Origin: Flectonema sp. DT1601
Lineage: Eukaryota
Direction of reading: 5' to 3'
Assembly: GCA_964019425.1 (NCBI GenBank)
Contig: OZ025798.1
Coordinates: forward strand, 682,001-746,000
DNA: 64,000 bases
The notes beneath the pieces are model-generated. The model was not told where the DNA came from and made no database searches. It was given only the letters and a program-made list of their open reading frames with translations. A program made the translations under genes and the position numbers. Every line of letters begins with the position of its first letter. Position 1 is the stretch's first letter. Positions 1-64,000 of the stretch are shown here, one piece after another.

Positions 1-17
1 GAGGATAGCAGGGAGAT

Positions 18-55
<38 letters not shown>

Positions 56-73
56 TTATTATTTAAAAAAAGG

Positions 74-308
74 AAACAATCAGTTTAGCGTCTCGATCAG
101 GACGGAAAATAGAAATTAATCGACATAGTCGATCGATAGAAAAAAAACAATGATAACATTGTTTATTCCTTTTTTTTTTTTTTTTTTTTATTCTTTTTAT
201 TTATTTTTAAAGAAAAAACAATCAGTTTAGCGTCCTGACCAGGACGGAAAATTGAAAGTGATCCACATAGTCGATCGATAGAAAAAAGACAATGATAACA
301 TTGTTTAT

Positions 309-341
<33 letters not shown>

Positions 342-733
342 CTTTTAATTATTTTAAAGAAAAAACAATCAGTTTAGCGTCTTGACCAGGACGGAAAATA
401 GAAAGTGATCGACATAGTCGATCGATAAAAAACAATGATAACATTGTTTATTCCTTTTTTTTTTCTTTTTTTTTTATTCTTTTTATTTATTTTTAAAGAA
501 AAAACAATCAGTTTAGCGTCCTGACCAGGACGGAAAATAGAAAGTAATCGACATAGTCGATCGATAAAAAAAAAACAATGATAACATTGTTTATTCCTTT
601 TTTTTTTCTTTTTTTTTATTCTTTTTATTTATTTTTAAAGAAAAAACAATCAGTTTAGCGTCCTGACCAGGACGGAAAATTGAAAGTGATCGACATAGTC
701 GATCGATAAAAAAACAATGATAACATTGTTTAT

Positions 734-764
<31 letters not shown>

Positions 765-1538
765 CCTTTTAATTATTTTTTAAAGAAAAAACAATCAGTT
801 TAGCGTCTTGACCAGGACGGAAAATAGAAAGTGATCGACATAGTCGATCGATAAAAAACAATGATAACATTGTTTATTCTTTTTTTTTTTTTTTTTTTTT
901 TTTAATCCTTTTTATTATTTTAAAGAAAAAACAATCAGTTTAGCGTCTTGACCAGGACGGAAAATAGAAAGTGATCGACATAGTCGATCGATAAAAAAAC
1001 AATGATAACATTGTTTATTCTTTTTTTTTTTTTTTTTTTTAAATTCTTTTTATTTATTTTTAAAGAAAAAAAACGGAAAATAAAAATTAGTCGACAAAGT
1101 CGAACGATAAAAAAAAACAATGATAACATTGTTTATTCTTTTTTTTTTTGTTTTTTTTTATATTCTTTTTTATTAATTTTGAAAAAAAAACAATCAGTTT
1201 AGCGTCTTGACCAGGACGGAAAATAGAAAGTAATCGACATAGTCGATCGATAAAAAAAACAATGATAACATTGTTTACTCTTTTTTTTTTTTTTTTTTAA
1301 ATTCTTTTTATTTTAAAAAGAAAAAAAACGGAAAATAGAAATTAGTCAACAAAGTCGAACGATAAAAAAAAAACAATGATAACATTGTTTATTCTTTTTT
1401 TTTTATTTTTTTTTTTATATTCTTTTTTATTAATTTTGAAAAAAAAAACAATCAGTTTAGCGTCTTGACCAGGACGGAAAATAGAAAGTGATCGACATAG
1501 TCGATCGATAAAAAAAAAACAATGATAACATTGTTTAT

Positions 1539-1575
<37 letters not shown>

Positions 1576-2620
1576 CTTTTTTTTTTTTTAAAGAAAAAAC
1601 AATCAGTTTAGCGTCTTGACCAGGACGGAAAATAGAAAGTAATCGACATAGTCGATCGATAAAAAAAACAATGATAACATTGTTTATTCTTTTTTTTTTT
1701 TTTTTTAAATCTTTTTATTTATTTTTTAAAAAGAAAAAAAAAAAACGGAAAATAGAAATTAGTCAACAACGTCGAACGATAAAAAAAAAAACAATGATAA
1801 CATTGTTTATTCTTTTTTTTTTTATTTTTTTTTGTATTCTTTTTTATTAATTTTGAAAAAAAAACAATCAGTTTTGCGTCTTGACCAGGACGGAAAATAG
1901 AAAGTGATCGACATAGTCGATCGATAAAAAAACAATGATAACATTGTTTATTCTTTTTTTTTTTTTTTTTTTTTTTAAATCCTTTTTATTATTTTTAAAG
2001 AAAAAACAATCAGTTTAGCGTCTTGACCAGGACGAAAAATAGAAAGTGATCGACATAGTCGATCGATAAAAAAACAATGATAACATTGTTTATTCTTTTT
2101 TTTTTTTTTCTTCTTTTTTTTAAATCCTTCTTTTTATTTTTTAAAGAAAAAACAATCAGTTTAGCGTCTTGACCAGGACGGAAAATAGAAAGTAATCGAC
2201 ATAGTCGATCGATAAAATAAAAACAATGATAACATTGTTTATTCCTTTTTTTTTTTTTTTTATTCTTTTTATTTATTTTTAAAGAAAAAAACGGAAAATA
2301 GAAAGTAATCGACATAGTCGATCGATAAAAAAACAATGATAACATTGTTTATTCTTTTTTTTTTTTTTTTTTTTTTAAATTCTTTTTATTTATTTTTTAA
2401 GAAAAAAACGGAGAATAGAAATTAGTCGACAAAGTCGAACGATAAAAAAACAATGATAACATTGTTTATTCTTTTTTTTATTTTTTTTTTTATATTCTTT
2501 TTTATTAATTTTGAAAAAAAAAAAAAAACAATCAGTTTAGCGTCTTGACCAGGACGGAAAATAGAAAGTAATCGACATAGTCGATCGATAAAAATACAAT
2601 GATAACATTGTTTAATCTTT
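74..2620 (+). repeat. Hairpin-rich satellite, ~19 monomers (type A ~143 bp, type B ~115 bp)
   Basis: Recurring CAATCAGTTTAGCGTCTTGACCAGGACGGAAAATAGAAAGTGATCGACATAGTCGATCGATA..AAACAATGATAACATTGTTT separated by poly-T/poly-A tracts. Confidence 0.97.
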
Positions 2621-2860
2621 TATAATTTTTTATTTTTTTTTTTGTTTTAAAAAAAAAAAAAAAAAACAAGCGGAATTGATCATAATGGGTGGTAGGGGTT
2701 GTTATAACTTCGTTTGAAAATTCTTCTTTTTTGATTTCTTTTTTTTTTTCTTTTTACAGGAGTTAAGATCACTTTCAGGAGACAACACATTAACAAGAGC
2801 AGCAAGCAGAGTTGACACTATCAATTCAAATTTGAAATACCGGGAATTAATTTACAAGGA

Positions 2861-2955
2861 GGTATCTCAAGTGACTTGGTATCTCTAGCGTGTCGGTATC
2901 TCTGGAGTGCTGGTATCTCGTATGTGCGTTGGTATCTCATGAGTGATGGTATCTC
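2861..2955 (+). repeat. Mini-array of 6 x GGTATCTC, ~17-bp period
   Basis: Copies start at 2861, 2878, 2895, 2912, 2931 and 2948, with 9-11 bp variable GTG-containing spacers. Also present near 16148, 17165(-), 23655(-) and 44180. Confidence 0.9.
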
Positions 2956-3285
2956 TTGTGCATTAGAGAAACGAAAAAGAATGTCATGACCATGACGGAA
3001 GAATTGAGGAATTGAGTTAACATGTTCAATTTAACTTATTTAAACTTTTTTTTTTTTTTTAACAGACCGTAACTATTTGAAAATAAAATGTAGATGGGAA
3101 ACAGTGAAAAGTAAAATGGATGATAAAATTAAATGAGAAATATGACATAACAGACCAGATAGAGAGTATTAAAAGGAAATTGAAAAGGAAAAGAGAAACT
3201 AGGTTAACACTTATTTAAAATTAAGACCGGTTAGTCAGTTTAAGGTCTTGACTAGGACCAACAAAAAAGAAAGAAAAAAAAATTT

Positions 3286-3940
3286 AACGATCAAGCTGAG
3301 CTGATCTTGTTTTTATTACAAATAGGGGAGCGGGAGGGATGGAAGGAATAGAGGAAAAAAAAAAGAAAAGGTTGATCAATTGGATCTGATCGTCGAGAAG
3401 AGGAAATTTTTTTAAAGGTTGATCGGTATAGCCGATCGTTGAGAAAAATAAACAGATATAAATACAATCAGTTTAAATTAAAAAAAGAAAAAAAGATTAA
3501 CGATCAAGCTGAGCTGATCTTGTTTTTATTACAAATAGGGGAGCGGGAGGGATGGAAGGAATAGAGGAAAAAAAAAGAAAAGGTTGATCAATTGGATCTG
3601 ATCGTCGAGAAGAAGAAATTATTTTAAAGGTTGATCGGTATAGCCGATCGTCGAGAAAAATAAACAGATATAAATACAATCAGTTTAAATTAAAAAAAGA
3701 AAAAAAGATTAACGATCAAGCTGAGCTGATCTTGTTTTTATTTAAAATTAGGGGAGCGGGAGGGATGGAAGGAATAAAGGAAAAAAAAAAAAAAAAAAGG
3801 TCGATCAATTGGATCTGATCGTCGAGAAGAAGAAAACAATTATTTATAAAAAAAAAATGGTCGGTATAGCCGATCGTTGAGAAAAGAACAGATATAAATA
3901 CAATCGGTTTTGGTGATCGACGAGTGGAGCGATCACTTGA
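3286..3940 (+). repeat. Three ~213-bp tandem repeats related to the satellite
   Basis: AACGATCAAGCTGAGCTGATC starts at 3286, 3499 and 3711. Shares ACAATCAGTTTA and the GATCG..ATAG..CGATC hairpin with the satellite. Confidence 0.93.
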
Positions 3941-4403
3941 CAAGAAGGAAAAAGAAAGGACCGATTAATTGGGGCTTTGATTGTATTCCCAAGGCATGTT
4001 TTTTTTTTTTTTTTTTTTATTATTCATTTACATTATTATTTTTTTTTTTTTTTTTAAATTAATAATCACATTTTGTTCAAAAATATTTCATATTAGAGTA
4101 AAAGAAAAAGAAAAAAAGAAATAAGAGAAAAAAAAAAAAAAAAAAAACCATTGCTGGCCCCCTCACCACTCATAGAGGATGAGGAGGCCAGTAAGGCGTC
4201 ACTCAAATCTATGCCAAGCCTTGGGAACTTGGATTGGGGTTTAGACCATTTATAATTAACAATTAACAATTAACCTGATTAACGTTATGATCTGACGGAC
4301 ATAAACATATCGATAAAATAATACAAACAAAAACGAACAATAAATAATAAATAAGCTAAAAAACTAACTAAACAAAGTGATGTGAAAGTAAGGAAAAAGA
4401 GAA

Positions 4404-7214
4404 TTACAAGGGGGTGGAGTCACCGTGAACGTCATCAGCAGAACATCTCCTTCGATTGTAACGATATCTTGATGGAGGGGTTCGTTTTTTCAGAGTTGAA
4501 CGCTCAGACTTTCTCGGCGGAGTTTCATTTTCCTCATGTTCTTCTGTGTCTGGCGGACTCAAACCTTCTGCCCATGAAGCTAATTGGAACTTCAGGGCCG
4601 CAATTTGAGACCGTGCCAAGGCGAGTTGAGCATTTAAATCGCTCGCCAGTCCCGTTAACATCATGGATTGCTCAAGCTGCTCTGCGTGAGTTGTACACCG
4701 TTGGTGATTCAGCTCCGAGAGGCGAAGTTGGGCATCCAGAAGTTGTTCTGAGAGCTCTGCCGCTTTCTCGTTTGTTTCGAGAGAGTCATCTACTGCTCGA
4801 CAGTAGTTCTCGAGTAAGTCAATCCTACCCTCGGACCATTGTCTCGCAATAGGTGTATTCTCTTTAACGGAGATAACGTGACTCTCTTGTCGTAAAATCT
4901 TGGTCGGCGTGCGGTCGAGAGCTTCACTCTGCGGCATTGTCGGAGGAATTGAGGCTAGAGGACAAAGAGGGGTGATATAATTAAGGGTAGGGATAAGGGG
5001 TTTAATAAGAGGAGTAAAAAGACTACTCGTAGTTGTAAAGAGCGAGAGGTAGTTCTTTGCTATCTTCATCATAGCAACAGATTCATACAGAACGGGGGTT
5101 CGGGGGGAAACTTGTTGACTAAAGTGGGTCATACGGGGACGCGCGGCACGCAAACTCTCGACCTCCTGTTGAGTATAGAAAAGTCTTATTTTACTTTCTC
5201 TTTCCTCATTACATTTGGTCTCCAATTCGTTCGACAGAAGAACAAACCTTTGATGGTAATTAAAGAGCGCCATTTCCGATAGGTCTGCTCTCTGAGTCAG
5301 ATTTGCGAGCTCACGTTTCCTGTAATCTTCCACTAAGTCATATTGTCGAACTAGTGCAGAAAGAGAAGTCTTCGATTCATCGCGTTCTGCTGTTAACCGT
5401 TGAATTACTCCTTCCAGAAGTTCATATTCTTTTCTATCTTTTTCAATAATTAAAACAGGGGGCGCAGGAGGAAGTGAGGATGGATCCTGGTTGGTAGCTT
5501 TGATCTCAACAGGTAATCCATTTAGTAACTGCTTGTCTTTCTCGAGGGAGGCTGACATCGCATTAAAGTAAAATAAAAATAGAACATAAAAAATTCGTTC
5601 TTTCATTTGCTCTAATTCGTTTTCTAAAATCTGGCATTTCAAGGAAAGTTTCAGCCTTAATTTTCCTTCTTTTTTTTTGTACAAGGGGGTTTGAGAACCC
5701 ATGTCAGATTGAGTTCTTATCACTATAGCGAAATCAGCAGGAAGTGTTTGCGATCCCGTTGACATGAGTTCAGGTGGGGGAGTCTGGAAAGAGATGGAAG
5801 AAATAGAAGAGAATGACAAGGAGAGTCCAGTGAGCTCATCCTCATCTAACAAAACAGAAGGGGCCGGGGAGGAAGAACCATTGGCAATAAGTAGAATAGA
5901 AAGAGCCGATGCGTAACAAGTTTGCCAGATAAAACATTTCTCAAGCCACGATCTTTCAATGGTGAGCTTTTCGATCGTTTTCAGTTTTGTTACTTTGTGG
6001 ATTTTGACTTCTTCCACAGGGAAGATTTCTTTACCATCTTTTATAAAACTTGCAGTGGCAGGTTCTTCTTTAATGCTGCGCATTAGTGGTCTTGAATGCC
6101 ACGTGGGGAGGTTCCTCGTCTGGAACAGAACATATGAGCACTGTCTGGCGATTCTGGTGCATTCACAAAATAAAGCTTTTGTTGGTGCTAAAGGTGAACC
6201 GATGTGACGTGTCCAGATGTTCAGCTGGTCCATGCAGATGTTTCCTCGTACGCCAACTTCAATAGTAAAAATGTTACAGTCGAAGCCATTAGCGATGATC
6301 GAGTCTCTTAGCTTTAGGTATTTCTTTTCCTTTAAGACATGAGAGGTTTCGAAACGATCTTCATTTGGACACGTCAGCTCCAGAATCAGTGCTCTTTTCG
6401 CAAAAAAAGAATAAATAAAAATGTCTGGTCTTAGAGAGGACGAGACATGGCACACTTCAAGAGGAACAATTAGGCGGTTATCACCGACATCGTCGAGGAT
6501 GACCCAATCATTCGCTAGTGAAAGTTCGCCTGTCTCTTTAGAAATTCTTTCTAGGGGTTTATTTTCCCCTGTTTTTAAAAAAGTTTGAGAGGGAGGCGGG
6601 AGGTTTTCTTTTCTTTTGTTGGCTTTTATTATCAACTCTTCCAAGAAGATAACAATGCGTTTTAGAACGCTGTCGTGACGCCACGTGAACCTCCCTTGTG
6701 TTAAAGAGACAGGACAGCCTGTTAAGACATGCCTGAGGGTAGGATTCACTTTGCCACACAAAACACAATTTTGGTCCACATTGGTGATGTTCCACCTCTT
6801 TAAATTATCTTGTGAGGGGAGGGTGTTTGTAACCGCTTTCAGTTGAAATGAGATATAGGCAGGATTTCCCTCCCTAAGTACCTTATTCCAGGTGAAATCG
6901 TTTATCATACATTTAGACCACTCCTTCCACTGACCTTGGACTTGTAATTTATTCAAAGAGTTCAGTAGTTCATCTGTGGCTTCCACTTCAAAACGCTTAA
7001 GGAGATCGGGGCGAGTAGTACGTAGATCGCGCAATCGGTGACCAAGACCAGCTGATTGCTTCGCAAGAGAACGGTAAGAAAAAAACTTAATAAGGCGCTC
7101 CCACTCAGCAGAAGCTGAAAACTTTTTCGACCAGTTGGACGATTTCTCCATAATAACATTGTAGACACCGTGCATGTCAGAGTCCTGTGAGGATCTGAGG
7201 ATGTCTAGTTTCAT
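4404..7214 (-). CDS. Retrotransposon ORF, C-terminal half: CCHC knuckle, restriction-like endonuclease, long coiled-coil extension
   Basis: CVLCGKVNPTLRHVLTGC, FTWRHDSVL, RPDI..ELTCP.E...KEKKY, IEVGVRG. Joins the RT half in frame (..AQSM|KLDI..) when 7215-7471 is removed. Confidence 0.93.
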   Translation of the reverse strand: MKLDILRSSQDSDMHGVYNVIMEKSSNWSKKFSASAEWERLIKFFSYRSLAKQSAGLGHRLRDLRTTRPDLLKRFEVEATDELLNSLNKLQVQGQWKEWSKCMINDFTWNKVLREGNPAYISFQLKAVTNTLPSQDNLKRWNITNVDQNCVLCGKVNPTLRHVLTGCPVSLTQGRFTWRHDSVLKRIVIFLEELIIKANKRKENLPPPSQTFLKTGENKPLERISKETGELSLANDWVILDDVGDNRLIVPLEVCHVSSSLRPDIFIYSFFAKRALILELTCPNEDRFETSHVLKEKKYLKLRDSIIANGFDCNIFTIEVGVRGNICMDQLNIWTRHIGSPLAPTKALFCECTRIARQCSYVLFQTRNLPTWHSRPLMRSIKEEPATASFIKDGKEIFPVEEVKIHKVTKLKTIEKLTIERSWLEKCFIWQTCYASALSILLIANGSSSPAPSVLLDEDELTGLSLSFSSISSISFQTPPPELMSTGSQTLPADFAIVIRTQSDMGSQTPLYKKKEGKLRLKLSLKCQILENELEQMKERIFYVLFLFYFNAMSASLEKDKQLLNGLPVEIKATNQDPSSLPPAPPVLIIEKDRKEYELLEGVIQRLTAERDESKTSLSALVRQYDLVEDYRKRELANLTQRADLSEMALFNYHQRFVLLSNELETKCNEERESKIRLFYTQQEVESLRAARPRMTHFSQQVSPRTPVLYESVAMMKIAKNYLSLFTTTSSLFTPLIKPLIPTLNYITPLCPLASIPPTMPQSEALDRTPTKILRQESHVISVKENTPIARQWSEGRIDLLENYCRAVDDSLETNEKAAELSEQLLDAQLRLSELNHQRCTTHAEQLEQSMMLTGLASDLNAQLALARSQIAALKFQLASWAEGLSPPDTEEHEENETPPRKSERSTLKKRTPPSRYRYNRRRCSADDVHGDSTPL

Positions 7215-7471
7215 GTTTGATTATTTCCTCTTCATATTTTTTTTCTATTCTTTCTTTTTTTTTTTTTTTTTTTTTTTCTCTACCTCTCTCTTAATTCTGT
7301 TCGTTTCTTTGAAACGAAAATTCATTTGAATATTATTCCTTGGTCAGCAACCATCATTGTCGCCCTTTGGGCCTGTTAAAAAAAAAAAAAAAATAAAAAG
7401 AAAGTTTACGTCGGGAATAGGGCAGGAGCCAAAAGCTCCCAGTCCGTTACTTCCCACTTATCGAAATTCAT
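7215..7471 (+). mobile_element. 257-bp insertion: 5'-truncated 3' end of the same element, antisense inside its own ORF
   Basis: Inverted copy of ~10228-10489, flanked by TTCAT at 7210-7214 and 7467-7471. Confidence 0.85.
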
Positions 7472-9787
7472 TGATTGCGCTTGTTTATATAGCGTCTCAA
7501 CTCTTTTGTGTCTGAGACCAACAGTGTTCTTTGAACCGGTAAAAAGGATGACTGTGTTCGCAGAGCGGACAAATCCCCACCATTTCTTCAAAAAAGGTTT
7601 AATAATTTTGTCCATTTTTTTGGCAAAAGGGAGAGATAAGTCATGGATCATTAAACTCCATGTTAACCTTGACAATAACAAGTGTTGGACAGACCAAGCC
7701 TTCTGAGACCCATATAGTGGCATGGCGTCGACTTTTTTTAAAAAATTCCTGGTAAAAGTGGTCAGGCGCTCTCGCAATTTCTGTTCTTTGGCGTTCGGCT
7801 CAAACCAACGCCCGAGGTATTTGAACTCTCCAGCTTCCTGGAGATTCGTAATCGGAACATTGTTAATCTTCAGGTCCGGGTTAGCTGGTTTCCCTTGTAC
7901 AAAGCTGTGGGCAATGCATTTCTGGGGTTTCGCTTTCATACCACGAGACCAGGAAAGAAACTGTTCGAGCGACTTGATTAGCAATTTTGCCCCCGCCTTT
8001 GATGACGTGGTAAGTTGTAAATCATCAGCAAAAGCTGCAACTAATAGTTGGAGGGATTTATTGTTAAACTCGTAGGCTTCCTGTTGATGAACTGCTAAGG
8101 AAAAGAGCAGTAGTTGGAATACCAAATTAAAAAGGGTTGGGGAGGAAACGCAGCCTTGAAAGACACCAACTTCAAAAGGGATAGTGGGCGTCAGGCCTTC
8201 TCCAACTCTGATTTGGACGCGCATGGAGGAATAATACCTTTTATAGAAACCGATTATTCTTTCGTGAATTCCGAAATATTTTAAAGCAAAGAAAATTAAT
8301 TGATGTTTGACTGAGCCGAAAGCATCTGCCAAATCCACCCAGACAATTGTTAGGTTTTTCCGGAGAGCTTTCACTTCTTTAAAAATCTCTGAGGTGATCG
8401 TGGCATGTTCGATACATCCAGAGACACCTTTCCTAAAGCCTTTTTGAAAATTAAATTTAGAAAGAGTGTGGTTTGCGACGGCTTCCTGAATAACCGTATT
8501 AAAAATTTTCCCGTCGCAGTTGCCCACAGCTATCGGTCTCGTTTTCGAGATGTCTTTCCCATCGGAGTTGGGCTTTGGGAGCATTGTTACAAATGCTAAG
8601 CCCCAACTATCCGGATAGGCCTTGAGTTCGAAAATTCTCTTTAATACCTTGTAAAGTGCTTCCATAAAAGTTGGGACCTTTTTCCATACAACATAAGGTA
8701 TGCAATTGGGACCAGGGGCACATTTGTTTTTTTTCTTTGATAAGAGAATACCAAACTGTTCGAAGCTCGGGAACTGGATATCATCCATTGTCTTGTAGTC
8801 AGACTTAGGTAAAAAAGAGGGATGGGTGAAATCAGTTTTTTTTTTTTCATTGTCACAATAGTTGTTTTTAAAATGTTCAATTATTTTTTCCTCTGGAATA
8901 TCAAGGGAGGGGGGTTGAGGATCTTCTTTTTGGAGTTCTTCTTTTATGGCAGTAAACGGATTTTGACGAAATTTATCTTGTAATTTTTTGAATAAATTTT
9001 TCTTTTCTAAATTCCGATACATTCGGAAAATCCTTTTCATTCTCGTTCTTGCCTCTTTCCATTTGACAGCGTTCTCTATAGAAGGCCCAGATTTGCGGAG
9101 CTCCTGTCTTAGCTGTTTCATTTCCAGACGACATTCAAGTTTTTCTTGGTCGAGGATGACCTCTTCCCTTGATTTCTGTTTGCGGGGTAAATTCCGCTTT
9201 GTTTCTTCAAAGAAACCGCTACATATTTGATAAACCGTTTTGAGTAGTTTATCAAGTTGGTCGGCAGGTTTTGAAGAATTTTCTGTTTCGACGGTGAAAG
9301 TTTGAAGTTTTTCTGCAGCAGAAACGTCGATGTCCTTCCATTCAGTTCCAAAAGATCGGAATTTGAGACGAGACGGGTGTAACGGGGTAAAAGTGGGTGT
9401 TGTAGAGTTATAAGGAACGAAAGCTGTTTGTGAAGTTTTAAAATCTACAGATTCTCCTACAAAGGGAGGTTCCAGGTCTGAATTATTCCCTGTGAGGGGA
9501 GACAGAGGTGTACCTTTACATGTACCGTTAACACAGTGTTTCGCTCTCGTAGCGATACTTTTGAAAAGCTTACCACATTCTGGACAAGGTAAGTGGTAAC
9601 AATCTTTAACTTGGGAGTGGGTAGATGGGGGAAAACGTGACTTATAGTCCTTAAATTCCTTACTAAACTTACAGTTACGTCTAAAATGCGCAACTGGACC
9701 TTTGAGGTATGTCTCAAAACATAAAGGACATTTGGCTACTAAAGTTTTATCCCCATCCAGAGCCGATCTCGAAATAGCCTCTTGCAA
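7406..9787 (-). CDS. Retrotransposon ORF, N-terminal half: two Zn-finger motifs plus reverse transcriptase (truncated by the 257-bp insertion)
   Basis: CPLC..H....C and CPEC..HC motifs. RT motifs APGPNCIPY, RPIAVGN, QKGF, VDLADAFGSV, GVFQGCVSSPTLF, FADD, FKYLG. The last ~20 aa come from the insertion. Confidence 0.95.
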   Translation of the reverse strand: MQEAISRSALDGDKTLVAKCPLCFETYLKGPVAHFRRNCKFSKEFKDYKSRFPPSTHSQVKDCYHLPCPECGKLFKSIATRAKHCVNGTCKGTPLSPLTGNNSDLEPPFVGESVDFKTSQTAFVPYNSTTPTFTPLHPSRLKFRSFGTEWKDIDVSAAEKLQTFTVETENSSKPADQLDKLLKTVYQICSGFFEETKRNLPRKQKSREEVILDQEKLECRLEMKQLRQELRKSGPSIENAVKWKEARTRMKRIFRMYRNLEKKNLFKKLQDKFRQNPFTAIKEELQKEDPQPPSLDIPEEKIIEHFKNNYCDNEKKKTDFTHPSFLPKSDYKTMDDIQFPSFEQFGILLSKKKNKCAPGPNCIPYVVWKKVPTFMEALYKVLKRIFELKAYPDSWGLAFVTMLPKPNSDGKDISKTRPIAVGNCDGKIFNTVIQEAVANHTLSKFNFQKGFRKGVSGCIEHATITSEIFKEVKALRKNLTIVWVDLADAFGSVKHQLIFFALKYFGIHERIIGFYKRYYSSMRVQIRVGEGLTPTIPFEVGVFQGCVSSPTLFNLVFQLLLFSLAVHQQEAYEFNNKSLQLLVAAFADDLQLTTSSKAGAKLLIKSLEQFLSWSRGMKAKPQKCIAHSFVQGKPANPDLKINNVPITNLQEAGEFKYLGRWFEPNAKEQKLRERLTTFTRNFLKKVDAMPLYGSQKAWSVQHLLLSRLTWSLMIHDLSLPFAKKMDKIIKPFLKKWWGFVRSANTVILFTGSKNTVGLRHKRVETLYKQAQSMNFDKWEVTDWELLAPALFPT

Positions 9788-10623
9788 AGCCTCGGGGGCT
9801 GGGTTGGCTGAGAGATGGTTGCCAGTATCTTTATGACACCGCCGGCCCGGTGTTTCTTTTTTTTTTTGTTGTGAAGTAGCAATAATAAAAAAAAAAAAAA
9901 ATAGAAAAGAGAATGGCTCAGAAACAATATCGATGAGTTAAGATCTTTTTTTTTAAACTATTCCTTTTTTTTTAATTTCGGGCAGCTAACCCTAGAGTTT
10001 TTTTTGGTAAATACTGTTTAAAGGAAAACGAGCTACGCTCTAAAACAGAAAAATCGGAGTAACTACTTGTTTATAATATATATTTTGATAAATAATGTGG
10101 TTGGCAAATGAATGCCGAAGAGGCAACTTGAGAAAAGCAATTGGATGAGAAGAAACATTGGGTCTTATAAAGCAAAGTAGATAGAGGGGCCTAAAAAGAC
10201 CGCAGAGTGGATAGCTCCACAAAAGGCTGAATTTCGATAAGTGGGAAGTAACGGACTGGGAGCTTTTGGCTCCTGCCCTATTCCCGACGTAAACTTTCTT
10301 TTTATTTTTTTTTTTTTTTTAACAGGCCCAAAGGGCGACAATGATGGTTGCTGACCAAGGAATAATATTCAAATGAATTTTCGTTTCAAAGAAACGAACA
10401 GAATTAAGAGAGAGGTAGAGAAAAAAAAAAAAAAAAAAAAAAAGAAAGAATAGAAAAAAAATATGAAGAGGAAATAATCAAACATGAAAAAAAAAAAAAA
10501 AATAAAATATAAATAAAAAACGTTGTATGAAAAAGGAAAAAAAGAAAAAAAAAAGACCAGAAAAGGAAAGAGAAAATGAAAAGGTATAATATTATTGTGG
10601 GGATATGAGGATAGCAGGGAGAT

Positions 10624-10661
<38 letters not shown>

Positions 10662-10679
10662 TTATTATTTAAAAAAAGG

Positions 10680-10914
10680 AAACAATCAGTTTAGCGTCTC
10701 GATCAGGACGGAAAATAGAAATTAATCGACATAGTCGATCGATAGAAAAAAAACAATGATAACATTGTTTATTCCTTTTTTTTTTTTTTTTTTTTATTCT
10801 TTTTATTTATTTTTAAAGAAAAAACAATCAGTTTAGCGTCCTGACCAGGACGGAAAATTGAAAGTGATCCACATAGTCGATCGATAGAAAAAAGACAATG
10901 ATAACATTGTTTAT

Positions 10915-10947
<33 letters not shown>

Positions 10948-11339
10948 CTTTTAATTATTTTAAAGAAAAAACAATCAGTTTAGCGTCTTGACCAGGACGG
11001 AAAATAGAAAGTGATCGACATAGTCGATCGATAAAAAACAATGATAACATTGTTTATTCCTTTTTTTTTTCTTTTTTTTTTATTCTTTTTATTTATTTTT
11101 AAAGAAAAAACAATCAGTTTAGCGTCCTGACCAGGACGGAAAATAGAAAGTAATCGACATAGTCGATCGATAAAAAAAAAACAATGATAACATTGTTTAT
11201 TCCTTTTTTTTTTCTTTTTTTTTATTCTTTTTATTTATTTTTAAAGAAAAAACAATCAGTTTAGCGTCCTGACCAGGACGGAAAATTGAAAGTGATCGAC
11301 ATAGTCGATCGATAAAAAAACAATGATAACATTGTTTAT

Positions 11340-11370
<31 letters not shown>
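10680..11370 (+). repeat. Hairpin satellite array
   Basis: Near-identical to 74-765. Confidence 0.95.
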
Positions 11371-11387
11371 CCTAATACATAATAAAC

Positions 11388-13820
11388 ATAATACAAACAA
11401 AAACGAACAATAAATAATAAATAAGCTAAAAAACTAACTAAACAAAGTGATGTGAAAGTAAGGAAAAAGAGAATTACAAGGGGGTGGAGTCACCGTGAAC
11501 GTCATCAGCAGAACATCTCCTTCGATTGTAACGATATCTTGATGGAGGGGTTCGTTTTTTCAGAGTTGAACGCTCAGACTTTCTCGGCGGAGTTTCATTT
11601 TCCTCATGTTCTTCTGTGTCTGGCGGACTCAAACCTTCTGCCCATGAAGCTAATTGGAACTTCAGGGCCGCAATTTGAGACCGTGCCAAGGCGAGTTGAG
11701 CATTTAAATCGCTCGCCAGTCCCGTTAACATCATGGATTGCTCAAGCTGCTCTGCGTGAGTTGTACACCGTTGGTGATTCAGCTCCGAGAGGCGAAGTTG
11801 GGCATCCAGAAGTTGTTCTGAGAGCTCTGCCGCTTTCTCGTTTGTTTCGAGAGAGTCATCTACTGCTCGACAGTAGTTCTCGAGTAAGTCAATCCTACCC
11901 TCGGACCATTGTCTCGCAATAGGTGTATTCTCTTTAACGGAGATAACGTGACTCTCTTGTCGTAAAATCTTGGTCGGCGTGCGGTCGAGAGCTTCACTCT
12001 GCGGCATTGTCGGAGGAATTGAGGCTAGAGGACAAAGAGGGGTGATATAATTAAGGGTAGGGATAAGGGGTTTAATAAGAGGAGTAAAAAGACTACTCGT
12101 AGTTGTAAAGAGCGAGAGGTAGTTCTTTGCTATCTTCATCATAGCAACAGATTCATACAGAACGGGGGTTCGGGGGGAAACTTGTTGACTAAAGTGGGTC
12201 ATACGGGGACGCGCGGCACGCAAACTCTCGACCTCCTGTTGAGTATAGAAAAGTCTTATTTTACTTTCTCTTTCCTCATTACATTTGGTCTCCAATTCGT
12301 TCGACAGAAGAACAAACCTTTGATGGTAATTAAAGAGCGCCATTTCCGATAGGTCTGCTCTCTGAGTCAGATTTGCGAGCTCACGTTTCCTGTAATCTTC
12401 CACTAAGTCATATTGTCGAACTAGTGCAGAAAGAGAAGTCTTCGATTCATCGCGTTCTGCTGTTAACCGTTGAATTACTCCTTCCAGAAGTTCATATTCT
12501 TTTCTATCTTTTTCAATAATTAAAACAGGGGGCGCAGGAGGAAGTGAGGATGGATCCTGGTTGGTAGCTTTGATCTCAACAGGTAATCCATTTAGTAACT
12601 GCTTGTCTTTCTCGAGGGAGGCTGACATCGCATTAAAGTAAAATAAAAATAGAACATAAAAAATTCGTTCTTTCATTTGCTCTAATTCGTTTTCTAAAAT
12701 CTGGCATTTCAAGGAAAGTTTCAGCCTTAATTTTCCTTCTTTTTTTTTGTACAAGGGGGTTTGAGAACCCATGTCAGATTGAGTTCTTATCACTATAGCG
12801 AAATCAGCAGGAAGTGTTTGCGATCCCGTTGACATGAGTTCAGGTGGGGGAGTCTGGAAAGAGATGGAAGAAATAGAAGAGAATGACAAGGAGAGTCCAG
12901 TGAGCTCATCCTCATCTAACAAAACAGAAGGGGCCGGGGAGGAAGAACCATTGGCAATAAGTAGAATAGAAAGAGCCGATGCGTAACAAGTTTGCCAGAT
13001 AAAACATTTCTCAAGCCACGATCTTTCAATGGTGAGCTTTTCGATCGTTTTCAGTTTTGTTACTTTGTGGATTTTGACTTCTTCCACAGGGAAGATTTCT
13101 TTACCATCTTTTATAAAACTTGCAGTGGCAGGTTCTTCTTTAATGCTGCGCATTAGTGGTCTTGAATGCCACGTGGGGAGGTTCCTCGTCTGGAACAGAA
13201 CATATGAGCACTGTCTGGCGATTCTGGTGCATTCACAAAATAAAGCTTTTGTTGGTGCTAAAGGTGAACCGATGTGACGTGTCCAGATGTTCAGCTGGTC
13301 CATGCAGATGTTTCCTCGTACGCCAACTTCAATAGTAAAAATGTTACAGTCGAAGCCATTAGCGATGATCGAGTCTCTTAGCTTTAGGTATTTCTTTTCC
13401 TTTAAGACATGAGAGGTTTCGAAACGATCTTCATTTGGACACGTCAGCTCCAGAATCAGTGCTCTTTTCGCAAAAAAAGAATAAATAAAAATGTCTGGTC
13501 TTAGAGAGGACGAGACATGGCACACTTCAAGAGGAACAATTAGGCGGTTATCACCGACATCGTCGAGGATGACCCAATCATTCGCTAGTGAAAGTTCGCC
13601 TGTCTCTTTAGAAATTCTTTCTAGGGGTTTATTTTCCCCTGTTTTTAAAAAAGTTTGAGAGGGAGGCGGGAGGTTTTCTTTTCTTTTGTTGGCTTTTATT
13701 ATCAACTCTTCCAAGAAGATAACAATGCGTTTTAGAACGCTGTCGTGACGCCACGTGAACCTCCCTTGTGTTAAAGAGACAGGACAGCCTGTTAAGACAT
13801 GCCTGAGGGTAGGATTCACT
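11388..13820 (-). pseudogene. Internal retrotransposon fragment (RLE + C-terminal extension + start of 3' UTR)
   Basis: The ORF 11474..13867 translation is identical to the 4404 ORF from VNPTLRHV onward. Its N-terminus is satellite-derived. Truncated at both ends, with no TSD seen. Confidence 0.9.
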
Positions 13821-13823
13821 CGA

Positions 13824-15900
13824 TCGATCGACATAGTCGATCGATAAAATAAAAACAATGATAACATTGTTTTTATTTTATCTTGGGCCTGTTAAAAAAA
13901 AAAAAAAAATAAAAAGGAAGTTTACGTCGGGAATAGGGCAGGAGCCAAAAGCTCCCAGTCCGTTACTTCCCACTTATCGAAATTCAGCCTTGTTTATTCC
14001 TTTTTTCTTTTTTTTTTTATTCTTTTTATTTATTTTTAAAGAAAAAACAATCAGTTTAGCGTCCTGACCAGGACGAAAAATAGAAAGTGATCGACATAGT
14101 CGATCGATAAAAAAACAATGATAACATTGTTTATTCTTTTTTTTTTGTTTTTTTTTTTTTTATTCTTTTTATTTATTTTTTAAAGAAAAAACAATCAGTT
14201 TAGCGTCTTGACCAGGACGGAAAATAGAAATTAGTCGACAAAGTCGATCAATAACAAAACAATGATAACATTGTTTATTCTTTTTTTTTTTTTTTTTTTC
14301 TTTTTTATTCTTTTTATTTATTTTTTAAAGAAAAAACAATCAGTTTAGCGTCCTGACCAGGACGGAAAATAGAAAGTAATCGACATAGTCGATCGATAAA
14401 AAAAAACAATGATAACATTGTTTAATCTTTTTTTTTTTTTTTTTTTTTTATTCTTTTTATTTATTTAGAAAAAACAATCAGTTTAGCGTCTTGACCAGGA
14501 CGGAAAATAGAAATTAGTCGACAAAGTCGATCGATAACAAAACAATGATAACATTGTTTATTCTTTTTTTTTTTTTTTTTTTTAAATTCTTTTTATTTAT
14601 TTTTTAAGAAAAAAAAAACGGAAAATAGAAATTAGTCGACAAAGTCGAACGATAAAAAAACAATGATAACATTGTTTATTCTTTTTTTTATTTTTTTTTT
14701 TTTATAATCTTTTTTATTAATTTTGAAAAAAAAAAAAACAATCAGTTTAGCGTCTTGACCAGGACGGAAAATAGAAAGTAATCGACATAGTCGATCGATA
14801 AAAAAACAATGATAACATTGTTTATTCTTTTTTTTTTTTTTTTTTTTTTTTAAATTCTTTTTATTTATTTTTTAAGAGAAAAAAACGGAAAATAGAAATT
14901 AGTCGACAAAGTCGAACGATAAAAAAACAGTGATAACATTGTTTATTCTTTTTTTTATTTTTTTTTTTTTTATAATCTTTTTTATTAATTTTGAAAAAAA
15001 AAAAACAATCAGTTTAGCGTCCTGACCAGGACGGAAAATAGAAATTAGTCGACAAAGTCGATCGATAAAAAAACAATGATAACATTGTTTATTCTTTTTT
15101 TTTTTTTTTTTTAAATTCTTTTTATTTATTTTTTAAGAGAAAAAAACGGAAAATAGAAATTAGTCGACAAAGTCGAACGATAAAAAAAACAATGATAACA
15201 TTGTTTATTCTTTTTTTTATTTTTTTTTTTTTATATTCTTTTTTATTAATTTTGAAAAAAAAAAAAAAAAAAAAAACAATCAGTTTAGCGTCTTGACCAG
15301 GACGGAAAATAGAAAGTAATCGACATAGTCGATCGATAAAAAAACAATGATAACATTGTTTATTCTTTTTTTTTTTTTTTTTTTTAAATTCTTTTTATTT
15401 ATTTTTTAAGAGAAAAAAACGGAAAATAGAAATTAGTCGACAAAGTCGAACGATAAAAAAACAATGATAACATTGTTTATTCTTTTTTTTATTTTTTTTT
15501 TTTATATTCTTTTTTATTAATTTTGAAAAAAAAAAAAAAAAAAAACAATCAGTTTAGCGTCTTGACCAGGACGGAAAATAGAAAGTAATCGACATAGTCG
15601 ATCGATAAAAAAACAATGATAACATTGTTTATTCTTTTTTTTTTTTTTTTTTTTTAAATTCTTTTTATTTATTTTTTAAGAAAAAAAAACGGAAAATAGA
15701 AATTAGTCGACAAAGTCGAACGATAAAAAAACAATGATAACATTGTTTATTCTTTTTTTTATTTTATTTTTTTTATATTCTTTTTTATTAATTTTGGAAA
15801 AAAAAAAAAAAACAATCAGTTTAGCGTCTTGACCAGGACGGAAAATAGAAAGTAATCGACATAGTCGATCGATAAAAATACAATGATAACATTGTTTAAT
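13824..15900 (+). repeat. Hairpin satellite array
   Basis: Same A/B monomers. Confidence 0.95.
13873..13989 (+). mobile_element. ~110-bp 5'-truncated 3' end of the element inserted in satellite
   Basis: Ends ..TATCGAAATTCAGCC. TTGTTT at 13867-13872 and 13990-13995. About 10 nt of filler at the 5' junction. Confidence 0.7.
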
Positions 15901-16379
15901 CTTTTATAATTTTTTATTTTTTTTTTTGTTTTAAAAAAAAAAAAAAAAAAAAACAAGCGGAATTGATCATAATGGGTGGTAGGGGTTGTTATAACTTCGT
16001 TTGAAAATTCTTCTTTTTTGATTTCTTTTTTTTTTTCTTTTTACAGGAGTTAAGATCACTGTCAGGAGACAACACATTAACAAGAGCAGCAAGCAGAGTT
16101 GACACTATCAATTCAAATTTGAAATACCGGGAATTAATTTACAAGGAGGTATCTCAAGTGACTTGGTATCTCTAGCGTGTCGGTATCTCTGGAGTGCTGG
16201 TATCTCGTATGTGCGTTGGTATCTCATGAGTGATGGTATCTCTTGTGCATTAGAGAAACGAAAAAGAATGTCATGACCATGACGGAAGAATTAAGGAATT
16301 GAGTTAACATGTTCAATTTAACTTATTTAAACTTCTTTTTTTTTTTTTTTTACAATCAAAGCCCCAATTAATCGGTCCT

Positions 16380-16840
16380 TTCTTTTTCCTTCTTGTCAAG
16401 TGATCGCTCCACTCGACGATCACCAAAACCGATTGTATTTATATCTGTTCTTTTCTCAACGATCGGCTATACCGACCATTTTTTTTTTATAAATAATTGT
16501 TTTCTTCTTCTCGACGATCAGTTCCAAATGATCGACCTTTTTTTTTTTTTTTTTTTCCTTTATTCCTTCCATCCCTCCCGCTCCCCTAATTTTAAATAAA
16601 AACAAGATCAGCTCAGCTTGATCGTTAATCTTTTTTTCTTTTTTTAATTTAAACTGATTGTATTTATATCTGTTTATTTTTCTCAACGATCGGCTATACC
16701 GATCAACCTTTAAAATAATTTCTTCTTCTCGACGATCAGATCCAAATGATCAACCTTTTCTTTTTTTTCCCTCTATTCCTTCCATCCCTCCCGCTCCCCT
16801 ATTTGTAATAAAAACAAGATCAGCTCAGCTTGATCGTTAA
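16380..16840 (-). repeat. Two ~213-bp repeats, inverted
   Basis: Reverse complement of the 3286-3940 units. Confidence 0.9.
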
Positions 16841-17251
16841 TTTTTTTTCTTTCTTTTTTGTTGGTCCTAGTCAAGACCTTAAACTGACTAACCGGTCTTA
16901 ATTTTAAATAAGTGTTAACCTAGTTTCTCTTTTCCTTTTCAATTTCCTTTTAATACTCTCTATCTGGTCTGTTATGTCATATTTCTCATTTAATTTTATC
17001 ATCCATTTTACTTTTCACTGTTTCCCATCTACATTTTATTTTCAATTAGTTACGGTCTGTAAAAAAAAAAAAAAGTTTAAATAAGTTAAATTGAACATGT
17101 TAACTCAATTCCTCAATTCTTCCGTCATGGTCATGACATTCTTTTTCGTTTCTCTAAATGCACAAGAGATACCATCACTCATGAGATACCAACGCACATA
17201 CGAGATACCAGCACTCCAGAGATACCGACACGCTAGAGATACCAAGTCACT

Positions 17252-17782
17252 GAGTTGAATTTCCAGGTGAGATTTGGACTGTTAGCTTTTGGCTAAGGCC
17301 CTCCCTGAAGAGCAAGAACAAAAAAACTACTCACACCTGAAGAAAACATACACAAAGAACACACTGTAAGCTGTGCGTGTATTTTGTGTTTGTCACAACA
17401 GGAGAGAAAAGAAAGAATGTCAAGGTTGATCACCTTGCCTATCAACGCACAACATTGGTGGTCTCTACTAGACCCTGAGTGATCCCACTGGATCTCTCAT
17501 CGTTCATAGTACCTATGTGAAGTTATAAAATCAAAGGTAAACTATGAACTACAAATGACTTAGCCTGTTATTATAATGCCACAGGCAGGCCCTGCATTCA
17601 GCAACTATCCAGCAGTGCTTGGATGTCCTGATCTTCTTCTAAAAAAAAGAAAGAAAAACAAAACTGTAGCTGGGATCACTCAGGATCAACAGACTACCAA
17701 TGCTACCTGTTGTACTTGCTCACTATGGGGGGTGATGCCAAACACCCAGAAGTACTAAACTGCTTTCCTTCTTGCTGCCCAG
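17252..17782. repeat. 530-bp fragment of the ~1.36-kb repeat family
   Basis: Matches ~42076-42607 and the inverse of ~29373-29903. Confidence 0.85.
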
Positions 17783-18029
17783 AGATACCTCCTTGTAAAT
17801 TAATTCCCGGTATTTCAAATTTGAATTGATAGTGTCAACTCTGCTTGCTGCTCTTGTTAATGTGTTGTCTCCTGACAGTGATCTTAACTCCTGTAAAAAG
17901 AAAAACAAAAAAGAAATCAAAAAAGAAGAATTTTCAAACGAAGTTATAACAACCCCTACCACCCATTATGATCAATTCCGCTTGTTTTTTTTTTTTTTTT
18001 AAAACAAAAAAAAAATAAAAAATTATAAA

Positions 18030-18270
18030 AGATTAAACAATGTTATCATTGTATTTTTATCGATCGACTATGTCGATTACTTTCTATTTTCCGTCCTGGT
18101 CAAGACGCTAAACTGATTGTTTTTTTTTTTCCCAAAATTAATAAAAAAGAATATAAAAAAAAAAAAAATAAAAAAAAGAATAAACAATGTTATCATTGTT
18201 TTTTTATCGTTCGACTTTGTCGACTAATTTCTATTTTCCGTTTTTTTTTTCTTAAAAAATAAATAAAAAG

Positions 18271-18305
<35 letters not shown>

Positions 18306-18809
18306 TAAACAATGTTATCATTGTTTTTTTATCGATCGACTATGTCGATTACTTTCTATTTTCCGTCCTGGTCAAGACGCTAAACTGATTGTTTTTTTTT
18401 TTTTTTTTTCAAAATTAATAAAAAAGAATATAAAAAAAAAAAATAAAAAAAAGAATAAACAATGTTATCATTGTTTTTTTATCGTTCGACTTTGTCGACT
18501 AAATTCTATTTTCCGTTTTTTTCTCTTAAAAAATAAATAAAAAGAATTTAAAAAAAAAAAAAAAAAAAAGAATAAACAATGTTATCATTGTTTTTTTATC
18601 GATCGACTTTGTCGACTAATTTCTATTTTCCGTCCTGGTCAGGACGCTAAACTGATTGTTTTTTTTTTTTTCAAAATTAATAAAAAAGATTATAAAAAAA
18701 AAAAAAATAAAAAAAAAGAATAAACAATGTTATCATTGTTTTTTTATCGTTCGACTTTGTCGACTAATTTCTATTTTCCGTTTTTTTCTCTTAAAAAATA
18801 AATAAAAAG

Positions 18810-18844
<35 letters not shown>

Positions 18845-19632
18845 TAAACAATGTTATCATTGTTTTTTTATCGATCGACTATGTCGATTACTTTCTATTT
18901 TCCGTCCTGGTCAAGACGCTAAACTGATTGTTTTTTTTTTTTTTTTTTCAAAATTAATAAAAAAGAATATAAAAAAAAAAAATAAAAAAAAGAATAAACA
19001 ATGTTATCATTGTTTTTTTATCGTTCGACTTTGTCGACTAAATTCTATTTTCCGTTTTTTTCTCTTAAAAAATAAATAAAAAGAATTTAAAAAAAAAAAA
19101 AAAAAAAAGAATAAACAATGTTATCATTGTTTTTTTATCGATCGACTTTGTCGACTAATTTCTATTTTCCGTCCTGGTCAGGACGCTAAACTGATTGTTT
19201 TTTTTTTTTTCAAAATTAATAAAAAAGATTATAAAAAAAAAAAAAATAAAAAAAAAGAATAAACAATGTTATCATTGTTTTTTTATCGTTCGACTTTGTC
19301 GACTAATTTCTATTTTCCGTTTTTTTCTCTTAAAAAATAAATAAAAAGAATTTAAAAAAAAAAAAAAAAAAAAAAAGAATAAACAATGTTATCATTGTTT
19401 TTTTATCGATCGACTATGTCGATTACTTTCTATTTTCCGTCCTGGTCAAGACGCTAAACTGATTGTTTTTTTTTTTCAAAATTAATAAAAAAGATTATAA
19501 AAAAAAAAAAAAAAAAAAGAATAAACAATGTTATCATTGTTTTTTTATCGATCGACTATGTCGATCACTTTCTATTTTTCGTCCTGGTCAAGACGCTAAA
19601 CTGATTGTTTTTTCTTTAAAAATAATAAAAAG

Positions 19633-19668
<36 letters not shown>

Positions 19669-21106
19669 ATAAACAATGTTATCATTGTTTTTTTTTATCG
19701 ATCGACTTTGTCGATCACTTTCTATTTTCCGTCCTGGTCAAGACGCTAAACTGATTGTTTTTTTTTCAAAATTAATAAAAAAGAATATAAAAAAAAAATA
19801 AAAAAAAATAAAAAAAAATAAAAAAAAAAGAATAAACAATGTTATCATTGTTTTTTTTTTTTATTGTTCGACTTTGTTGACTAATTTCTATTTTCCGTTT
19901 TTTTTTTTTCTTTTTAACATAGATGGAAGTGCCCTCCAAATTTGGAGGGCGCCTGGTGAAAATAAGCCACAAAAATTTGTAGGGCCAAAATAGGGCCATT
20001 GTAGGGCCAAAATAGGGCCAAAATAGGGCGCTGGAGGGCGCGTAGGGCGCTTTTTTAATTAAATTTAATATAATGCCGAGCTCATTTTGACACACCCCTG
20101 CCCTCAGCGAGGTCGAATCGCATCTTATTTGACTTTTCTCCGGTTCGCCCGATCAAATGCGTCTCTGGGATATCAGTTTACTTGCCACCAGTAAACTTCT
20201 TTTTTTTCTCACAAGGTACCGTGAAGACCGGCCTATTAACAGGTTAGCAAGAACGCACTCTACCTCCTCGAATCCCTCTATATTCGACTTGGTGCATTCT
20301 GCGGGCTAATCAGCTCCTTGTAGATCTGGGATGCATCGTCCACTGAAATGAGTTTCAGCTTCAGGGATTGCAGCTCTCAAGGAGTGGTCCATTGTTTTTG
20401 CCATTGTTGACCGTCGAACCATGACCTGGAGGTCTCGGGTTCGAACCCCGTGACACCCTTTTTTCTCTTTTTCGAAAGACTGCCAAGCATGTCAAAAAAA
20501 ATTTTTTTGGCTTCTGCGTCAAAATACTTGTGCGTCAGTGTAAGTCCCTGTCAATTTAGCTGTCTTATAGTAATAAAAAAGGAAAAAAAAAGCGCCCTCC
20601 AAAATAATATTTATATTAAAAGCGCCCTACAAGCGCCCTACACGCCCTCCAAATTGTAGGGCACTTCCATCTATGTTTTAAAAAATAAATAAAAAGAATT
20701 TAAAAAAAAAAAAAAAAAAAAAGAATAAACAATGTTATCATTGTTTTTTTTTTCATCGATCGACTATGTCGATTACTTTCTATTTTCCGTCCTGGTCAAG
20801 ACGCTAAACTGATTGTTTTTTTTCAAAATTAATAAAAAAGAATATAAAAAAAAAACAAAAACAAAAAGAATAAACAATGCTATCATTTTTTTTTTTTTTT
20901 ATCGTTCGACTTTGTCGACTAATTTTTATTTTCCGTTTTTTTTTCTTTAAAAATAAATAAAAAGAAATTAAAAAAAAAAAAAAAAAAAAAAGAATAAACA
21001 ATGTTATCATTGTTTTTTTAGCGATCGACTATGTCGATCACTTTCTATTTTCCGTCCTGGTCAAGACGCTAAACTGATTGTTTTTTCTTTAAAATAATTA
21101 AAAGGA

Positions 21107-21138
<32 letters not shown>

Positions 21139-21248
21139 TAAACAATGTTATCATTGTTTTTTATCGATCGACTATGTCGATCACTTTCTATTTTCCGTCC
21201 TGGTCAAGACGCTAAACTGATTGTTTTTTCTTTAAAAAATAATTAAAA

Positions 21249-21287
<39 letters not shown>

Positions 21288-21401
21288 TTAATCAATGTTA
21301 TCATTGTTTTTTTTATCGATCGACTATGTCGATCACTTTCAATTTTCCGTCCTGGTCAAGACGCTAAACTGATTGTTTTTTCTTTAAAAAATAATAAGAA
21401 G

Positions 21402-21438
<37 letters not shown>

Positions 21439-21550
21439 ATAAACAATGTTATCATTGTTTTTTTATCGATCGACTATGTCGATCACTTTCTATTTTTCGT
21501 CCTGGTCAAGACGCTAAACTGATTGTTTTTTCTTTAAAAATAATAAAAAG

Positions 21551-21587
<37 letters not shown>

Positions 21588-21631
21588 ATAAACAATGTTA
21601 TCATTGTTTTTTTTTATCGATCGACTATGTC
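18030..21631 (-). repeat. Hairpin satellite array, inverted, interrupted by a MITE
   Basis: Reverse complement of the A/B monomers. Confidence 0.95.
19918..20675. mobile_element. MITE family 1 (CATAGATGGAAGTGCCCT terminal inverted repeats, 6-bp TSD TTTTAA)
   Basis: TIRs at both ends, subterminal (T/G)AGGGC(G/C) repeats, and an empty paralogous site near 27185. Confidence 0.92.
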
Positions 21632-24600
21632 TATCACCCCTCTTTGTCCTCTAGCCTCAATTCCTCCGACAATGCCGCAGAGTGAAGCTCTCGACCGCAC
21701 GCCGACCAAGATTTTACGACAAGAGAGTCACGTTATCTCCGTTAAAGAGAATACACCTATTGCGAGACAATGGTCCGAGGGTAGGATTGACTTACTCGAG
21801 AACTACTGTCGAGCAGTAGATGACTCTCTCGAAACAAACGAGAAAGCGGCAGAGCTCTCAGAACAACTTCTGGATGCCCAACTTCGCCTCTCGGAGCTGA
21901 ATCACCAACGGTGTACAACTCACGCAGAGCAGCTTGAGCAATCCATGATGTTAACGGGACTGGCGAGCGATTTAAATGCTCAACTCGCCTTGGCACGGTC
22001 TCAAATTGCGGCCCTGAAGTTCCAATTAGCTTCATGGGCAGAAGGTTTGAGTCCGCCAGACACAGAAGAACATGAGGAAAATGAAACTCCGCCGAGAAAG
22101 TCTGAGCGTTCAACTCTGAAAAAACGAACCCCTCCATCAAGATATCGTTACAATCGAAGGAGATGTTCTGCTGATGACGTTCACGGTGACTCCACCCCCT
22201 TGTAATTCTCTTTTTCCTTACTTTCACATCACTTTGTTTAGTTAGTTTTTTAGCTTATTTATTATTTATTGTTCGTTTTTGTTTGTATTATTTTATCGAT
22301 ATGTTTATGTCCGTCAGATCATAACGTTAATCAGGTTAATTGTTAATTGTTAATTATAAATGGTCTAAACCCCAATCCAAGTTCCCAAGGCTTGGCATAG
22401 ATTTGAGTGACGCCTTACTGGCCTCCTCATCCTCTATGAGTGGTGAGGGGGCCAGCAATGGTTTTTTTTTTTTTTTTTTTTCTCTTATTTCTTTTTTTCT
22501 TTTTCTTTTACTCTAATATGAAATATTTTTGAACAAAATGTGATTATTAATTTAAAAAAAAAAAAAAAAAATAATAATGTAAATGAATAATAAAAAAAAA
22601 AAAAAAAAAAACATGCCTTGGGAATACAATCAAAGCCCCAATTAATCGGTCCTTTCTTTTTCCTTCTTGTCAAGTGATCGCTCCACTCGTCGATCACCAA
22701 AACCGATTGTATTTATATCTGTTCTTTTCTCAACGATCGGCTATACCGACCATTTTTTTTTTATAAATAATTGTTTTCTTCTTCTCGACGATCAGATCCA
22801 ATTGATCGACCTTTTTTTTTTTTTTTTTTCCTTTATTCCTTCCATCCCTCCCGCTCCCCTAATTTTAAATAAAAACAAGATCAGCTCAGCTTGATCGTTA
22901 ATCTTTTTTTCTTTTTTTAATTTAAACTGATTGTATTTATATCTGTTTATTTTTCTCGACGATCGGCTATACCGATCAACCTTTAAAATAATTTCTTCTT
23001 CTCGACGATCAGATCCAATTGATCAACCTTTTCTTTTTTTTTCCTCTATTCCTTCCATCCCTCCCGCTCCCCTATTTGTAATAAAAACAAGATCAGCTCA
23101 GCTTGATCGTTAATCTTTTTTTCTTTTTTTAATTTAAACTGATTGTATTTATATCTGTTTATTTTTCTCAACGATCGGCTATACCGATCAACCTTTAAAA
23201 AAATTTCCTCTTCTCGACGATCAGATCCAATTGATCAACCTTTTCTTTTTTTTTTCCTCTATTCCTTCCATCCCTCCCGCTCCCCTATTTGTAATAAAAA
23301 CAAGATCAGCTCAGCTTGATCGTTAAATTTTTTTTTCTTTCTTTTTTGTTGGTCCTAGTCAAGACCTTAAACTGACTAACCGGTCTTAATTTTAAATAAG
23401 TGTTAACCTAGTTTCTCTTTTCCTTTTCAATTTCCTTTTAATACTCTCTATCTGGTCTGTTATGTCATATTTCTCATTTAATTTTATCATCCATTTTACT
23501 TTTCACTGTTTCCCATCTACATTTTATTTTCAAATAGTTACGGTCTGTTAAAAAAAAAAAAAAAGTTTAAATAAGTTAAATTGAACATGTTAACTCAATT
23601 CCTCAATTCTTCCGTCATGGTCATGACATTCTTTTTCGTTTCTCTAATGCACAAGAGATACCATCACTCATGAGATACCAACGCACATACGAGATACCAG
23701 CACTCCAGAGATACCGACACGCTAGAGATACCAAGTCACTTGAGATACCTCCTTGTAAATTAATTCCCGGTATTTCAAATTTGAATTGATAGTGTCAACT
23801 CTGCTTGCTGCTCTTGTTAATGTGTTGTCTCCTGAAAGTGATCTTAACTCCTGTAAAAAGAAAAAAAAAAAGAAATCAAAAAAGAAGAATTTTCAAACGA
23901 AGTTATAACAACCCCTACCACCCATTATGATCAATTCCGCTTGTTTTTTTTTTTTTTTTTTTTTTAAAACAAAAAAAAAAATAAAAAATTATAAAAGATT
24001 AAACAATGTTATCATTGTATTTTTATCGATCGACTATGTCGATTACTTTCTATTTTCCGTCCTGGTCAAGACGCTAAACTGATTGTTTTTTTTTTTTTTT
24101 CAAAATTAATAAAAAAGAATATAAAAAAAAAAATAAAAAAAAGAATAAACAATGTTATCATTGTTTTTTTATCGTTCGACTTTGTCGACTAATTTCTATT
24201 CTCCGTTTTTTTCTTAAAAAATAAATAAAAAGAATTTAAAAAAAAAAAAAAAAAAAAAAGAATAAACAATGTTATCATTGTTTTTTTATCGATCGACTAT
24301 GTCGATTACTTTCTATTTTCCGTTTTTTTCTTTAAAAATAAATAAAAAGAATAAAAAAAAAAAAAAAAGGAATAAACAATGTTATCATTGTTTTTATTTT
24401 ATCGATCGACTATGTCGATTACTTTCTATTTTCCGTCCTGGTCAAGACGCTAAACTGATTGTTTTTTCTTTAAAAAATAAAAAGAAGGATTTAAAAAAAA
24501 GAAGAAAAAAAAAAAAAAGAATAAACAATGTTATCATTGTTTTTTTATCGATCGACTATGTCGATCACTTTCTATTTTTCGTCCTGGTCAAGACGCTAAA

Positions 24601-25038
24601 CTGATTGTTTTTTCTTTAAAAATAATAAAAAGGATTTAAAAAAAAAAAAAAAAAAAAAAAGAATAAACAATGTTATCATTGTTTTTTTATCGATCGACTA
24701 TGTCGATCACTTTCTATTTTCCGTCCTGGTCAAGACGCAAAACTGATTGTTTTTTTTTCAAAATTAATAAAAAAGAATACAAAAAAAAATAAAAAAAAAA
24801 AGAATAAACAATGTTATCATTGTTTTTTTTTTTATCGTTCGACGTTGTTGACTAATTTCTATTTTCCGTTTTTTTTTTTTCTTTTTAAAAAATAAATAAA
24901 AAGATTTAAAAAAAAAAAAAAAAAGAATAAACAATGTTATCATTGTTTTTTTTATCGATCGACTATGTCGATTACTTTCTATTTTCCGTCCTGGTCAAGA
25001 CGCTAAACTGATTGTTTTTTCTTTAAAAAAAAAAAAAG

Positions 25039-25075
<37 letters not shown>

Positions 25076-25849
25076 ATAAACAATGTTATCATTGTTTTTT
25101 TTTTATCGATCGACTATGTCGATCACTTTCTATTTTCCGTCCTGGTCAAGACGCTAAACTGATTGTTTTTTTTTTCAAAATTAATAAAAAAGAATATAAA
25201 AAAAAAAATAAAAAAAAAAGAATAAACAATGTTATCATTGTTTTTTTTTTTATCGTTCGACTTTGTTGACTAATTTCTATTTTCCGTTTTTTTTCTTTTT
25301 AAAATAAAAAGAATTTAAAAAAAAAAAAAAAAAAGAGTAAACAATGTTATCATTGTTTTTTTTATCGATCGACTATGTCGATTACTTTCTATTTTCCGTC
25401 CTGGTCAAGACGCTAAACTGATTGTTTTTTTTTCAAAATTAATAAAAAAGAATATAAAAAAAAACAAAAAAAAAAAGAATAAACAATGTTATCATTGTTT
25501 TTTTTTATCGTTCGACTTTGTCGACTAATTTTTATTTTCCGTTTTTTTTCTTTAAAAATAAATAAAAAGAATTTAAAAAAAAAAAAAAAAAAAGAATAAA
25601 CAATGTTATCATTGTTTTTTTATCGATCGACTATGTCGATCACTTTCTATTTTCCGTCCTGGTCAAGACGCTAAACTGATTGTTTTTTCTTTAAAATAAT
25701 AAAAAGGATTAAAAAAAAAAAAAAAAAAAAAAAAGAATAAACAATGTTATCATTGTTTTTTATCGATCGACTATGTCGATCACTTTCTATTTTCCGTCCT
25801 GGTCAAGACGCTAAACTGATTGTTTTTTCTTTAAAAAATAATTAAAAGG

Positions 25850-25880
<31 letters not shown>

Positions 25881-26272
25881 ATAAACAATGTTATCATTGT
25901 TTTTTTATCGATCGACTATGTCGATCACTTTCAATTTTCCGTCCTGGTCAGGACGCTAAACTGATTGTTTTTTCTTTAAAAATAAATAAAAAGAATAAAA
26001 AAAAAGAAAAAAAAAAGGAATAAACAATGTTATCATTGTTTTTTTTTTATCGATCGACTATGTCGATTACTTTCTATTTTCCGTCCTGGTCAGGACGCTA
26101 AACTGATTGTTTTTTCTTTAAAAATAAATAAAAAGAATAAAAAAAAAAGAAAAAAAAAAGGAATAAACAATGTTATCATTGTTTTTTATCGATCGACTAT
26201 GTCGATCACTTTCTATTTTCCGTCCTGGTCAAGACGCTAAACTGATTGTTTTTTCTTTAAAATAATTAAAAG

Positions 26273-26305
<33 letters not shown>

Positions 26306-26558
26306 ATAAACAATGTTATCATTGTCTTTTTTCTATCGATCGACTATGTGGATCACTTTCAATTTTCCGTCCTGGTCAGGACGCTAAACTGATTGTTTTT
26401 TCTTTAAAAATAAATAAAAAGAATAAAAAAAAAAAAAAAAAAAAGGAATAAACAATGTTATCATTGTTTTTTTTCTATCGATCGACTATGTCGATTAATT
26501 TCTATTTTCCGTCCTGATCGAGACGCTAAACTGATTGTTTCCTTTTTTTAAATAATAA

Positions 26559-26596
<38 letters not shown>

Positions 26597-26992
26597 ATCT
26601 CCCTGCTATCCTCATATCCCCACAATAATATTATACCTTTTCATTTTCTCTTTCCTTTTCTGGTCTTTTTTTTTTCTTTTTTTCCTTTTTCATACAACGT
26701 TTTTTATTTATATTTTATTTTTTTTTTTTTTTTTCATGTTTGATTATTTCCTCTTCATATTTTTTTTCTATTCTTTCTTTTTTTTTTTTTTTTTTTTTTT
26801 CTCTACCTCTCTCTTAATTCTGTTCGTTTCTTTGAAACGAAAATTCATTTGAATATTATTCCTTGGTCAGCAACCATCATTGTCGCCCTTTGGGCCTGTT
26901 AAAAAAAAAAAAAAAATAAAAAGAAAGTTTACGTCGGGAATAGGGCAGGAGCCAAAAGCTCCCAGTCCGTTACTTCCCACTTATCGAAATTC
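21632..26992 (+). mobile_element. 5.36-kb 5'-truncated retrotransposon copy inserted in satellite
   Basis: ORF tail (to 22205), then a near-identical inverse of 4403->1, then the terminal region to ..TATCGAAATTC. TGTC duplicated at 21628-21631 and 26993-26996, and the flanking satellite is continuous. Confidence 0.85.
24000..26540 (-). repeat. Hairpin satellite array (inverse of 74-2620)
   Basis: Monomer-by-monomer match including rare variants. Confidence 0.95.
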
Positions 26993-27616
26993 TGTCGATC
27001 ACTTTCTATTTTCCGTCCTGGTCAAGACGCTAAACTGATTGTTTTTTTTTCAAAATTAATAAAAAAGAATATAAAAAAAAATAAAAAAAAATAAAAAAAA
27101 AAGAATAAACAATGTTATCATTGTTTTTTTTTTTTTATTGTTCGACTTTGTTGACTAATTTCTATTTTCCGTTTTTTTTTTTTCTTTTTAAAAAATAAAT
27201 AAAAAGAATTTAAAAAAAAAAAAAAAAAAAAGAATAAACAATGTTATCATTGTTTTTTTTTTCATCGATCGACTATGTCGATTACTTTCTATTTTCCGTC
27301 CTGGTCAAGACGCTAAACTGATTGTTTTTTTTCAAAATTAATAAAAAAGAATATAAAAAAAAAACAAAAACAAAAAGAATAAACAATGCTATCATTTTTT
27401 TTTTTTTTTATCGTTCGACTTTGTCGACTAATTTTTATTTTCCGTTTTTTTTTCTTTAAAAATAAATAAAAAGAAATTAAAAAAAAAAAAAAAAAAAAAA
27501 AGAATAAACAATGTTATCATTGTTTTTTTAGCGATCGACTATGTCGATCACTTTCTATTTTCCGTCCTGGTCAAGACGCTAAACTGATTGTTTTTTCTTT
27601 AAAATAATAAAAAGGA

Positions 27617-27648
<32 letters not shown>

Positions 27649-27758
27649 TAAACAATGTTATCATTGTTTTTTATCGATCGACTATGTCGATCACTTTCTA
27701 TTTTCCGTCCTGGTCAAGACGCTAAACTGATTGTTTTTTCTTTAAAAAATAATTAAAA

Positions 27759-27796
<38 letters not shown>

Positions 27797-28056
27797 TTAA
27801 TCAATGTTATCATCGTTTTTTTTATCGATCGACTATGTCGATCACTTTCAATTTTCCGTCCTGGTCAGGACGCTAAACTGATTGTTTTTTCTTTAAAAAT
27901 AAATGAAAAGAACAAAAAAAAAAAAAAAAAAAAAAAAAAGGAATAAACAATGTTATCATTGTTTTTTTTTATCGATCGACTATGTCGATTACTTTCTATT
28001 TTCCGTCCTGGTCAAGACGCTAAACTGATTGTTTTTTCTTTAAAATAATTAAAAGG

Positions 28057-28090
<34 letters not shown>

Positions 28091-28180
28091 TAAACAATGT
28101 TATCATTGTTTTTTTTCTATCGATCGACTATGTCGATTAATTTCTATTTTCCGTCCTGATCGAGACGCTAAACTGATTGT
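26993..28180 (-). repeat. Hairpin satellite array
   Basis: Paralogous to ~19720-21360 without the MITE. Confidence 0.93.
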
Positions 28181-28196
28181 TTCCTTTTTTTAAATA

Positions 28197-28231
<35 letters not shown>

Positions 28232-28626
28232 ATCTCCCTGCTATCCTCATATCCCCACAATAATATTATACCTTTTCATTTTCTCTTTCCTTTTCTAGTC
28301 TTTTTTTTTCTTTTTTTCCTTTTTCATACAACGTTTTTTATTTATATATTTTTTTTTTTTTTTTTTCATGTTTGATTATTTCCTCTTCATATTTTTTTTT
28401 TTTCTATTCTTTCTTTTTTTTTTTTTTTTTTCTCTGCCTCTCTCTCAATTCTGTTCGTTTCTTTGAAACGAAAATTCATTTGAATATTATTCCTTGGTCA
28501 GCAACCATCATTGTCGCCCTTTGGGCCTGTTAAAAAAAAAAATAAAAATAAAAAGAAAGTTTACATCGGGAATAGGGCAGGAGCCAAAAGCTCCCAGTCC
28601 GTTACTTCCCACTTTATCGAAACTCA

Positions 28627-31545
28627 AGTATTTGTCACTTAGAATTTTTTTATTTTTTTATTTTCAGCTTAATTAGCTACAAATTGTTTCTACTAAGTGT
28701 TTCTCACTTAGATTTTTTTTTTGCTTTTCAGCTCCTTAAAAGCTGCTAAGTGTTTCTGCTAAGTGTTTCTCACTTAAAATTTTATTTTTATGTTTGTTTT
28801 CTATCCCTTCTCCTATCCCTTTTGTTCAAAATAAGCGGGAGGAAATTCTCTCATTCACGCTAAGATGCACTGTGAACTTTGATTTTTTGATCTGAGTGTG
28901 AGGGAATGACCTGTTAGTGCATTGGGCATAGGCTGGGCTGCAGTTTAGATGTCTTAGGTGTTAATAGGGGGTTCCTCTTAGCATTTTTCTTTGTTCCCAC
29001 CTTATGATTTTCTTGAAGAAAAAAAATAGAAGTCATAATGGTGCTTCCCTCTGGAAGGGTTGTAAGCCATGGTGTCCAACTAGATTAAAGGACAAGTCTG
29101 GGATAATCCCTGCCAGAGGGGCGAGTATTCTACCATGGTTGAAATACTCTGGCAACTGATCTTCAATTTTATGTTGTTTGTTAGCTGCTGGTGTATCTTG
29201 ATTATGTGTTGATACTTGCATTTTTTTATTTGTAATCTTCTATTACAAACTCATCCTCTTTCTGTTCTGGTCTGTTACTTCATTTGTCTTGTATAACTTC
29301 AGTTATATCCATTTTACTTTTTATTGTTTCCCATCTACTTTTTATTTTCTATTAGTTCTGGTCAGAAACTCCTGGGCAGCAAGAAGGAAAGTAGTTGAGT
29401 ACTTCTGGGTGTTTGGCATCACCCCCCATAGTGAGCAAGTACAACAGGTAGCATTGGTAGTCTGTTGATCCTGAGTGATCCCAGCTACAGTTTTGTTTTT
29501 CTTTCTTTTTTTTAGAAGAAGATCAGGACATCCAAGCACTGCTGGATAGTTGCTGAATGCAGGGCCTGCCTGTGGCATTATAATAACAGGCTAAGTCATT
29601 TGTAGTTCATAGTTTACCTTTGATTTTATAACTTCACATAGGTACTATGAACGATGAGAGATCCAGTGGGATCACTCAGGGTCTAGTAGAGACCACCAAT
29701 GTTGTGCGTTGATAGGCAAGGTGACCAACCTTGACATTCTTTCTTTTCTCTCCTGTTGTGACAAACACAAAATACACACACAGCTTACAGTGTGTTCTTT
29801 GTGTATGTTTTCTTCAGGTGTGAGTAGTTTTTTTGTTCTTGCTCTTCAGGGAGGGCCTTAGCCAAAAGCTAACAGTCCAAATCTCACCTGGAAATTCAAC
29901 TCAGTCCTTGTCAGTTTTGGCATCAAACTTGTAATGGTTTAATCATTACAGGTTATTTACTGAAATATTTGTTCTAAAAGTTGCTAAGTATTTGTCACTT
30001 AGAATTTTTTTATTTTTTTATTTTCAGCTTAATTAGCTACAAATTGTTTCTACTACCATAGTGAGCAAGTACAACAGGTAGCATTGGTAGTCTGTTGATC
30101 CTGAGTGATCCCAGCTACAGTTTTGTTTTTCTTTCTTTTTTTTAGAAGAAGATCAGGACATCCAAGCACTGCTGGATAGTTGCTGAATGCAGGGCCTGCC
30201 TGTGGCATTATAATAACAGGCTAAGTCATTTGTAGTTCATAGTTTACCTTTGATTTTATAACTTCACATAGGTACTATGAACGATGAGAGATCCAGTGGG
30301 ATCACTCAGGGTCTAGTAGAGACCACCAATGTTGTGCGTTGATAGGCAAGGTGACCAACCTTGACATTCTTTCTTTTCTCTCCTGTTGTGACAAACACAA
30401 AATACACACACAGCTTACAGTGTGTTCTTTGTGTATGTTTTCTTCAAGCGTGAGTAGTTTTTTTGTTCTTGCTCTTCAGGGAGGGCCTTAGCCAAAAGCT
30501 AACAGTCCAAATCTCACCTGGAAATTCAACTCAGTCCTTGTCAGTTTTGGCATCAAACTTGTAATGGTTTAATCATTACAGGTTATTTACTGAAATATTT
30601 GTTCTAAAAGTTGCTAAGTATTTGTCACTTAGAATTTTTTTATTTTTTTACTTTCAGCTTAATTAGCTACAAATTGTTTCTACTAAGTGTTTCTCACTTA
30701 GATTTTTTTTTTGCTTTTCAGCTCCTTAAAAGCTGCTAAGTGTTTCTGCTAAGTGTTTCTCACTTAAAATTTTATTTTTATGTTCGTTTTCTATCCCTTC
30801 TCCTATCCCTTTTGTTCAAAATAAGCGGGAGGAAATTCTCTCATTCACGCTAAGATGCACTCTGAACTTTGATTTTTTGATCTGAGTGTGAGGGAATGAC
30901 CTGTTAGTGCATTGGGCATAGGCTGGGCTGCAGTTTAGATGTCTTAGGTGTTAATAGGGGGTACCTCTTAGCATTTTTCTTTGTTCCCACCTTATGATTT
31001 TCTTGAAGAAAAAAAATAGAAGTCATAATGGTGCTTCCCTCTGGAAGGGTTGTAAGCCATGGTGTCCAACTAGATTAAAGGACAAGTCTGGGATAATCCC
31101 TGCCAGAGGGGCGAGTATTCTACCATGGTTGAAATACTCTGGCAACTGATCTTCAATTTTATGTTGTTTGTTAGCTGCTGGTGTATCTTGATTATGTGTT
31201 GATACTTGCATTTTTTTATTTGTAATCTTCTATTACAATCCTCTTTCTGTTCTGGTCTGTTACTTCATTTGTCTTGTATAACTTCAGTTATATCCATTTT
31301 ACTTTTTATTGTTTCCCATCTACTTTTTATTTTCTATTAGTTCTGGTCAGAAACTCCTGGGCAGCAAGAAGGAAAGTAGTTGAGTACTTCTGGGTGTTTG
31401 GCATCACCCCCCATAGTGAGCAAGTACAACAGGTAGCATTGGTAGTCTGTTGATCCTGAGTGATCCCAGCTACAGTTTTGTTTTTCTTTCTTTTTTTTAG
31501 AAGAAGATCAGGACATCCAAGCACTGCTGGATAGTTGCTGAATGC
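28627..31545. repeat. ~1.36-kb tandem repeat family with an internal 630-bp duplication
   Basis: AAGTATTTGTCACTTAG recurs at ~28626, ~29987 and ~30616. Contains CTAAGTG-TTTCT-CACTTAG hairpin sub-repeats. Confidence 0.85.
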
Positions 31546-31717
31546 AATGGATATGAGGATAGCAGGGAGATGATCTTTTTTTTTTTTTTTTTTTTTTTTT
31601 TTATTTATTATTTAAAAAAAGGAAACAATCAGTTTAGCGTCTCGATCGGGACGGAAAATAGAAATTAATCGACATAGTCGATCGATAGAAAAAAAAACAA
31701 TGATAACATTGTTTATT

Positions 31718-31751
<34 letters not shown>

Positions 31752-34751
31752 CTTTTAATTATTTTAAAGAAAAAACAATCAGTTTAGCGTCTTGACCAGG
31801 ACGGAAAATAGAAAGTGATCGACATAGTCGATCGATAAAAAAACAATGATAACATTGTTTATTCATTTTTTTTATTTTTTTTAAATTCTTATTATTTATT
31901 TTTTAAAGAAAAAAAAACGGAAAATAAAAATTAGTCGACAAAGTCGAACGATAAAAAAAAAACAATGATAACATTGTTTATTCTTTTTTTTTTTTGTTTT
32001 TTTTTTTATATTCTTTTTTATTAATTTTGAAAAAAAAAAACAATCAGTTTAGCGTCTTGACCAGGACGGAAAATAGAAAGTAATCGACATAGTCGATCGA
32101 TAAAAAAACAATGATAACATTGTTTAATCTTTTTTTTTAAATTCTTTTTATTTATTTTTTAAAGAAAAAAAACGGAAAATAGAAATTAGTCGACAAAGTC
32201 GAACGATAAAAAAACAATGATAACATTGTTTATTCTTTTTTTTTATTTTTTTTATATTTTTTTTTAATTAATTTTGAAAAAAAAACAATCAGTTTAGCGT
32301 CTTGACCAGGACGGAAAATAGAAAGCGATCGACATAGTCGATCGATAAGAAAACAATGATAACATTTTTTATTCTTTTTTTTTATTTTAAATTCTTTTTA
32401 TTTATTTTTTAAAGAAAAAAAACGGAAAATAGAAATTAGTCGACAAAGTCGAACGATAAAAAAAAACAATGATAACATTGTTTATTCTTTTTTTTGTATT
32501 TTTTTTATATTCTTTTTTATTAATTTTGAAAAAAAAAAAAAAACAATCAGTTTAGCGTCTTGACCAGGATGGAAAATAGAAAGTGATCGACATAGTCGAT
32601 CGATAAAAAAACAATGATAACATTGTTTATTTTTTTTTTTTTTTAAATTCTTTTTATTTATTTTTTAAAGAAAAAAAAAAACGGAAAATAGAAATTAGTC
32701 GACAAAGTCGAACGATAAAAAAAAAAAACAATGATAACATTGTTTATTCTTTTTTTTTTTAATTTTTTATATTCTTTTTTATTAATTTTGAAAAAAAAAC
32801 AATCAGTTTAGCGTCTTGACCAGGACGGAAAATAGAAAGTGATCGACATAGTCGATCGATAAAAAAACAATGATAACATTGTTTATTCTTTTTTTTTATT
32901 TTAAATTCTTTTTATTTATTTTTTAAAGAAAAAAAAACGGAAAATAGAAATTAGTCGACAAAGTCGAACGATAAAAAAAACAATGATAACATTGTTTATT
33001 CTTTTTTTTATTTTTTTTTTTATATTCTTTTTTATTAATTTTGAAAAAAAAAAAAAAAAAACAATCAGTTTAGCGTCTTGACCAGGACGGAAAATAGAAA
33101 GTAATCGACATAGTCGATCGATAAAAAAACAATGATAACATTGTTTATTCTTTTTTTTTTTTAAATTCTTTTTATTTATTTTTTAAAGGAAAAAAAAAAC
33201 GGAAAATAGAAATTAGTCGACAAAGTCGAACGATAAAAAAACAATGATAACATTGTTTATTCTTTTTTTTTTTTTTTTATTTCTTTTTATTTATTAAAAA
33301 AAAAAAAACAATCAGTTTAGCGTCTTGACCAGGACGGAAAATAGAAAGTGATCGACATAGTCGATCGATAAAAAAACAATGATAACATTGTTTATTCTTT
33401 TTTTTTATTTTAAATTCTTTTTATTTATTTTTTAAAGAAAAAAAAACGGAAAATAGAAATTAGTCGACAAAGTCGAACGATAAAAAAAAACAATGATAAC
33501 ATTGTTTATTCTTTTTTTTATTTTTTTTTTTATTCTTTTTTATTAACTTTGAAAAAAAAAAAACAATCAGTTTAGCGTCTTGACCAGGACGGAAAATAGA
33601 AAGTAATCGACATAGTCGATCGATAAAAAAAAAACAATGATAACATTGTTTATTCTTTTTTTTTATTTTAAATTCTTTTTATTTATTTTTTAAAGAAAAA
33701 AAAACGGAAAATAGAAATTAGTCGACAAAGTCGAACGATAAAAAAAAAACAATGATAACATTGTTTATTCTTTTTTTTTTTTTTTTATTTCTTTTTATTT
33801 ATTAAAAAAAAAAAACAATCAGTTTAGCGTCTTGACCAGGACGGAAAATAGAAAGTGATCGACATAGTCGATCGATAAAAAAAAAACAATGATAACATTG
33901 TTTATTCTTTTTTTTTATTTTAAATTCTTTTTATTTATTTTTTAAAGAAAAAAAACGGAAAATAGAAATTAGTCGACAAAGTCGAACGATAAAAAAAAAA
34001 CAATGATAACATTGTTTATTCTTTTTTTTATTTTTTTTTTTATTCTTTTCTATTAATTTTGAAAAAAAAGAAAAACAATCAGTTTAGCGTCTTGACCAGG
34101 ACGGAAAATAGAAAGTAATCGACATAGTCGATCGATAAAAAAAAAACAATGATAACATTGTTTATTCTTTTTTTTTATTTTAAATTCTTTTTATTTATTT
34201 TTTAAAGAAAAAAAACGGAAGTTTAGCGTCTCGATCAGGACGGAAAATAGAAATTAATCGACACAGTTGATCGATAGAAAAAAAAAAAAACAATGATAAC
34301 ATTGTTTATTCATTTTTTTTTTTTTTTTTTTTTTTAAATCTTTTTAATTATTTTAAAGAAAAAACAATCAGTTTAGCGTCTTGACCAGGACGGAAAATAG
34401 TAAGTAATCGACATAGTCGATCGATAAAAAAAAAACAATGATAACATTGTTTATTCCTTTTTTTTTTTTTAATATTTTTTTTATTTATTTTTAAAGAAAA
34501 AACAATCAGTTTAGCGTCCTGACCAGGACGGAAAATAGAAAGTAATCGACATAGTCGATCGATAAAAAAAACAATGATAACATTGTTTATTTTATTTTTT
34601 TTTTTTATTTTAATTCTTTTTATTTATTTTTAAAAAGAAAAAAAATGGAAAATAGAAATTAGTCAACAAAGTCGAACGATAAAAAAAAACAATGATAACA
34701 TTGTTTATTCTTTTTTTTTTTATTTTTTTTATATTCTTTTTTATTAATTTT

Positions 34752-35520
34752 CATAGATGGAAGTGCCCTACAATTTGGAGGGCGTGTAGGGCGCTTGTAG
34801 GGCGCTTTTAATATAAATATTATTTTGGAGGGCGCTTTTTTTTACCTTTTTTATTACTATAAGACAGCTAAATTGACGTCGACTTACACTGACGCACAAG
34901 TATTTTGACGCAGAAGCCAAAAAAAATTTTGACATGCTTGGCAGTCTTTCGAGAAAGAGAAAAAAGGGTGTCACGGGGTTCGAACCCGAGACCTCCAGGT
35001 CATGGTTCGGAGGTCAACAATGGCAAAAACAATGGGCCACTCCTTGAGAGCTTCCGGAGCCTGCTGCAATCCCTGAAGCTGAAACTCATTTCAGTGGACG
35101 ATGCATCCCAGATCTACAAGGAGCTGATTAGCCCGCAGAATGCACCGAGTCGAATATAGAGGGATTCGAGGAGGGAGAGTGCGTTCTTGCTAACCTGTTA
35201 ATAGGCCGGTCTTCACGGTACCTTGTGAGAAAAAAAAGAAGTTTACTGGTGGCAAGTAAACTGATATCCCAGAGACGCATTTGATCGGGCGAACTGGAGA
35301 AAAGTCAAATAAGATGCGATTCGACCCTCGCTGAGGGCAGGGGTGTGTCAAAATGAGCTCGGCATTATATTAAATTTAATTAAAAAAGCGCCCTACGCGC
35401 CCTCCAGCGCCCTATTTTGGCCCTATTTTGGCCCTACAATGGCCCTATTTTGGCCCTACAAATTTTTGTGGCTGATTTTCACCAGGCGCCCTCCAAATTT
35501 GGAGGGCACTTCCATCTATG
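34752..35520. mobile_element. MITE family 1, second copy, opposite orientation, 6-bp TSD AATTTT
   Basis: CATAGATGGAAGTGCCCT...AGGGCACTTCCATCTATG, with AATTTT on both sides. Confidence 0.93.
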
Positions 35521-35886
35521 AATTTTGAAAAAAAAAACAATCAGTTTAGCGTCTTGACCAGGACGGAAAATAGAAAGTAATCGACATAGTCGATCGATAA
35601 AAAAAACAATGATAACATTGTTTATTCTTTTTTTTTTTTTTATTTTAAATTCTTTTTATTTATTTTTTAAAGAAAAAAAACGGAAAATAGAAATTAGTCG
35701 ACAAAGTCGAACGATAAAAAAAAACAATGATAACATTGTTTATTCTTTTTTTTGTATTTTTTTATATTCTTTTTTATTAATTTTGAAAAAAAAAAAAAAC
35801 AATCAGTTTAGCGTCTTGACCAGGACGGAAAATAGAAAGTGATCGACATAGTCGATCGATAAAAAAACAATGATAACATTGTTTAT

Positions 35887-35919
<33 letters not shown>

Positions 35920-38402
35920 CTTTTTATTTATTTTTTAAAGAAAAAAAAAACGGAAAATAGAAATTAGTCAACAAAGTCGAACGATAAAAAAAACAATGAT
36001 AACATTGTTTATTCTTTTTTTTTATTTTTTTTTTTTAATATTTTTTTTTATTTTGAAAAAAAAAAAACAATCAGTTTAGCGTCTTGACCAGGACGGAAAA
36101 TAGAAAGTGATCGACACAGTCGATCGATAAAAAAACAATGATAACATTGTTTATTCTTTTTTTTTATTTTAAATTCTTTTTATTTATTTTTTAAAGAAAA
36201 AAAAAAACGGAAAATAGAAATTAGTCGACAAAGTCGAACGATAAAAAAAACAATGATAACATTGTTTATTCTTTTTTTTTATTTTTTTTTTTTTAATATT
36301 TTTTTTTATTTTGAAAAAAAAAAAAAACAATCAGTTTAGCGTCTTGACCAGGACGGAAAATAGAAAGTAATCGACATAGTCGATCGATAAAAAAAAACAA
36401 TGATAACATTGTTTATTCTTTTTTTTTATTTTAAATTCTTTTTATTTATTTTTTAAAGAAAAAAAAAAACGGAAAATAGAAATTAGTCGACAAAGTCGAA
36501 CGATAAAAAAAAACAATGATAACATTGTTTATTCTTTTTTTTTTGTATTTTTTTTAATATTCTTTTTTATTAATTTTGAAAAAAAAACAATCAGTTTAGC
36601 GTCTTGACCAGGACGGAAAATAGAAAGTGATCGACATAGTCGATCGATAAAAAAACAATGATAACATTGTTTATTCTTTTTTTTTTATTTTAAATTCTTT
36701 TTATTTATTTTTTAAAGAAAAAAAAAACGGAAAATAGAAATTAGTCGACAAAGTCGAACGATAAAAAAAACAATGATAACATTGTTTATTCTTTTTTTTG
36801 TATTTTTTTATATTCTTTTTTATTAATTTTGAAAAAAAAAAACAATCAGTTTAGCGTCTTGACCAGGACGGAAAATAGAAAGTGATCGACATAGTCGATC
36901 GATAAAAAAACAATGATAACATTGTTTATTCTTTTTTTTTATTTTAAATTCTTTTTATTTATTCTTTAAAGAAAAACGGAAAATAGAAATTAGTCGACAA
37001 AGTCGAACGATAAAAAAAAACAATGATAACATTGTTTTTCCTTTTTTTTTTTTTTTTTTTTTTATATTCTTTTTTATTAATTTTGAAAAAAAAAAAACAA
37101 TCAGTTTAGCGTCTTGACCAGGACGGAAAATAGAAAGTGATCGACATAGTCGATCGATAAAAAAACAATGATAACATTGTTTATTCTTTTTTTTTAATTT
37201 AAATTCTTTTTATTTATTCTTTAAAGAAAAGAAACGGAAAATAGAAATTAGTCGACAAAGTCGAACGATTAAAAAAAAAAACCATGATAACATTGTTTAT
37301 TCTTTTTTTTTTTTTTTTTTTTTATATTCTTTTTTATTAATTTTGAAAAAAAACAATCAGTTTAGCGTCTTGACCAGGACGGAAAATAGAAAGTGATCGA
37401 CATAGTCGATCGATAAAAAAACAATGATAACATTGTTTATTCTTTTTTTTTATTTTAAATTCTTTTTATTTATTTTTTAAAGAAAAAAAACGGAAAATAG
37501 AAATTAGTCAACAAAGTCGAACAATAAAAAAAACAATGATAACATTGTTTATTCTTTTTTTTTTTTTTTTTTTTTTTATATTCTTTTTTATTAATTTTGA
37601 AAAAAAAACAATCAGTTTAGCGTCTTGACCAGGACGGAAAATAGAAAGTGATCGACATAGTCGATCGATAAAAAAACAATGATAACATTGTTTATTCTTT
37701 TTTTTTATTTTTTTTTTTTAAATTCTTTTTATTTATTTTTTAAAGAAAAAAAAAACGGAAAATAGAAATTAGTCAACAAAGTCGAACAATAAAAAAAAAC
37801 AATGATAACATTGTTTATTCTTTTTTTTTTTTTTTTTTTTTTTTTATATTCTTTTTTATTAATTTTGAAAAGAAAACAATCAGTTTAGCGTCTTGACCAG
37901 GACGGAAAATAGAAAGTAATCGACATAGTCGATCGATAAAAAAACAATGATAACATTGTTTATTCTTTTTTTTTTTTTTTTTTTTTTAAATTCTTTTTAT
38001 TTATTTTTTAAAGAAAAAAAAAACGGAAAATAGAAATTAGTCGACAAAGTCGAACGATAAAAAAAAACAATGATAACATTGTTTATTCTTTTTTTTTAAT
38101 TTTTTTTTTTAATATTTTTTTTATTTTGAAAAAAAAACAATCAGTTTAGCGTCTTGACCAGGACGGAAAATAGAAAGTAATCGACATAGTCGATCGATAA
38201 AAAAAACAATGATAACATTGTTTATTCTTTTTTTTGTATTTTTTTATATTCTTTTTTATTAATTTTGAAAAAAAAACAATCAGTTTAGCGTCTTGACCAG
38301 GACGGAAAATAGAAAGTGATCGACATAGTCGATCGATAAAAAAACAATGATAACATTGTCTATTCTTTTTTTTTTATTTTTTTTTATTTTAAATTCTTTT
38401 TA

Positions 38403-39231
38403 GGGTAAAGGGGTCTTTCCTACACAAATAGTTTCAGAACTAACCATTCATTACAAAATCCAAAATGGCTGTAAACCGTCCAGTTCGATCCTGGGTGAGG
38501 GCATTTTTTTTTTTTCCTGATTTTTTTTTCAGGTTGGACTTTGTACGGGGAGGTTGGCTTTTATTAGTGGCTCCCCCCCCTTGGGGGGGGGGCTTGCGTC
38601 CCGCCAAGAATTTGGCGGACGCAAGCCCCCCCCTTGCACTCTTCCCCAGCTTAACATCCATTAGTAGCAAACTTGTTTTTTCAGGTTGGACTTTGTACAG
38701 GGGAGGTTGGCTTTTATTAGTGGCTCCCCCCCCTTGGGGGGGGTTGGGGGGGGGGCTTGCGTTCCGCCAAGAACTTGGCGGAACGCAAGCCCCCCTTGCA
38801 CTCTTCCCAGCTTAATATCCATTAGTAGCAAATTTGTTTTTTGAGGTTGGACTTTGTACGGACAGGCAGACTTTGTACGGGAGAGGTTGGCTTTTATTAG
38901 TGGCTCCCCCCCCTTGGGGGGGGGTTGGGGGGGCGGCTTGCGTTCCGCCAAGTTCTTGGCGGAACGCAAGCCCCCCCCTTGCACTATACCCCAGCTTAAT
39001 ACCTATTCTGGGTGAAAAAATCCGGTGAAAAAAAAATGACATTGGTCGGGATTGAGCCTGGGCGTCGGGTATCCAAAGTCAGTGCTCCCTCCGCTGAACC
39101 ACATCCGCTCTTAAAGACAGGTGCGGGTCTCGATGCATCCCATATACAGTTTTTGGGTCCCCCAGCCATTTTGGATTTTGTAATGAATGGTTAGTTCTGA
39201 AACTATTTGTGTAGTAAACACTAGTTTGCCC
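38403..39231. mobile_element. MITE family 2, Mutator-like (GGG..CCC ends, ~69-bp TIR, 9-bp TSD TTCTTTTTA)
   Basis: Perfect 52-bp inverted repeat (38420-38471 / 39163-39214) plus imperfect outer 17 bp. TSD at 38394-38402 and 39232-39240. Confidence 0.88.
39037..39108 (-). pseudogene. Degenerate tRNA-like sequence inside MITE family 2 (duplicate at ~39936-40007)
   Basis: 72 nt. A-box-like TGGTTCAGCGG, D-stem GTTC/GAGC, B-box-like GGCTCAATCCC, then poly-T. Acceptor and anticodon stems pair poorly. Confidence 0.55.
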
Positions 39232-39414
39232 TTCTTTTTATTTATTTTTTAAAGAAAAAAAACGGAAAATAGAAATTAGTCAACAAAGTCGAACTATAAA
39301 AAAAACAATGATAACATTGTTTATTCTTTTTTTTTTATTTTTTTTTTTTTTAATATTTTTTTTATTTTGAAAAAAAAAAACAATCAGTTTAGCGTCTTGA
39401 CCAGGACGGAAAAC

Positions 39415-39814
39415 TCCCCACATGATTCACTTTAGTCAACAAGTTTCCCCTCGAACCCCTTTTGTATGAATCTGTTACTATGATGGAGATAGCAAAGAAC
39501 TATCTCTCGCTCTTTACAACTTCGAGTAGTCTTTTTACTCCTCTTATTAAACCCCTTATCCCTACCCTTAATTATATCACCCCTCTTTGTCCTCTAGCCT
39601 CAATTCCTCCGACAATGCCGCAGAGTGAAGCTCTCGACCGCACGCCGACCAAGATTTTACGACAAGAGAGTCACGTTATCTCCGTTAAAGAGAATACACC
39701 TATTGCGAGACAATGGTCCGAGGGTAGGATTGACTTACTCGAGAATTACTGTCGAGCAGTAGATGACTCTCTCGAAACAAACGAGAAAGCGGCAGAGCTC
39801 TCAGAACAACTTCT
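39415..39814 (+). pseudogene. Fragment of the retrotransposon C-terminal extension (diverged subfamily), fused to a duplicate MITE-2 right half (39815-40130)
   Basis: Matches 47680-47992 variants. ORF 39462 is chimeric. Confidence 0.85.
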
Positions 39815-40480
39815 GGGGGGGGGTTGGGGGGGCGGCTTGCGTTCCGCCAAGTTCTTGGCGGAACGCAAGCCCCCCCCTTGCACTATACCCCAGCTTAATA
39901 CCTATTCTGGGTGAAAAAATCCGGTGAAAAAAAAATGACATTGGTCGGGATTGAGCCTGGGCGTCGGGTATCCAAAGTCAGTGCTCCCTCCGCTGAACCA
40001 CATCCGCTCTTAAAGACAGGTGCGGGTCTCGATGCATCCCATATACAGTTTTTGGGTCCCCCAGCCATTTTGGATTTTGTAATGAATGGTTAGTTCTGAA
40101 ACTATTTGTGTAGTAAACACTAGTTTGCCCTTCTTTTTATTTATTTTTTAAAGAAAAAAAACGGAAAATAGAAATTAGTCAACAAAGTCGAACTATAAAA
40201 AAAACAATGATAACATTGTTTATTCTTTTTTTTTTATTTTTTTTTTTTTTAATATTTTTTTTATTTTGAAAAAAAAAAACAATCAGTTTAGCGTCTTGAC
40301 CAGGACGGAAAACTGGAAGTAATCGACATAGTCGATCGATAAAAAAAAACAATGATAGCATTGTTTCACCTTTTATAATTTTTAATTTTTTTTTTATATT
40401 AAAAAAAACAAGCGGAATTGATCATAATGGGTGGCAGGGGTTGTTATAACTTCGTTTGAAAATTCTTCTTTTTTAATTTC

Positions 40481-40511
<31 letters not shown>

Positions 40512-40664
40512 ACAGGAGTTAAGATCACTTACATGAGTTAACACAACACAGATACGAGAGTAGAAAGAATTCATTCACTTAATTAAAGTTAAAACTGATT
40601 AGTCAGTTTAAGGTCTTGACTAGGACCAACAAAAAGAAAAAAATAAATAAATAAATAAATAAAT

Positions 40665-41393
40665 AACGATCAAGCTGAGCTGGTCTTGTTTTTATTAAAA
40701 TAAGGGGAGCGGGAGGGATGGAAGGAATAAAGGAAAAAAAAAGAAAAGGTCGATCAATTGGATCTGGTCGTCGAGAAGAAGAAGACAATTATTTTAAAGG
40801 TCGATCGGCATAGCCGATCGTTGATAAAAATAACCAGATATAAATACAATCAGTTTAAATTTAAAAAAAAAAAAAAAAAAAGATTAACGATCAAGCTGAG
40901 CTGATCTTGTTTTTATTAAAATAAGGGGAGCGGGAGGGATGGAAGGAATAAAGGAAAAAAAAAGAAAAGGTCGATCAATTGGATCTGATCGTCGAGAAGA
41001 AGAAAACAATTATTTTTAAAAAAAATGATCGGTATAGCCGATCGTTGAGAAAAGAACAGATATAAATACAATCGGTTTTGGTGATCGACGAGTGGAGCGA
41101 TCACTTAACAAGAAGGAAAAAAGAAAGGACCGATTAATTGGGGCTTTGGTTGTATTCCCAAGGCATGTTTTTTTTTTTTTTTTTTTTATTATTCATTTAC
41201 ATTATTTTTTTTTTTTTTTTTTAAATTAATAATCACATTTTGTTCAAAAATATTTCATATTAGAGTAAAAGAAAAAGAAAAAAAAGAAATAAGAGAAAAA
41301 GAAAAAAAAAACCATTGCTGGCCCCCTCACCACTCATAGAGGATGAGGAGGCCAGTAAGGCGTCACTCAAATCTATGCCAAGCCTTGGGAACT
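40665..41393 (+). repeat. Two ~213-bp repeats plus downstream 3'-region sequence of a diverged element copy
   Basis: Homologous to ~3500-4229, ending at GGGAACT. Confidence 0.85.
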
Positions 41394-41395
41394 GC

Positions 41396-43642
41396 ATGCA
41401 AGTATCAACACATAATCAAGATACACCAGCAGCTAACAAACAACATAAAATTGAAGATCGGTTGCCAGAGTATTTCAACCATGGTAGAATACTCGCCCCT
41501 CTGGCAGGGATTATCCCAGACTTGTCCTTTAATTTAGTTGGACACCATGGCTTACAACCCTTCCAGAGGGAAGCACCATTATGACTTCTATTTTTTTTCT
41601 TCAAGAATATCATAAGGTGGGAACAAAGAAAAATGCTAAGAGGAACCCCTTATTAACACCTAAGACATCTAAACTGCAGCCCAGCTTATGCCCAATGCAC
41701 TAACAGGTCATTCCCTCACACTCAGATCAAAAAATCAAAGTTCAGAGTGCATCTTAGCATGAATGAGAGAAATTTCTCATCGCTTTTTTTGAACAAAAGG
41801 GATAGAAGAGGGGATAGAAAACGAACATAACAATAAAATTCTAAGTGAGAAACACTTAGCAGAAACACTTAGCAGCTTTTAAGGAGCTGAAAAGCAAAAA
41901 AAAAATCTAAGTGAGAAACACTTAGTAGAAACAATTCGTAGCTAATTAAGCTGAAAATAAAAAAATAAAAAATTTCTAAGTGAGAAATACTTAGCAACTT
42001 TTAGAACAAATATTTCAGTAAATAACCTGTAATGATTAAACCATTACAGGTTTGATGTCAAAACTGACAAGGACTGAGTTGAATTACCAGGTGAGATTTG
42101 GACAGTTAGCTTTTGGCTAAGGCCCTCCCTGAAGAGCAAGAACAGAAAAACTACCCACACCTGAAGAAAACATACACAAAGAACACACTGTAAGCTGTGT
42201 GTGTATTTTGTGTTTGTCACAACAGGAGAGAAAAGAAAGAATGTCAAGGTTGGTCACCTTGCCTATCAACGCACAACATTGGTGGTCTCTACTAGACCCT
42301 GAGTGATCCCACTGGATCTCTCATCGTTCATAGTACCCTGTGTGAAGTTCTAAAATCAAAGGTAAACTATGAACTACAAATGACTTAGCCTGTTATTATA
42401 ATGCCACAGGCAGGCCCTGCATTCAGCAACTATCCAGCAGTGCTTGGATGTCCTGATTTTCTTCTAAAAAAAAGAAAGAAAAACAAAACTGTAGCTGGGA
42501 TCACTCAGGATCAACAGACTACCAATGCTACCTGTTGTACTTGCTCACTATGGGGGGTGATGCCAAACACCCAGAAGTACTTAACTACTTTCCTTCTTGC
42601 TGCCCAGGAGTTTCTGACCAGAACTAATAGAAAATAAAAAGTAGAAAGAGAATTGTAATAGAAGATTACAAATAAGAGTTGAATTTCCAGGTGAGATTTG
42701 GACTGTTAGCTTTTGGCTAAGGCCCTCCCTGAAGAGCAAGAACAAAAAAACTACTCACACCTGAAGAAAACATACACAAAGAACACACTGTAAGCTGTGT
42801 GTGTATTTTGTGTTTGTCACAACAGGAGAGAAAAGAAAGAATGTCAAGGTTGGTCACCTTGCCTATCAACGCACAACATTGGTGGTCTCTACTAGACCCT
42901 GAGTGATCCCACTGGATCTCTCATCGTTCATAGTACCCTGTGTGAAGTTCTAAAATCAAAGGTAAACTATGAACTACAAATGACTTAGCCTGTTATTATA
43001 ATGCCACAGGCAGGCCCTGCATTCAGCAACTATCCAGCAGTGCTTGGATGTCCTGATTTTCTTCTAAAAAAAAGAAAGAAAAACAAAACTGTAGCTGGGA
43101 TCACTCAGGATCAACAGACTACCAATGCTACCTGTTGTACTTGCTCACTATGGGGGGTGATGCCAAACACCCAGAAGTACTTAACTACTTTCCTTCTTGC
43201 TGCCCAGGAGTTTCTGACCAGAACTAATAGAAAATAAAAAGTAGAAAGAGAATTGTAATAGAAGATTACAAATAAGAGTTGAATTTCCAGGTGAGATTTG
43301 GACTGTTAGCTTTTGGCTAAGGCCCTCCCTGAAGAGCAAGAACAAAAAAACTACTCACACCTGAAGAAAACATACACAAAGAACACACTGTAAGCTGTGT
43401 GTGTATTTTGTGTTTGTCACAACAGGTGAGAAAAGAAAGGATGTCAAGGTTGGTCACAAAAAATGCAAGTATCAACACATAATCAAGATACACCAGCAGC
43501 TAACAAACAACATAAAATTGAAGATCAGTTGCCAGAGTATTTCAACCATGGTAGAATACTCGCCCCTCTGGCAGGGATTATCCCAGACTTGTCCTTTAAT
43601 TTAGTTGGACACCATGGCTTACAACCCTTCCAGAGGGAAGCA
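41396..43642. repeat. ~1.36-kb family, inverted relative to 28627-31545, with a 600-bp tandem duplication
   Basis: GAGTTGAATT at ~42076, ~42676 and ~43276. Identical small ORFs at 42401 and 43001. Confidence 0.88.
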
Positions 43643-43657
43643 TTGAAATTCCATTTA

Positions 43658-44031
43658 GGTAATTTGCTACCATGTCCTAAAGCAGCGCCGATGATAAAGA
43701 AAACATAAACTACCGAAATTACTTTGTGTGTATTTTATTCCACTTCTCTTACCTCGTGCATATTATATATTCGGCGTGAGTGGTACTGTTATTAGTTTTA
43801 TCGTTATTATCGAACTTCTTCTGCAGTTCACAGCCACTCACCCACTTCCACTCTTCAATTCAAAATGTTGGTGCCGGTGTCCCGTCAGGACCTGGCACTA
43901 CCCCAGCGCGGTGAACCTATCTAAGATTAGGATAGGGTCACATGAATGTCCTTAGTATCTGTTCTGCCAGTTGTGCGTATTACTTTATATTCTTTATTCA
44001 GGTGCTGTACAGACATGGAAAGCAAATTACC
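43658..44031. mobile_element. Possible small TIR element (374 bp)
   Basis: GGTAATTTGCTACCATGTC versus GACATGGAAAGCAAATTACC. It interrupts GAAGCA|CCATTATG of the 1.36-kb family. No clean TSD. Confidence 0.5.
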
Positions 44032-44767
44032 ATTATGACTTCTATTTTTTTTCTTCAAGAAAATCATAAGGTGGGAACAAAGAAAAATGCTAAGAGGAAG
44101 ACAACACATAAACAAGAGCAGCAAGCAGAGTTGACACTATCAATTCAAATTTGAAATACCGGGAATTAATTTACAAGGAGGTATCTCAAGTGACTTGGTA
44201 TCTCTAGCGTGTCGGTATCTCTGGAGTGCTGGTATCTCGTATGTGCGTTGGTATCTCATGAGTGATGGTATCTCTTGTGCATTAGAGAAACGAAAAAGAA
44301 TGTCATGACCATGACGGAAGAATTGAGGAATTGAGTTAACATGTTCAATTTAACTTATTTAAACTTTTTTTTTTTTAACAGACCGTAACTATTTGAAAAT
44401 AAAATGTAGATGGGAAACAGTGAAAAGTAAAATGGATGATAAAATTAATGAGAAATATGACATAACAGACCAGATAGAGAGTATTAAAAGGAAAATGAAA
44501 AGGAAAAGAGAAACTAGGTTAACACTTATTTAAAATTAAGACCGGTTAGTCAGTTTAAGGTCTTGACTAGGACCAACAAAAAAGAAAGAAAAAAAATTAA
44601 CGATCAAGCTGAGCTGATCATTTTCTCTTTCCTTTTCTGGTCTTTTTTTTTTTTTTTTTCCTTTTTCATACAACGTTTTTTTATTTATATTTTATTTTAT
44701 TTTTTTTTTCATGTTTGATTACTTCCTCTTCATATTTTTTTTTTTTTTTTTTCTCTCTGCCTCTCCC

Positions 44768-45413
44768 TTTATAGTCCTTAAATTCCTTACTAAACTTACA
44801 GTTACGTCTAAAATGCGCAACTGGACCTTTGAGGTATGTCTCAAAACATAAAGGACATTTGGCTACTAAAGTTTTATCCCCATCCAGAGCCGATCTCGAA
44901 ATAGCCTCTTGTAAAGCCTCGGGGGCTGGGTTGGCTGAGAGATGGTTGCCAGTATCTTTATGACACCGCCGGCCCGGTGTTTCTTTTTTTTTTTGTTGTG
45001 AAGTAGCAATAATAAAAAAAAAAAAAAATAGAAAAGAGAATGGCTCAGAAACAATATCGATGAGTTAAGATCTTTTTTTTTAAACTAATTCTTTTTTTTT
45101 AATTTCGGGCAGCTAACCCTAGAGTTTTTTTTTGGTAAATACTGTTTAAAGGAAAACGAGCTACGCTCTAAAACAGAAAAATCGGAGGAACTACTTGTTT
45201 ATAATATATATTTTGATAAATAATGTGGTTGGCAAATGAATGCCGAAGAGGCAACTTGAGAAAAGCAATTGGATGAGAAGAAACATTGGGTCTTATAAAG
45301 CAAAGGAGATAGAGGGGCCTAAAAAGACCGCAGAGTGGATAGCTCCACAAAAGGCTGAATTCGATAGAGTGGGAAGTAACGGACTGGGAGCTTTTGGCTC
45401 CTGCCCTATTCCC
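44768..45413 (-). mobile_element. 5' end of a diverged retrotransposon copy (hairpin, 5' UTR, first Zn finger)
   Basis: Homologous to ~9642-10285. Homology stops exactly at the base of the terminal hairpin. Confidence 0.85.
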
Positions 45414-46034
45414 AAATCTGATATTTTGGGCTTGTGGTTCAGTAGCAAAGTAGCCTTACCTCCGTCAAGTGCAAATTGCTGGTTTTCGTCAGAGAAAGCT
45501 GTGATATATATCTGACCTGAAGTATCCTTTCGGTAGGTGGGGATGCTGGTTACGGCTGGGATGCGGAGGTTCTGCACACTCACTTCTTGCTCTTCAAAGA
45601 AGAGGAATACAAGTGTTGTGTCGCTGAGCGTTCGGAGTACGCCTGCCACCTCGGTGAGGGTACGCACCGGTGCCCACTCTCGATGAGGTCTGGATGACAT
45701 TTGATATGCTGCCGAAATGCCTGTCACAGTGGCTCTCGTTCTAGAGTATCCTTAATTATCATTGTTATTTGTGAAGCTGTGATTCAAGCGAGTGACACTC
45801 TCCTACTACTACCTTACAAATTGGTCTCAACTGTGCACAAGCATCTTACAGTGTAATACAGTCAATTTCCCCTAAAAATTGCAGAATTTTTGAACTGGTG
45901 ACAAGTAAAGTTGTATCCCAGACCCGGAATTGAGTTTTCTAATATACAGAGTGGGCCAAAAAAGTGCTCAGATCAAGATTTAGAGGCCGGCAGTTACCCG
46001 TGGTACAAAATGGTACCCTACTTTTGGCATCCTC

Positions 46035-46329
46035 TCATATGAACTTCTGGAAGGAGTAATTCAACGGTTAACAGCAGAACGCGATGAATCGAAGACTTCT
46101 CTTTCTGCACTAGTTCGACAATATGACTTAGTGGAAGATTACAGGAAACGTGAGCTCGCAAATCTGACTCAGAAAGCAGACCTATCGGAAATGGCGCTCT
46201 TCAATTACCATCAAAGGTTTGTTCTTCTGTCGAACGAATTGGAGACCAAATGTAATGAGGAAAGAGAAAGTAAAATAAGACTTTTCTATACTCAACAGGA
46301 GGTCGAGAGTTTGCGTGCCGCGCGTCCCC
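46035..46329 (+). pseudogene. Fragment of the retrotransposon C-terminal extension
   Basis: YELLEGVIQRL...ESLRAARP. Confidence 0.85.
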
Positions 46330-46330
46330 G

Positions 46331-47157
46331 CGGTGTCTGCTTTGTCACATTGTGGTGACAGCCCCCGTCTTTCCTCTACACGCGCATGCCGCGATGAGGA
46401 GCGGACCGATCTCTTCCCTAGACGTACCCGGTCATGGCTTAAGGGCTGTGAAGTTGAAAAATCTGCCAGCCATGACCCAGGTGTCTTACGCTGCTGTCTC
46501 AGAACGAGCCAGGCTTAGGCGGCATCTGATCCAGAAGGACAAGTGCGCCTCATCGGTCCACTCAGAAACTCATCGCTGACATGTTTTATGTGTATCGGGA
46601 GAGGGGTTCCTGTTCTGTCAAGAAGATGAGAAGCTTGGTCAGTTTAGAGTCATGACCAGGACGCAAGTGAGACGCAAAAAAGAGCAACCTAATTATAAAA
46701 TAAAAAGACTGCAACAAAGCAGCAGCTATATCGAGCAGCAACAGAACGCAAAGGAACAGGTCTTACATATGCCCAGGAATTGCAACGTCAGCGGCTAACA
46801 GCATCTTCAGTTTCGGTTGTTGTGTTTTGTGGTGATGGGTTCAGGTGGATCTGGGCAAGCTTTTGGCTTTGGCCCTCCATTCCACATTGTGGCAGACACC
46901 GATTCATCCAGCATACCCATCTAATCTATCCCAATGTGTGCTTGACGGCGAGCGGCGAGAAAGAAACAAAGAGGCAAAGGTGCAAACCTGTTTTGTTGTG
47001 TTTATTGTGGCTGTTTTGGCCGCACAAGTCACACATAGGGATCGGTGGTGGCTGCTTCTTCGGTGGCGGTGTCTGCTTTGTCACATTGTGGTGACAGCCC
47101 CCGTCTTTCCTCTACACGCGCATGCCGCGATGAGGAGCGGACCGACTCTTCCCTAGA
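46331..47157. repeat. GC-richer 0.83-kb segment bounded by ~90-bp direct repeats
   Basis: CGGTGTCTGCTTTGTCACATTGTGGTGACAG...CTCTTCCCTAGA at ~46331 and ~47068. Confidence 0.75.
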
Positions 47158-47992
47158 TTAAGGCTGGAACTTTCCTTGAAATGCCAAATCTTAGAAAATG
47201 AACTAGAACAACTGAAAGAACGAATGTTTTATGTACTATTTTTATTTTACTTTAATGCGATGCCGGCCTCCCTTGAGAAAGACAAGCAGCTACTAAATGG
47301 ATTATCTGTTGAGATCAAAGCTACCAACCAGGATCCATCCTCACTTCCTCCTGCGCCCCCTGTTTTAATTATTGAAAAAGATAGAAAAGGATATGAACTT
47401 CTGGAAGGAGTAATTCAACGGTTAACAGCAGAACGCGATGAATCGAAGACTTCTCTTCTTGCATTAGTTCGACAAAATGACTTTGTGGAAGATTACAGGA
47501 AACGTGAGCTCGCAAATCTGACTCAGAAAGCAGACCTATCGGAAATGGCGCTCTTCAATTACCATCAAAGGTTTGTTCTTCTGTCAAACGAACTGGAGAC
47601 CAAATGTAATGAGGAAAGAGAAAATAAAATAAGACTTTTCTATACTCAACAGGAGGTCGAGAGTTTGCGTGCCGCGCGTCCCCACATGATTCACTTTAGT
47701 CAACAAGTTTCCCCTCGAACCCCTTTTGTATGAATCTGTTACTATGATGGAGATAGCAAAGAACTATCTCTCGCTCTTTACAACTTCGAGTAGTCTTTTT
47801 ACTCCTCTTATTAAACCCCTTATCCCTACCCTTAATTATATCACCCCTCTTTGTCCTCTAGCCTCAATTCCTCCGACAATGCCGCAGAGTGAAGCTCTCG
47901 ACCGCACGCCGACCAAGAATTTACGACAAGAGAGTCACGTTATCTCCGTTAAAGAGAATACACCTATTGCGAGACAATGGTCTGAGGGTAGG
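47158..47992 (+). pseudogene. Frameshifted fragment of the retrotransposon C-terminal extension (diverged subfamily)
   Basis: ORFs 47176 and 47726 together match LKCQILENE...QWSEGR, with a 1-bp deletion near 47725. Confidence 0.9.
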
Positions 47993-48699
47993 TGTGTAGA
48001 TACTTTTGAGTTGTTGATCTCAGTTTATGTGTGTGTTATTTATTACTTTATCATCGTTTTCTCTTTCAGGTGCAGTGCAGTGATGGAAAGCTAATTACCG
48101 CAGAAGCCACCTCGAAGGTGAGGACAAGTTCAAGATACGCAGATTAGCTTTCCATGCGAAACTCTTCTTAGCTGTAAAGCATAACTCGCATGTTATTCTC
48201 AACTACCCTCTCTTAATAAATAAATTCATATGTCTCTCTAACTCTTGCTTTACCAACTTCTGAATAAAATGAATATATAAGTATTTCTTTGTTTAACACA
48301 TTATTATCACAGGAAAAAAACAAATGAGTGTTTAAAAGTTATAAAACCTCAGTTACTTACAACAGGGCATGTTGAAGATGAATATTTGTTCCAAAGTTAT
48401 GCAATCTCTTTAGAGGATGTTTGATAGTTTTTCCTTCAAGTTGCCAAGATATAATTTAGTAGTTTACCCCTGAGATTAGCTTAAATAAGGTGGTGTCTTT
48501 TGTGTGAGTTATGAGGATATTCTACTCACCCATTTTTAATTTTAGACTGGTATGACCGAACAACAATCTTTCTATGGCCTCCGGTGGTATTATTTATTTA
48601 TTTGCAGTAATTTACTACGCTGCCACTGACAGTGAAGATTGCCCGAGAGATTGTTGCTAACAATAAGTAAGCTATTTACCACAGTAACTCCTATCAACC

Positions 48700-49830
48700 A
48701 TGGAACCAGAGCGCAGGGTAATTCGAAACACCGCGGTGACGGCCTTGTTGTTTGCGGTGTTAAAGTTAGTTAGAACAGTACGTTATGGCAGAAAGAAGAA
48801 GGTGGCATCTGGACCACCAAGATTTAAACTTCCTCCTTTGGAACCTCTTGGAGAGTGGGAAGAACTGCTGAAGTGCTCGGCAGGGATTGGATCCTCGACA
48901 GCTGTATATGAAATCGCTAAACGGATTGCAGGGCAGAGAGTAGCGGCTGTGTTGTCTGTAGGGCCTCTAAGGTACTTCTTAGATGATCCAAGACTAAGGA
49001 TTAGTTTCAAGTTTTTAATTGCTTTTATCACTGGTCAGGTCATTATAGATCTCCTACCGATGCTTAAGAAATATCCGCTCCTACTGATGTTTCCTTCAAC
49101 AGCGCAGCTTCTCTCTTGGTGGCTCTACTCAGACGATGGCTTACCTCGAGACTATATTAACTTCTTATATGGAATGGGAATGATCGAACGTGACAGAGTT
49201 CTCTCCTTTAGACGTCTTTTATTTGAGGGAGGTAAAAATAAGGATTGGAAGCCTTACTGCTTCCCTATTGCCGAGGGGGGTCAGCATGAATTTGATGAAA
49301 AAAGCATTGTATCAATGTCGAAGGCTATGGCTAGTTTCTTTGCCAACCACATGAAAAGTACTATTCCTTTTTACATGAAAATTTACGGCTTTCGTCTTCT
49401 TTACTACTTCCTTTCTGGTTCTGCGAAGGCTCAGGTTAAGACGCGTTTTACGGGATTGGTGACAGACATCCTCAGATCATCAGTCTTCCTGTCTGGGTAC
49501 TGTACCGCTGCGTATGTAGGTCTTTCCGGTCTCGTAAAGTTCTTTCCTGAATATAATTGCAACCCAGTTTCACTGTGGGTGGCTCTCAGTGTAACAGCTT
49601 TTCCGCTGTTGGTGGAATCAAAATCACAGCAGAGAACTATTTCATTCTACTGTGCCACATTTGGTGTTTACCCAGTCCTTCAGAAATTCGGACTTTTTGA
49701 CGTCGCTGGTCTGCTTTCAGCGACTGCTATTGGATCCGGACGGGCTGTTCCACCTCTTCCATTGAGACTTATTTGGGGTGAGAATCCAGGACAAGTTGCT
49801 AAGGTTGTTAAGGCGGCTGCAGGCAAATAA
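48700..49830 (+). CDS. Multi-pass membrane protein, TMEM135-like
   Basis: 376-aa ATG ORF with several hydrophobic segments. RSSVFLS and LVESKSQQRTISFYC resemble TMEM135 C-terminal motifs. The product call is weaker than the gene call. Confidence 0.65.
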   Translation: MEPERRVIRNTAVTALLFAVLKLVRTVRYGRKKKVASGPPRFKLPPLEPLGEWEELLKCSAGIGSSTAVYEIAKRIAGQRVAAVLSVGPLRYFLDDPRLRISFKFLIAFITGQVIIDLLPMLKKYPLLLMFPSTAQLLSWWLYSDDGLPRDYINFLYGMGMIERDRVLSFRRLLFEGGKNKDWKPYCFPIAEGGQHEFDEKSIVSMSKAMASFFANHMKSTIPFYMKIYGFRLLYYFLSGSAKAQVKTRFTGLVTDILRSSVFLSGYCTAAYVGLSGLVKFFPEYNCNPVSLWVALSVTAFPLLVESKSQQRTISFYCATFGVYPVLQKFGLFDVAGLLSATAIGSGRAVPPLPLRLIWGENPGQVAKVVKAAAGK

Positions 49831-52200
49831 GCTACTCGTCTGTAATTACTTGTTTACATGAAAAAATATGGATAGCATCTGCAAGAATCAATATTATAGC
49901 AGCAATTATTTTTAGACTTAAAGTGCATCTGTCTCCAACTGTATAGAAAACGACGGGTTTTTGCACTTACGTAAAAGATAGGAGATTCTTGTCGTGCTCG
50001 AATCTTGTTGCTCTGCTTTGTTTATTATTGTAAAATTGTCCTATCCAACTCATTCTCCGTGTGTTAGCTCTTTACTGTTTTTTGTGAACGAATTGTCTGT
50101 GGGGTGGGGTGACTACAATATTTGCAAGGTTTTATCATCTGCTGTATCTGTATCTGTTCCTTGGACAATGATTAATTTTAATTCGCTGTGTGCTTCTTGT
50201 ACTTTGGTTGGACCCTTAGGACAGGAAAAAAGAAAAGAAAAAAAAAGAATACCCCAGTTTAGTATTATTATGTAACCGACGTGATCGTGTCATTCCCTGT
50301 AGTTTCTTACATTATTACTCAATTAGCCGTGGGAAAAAAAAAAAAAAAAAGAAAAAAAAAAAGGAAATAAAAAAATAGTGTTTTGCTACATTTTGTAGGT
50401 ATTTCTATTCAAGTTAGTGTTGGACTCATCCGATGGTTGCTAATTGCTACCGAATAAGTACGACTATGGGCATATTTAGTTGGTATTGGAATCAGTAACG
50501 GTCGTACATTTTCTATTTTATTTTGTAGCCTTTTTATTGATTTCCATTTTGTGTGAGGTAAAACTCGTTTATTTGTGGAGTAATGGAAACCAGCAAAAAA
50601 ATGAAATTCCGACTGTGAACTGCTATTGCAGTTGGCGAGTTAGGGTTCCTGCTATTGGTAAGAGTAGTTTTGTGGCACGTCGACTATTCCCTTCCCTCTC
50701 CCCTTCCATCAAGTTACCCTCCCAGTTATACATACATGGTTCATAGCTGCATGACTCTGTGTCATCCCGCACCGTTGCTTCTTCATTTCCATCCAGACGC
50801 CTTTGCTTGCACTGATATGCTTGATCCTTTTTTTTTTGAGCAGCCTCAAGGGCCGTCTGAGGAAAGGGGAAAAAAAAAAAAAAGAAAAAAAAAAAGAAAA
50901 AATAATAATAACCGGATGCTAAACAAATAAACAGCCTCGATTAAGCGAAATCTTCACAGATATCCTTGTCTTCGTATGCACCTGTTTGGCACCCATGTAC
51001 CCCCAACACAATCAGCCTGATTATTTGCACGAAGTCTTGTAAGTCGTGTCAAAAACCACTCAAAGGATGACTTGACTGCCTTCTAGGTAATTGTCTTCTG
51101 TTTTTACATGTGTTGTGGTCGTGGGTTGAACCACTGAGTAGGAATACCACCTCTCATCTGTCTGGCAGTTGGATCAGAAAATAAGAAAAAGAAAATCAGA
51201 CGAAAAAGAAAAAAAAGTTCGTACCATCACATATAAGTTTTGATGCTCTCTTTGTTGATAGCCTAGCTTATAAGGATTAGGACGCGGCACGTTTTTGTCG
51301 ATGAGAACATTGTTATAAAAGAAAAAAAAAGATCGCGGGATAGTGACCGCCCCTTTCAGCCTTGGGCTATAGGTTTGTGTTGAGGCCACACATTCCCTTT
51401 CCTCTTTTTTTTAAAAAATAGAATGATAATTTATGACTCGCAAAAAAAATAAAACATAAAGCTGTAAACTCTTGTCAGTTTACAAAGTGATTTTGATTAT
51501 TGTTTTTCGTGCTCACGATCTGTGTTGCAGGACGTGACTAGCTTTAATTCCTACTGAAAAATGAAGCGAGCGACTAGTCTTACTTACAAGTTGAAGAAAA
51601 GTCCACTGAAGCAGCCGGAGTTGGGATCGTTTCCTCAGTACGCCGGTCAAAAAGCGTTCTCCTTTTCCCACTGCATCCCATCCAATCAAAATCCCATTAT
51701 TCAGCCTTCCTCGCGTTAGTACAGTAGTTTCCCCTCCTTTTTGTACCCTGCGCTTTCTTCCCGCTCTCCTCCCTTTCTTGTTGTGGATGCGGCAGTTAAT
51801 TACCAGTGTTCAGAAATTATTACTACAATAGGTTACTATGACATAGTGACCATTATCTGAAGAACAGGTATCTGCGTCGCGTGTTGTCATATATCAATGG
51901 CAGGTGCTTTCACCTGTTTTTCGTTGTCGTTATTGTTGTAAGTTAAGGCAAAAAAGCAACCGGTCTCACATAAACGTCGAAGGCTCGTCAGCTAGTTGTC
52001 ATTCTTTACGTTTATTCCCCCTTTTTTATTTTGATGTTCGAGCTGAACTGCTCGGAATCAAGCAAAGTATCGAATAATAAATTATCTAGAAGATCACGTT
52101 GGGAGATCTGCTTGAGATATTGTCTCAGTTCACATTTGTTGATTTAATTTTTTTTTAAAAAAAGTCGTGATTTGTATTTCATCTGTTAATATTTTATTAA

Positions 52201-54600
52201 ATGTTCAGATACAACAATATGAAGATCCCAATAAAGGGTTCAGACCGTACTGATATCCCAAGTGTCTTATGCCTGCACGGGTCTCATCAGGATGGTGAAA
52301 TATTCTCGCAAAGAATCAAACAGCTCATTTCAAGATTGAAAGGAAAAATTAATTTTAGATTCCTATCGGCGGAGATAGAAATGGAGTTGCAAGAAGGAGA
52401 GGAAGTACCAATGCGAACTTGGTGGTCTGAGGGAGGAGATAAAACACAAATACACAGAGCTATAAACATTGTACACGATGAGTGGACATCTTTCCCAAAC
52501 TACATTGGTCTGATTGGATTCTCTCAAGGCGCATCTTTGTGCGCATATGTAATGAAGCAACCACTTCGGTTTCCTGGACTTCTGTTTGGAGTTCTAGGGG
52601 GAGGTGTGCTTGATAAAAGTATAACGGATCTTTCTCCGTCTCACGACGATCCTCCAGGGTTGTTTTTTGCAGGCATGGCCGACACTCTTGTTCCTGCATC
52701 CGACACAAAACACCTATCATCTACTTTCAATAATCCAATATATGTAGAGCATCCTGGAGGTCATTCCTTACCAATGGGTGCAAGTCAACTCGATGTTATG
52801 TCTCCTTTTATGTTGGAAAAGATTAGAAATCAGCCTCTCACTGATGATACAATCGAAGAAATTGAAACTCTGACAGCTGTTTATGAGGAAGTTGTATTTG
52901 ATGATAATAAGAAATGTATTCAATTTGATCAAACTATTGAGTCTGGGAGGTATACAGATTGCACCATTCGTATTAAGATTGATATTCCATCTTTGTATCC
53001 TGATGTCATTCCGAGAGTAGAATTTTCAGAAGTAAAGGGTCCTGGGGGATGGGTTCAAAAGAGTACTTGGAAGAACGAACTGAAAGACTACTGCGCCAGT
53101 CAGTGTAATGATATTTTAGGTTCTCCAATGTTGTACGCACTTAAAGATATCATTGTTGAATTCTTATCAGAAGTAAGTTCAAGAAAACAAGATCTCCAAC
53201 AATGTGGACTACCAGAAGAAGTTCTTATAGATAGCGTCCTCACTGAAACTGAAGAACAGAGAGCAGCTAATGTAAATGAAGCGACCACTATGATGCAAAA
53301 CATTGAAATTATTGATTCTGACTGGTCAGATGCCTGGGGTAAAGGAGGTCAATGGAAGTACGTAATAGGATTAGTTGGGAAGCCATCCGCTGGCAAGAGT
53401 ACTCTTTTCAATGCTGCTTCTGGAGATGCAACTGCTGCTCGCGTAGCTGCACATCCTTTTACTACTATTGAGCCGAATACTGGAGACGCTTTTGCGTGCA
53501 TTCCATGTTTGTGTCAAAACTCTAAATTACGAAATCAATTTAATATCTCTTCTCAATGTGATGCTCATCACGGACACGCAGCCAACGGAAAACGCTTCTG
53601 TCCGATAACAGTCAGAGATGTAGCTGGTCTCGTACCTGGAGCATATCAAGGTCGAGGTAAGGGAAATAAATTCTTAGACGACCTCAACGACGCTGATGTT
53701 TTAGTGCACGTGGTAGACGCTTCAGGTTTGACTAACTCCGAAGGTACTGAGACCGACAAGTCAGATGAGAAAGCTGTTCTGGAAGAAGTTCGATGGGTTC
53801 GAAGAGAAATCCACCAATGGATTTATACAAATGTATCGAGAAAGTGGGATGCACTTCGACGAAAACCCCAGCGTCTGCCAATAATGTTTACCGGATATCA
53901 CGCAACAGAAGCTATGGTCGCTCTTGCAGCCAAGAAGGCCGGCATTTCTCAACAGGAATTAGAATCATTAGTCTCATGGCCAGCCATTACTTTACATAAG
54001 TTGGTTGCTGCGTTCATTAAAGTTCGATTCCCTGTCGTGATTGCGATGAATAAATGTGATGTTGGAACGGCTGTTAAGAATTCTGAATTTGTTAGACAGA
54101 ACTTACCTAAGAATCAACCTGTTGTTGATCTCTCAGCTAATTATGAAACTCAACTAATTCAACTTCGAGATGCGGGTAAAATTAGTTATCGAGTAGGAGG
54201 TGTTCCTGAAGGTGAAGTCCCTGATCATATTACAAGGTTTCTAGCAAGTCATGGAAACACGACAGGAGTCACAGAAGTAATCTCAATGGCCGTGTCATTA
54301 AGACCAACAGTTAGAGTATATCCAATAACTGATGCCTCCACATTGAATTCATACGGAGATGGGATACTAAGACACTGTTTACAACTAACTCCTGGATCTA
54401 CTGCTGCTGATTTGTTTAGGGTCTTGTCTCGTTCTCATTTTGTAGAAGGTGATTACATTAGAGCCAGTATCGTTGCTGCAGACTACTCTGATTATCCAAT
54501 TAAAAAGGAGGTTCTTATTCCACAAGATTCCGCTATTCGTGTGATGACTAACAGAAAGTCAAAGTGGCAGGCTGATCACAAACCTGCTGGTGGTAGGTAG
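52201..54600 (+). CDS. Fusion: FSH1-type serine hydrolase + RWD domain + Obg-family (Ygr210c-like) GTPase
   Basis: LCLHG, GFSQGA, D, HPGGH; EEIETLTAVY..YPDVIP..LGSPMLY; GKPSAGKST, FTTIEPN, DVAGLVPGA..GRG.GNKFLDDL, NKCD. Confidence 0.9.
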   Translation: MFRYNNMKIPIKGSDRTDIPSVLCLHGSHQDGEIFSQRIKQLISRLKGKINFRFLSAEIEMELQEGEEVPMRTWWSEGGDKTQIHRAINIVHDEWTSFPNYIGLIGFSQGASLCAYVMKQPLRFPGLLFGVLGGGVLDKSITDLSPSHDDPPGLFFAGMADTLVPASDTKHLSSTFNNPIYVEHPGGHSLPMGASQLDVMSPFMLEKIRNQPLTDDTIEEIETLTAVYEEVVFDDNKKCIQFDQTIESGRYTDCTIRIKIDIPSLYPDVIPRVEFSEVKGPGGWVQKSTWKNELKDYCASQCNDILGSPMLYALKDIIVEFLSEVSSRKQDLQQCGLPEEVLIDSVLTETEEQRAANVNEATTMMQNIEIIDSDWSDAWGKGGQWKYVIGLVGKPSAGKSTLFNAASGDATAARVAAHPFTTIEPNTGDAFACIPCLCQNSKLRNQFNISSQCDAHHGHAANGKRFCPITVRDVAGLVPGAYQGRGKGNKFLDDLNDADVLVHVVDASGLTNSEGTETDKSDEKAVLEEVRWVRREIHQWIYTNVSRKWDALRRKPQRLPIMFTGYHATEAMVALAAKKAGISQQELESLVSWPAITLHKLVAAFIKVRFPVVIAMNKCDVGTAVKNSEFVRQNLPKNQPVVDLSANYETQLIQLRDAGKISYRVGGVPEGEVPDHITRFLASHGNTTGVTEVISMAVSLRPTVRVYPITDASTLNSYGDGILRHCLQLTPGSTAADLFRVLSRSHFVEGDYIRASIVAADYSDYPIKKEVLIPQDSAIRVMTNRKSKWQADHKPAGGR

Positions 54601-54819
54601 TATCTTGATTATTTTTTTTTTATCCTTGTTCTCGTACCATTGAGTGCACAAATATCTATCCAAAAGGCGGCACTCTTTGTTGTACCAATACGTGAAGATT
54701 TGGATTCATTTTATTCTGATTGTTGTTTTATTTTATAACTCTATTCATCCCCCCCTTTTTTTATTCTTCAGAATCCCGTCACTTCGTGAAATCTTAGAAA
54801 GATACATATAAAAAAAAAG

Positions 54820-55356
54820 ATGTTTACATTGTTATCGGCTTTCACTGACTTCATCACAGTAGATACTGACGAAGTAGAGACGAAGTATGAATTTGACTTC
54901 GATGAGAATTTTATGAAATGTGTTGATGAGGTTGTAAGTATACCAAATCTATTCTTGAAAGGTAAGAAAGATGTATTTGTATGGACCGATGAAAGGCTTT
55001 CACATGCAGTTGCTATTTTACAGAAATCACAACCATTGGAAAAACTTCGATACAAACTCTGTCCAGGTAAAATAACAGAAGAACATTTCTGGTTTACATA
55101 CTTTGCCTTATTGGATGAAGCGTTACCGGAAGAATTACGTCTGGACACATCTGCGATCCAATTTAATAATTTCATAGATTCCGACGACGATGAATCTGTA
55201 TCCTCAAATACCGTTGAAAGTACAATAATGTCGTCTGCGCCATCAAGTCAAGGATTAGATTGGATGGTTGACAACCCGCATTGGTCATGTAGCACTTGTT
55301 TATATCACAATAACTCTCTTTCATCAGAATGTGAGATGTGCTCGGCCAGTCAATAG
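54820..55356 (+). CDS. BSD-domain protein with C-terminal RanBP2-type Zn finger
   Basis: LRYKLCPGKITEEHFWFTYF (BSD) and WSCSTCLYHN.....CEMC. Confidence 0.85.
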   Translation: MFTLLSAFTDFITVDTDEVETKYEFDFDENFMKCVDEVVSIPNLFLKGKKDVFVWTDERLSHAVAILQKSQPLEKLRYKLCPGKITEEHFWFTYFALLDEALPEELRLDTSAIQFNNFIDSDDDESVSSNTVESTIMSSAPSSQGLDWMVDNPHWSCSTCLYHNNSLSSECEMCSASQ

Positions 55357-55644
55357 GTTGCCAAGTAGCCATTTCTCTGTCTCTTTTTCTCACTCTTTTT
55401 TTTTTTTTTTTTTTTTGTCTCTTGAAGGAGGTCTTTTTTGTTTTATTTCAAAATTGTTGTCACAAACCGTTTTCTTAGTAATTCTCAAAACAAAACAAAA
55501 CAAAATATACAACAAACAAAAAAACATAACTAAGCATGGTTTTATATCCGTTAATCTGATGTATTTCTCCCACTTATAAATATCGCGACATCGTGTTGCC
55601 TTATTTGCATGTATGACTCATGATTATGTCAACTATTCTCAGAA

Positions 55645-55680
<36 letters not shown>

Positions 55681-56910
55681 GTTAACAGGCCATCGATTGG
55701 AAGGCGGCGATCCTTCAATGTTCTTGCCGTTTCCAATTATTACATAAGCGACCCTGAGCTGCTTGATTTTCTTTTTCTTTTTTTGCACCGACGAAGTCGG
55801 AGAAGAAACTATTCAGCTTAAGAGCCGTTTTATTTATTATCTGCGATCAACAAAATACATTGATAAGGCTTATCTGAATAATGTTCTTTTGAAACTTCGA
55901 AATTTAGCTAATCTCTACTCGTTAGGTAATTATCAATTGGTTACTGGATACCAATGAATGTCTGATAACGAAATCGATTGATTCCTGATTTGAGTTTTTT
56001 TTTTAATTTTAATTTTAATTTTTTTTTTTTTTTAGTCTCTTGGTCTTGTGGCCATTTTTTATGATGTGCTGACGTCGCTCTTCTTCGCTGGAAAATTCAT
56101 TGAGGTTTTCCCTTTCCCTTTCCCTTTTCCCTTTTTTTTTTTTTTTTTTTTGTTGTTGTGGAAAAAAGATAAAAAAAAATAAAGAGGAACGATAACTCCA
56201 ATATGTTCACATCTTTCATCTTATTGCTGCTATCAAGGTTCACACACTTAATTGAATGCCCAATAAGGAAGTTGTTTTTGTTCGATCAGTCAATCAACGA
56301 TCCTGTCTTGTCACTTAACAAGGATACTAAATAATCAATCTACTTTTTTTTCCCCCCCGTCTCCTCCCCTTTTCATTTTTTTTTTAAAAATTATTTTTAT
56401 CTTGACCTCCGAAAGAGAATCTTAAAAAAAGAAAAGAAAAAAAGAATTTTTTCAAGCAGTTATTTAGTTTATTTATTTAAAGGAAAAATTGTTTTGGGGT
56501 TTTTTTTTTTTTTTTTTTTTTTTTTATTGTTTTCCTTGTACGAGATAATATTGTCTCGTGTAAGAGGTATTGAAAAAAAAAGAAAAAGAGAAATAAAGAA
56601 ATCTCACTAACGATTTTAGTCCAATTCCGCAAGAAGAAAAAAAGATGGTTTACATTGAACAGCCAAAAAAGTTTCGAAATAACTACGAATCAAAGCGTTT
56701 CGATGTTTACCCAATTTTTTCTGAAGTTTTATCAATTTTTTTTTTTAACCTTAAAAAGGTTGTAGAAATGCGTAGAAACGCACATCTCCTACCAGTGTGT
56801 TCGCTTTCACATTGTCAGGCGTGTGTTTGTTTACAATTTTACTGTATTCTGTTGTCTCATTAATATTTTTTATTAGAGATATTATTTATTGTAATAACAG
56901 TGACAGTTAT

Positions 56911-57153
56911 ACACAAAAAACCTTTCCTTGGAGTATTATGTTCGCTGTGTTATTATTTTTTTTTTTTTTTGCATATTTGAAAAAAAAAAAATCAACCCAC
57001 ACTTCCCCTTATAACTTCATTAATTAAAGAAAACAAAGAGGATCCTGAGAGTCCCCAAGAGGGTACTTTTCTCCTATCTCTGGCACAAGGACTGCGCGCC
57101 TCCGTTGCTTGATCAACCTTATTCAAATCATCGACAGCGCGTCATTGAAGCCA

Positions 57154-57188
<35 letters not shown>

Positions 57189-57542
57189 TGTGCTTACAAA
57201 GCGTAACTAACCTATTCCTTTGTACTGGTTGCGCGCAAACAAAACAAAAATGTGAGTAAAAAAAGGTGAAGTTTACTGATCCTTTTGATTTATTTTTATT
57301 TAAGAAAAAAATAGTTTTTTGTTAGAGATATTTTTTTTTTATTGCAAATCGCAGAGACAGCTATACTGGCTCTTTTTTCACAAAAACCCTTTCCTGGAGT
57401 ATAACGTTGGCTGTGTCTTTTTTTTTTTTTTTTGCATATTTAAAAAAAATCATCCCACACTTCCCCTTATAACTTTATTAATTAAAGAAAACGAGGAATG
57501 CTTGTAGCTAGCATGAGGACTGCGTGCCTTCGTTGCTTGATC
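56911..57542 (+). repeat. Imperfect intergenic direct repeat (~170-200 bp x2)
   Basis: ~56911-57115 and ~57378-57542 share CCCACACTTCCCCTTATAACTT and AGGACTGCG..CGTTGCTTGATC. Confidence 0.75.
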
Positions 57543-59176
57543 GGCATTCTGTTTTCCTCTTTTGTTGTGTTTTACATTCTGTCTGTCCAGTATCAGATTT
57601 TATATATTAAGAATCTCGAGGAGCTATTCGATTCTCTTCGGGTGTTCTTCAACTGATGGTTCTCGACAGCATGTGGGACTCGATGACTATCTGGATTGGT
57701 TATTTATATTACAATTGTTGTGTTATTGCGCTACTCCATCAGCTTCAGGTCCTCAATTAGTTAATGCAATTGAGACCATCAGCGATTAGAAATTATTTAT
57801 TTCATTTTCATTTTTTTTTTTTTTTTTTATACCGATCGAAGGGATTAATATGTTGCGTTGGTTTGAATACTGTCGCTTTCATCGATCCTTTTTCCTTCTC
57901 TTTTATTTTATTTATACATTACTTTTATTTCATTAACTAACTAGAAATAGTATTTTTCTGTAAGACGATGCAAGAAGAGAAGTATCAGAATGTTGATTTC
58001 CTTCTTATGTTTTCTCGTCTTTCGGAGGCATTTCAAAGTTGTAATAATGGCTAAGAAGTTCTGTTGTCAATGCTACGAATTGTTTCCTATTTGACATTTT
58101 TTGACGTCTAGAGTGCAGTGGCGGTGACGTTTGTGTGAGTTGCAACCTGTTTTCTTATGATGTTTTCTTTAATGAAATTTGGTTACCAACTTCTTCACTT
58201 GTTTCCCCCACCTTTTCTTTTTTTTTTTAATTGCGATAATTTATCCTATTCTTTCAAATGAAAGAGGAAGTTCCCATCAGTGTTGTCACTTCTTGTGGTC
58301 ACACAGAGTAGACCTCCCCCTTAAATAAATCATTGCAACCGCAGACTGCTCACTTCATGTGGGGTTATTTTTGTTTGGTGAATGCTGTTTCTTTCTTTCT
58401 TTCCTGGTCAGTTCGAAGTCTTGTGCGAAAATTAACACATTTCTTAAAATAGTTACCTTCCTTGATCTGGAGGGAGGTTATGTGAGAAGTTGTGACGATC
58501 AAGAAAAGAAAAAAAAAAAAAAAAAAAAGAAACGAAAAAAAAAAAAAATCAACATTCTCCCAACACCAACAACACCAACAACCGTAGCAGACGGACGTGT
58601 CTTGTTTTGATTTTTATTACATCGCGTTCGGAGATATAAAAAAAAAACACTAATCGTGTTAATCTAATACCACTCTAGTGACTTGTTGCGGTATTTCTTA
58701 TGAAAACTGAATACGGTTAGTAGTGCGGAAACTTGTAAAATACTTTGTGCGTTTCAAGAATCTCCCTCTTGTGATACTTTCAATTCGTCTCTTTCCATGT
58801 CTGCAATTGGACTTATGATTCACATCGATGGTGTCGTGTTGGTGTCGTTTCTTTGATCCATTTGCTTACAGTCTGTTATGTTCGAATTCATTACGAATGT
58901 TTTTTTTTAAAAAAAGAAAAACAAAAAAAAGAAAAGGAAACTGAAAAACGCCACCTCATCAGGATGCTCTTAGATAGATGTGTGACCCACAGTTACAGTT
59001 TTTCTACATCTCTGTTATGCATATTTCGCTATAAAAAATAACTACAATCTCATCTCGTCGTAGTTAAACACGAAACTTATTAATGGTAAAAAGTAGTATG
59101 TTGGCTGTTATACCTCCCTTCTTCTACCACATTGATTACACAGATAAAACTTAATCTTTTTTTAAAAAAAAATAAA

Positions 59177-59662
59177 ATGCTCAGACTGCAAACCGAACTA
59201 GGCCGTATTGACATTCGACTCCGAACTGATAAAGCTCCAAAAACATGCGAATTAATTAAGAAGCTAACAAAGGATAAAATGTATGATGGATGTGGTTTTT
59301 ACAGAGCAGAAAAAGGATTTTGTGTGCAGGCAGGTCTACGGACAATAGATGGAAAGACAAAAGACAACCCACATGGAAAAGTCCCGTTAGAATATGACAT
59401 ACCAAACAGAAGAGGAACCGTTGCAATGGCGAGATGGGATGACCCTTCTTCAGGTAACGGTGAATGGTTCATTAATTTAGGAAATAACACAAACCTAGAT
59501 AGAACTAGCAATGAAGGTTGGGGACTCGGATTTTGCGTCTGGGGAGAAGTTGTAGAAGGTCTTGATGTCGCTGATAAGATTTCAGTACTTCCTACCCACA
59601 GCAGTGGAGGAATGTCGATGTTAAATAATACCCTCGCCTTCACACCCTCTGTAGTAGAATAG
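59177..59662 (+). CDS. Cyclophilin-type peptidyl-prolyl isomerase
   Basis: APKTC, YDGCGFYR..KGFCVQAG, RGTVAMAR, WFINL.NN.NLD, WGEVVEGLDV. First ATG at 59177. Confidence 0.92.
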   Translation: MLRLQTELGRIDIRLRTDKAPKTCELIKKLTKDKMYDGCGFYRAEKGFCVQAGLRTIDGKTKDNPHGKVPLEYDIPNRRGTVAMARWDDPSSGNGEWFINLGNNTNLDRTSNEGWGLGFCVWGEVVEGLDVADKISVLPTHSSGGMSMLNNTLAFTPSVVE

Positions 59663-59764
59663 AGTTATTTTATGTTCATCGTCGTGTATGAAGATAAAGT
59701 TATCTTTCTCCTTTTTAAGTTATTTTTTTAAACATTTTTTTCCAGATATTTTGTATCTACAGAA

Positions 59765-60158
59765 ATGACGATCAAACGCCGAAACCACGGACGTAACAAG
59801 AAGGGTCGTGGACACTGTGCGTCTATCAGATGTAGCAACTGCGCGAAGATGTGCCCAAAGGACAAGGCATGCAAGAGATTCGTAGTTAGAAACATGGTTG
59901 AGCAGGTATGTTGTTATTTTATGATTCCAATGTGATCATTTTTTTTTTTTTTTTTAAGCAAGCAATTAAATCTAACAACAGGCCGCCGTTAGAGACATGA
60001 CCGAGGCCAGCGCTATCTCCGGATACCAGCTACCAAAGTTGTACCTTAAGATTCACTACTGTGTTGCCTGCGCTATCCACAGCAGACAGGTTCGTGTCAG
60101 ATCGGTCGTCAACCGTAAGATCAGAACCCCACCAAGAAGATTCGCTCCAAGACGTTAA
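59765..60158 (+). CDS. RPS26: 40S ribosomal protein S26 (exons 59765-59905 and 59982-60158; 105 aa)
   Basis: [33 protein letters not shown] / [23 protein letters not shown]. The intron is GTATGT..CTAAC..CAG. Missed by the ORF track. Confidence 0.97.
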
Positions 60159-60214
60159 GTTGTGTCTATTCTAGGGTATTCGCGCTGAGGGAAAAAAAAA
60201 AAAATAAAAATTGA

Positions 60215-60247
<33 letters not shown>

Positions 60248-60454
60248 AGCAGCAAATTAAAATTTTCTTAAGGGACAACCTTATTAATGAACGTCTTTGA
60301 TTTGCAGTGGAACAAATAAACAGGCAAAACAACAACAACACTAATCATAATAATATTTTTTCATAACAGGCATTGATAATTAATTTCTTGTTACCTAAAC
60401 AACAGAGTAAAAGTGATTATTATTTATTATTAATTCTTAATAAAGTACCAAAAA

Positions 60455-62350
60455 ATGATGAACAATAACTCGAAGGGAGTCATTCGGAGATGTCGTCGAT
60501 TTTACAGCGATGGGTACCAACCACACCAAGGACAGGGGTATCAGAATAGTCAAAATAATTATCATCATCCTCAACAAGGTTATCCTCCTCAGTATCAACA
60601 GCAATACCATCAACAGCAGTACCAACAGCATCAACAACATCAGCAACAACAACCACAACAACAACCGACTCAAAAGGGTTCTTGGGGTAACCCAATGGTC
60701 GTTCAGGTTAGTAGTAGAAGTGAGGGTTTATATGAAGCACTGAAGTTGGTCGTGTTTTTTTATTTATTATTTCAATTTGGAATTGTGAGAATTCAAATTG
60801 GAGTCGATGACGAAGATGAAAAAGAAGAAGGAAAAGAAAAGGAAGGAAAAAGTGGGGGAGGAGGATCAACAGGAGGTGACGAGAGTTCAAAAAAAGATTC
60901 CAAAACTGGCAGCAGCTCAACCAACAGCAAGTCATCGTTTCCGATGTCTTTATTTTCGTCATCAAACAAAGATCAGTTCACACCTGTTGATTTGAATGCC
61001 ACCAACCATTCTGTTCGTTGGGAAGATGTTTTGGGATGTGATGAAGCCAAACAGGAGCTTCAAGAAGTTGTTGAGTTTCTTAAGAATCCAGAAAAATTTC
61101 AAGAATTGGGAGGAAACCTCCCCAAAGGATATCTTTTGGTGGGACCACCAGGAACTGGAAAAACGATGCTCGCAAAGGCGATAGCGAAAGAAGCTGATGT
61201 TCCATTTTATTACGCATCTGGATCACAGTTTGAAGAAGTCTTTATGGGAGTCGGAAGTAAGAGAGTGAGAGCTTTATTTGAAGCAGCTAGATCTCATAAG
61301 TCACCAGTTCTAATATTCATTGACGAGATTGATGCTGTTGGAAGTAAACGTTCAAAGTACGACGCCTCTCATGACAGGGCGACTATTAATCAACTTCTCT
61401 CTGAAATGGATGGATTTCAGTCATCTGAACAAGTAATCGTAATTGCTGCAACCAACTCACCGAAATCACTTGACAAGGCTCTCACAAGAGCTGGTAGAAT
61501 AGATCGTCAGGTAACAGTTGATCCTCCAGATCTTAAAGGTCGTAAACAGATTTTATCACATTACCTATCTTCAACTGTTCATTCAAAGTCTCTCTCTATT
61601 GATACAGTCGCTAAGGGGACGGGAGGTATGACTGGAGCTGATTTATCAAATCTAATTAATGTGGCAACCATCCATGCAGCTAAAGCAGGACTTGAAGAAG
61701 TTGATTTAGATTCCTTAGAATACGCTAAAGACAGAGTGAGTATGGGATTAGAACATAAAAGTCGTAAGATACCAGAATATGAAAGAAAGAATACAGCTTA
61801 TCATGAGGCTGGTCACGCCCTAGTTGCGATGTTTACGAAAGCAGCTCATCCACTTCACAAGGCGACTATCATCCCAAGAGGACAGGCGTTGGGATTAACG
61901 GTTCAGCTTCCTTCTGATGACACTAACAGTATGTCTCTAACTGAGATGAAAGGAAGATTACGTATCTTAATGGGAGGTAGAATTGCTGAACAAACTGTAT
62001 TCGGAAATGAAAATGTCACATCTGGTGCGGCAAACGATCTCGAGCAGGCAACCAGACTAGCCAATGCAATGGTCAGGAAATTTGGTCTTTCGTCAGGAAT
62101 GGGTCTTGTGGATTACTCTTTTAGTGATGACCCAGAGGGTATTTATCTCTCTGAACGTACTAGAGCTCTCATCGAAAATGAAGTTCGTACTCTCCTCGAC
62201 ACTGCCTATACAGAGGCTACGGATGTAATCGTTTCAAAGAGACCGATCCTTAATGAAATCGCTGAAGGTCTTCTTCAGTCCGATACTTTAACTGGCAAAC
62301 AGATGAGAGAAATGGCTGGTGTCCCTGAGCCAGTTGATTCCAATAAATAG
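60455..62350 (+). CDS. FtsH/YME1-like ATP-dependent zinc metalloprotease, probably mitochondrial
   Basis: Single TM segment, GPPGTGKT, FIDEID, second region of homology (ATN..LDKALTRAGR.DR), HEAGH, Gln-rich N-terminus. Confidence 0.95.
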   Translation: MMNNNSKGVIRRCRRFYSDGYQPHQGQGYQNSQNNYHHPQQGYPPQYQQQYHQQQYQQHQQHQQQQPQQQPTQKGSWGNPMVVQVSSRSEGLYEALKLVVFFYLLFQFGIVRIQIGVDDEDEKEEGKEKEGKSGGGGSTGGDESSKKDSKTGSSSTNSKSSFPMSLFSSSNKDQFTPVDLNATNHSVRWEDVLGCDEAKQELQEVVEFLKNPEKFQELGGNLPKGYLLVGPPGTGKTMLAKAIAKEADVPFYYASGSQFEEVFMGVGSKRVRALFEAARSHKSPVLIFIDEIDAVGSKRSKYDASHDRATINQLLSEMDGFQSSEQVIVIAATNSPKSLDKALTRAGRIDRQVTVDPPDLKGRKQILSHYLSSTVHSKSLSIDTVAKGTGGMTGADLSNLINVATIHAAKAGLEEVDLDSLEYAKDRVSMGLEHKSRKIPEYERKNTAYHEAGHALVAMFTKAAHPLHKATIIPRGQALGLTVQLPSDDTNSMSLTEMKGRLRILMGGRIAEQTVFGNENVTSGAANDLEQATRLANAMVRKFGLSSGMGLVDYSFSDDPEGIYLSERTRALIENEVRTLLDTAYTEATDVIVSKRPILNEIAEGLLQSDTLTGKQMREMAGVPEPVDSNK

Positions 62351-62712
62351 AATATTTTTCTTTTTCTGTGATTTTTTTTTTTTTGATTTTATTCATTTTT
62401 ATTTACTTTATGTTAATGGAGGTTGAGGGGGATATCCTTTATGCCTATCCTGATATCAAAAGACGTTATTTGAATGTAAGGCAATTCGTAGAATTGTGAA
62501 GAGTTAACCAATAAAAACAATAATAAGATTCGTACCATAACGACGTCTCAGAAAACATGAACTTCGTTCAACCACCGTATTAGTCAAATGATACCCGATA
62601 TCACATTTGATGATGTGTTTTAATGAACAACAGCAACAGTGAGGTTAATCTCAAAAAAAAACTTTTTTTTCTCTCTTTTTTTTCTACCAACTAGTTTATT
62701 AAACACAAGTGG

Positions 62713-62748
<36 letters not shown>

Positions 62749-62865
62749 AAAAAGATGCGCAAGTAGAACAAATTTCAGTTTTTTTTTTTTTTAAAAAATC
62801 CCTCTCAATCAAGTTTTTAACAATTTCTTTTTTTAAAAAAAACAGATTCCGAAAAATAAAATAAA

Positions 62866-64000
62866 ATGACGAAGTTATGTATCCCTTTATGTGAATTGGA
62901 CACACCTGAGATGAGAGATAGAAAAGAAAAATTACTGAACTTCGTAGGTCTCCCTGAACATTTTGAATTATCTAACTCTGAGGAACCAATCATACCACAG
63001 GAATGGATAAGTCGGGTCAGAATACTTTGTATGGATGAGACTGACTTGTATCAATGGAATCCTTACAAAGATGGTAATAAAGTGGATTACGTATCACATT
63101 GGAATGAATTAAAAACAATCAGAATGCTTCGAAAACTACTACTAAACACGAAATACGAAGAATACCTAAACTCTTACAGTTATAACGTCTCTCCGAAGAC
63201 GATAATTGAACCGAATGAAATATTGAGTTATGAAGGTGAATTGTTGAACTTAAAAACTCTTTTAGAGTCCAATAATATGCAAATATCCCATCTGTCACCT
63301 TGTCTATTTCCAGAAACAACTGGAAGAGGATTGATTGCTACGACTGATATAAAATATCCTCAACCGATACTTAGCATTCCTCGTAAACTATTATTTAATG
63401 TTCATTCAGCTAAGGAGAGTTTTTTGTGGTCTGTTTTTGAGATGCACGGGCTAGATAATGATACCCGTCTGCTTTTATTTTTAATTTACGAAAAGTTTAG
63501 AGGGGAACGTCCATCTTCAGTCTTTTCATTTAATTGGAATTCTTTCATAAAACTACTACCAGATTCTTATGATACACTTTTCTTTTGGTCAGAGTCTGAC
63601 TTAAGAGAGCTTCAAGGTACGAAGTTGCTTTCATCTGCGATGGAACAAAAACAACATTTGAAACATATCTTTGATTCGTTGTTTCCTAAATTGATATTGC
63701 AACACCCAGATATCTTTCCTGAAGAGATATTTTCATGGAATAATTTTATGTGGGGACGAGCGGTTTTTGATTCTCGTGCTTTCGTAATAAAGATTAAGAA
63801 TGAGGAAGTTACGACTTTAGTCCCGTTCGCAGAGTTTGTGAATCACACGGGTGACTCTCTTGGGCATGTATCTTACAGGAGATATGATGAAGTGACTGAT
63901 TGTATGGTGTTGGATTCACTCTCTCATGTTGATAAGGGCCAGCAGTTATTTATGAATTACGGTCCGATGCAAAATTATGAACTTGTTCAGAACTACGGAT
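62866..64000 (+). CDS. SET-domain lysine methyltransferase, Rubisco-LSMT/SETD3-4-like (3'-partial)
   Basis: Open frame from ATG 62866 to the window end, with GRGLIATTDI, SRAF, LVPFAEFVNH and QLFMNYG..N.EL..NYG. Confidence 0.9.
   Translation, partial: MTKLCIPLCELDTPEMRDRKEKLLNFVGLPEHFELSNSEEPIIPQEWISRVRILCMDETDLYQWNPYKDGNKVDYVSHWNELKTIRMLRKLLLNTKYEEYLNSYSYNVSPKTIIEPNEILSYEGELLNLKTLLESNNMQISHLSPCLFPETTGRGLIATTDIKYPQPILSIPRKLLFNVHSAKESFLWSVFEMHGLDNDTRLLLFLIYEKFRGERPSSVFSFNWNSFIKLLPDSYDTLFFWSESDLRELQGTKLLSSAMEQKQHLKHIFDSLFPKLILQHPDIFPEEIFSWNNFMWGRAVFDSRAFVIKIKNEEVTTLVPFAEFVNHTGDSLGHVSYRRYDEVTDCMVLDSLSHVDKGQQLFMNYGPMQNYELVQNYG

Follow-up and report, generated by a model that had tools for sequence, protein, structure and literature searches.

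An RLE-type non-LTR retrotransposon family with a satellite array in its 3' region, which it likely spreads by reverse transcription

The 64-kb window, that is, the whole stretch of DNA analysed here from the single-celled eukaryote Flectonema sp. DT1601, likely a diplonemid, is a nest of copies from one RLE-type non-LTR retrotransposon family, and the ~10-kb element (10.3 kb) holds a tandem array of 2.7 kb within an unusually long 3' tail. The stretch from the stop codon to a hairpin end of fixed position contains the array and, judging from the DNA of this one window, the family quite probably spreads it through target-primed reverse transcription (TPRT) of a ~10-kb RNA. The domain order, the fixed 3' end, the variable 5' ends, the nesting, two 3'/5' junctions and one clean TSD around an array-spanning copy are seen directly in the DNA. 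The array appears to travel as part of the element, an RNA copy being the most likely vehicle, in such a way that the element would likely seed new satellite DNA at its landing sites.

The full-length copy A lies on the minus strand. Its 5' UTR (9938..10227, -) directly abuts the 3' end of copy B, without TSD or poly(A), and is followed by the 5' part of the ORF (7472..9937, -), with two Cys/His motifs and the RT domain, and by its 3' part (4404..7214, -), with the knuckle, the nuclease and a tail of 653 residues. Between the two parts, a 257-bp inverted copy of the element 3' terminus (7215..7471, +) breaks the ORF and shows microhomology at both ends. The frame is open once this insert is skipped, and the database protein P0008 is continuous across its position. 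The ORF has 1,758 codons, in the order RT, CCHC knuckle, PD..E nuclease and 653-residue tail; neither this tail nor the head-to-tail 3'/5' junctions were part of the original prediction. After the ORF comes the unique part of the 3' region (2661..4403, -), which contains three repeats of 212 bp (3266-3910) and, at ~4155-4190, a hairpin, and then the satellite array (20..2660, -), with 19 units of ~142 or ~117 bp. Bases 1-19 of the window are unique sequence on the terminal side of this array, and copy A's own 3' end falls outside the window. With the 378-bp terminus seen in copy B (10228..10606, -), the 3' region after the ORF amounts to 4,403 + 378 = 4,781 bp, array included, which agrees with the ~4.8 kb proposed originally. 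From the DNA we infer that this region is a transcribed 3' UTR.

The RT domain is of the non-LTR type (PF00078, E 8e-27 in a Pfam search of the ORF), and the best relatives among solved structures (PDB) are R2 proteins (E 4e-28). Downstream of the RT, a CX2CX8HX4C knuckle is found at aa 972; a CX2-3CX7-8HX4C knuckle after the RT is a criterion for RLE non-LTR elements (PMC5678591). The 3' part of the ORF also matched PF13966 in Pfam. A predicted nuclease of PD-(D/E)xK type, RPD..ILELT, follows at aa 1084-1105, with its motif matched in 82 relatives, and no APE domain was matched by Pfam in the ORF. Two N-terminal Cys/His motifs (aa 70 and 118) were seen by eye and have no Pfam match, and the first in-frame ATG does not come before codon 273. 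The RT, the knuckle, the nuclease motif and the TPRT signature (fixed 3' end, variable 5' truncation, one clean short TSD) support the element being an RLE non-LTR retrotransposon, as first proposed; the typical, non-defining RLE trait of a C-terminal nuclease with a short 3' UTR is absent from it. The tail after the nuclease motif has 653 residues versus a median of 98 in relatives. Long helices are predicted in it and its end is basic; its structure model is of low confidence (pLDDT 45), and its pN/pS is 0.38 (p = 0.004). Among public contigs, 9 of 10 differences in the RT part are synonymous. The element may resemble the HERO clade; in a tree of unnamed relatives, built by a quick method from 48 of 91 rows, it falls on a long branch with P0060.

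Other identities were tried and rejected. For the R2 clade, Rfam gave no rRNA or ribozyme, and an HDV descriptor had no match at either element end. For Utopia and CRE-SLACS there were 0 Rfam matches at gathering, a search that a diplonemid SL gene may escape; the insertion targets of the element are the ORF, the array and another repeat, not U2 snRNA or spliced-leader RNA genes. Snippets resembling U2 or SL, spotted by eye, were unsupported, and a 10-nt candidate motif counted 11 times versus 3.3 expected owed its excess to copies of one other repeat. A Penelope-like identity was also discarded, with no GIY-YIG nuclease in Pfam and no hammerhead ribozyme within the element, hammerhead core matches occurring only inside another repeat of the window. 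Over the whole window Rfam gave 0 matches at gathering (positions 1-11500 only weak, chance-level ones), no tRNA genes were found, and no ribozyme or known RNA family marks either element end.

The 3' terminus, as in copy B, ends with a hairpin (10285-10243, -) followed by TATCGAAATTCA. The original prediction held that four junctions end at a common motif after a stem-loop, and all four were confirmed: TATCGAAA(T/C)TC ends at 7469, 13985, 26992 and 28625 on the plus strand. To them we add a fifth copy at 10239-10229 on the minus strand, which had not been counted as a junction. The same hairpin precedes each of the five motif copies. In element coordinates the five ends lie at 10228, 10223, 10229, 10228 and 10228, that is, within 6 nt of a 10.3-kb element, so the clustering is not due to chance. 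Counting also one public contig and one database protein, all these 3' ends lie within ~6 nt of GAAA(T/C)TCA, after the hairpin. An independent 3' junction in run X1, the one of four runs examined with a readable flank, ends in GAAATTCA, and the database protein P0009 contains an inverted element terminus inside its ORF. Poly(A) is absent at all five in-window 3' ends. The fold of the terminal hairpin alone is not beyond chance, since its z is -0.99 in an 86-nt context, and the exact 38-nt hairpin had 0 matches in JGI metagenomes. We discarded the idea that the hairpin loop forms a pseudoknot with the start of the 5' UTR, as 12.5% of 1,459 control windows pair equally well. In 3 of 4 runs the hairpin had a greater contig depth than the RT, depth not being copy number. 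Some pieces depart from the canonical end: a fragment at 44099 lacks it and stops at the equivalent of 2780, copy G lacks ~370 of the 378 terminal bases, P0068 contains an element piece stopping near 2745, just before the array, and P0007 contains a terminus piece that stops early.

Variable 5' ends are seen throughout the nest, and the predicted lengths of 257 bp, ~110 bp and 5.36 kb were measured as 257, 109 and 5,361 bp. The rest of copy B (10607..13820, -) comprises the equivalent of ORF 6750 to 4313, a ~3.5-kb internal deletion and 5 array units, and is identical to copy A. Its 5' end and the 109-bp terminus copy (13883..13991, +) both target copy F (13821..16347, -), which holds 15 array units and 400 bp of unique 3' region; the 109-bp copy lies in the array of copy F and carries 3-5 extra bases at its 3' end that match the 5' UTR start. 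Copy D (16351..28626, +), 5'-truncated at the equivalent of 3985, holds 29 array units, has its terminus end at 28626 and is broken up by another repeat, by a MITE-like element (19910-20675) and by copy C. As had been predicted for the 5.36-kb copy, copy C (21632..26992, +) runs from the ORF tail through the entire array to the 3' end (4977 to 1 plus the 378-bp terminus, all 19 units), and it is the only copy in the window that spans ORF to terminus with both flanks visible. An older copy, G/H/I/J (31549..41393, -), joins 48 array units to the unique 3' region up to the equivalent of 4229, lacks most of the terminus and contains inverted-end insertions (34752-35520 and 38403-39231). Copy E (44769..45413, -), 0.85% diverged from copy A, begins with the first G of the terminal hairpin, in a variant sequence, and continues into 5' UTR and ORF start.

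The three short TSDs originally claimed fared unequally. TGTC, flanking copy C, is clean, with array unit order f to g continuing across it as in the neighbouring duplicate block. By contrast, TTCAT at the 257-bp insert is ambiguous (0-5 bp) because both insert ends match the target, and TTGTTT at the 109-bp insert is shifted on the 5' side by 10 filler bases and on the 3' side shares 2 nt with the element. The end of copy D at 28626 has no matched TSD. The element can be called self-inserting as a description, but no preference for itself emerges from the sites: 3 of 5 usable insertion sites are in satellite, which makes up 39% of the nest, and those in the array are not at one fixed unit position.

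It appears extremely unlikely that an assembly artefact produced the near-identical blocks A, B and C. Copies A and B have 767 + 2,438 bp in common with 0 substitutions; against this, copy C has a TSD of its own and differs from copy A by 4 homopolymer indels, with 0 substitutions, in 4,977 bp that contain 54 A/T runs of at least 8, copies D, E, F and J diverge by 0.3-9%, and the same ORF and 3' end recur in public contigs and proteins.

The array consists of ~142-bp units with three hairpins and ~117-bp units with two, and its sense strand contains long A tracts; the array of copy A has 12 runs of at least 15 A, and the unit fold has a z of -3.3. Wobble-pair strand bias in its hairpins was mixed, and the array motif had 0 matches in viral contigs. 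Arrays hold 5-48 units and show higher-order duplications; other repeats and three inverted-end insertions lie within them. All six arrays in the window adjoin element-specific sequence in the same orientation; the internal boundary is common to five copies and the terminal one to four plus A, and the older copy, 1.5-8.9% diverged in unique 3' sequence, meets the array at the identical base. Together with copy C, this bears out the satellite being cargo of the 3' region. The array could instead be a host satellite targeted by the element, with gene conversion or duplication at the DNA level within the nest producing the apparent cargo, as three insertion sites within the array, a 501-bp direct duplication (38915/39814), an 8-unit block in copy D and the precedent of L1-CS LINEs targeting CUS-TR24 in Cuscuta (extract of PMC8091179) would fit. 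We hold this to be very unlikely: the end of copy C is at most 1 nt away from the one that independent short inserts use, its TSD is in register at the far 5' end, the same unique sequences bound the array in every copy, and insertion sites vary within the unit, with a satellite fraction near the satellite share.

The claim that retrotransposition builds the repeat domain stood in that the array travels, but not as the only cause, since arrays vary from 5 to 48 units and contain duplications and inserted repeats, which makes DNA-level expansion a second builder of the domain. In copy B, 14 of 19 units are gone, and a copy can therefore exist without the full array. Most likely, the array began as the hitch-hiking expansion of a repeat within the 3' region; a weaker idea is that its A tracts might replace the poly(A) tail.

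Head-to-tail junctions occur twice: the 3' end of copy B sits directly on the 5' start of copy A at 10228, and a second 3'/5' junction lies at 45356, in copy E. Contig ends overlap in 15 of 80 relatives, after removal of one poly(A) artefact, with the ORF split across contig ends in 5 of those 15. The habit resembles the partial tandems of Penelope-like elements. The relatives' conserved RNA is undescribed; its model does not match the element's terminal hairpin and has four weak matches, all in a G+C-rich inverted repeat (38560-38978).

Nine complete units of relatives have 293-937 bp of non-coding DNA, which supports the long 3' region being atypical for the clade and agrees with the earlier claim of much shorter 3' UTRs in typical RLE elements. 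The region was thus acquired at some time, and one could suppose that a short-tailed ORF element was fused, in one ORF lineage, to a separate non-autonomous satellite-bearing retroelement or to captured host flank (3' transduction). Most window copies (F, D, G-J, 257 bp, 109 bp) lack the ORF, and the array is not reached by P0068 or the 44099 fragment, which end just ahead of it. We nonetheless consider this unlikely: no window copy ends near the stop codon, in both B and C ORF sequence is joined to the far end, at two places the terminal hairpin adjoins the element's own 5' UTR, and copies without ORF are a prediction of 5' truncation of a long tail.

For an element that carries its own array, the following route can be proposed. 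A head-to-tail locus such as B/A would be read through into RNA, as expected from polycistronic transcription in the host; Diplonema has polycistronic gene clusters with repeat regions between them (extract of PMC10161547). The candidate RNA 3' stop would be GAAAUUCA, or read-through would proceed into the next 5' UTR. The protein would bind the terminal hairpin and cDNA would start at ~GAAAUUC/A, with no poly(A) tail needed, or in some cases a few bases inside the 5' end of the following copy; template jumps of the R2 RT have been described (extract of PMC3414825). The nuclease would nick with little sequence preference, and copies would therefore land in the existing nest. Synthesis could stop anywhere, from 0.1 to >10 kb, copies above ~0.4 kb depositing array units; slippage or unequal exchange would then change the array to anything from 5 to 48 units, and DNA transposons would also add to it. 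A broader scenario is speculative and, in our opinion, rather improbable: a widespread, little-described RLE lineage would live as head-to-tail tandems with the 3' hairpin as pseudo-LTR (RNA starting in the upstream copy, cDNA inside the read-through RNA), and in this diplonemid-like host one family would have made its 3' region a functional hairpin-and-A-tract array that takes the place of poly(A) and gives rise to satellite blocks, perhaps at centromeres or strand-switch regions.

The origin of a satellite in a retroelement 3' end is often recognised only after the fact. Here, a copy that has a TSD and 0 substitutions relative to its sister copy stands beside older copies with arrays of up to 48 units, and seeding by retrotransposition and later DNA-level growth are separable and measurable in one genome. 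Under the proposed route, the RLE reverse transcriptase would copy >5 kb of hairpins and 20-36-nt homopolymers with hardly an error, and a hairpin would define the tail-less 3' end; both would matter for R2-type insertion tools. The clade merits dedicated study for its tandem habit and for the relatives' undescribed conserved RNA.

In the open-access literature searched, no RLE element with a multi-kb 3' satellite was found. Like HERO/NeSL-like RLE elements (clades as in an extract of PMC4640811), the element has a single ORF in which RT, CCHC knuckle and restriction-like nuclease follow candidate N-terminal Cys/His motifs, and fixed 3' with variable 5' ends; many HERO families likewise show weak target specificity (same extract). 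Unlike them, it has a 4.8-kb 3' region, a 19-unit array and a 653-residue post-nuclease tail. The CRE-related RLE elements MoTeR1 and FoTeR also have variable tandem repeats inside the element, the largest array of MoTeR1 being near the 3' end, but according to the extract of PMC12857005 the repeats of FoTeR total at most ~1.4 kb, mostly 5', against 2.7-6.4 kb at the 3' side here, the 3' UTRs of FoTeR measure 336-409 bp against 4,781 bp, and these elements target telomere repeats, whereas no telomeric target was seen at the element's sites in the window. Penelope-like elements form tandem or partial-tandem copies that give pseudo-LTRs, with a read-through RNA as template, and the junctions at 10228 and 45356 are alike; their optional 3' tail from the downstream copy is 30-40 nt, compared with 3-5 nt in one copy here, and they use a GIY-YIG nuclease and hammerhead ribozymes, neither found in the element (extract of PMC11167929). 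In Cryptococcus, Cnl1 LINEs are piled into arrays, with no internal satellite noted in the extract of bioRxiv 2021.08.11.455996, and in Cuscuta the satellite CUS-TR24 is the target of the L1-CS LINE (extract of PMC8091179), whereas here the satellite is cargo. Retroelement 3' regions as sources of satellite DNA, and head-to-tail arrays, are also described for Drosophila HeT-A/TART with the 18HT satellite and for Ogre with PisTR-A; HeT-A/TART are Jockey-clade, polyadenylated and telomeric, and Ogre is an LTR element (extracts of PMC9659126 and PMC10088271). Unlike these, the array described here was caught inside a 0-substitution RLE copy without poly(A) tail.

Copies of the element were compared with copy A, the full-length minus-strand copy. 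The whole element has about 10,350 bp, with a 3' region of 4,781 bp that consists of 1.7 kb of unique sequence directly after the stop codon, including three 212-bp repeats, an array of 19 units with monomers of 142 and 117 bp, and a terminus of 378 bp. The terminus of copy A lies beyond the window edge except for bases 1-19, which belong to the terminal side; the remainder is visible in copies B (10228-13820, minus strand) and C (21632-26992, plus strand). Three short hairpins were detected per 142-bp monomer (fold z = -3.3), and runs of at least 15 A occur 12 times in the array sense strand.

A shared 3' end motif, variable 5' ends and an array-spanning copy had been noticed in the original prediction, and all of these were confirmed. 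The five 3' ends in the window spread over at most 6 nt, all after the hairpin at 10285-10243, and copy C runs from inside the ORF tail across all 19 units to the end motif, differing from copy A over 4,977 bp by 4 homopolymer indels and no substitution. An independent 3' junction, with final bases GAAATTCA, was found in public run X1 (4 of 15 listed runs examined), and the terminus is inserted antisense within the ORF of the database protein P0009. Poly(A) was absent at every element 3' end examined in the window. TGTC is duplicated around copy C, and the host array unit order f to g is unbroken across the insertion, the same order being found in the neighbouring duplicate block. DNA-level duplication is an unlikely origin of copy C, since its endpoint would have to coincide by chance with the one that unrelated short inserts use. 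Of the three target-site duplications predicted, only TGTC is clean, TTCAT having an ambiguous length of 0-5 bp and TTGTTT a 10-nt filler; none was found for copy D (16351-28626, plus). Later deletion would explain the fragments without the canonical 3' end (44099, copy G, P0068 and P0007), which remain a caution.

Every array (6/6: A, B, C, D, F at 13821-16347, minus, and the older G-J at 31549-41393, minus) adjoins element-specific sequence in the same orientation, an internal array boundary is common to five copies, including copy J (1.5-8.9% diverged), and no copies ending near the stop codon were found in the window. Copy B exemplifies a copy lacking most of the array. Because boundaries are shared but unit counts range from 5 to 48 (19, 5, 19, 29, 15 and 48, respectively), with dimer and 8-unit higher-order repeats and MITE-like insertions, retrotransposition would seed the arrays and DNA-level change would resize them, growth occurring either in source copies or post-insertion. 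Thus, the predicted RLE identity, fixed 3' end and travelling array stand, and retrotransposition as sole builder of the array does not. We consider it likely that an RLE-type element spreads its 3' array by target-primed reverse transcription. A preference for itself as target was not borne out, with 3/5 insertion sites in satellite, itself 39% of the nest.

This repeat nest occupies bases 1-48,100, followed by ordinary genes. A non-coding element of 770 bp, bounded by terminal inverted repeats, is present twice (19910-20675 and 34752-35520, 1.7% diverged), each time in an A/T tract of the array. A second inverted-end insertion (38403-39231) has internal G/C-rich hairpin repeats and lies partly within a perfect 501-bp duplication (38915-39415 = 39814-40314). 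Another family, with tandem and inverted units of about 1.4 kb (28627-31548, 41394-43642, 17252-17781), is the target of copy D's 3' end; it contains a 10-nt match to what we take to be a spliced-leader motif and a hammerhead-core-like string, both without Rfam support.

The 3' end of copy B directly adjoins the 5' UTR of copy A with zero spacer, a junction absent from the original prediction. Copy E (44769-45413, minus; 0.85% diverged, variant end) starts with the first G of the hairpin and continues into the 5' UTR, and a 109-bp insert bears 3-5 bases of the 5' UTR start at its 3' end. From these three cases we infer that element templates can extend past the 3' end into a downstream copy. 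End-to-end template jumps are described for R2 (PMC3414825), and for Penelope-like elements the read-through of partially tandem copies, with an optional tail (PMC11167929); either process could produce each junction. We favour read-through for the extra-base tail of the 109-bp insert, while either process is plausible for the other two. The junction at 10226-10229 (minus) has the sequence ...TTCAG. Lying after long pyrimidine tracts, this is a potential splice acceptor, and candidate trans-splicing there could set both element ends in a euglenozoan.

A single gene points to a diplonemid or close euglenozoan as the likely host: the best named match of the 799-aa product of 52201-54600 is from Diplonema papillatum (47%; unnamed transcriptome matches, 76% and 52%). 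This gene fuses serine hydrolase FSH1, RWD and Obg-like GTPase domains, as also found in Diplonema and other protists.

The element ORF (9937 to 4404, minus) has 1,758 open codons once a 257-bp inverted insert (7215-7471, plus) is skipped, and the database protein P0008 continues uninterrupted across this site. It contains an RT domain (PF00078; best PDB matches, R2 proteins), a CX2CX8HX4C knuckle and an RPD..ILELT nuclease motif. Its start is probably non-AUG, since the earliest in-frame ATG is codon 273. Beyond the nuclease motif lie 653 residues, versus a median of 98 among proteins where the motif was found (83/230 stored proteins, self included, one cluster heavily repeated). This tail gave no match in a Pfam scan; compared with an older fragment at 47157 its pN/pS is 0.38 (p = 0.004), and it is under moderate purifying selection. 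In the RT part, 9/10 differences in public contigs are synonymous. Three of the longest-tailed other proteins tested (P0129, P0138, P0174) have a ubiquitin hydrolase domain by Pfam scan (PF00443), which also follows the nuclease in P0012 and P0015 (precomputed annotation); therefore, this clade tends to gain C-terminal extras. A sister RT family shows 61-70% identity (P0060, P0061, P0068, P0094), P0068 being interrupted by an antisense piece of the element's 3' region.

More distant relatives (about 30-35% RT identity) were surveyed in the best 80 of 183 loci. Overlapping contig ends were found in 16 of these, 15 after removing a poly(A) artefact, with the ORF split across them in 5, as would be expected of tandem arrays, terminal repeats or circles. 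The stop-to-next-ORF distance is 293-937 bp in 9 such relatives (intact ORF of at least 1,200 aa), versus about 5,070 bp in the element. Where motif and stop were both present (38/80 loci), the contig end lies at a median distance of 449 bp and repeat periods reach at most 65 bp; these are short-read contigs, biased against arrays. One relative with overlapping ends has a weak Twister-P5 ribozyme match (L005:4606-4671; 22.5 bits, E 0.98, below gathering). In one subclade, 16 of the 80 loci, 7 of them not in the training set, share a conserved RNA (about 85 nt, with a three-way junction and pseudoknot) shortly 3' of the stop codon (L014:190-274, L021:230-313, L034:3614-3698, L043:3211-3295, L076:4451-4535 and 11 more). 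Among related sequences 95% of cells are paired, 14/26 pairs show double-sided changes, and 0/500 shuffles did as well. It had no Rfam match in the relative loci scanned, its model had no match in the window's element, and it is a candidate new 3'-end recognition RNA or ribozyme.

By its domains and insertion signature, the element is an RLE non-LTR retrotransposon. Target tests separated it from R2, Utopia and CRE/SLACS, and enzyme tests from Penelope-like elements. It resembles the HERO clade, to which it may belong; the tree contained no named references. Searches of the open literature found no RLE element whose 3' array spans several kb. Satellites derived from retroelement 3' ends are already known (PMC9659126). 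MoTeR1 and FoTeR are RLE elements that also harbour internal tandem repeats; FoTeR 3' UTRs measure 336-409 bp (PMC12857005), versus 4,781 bp for the element's 3' region.
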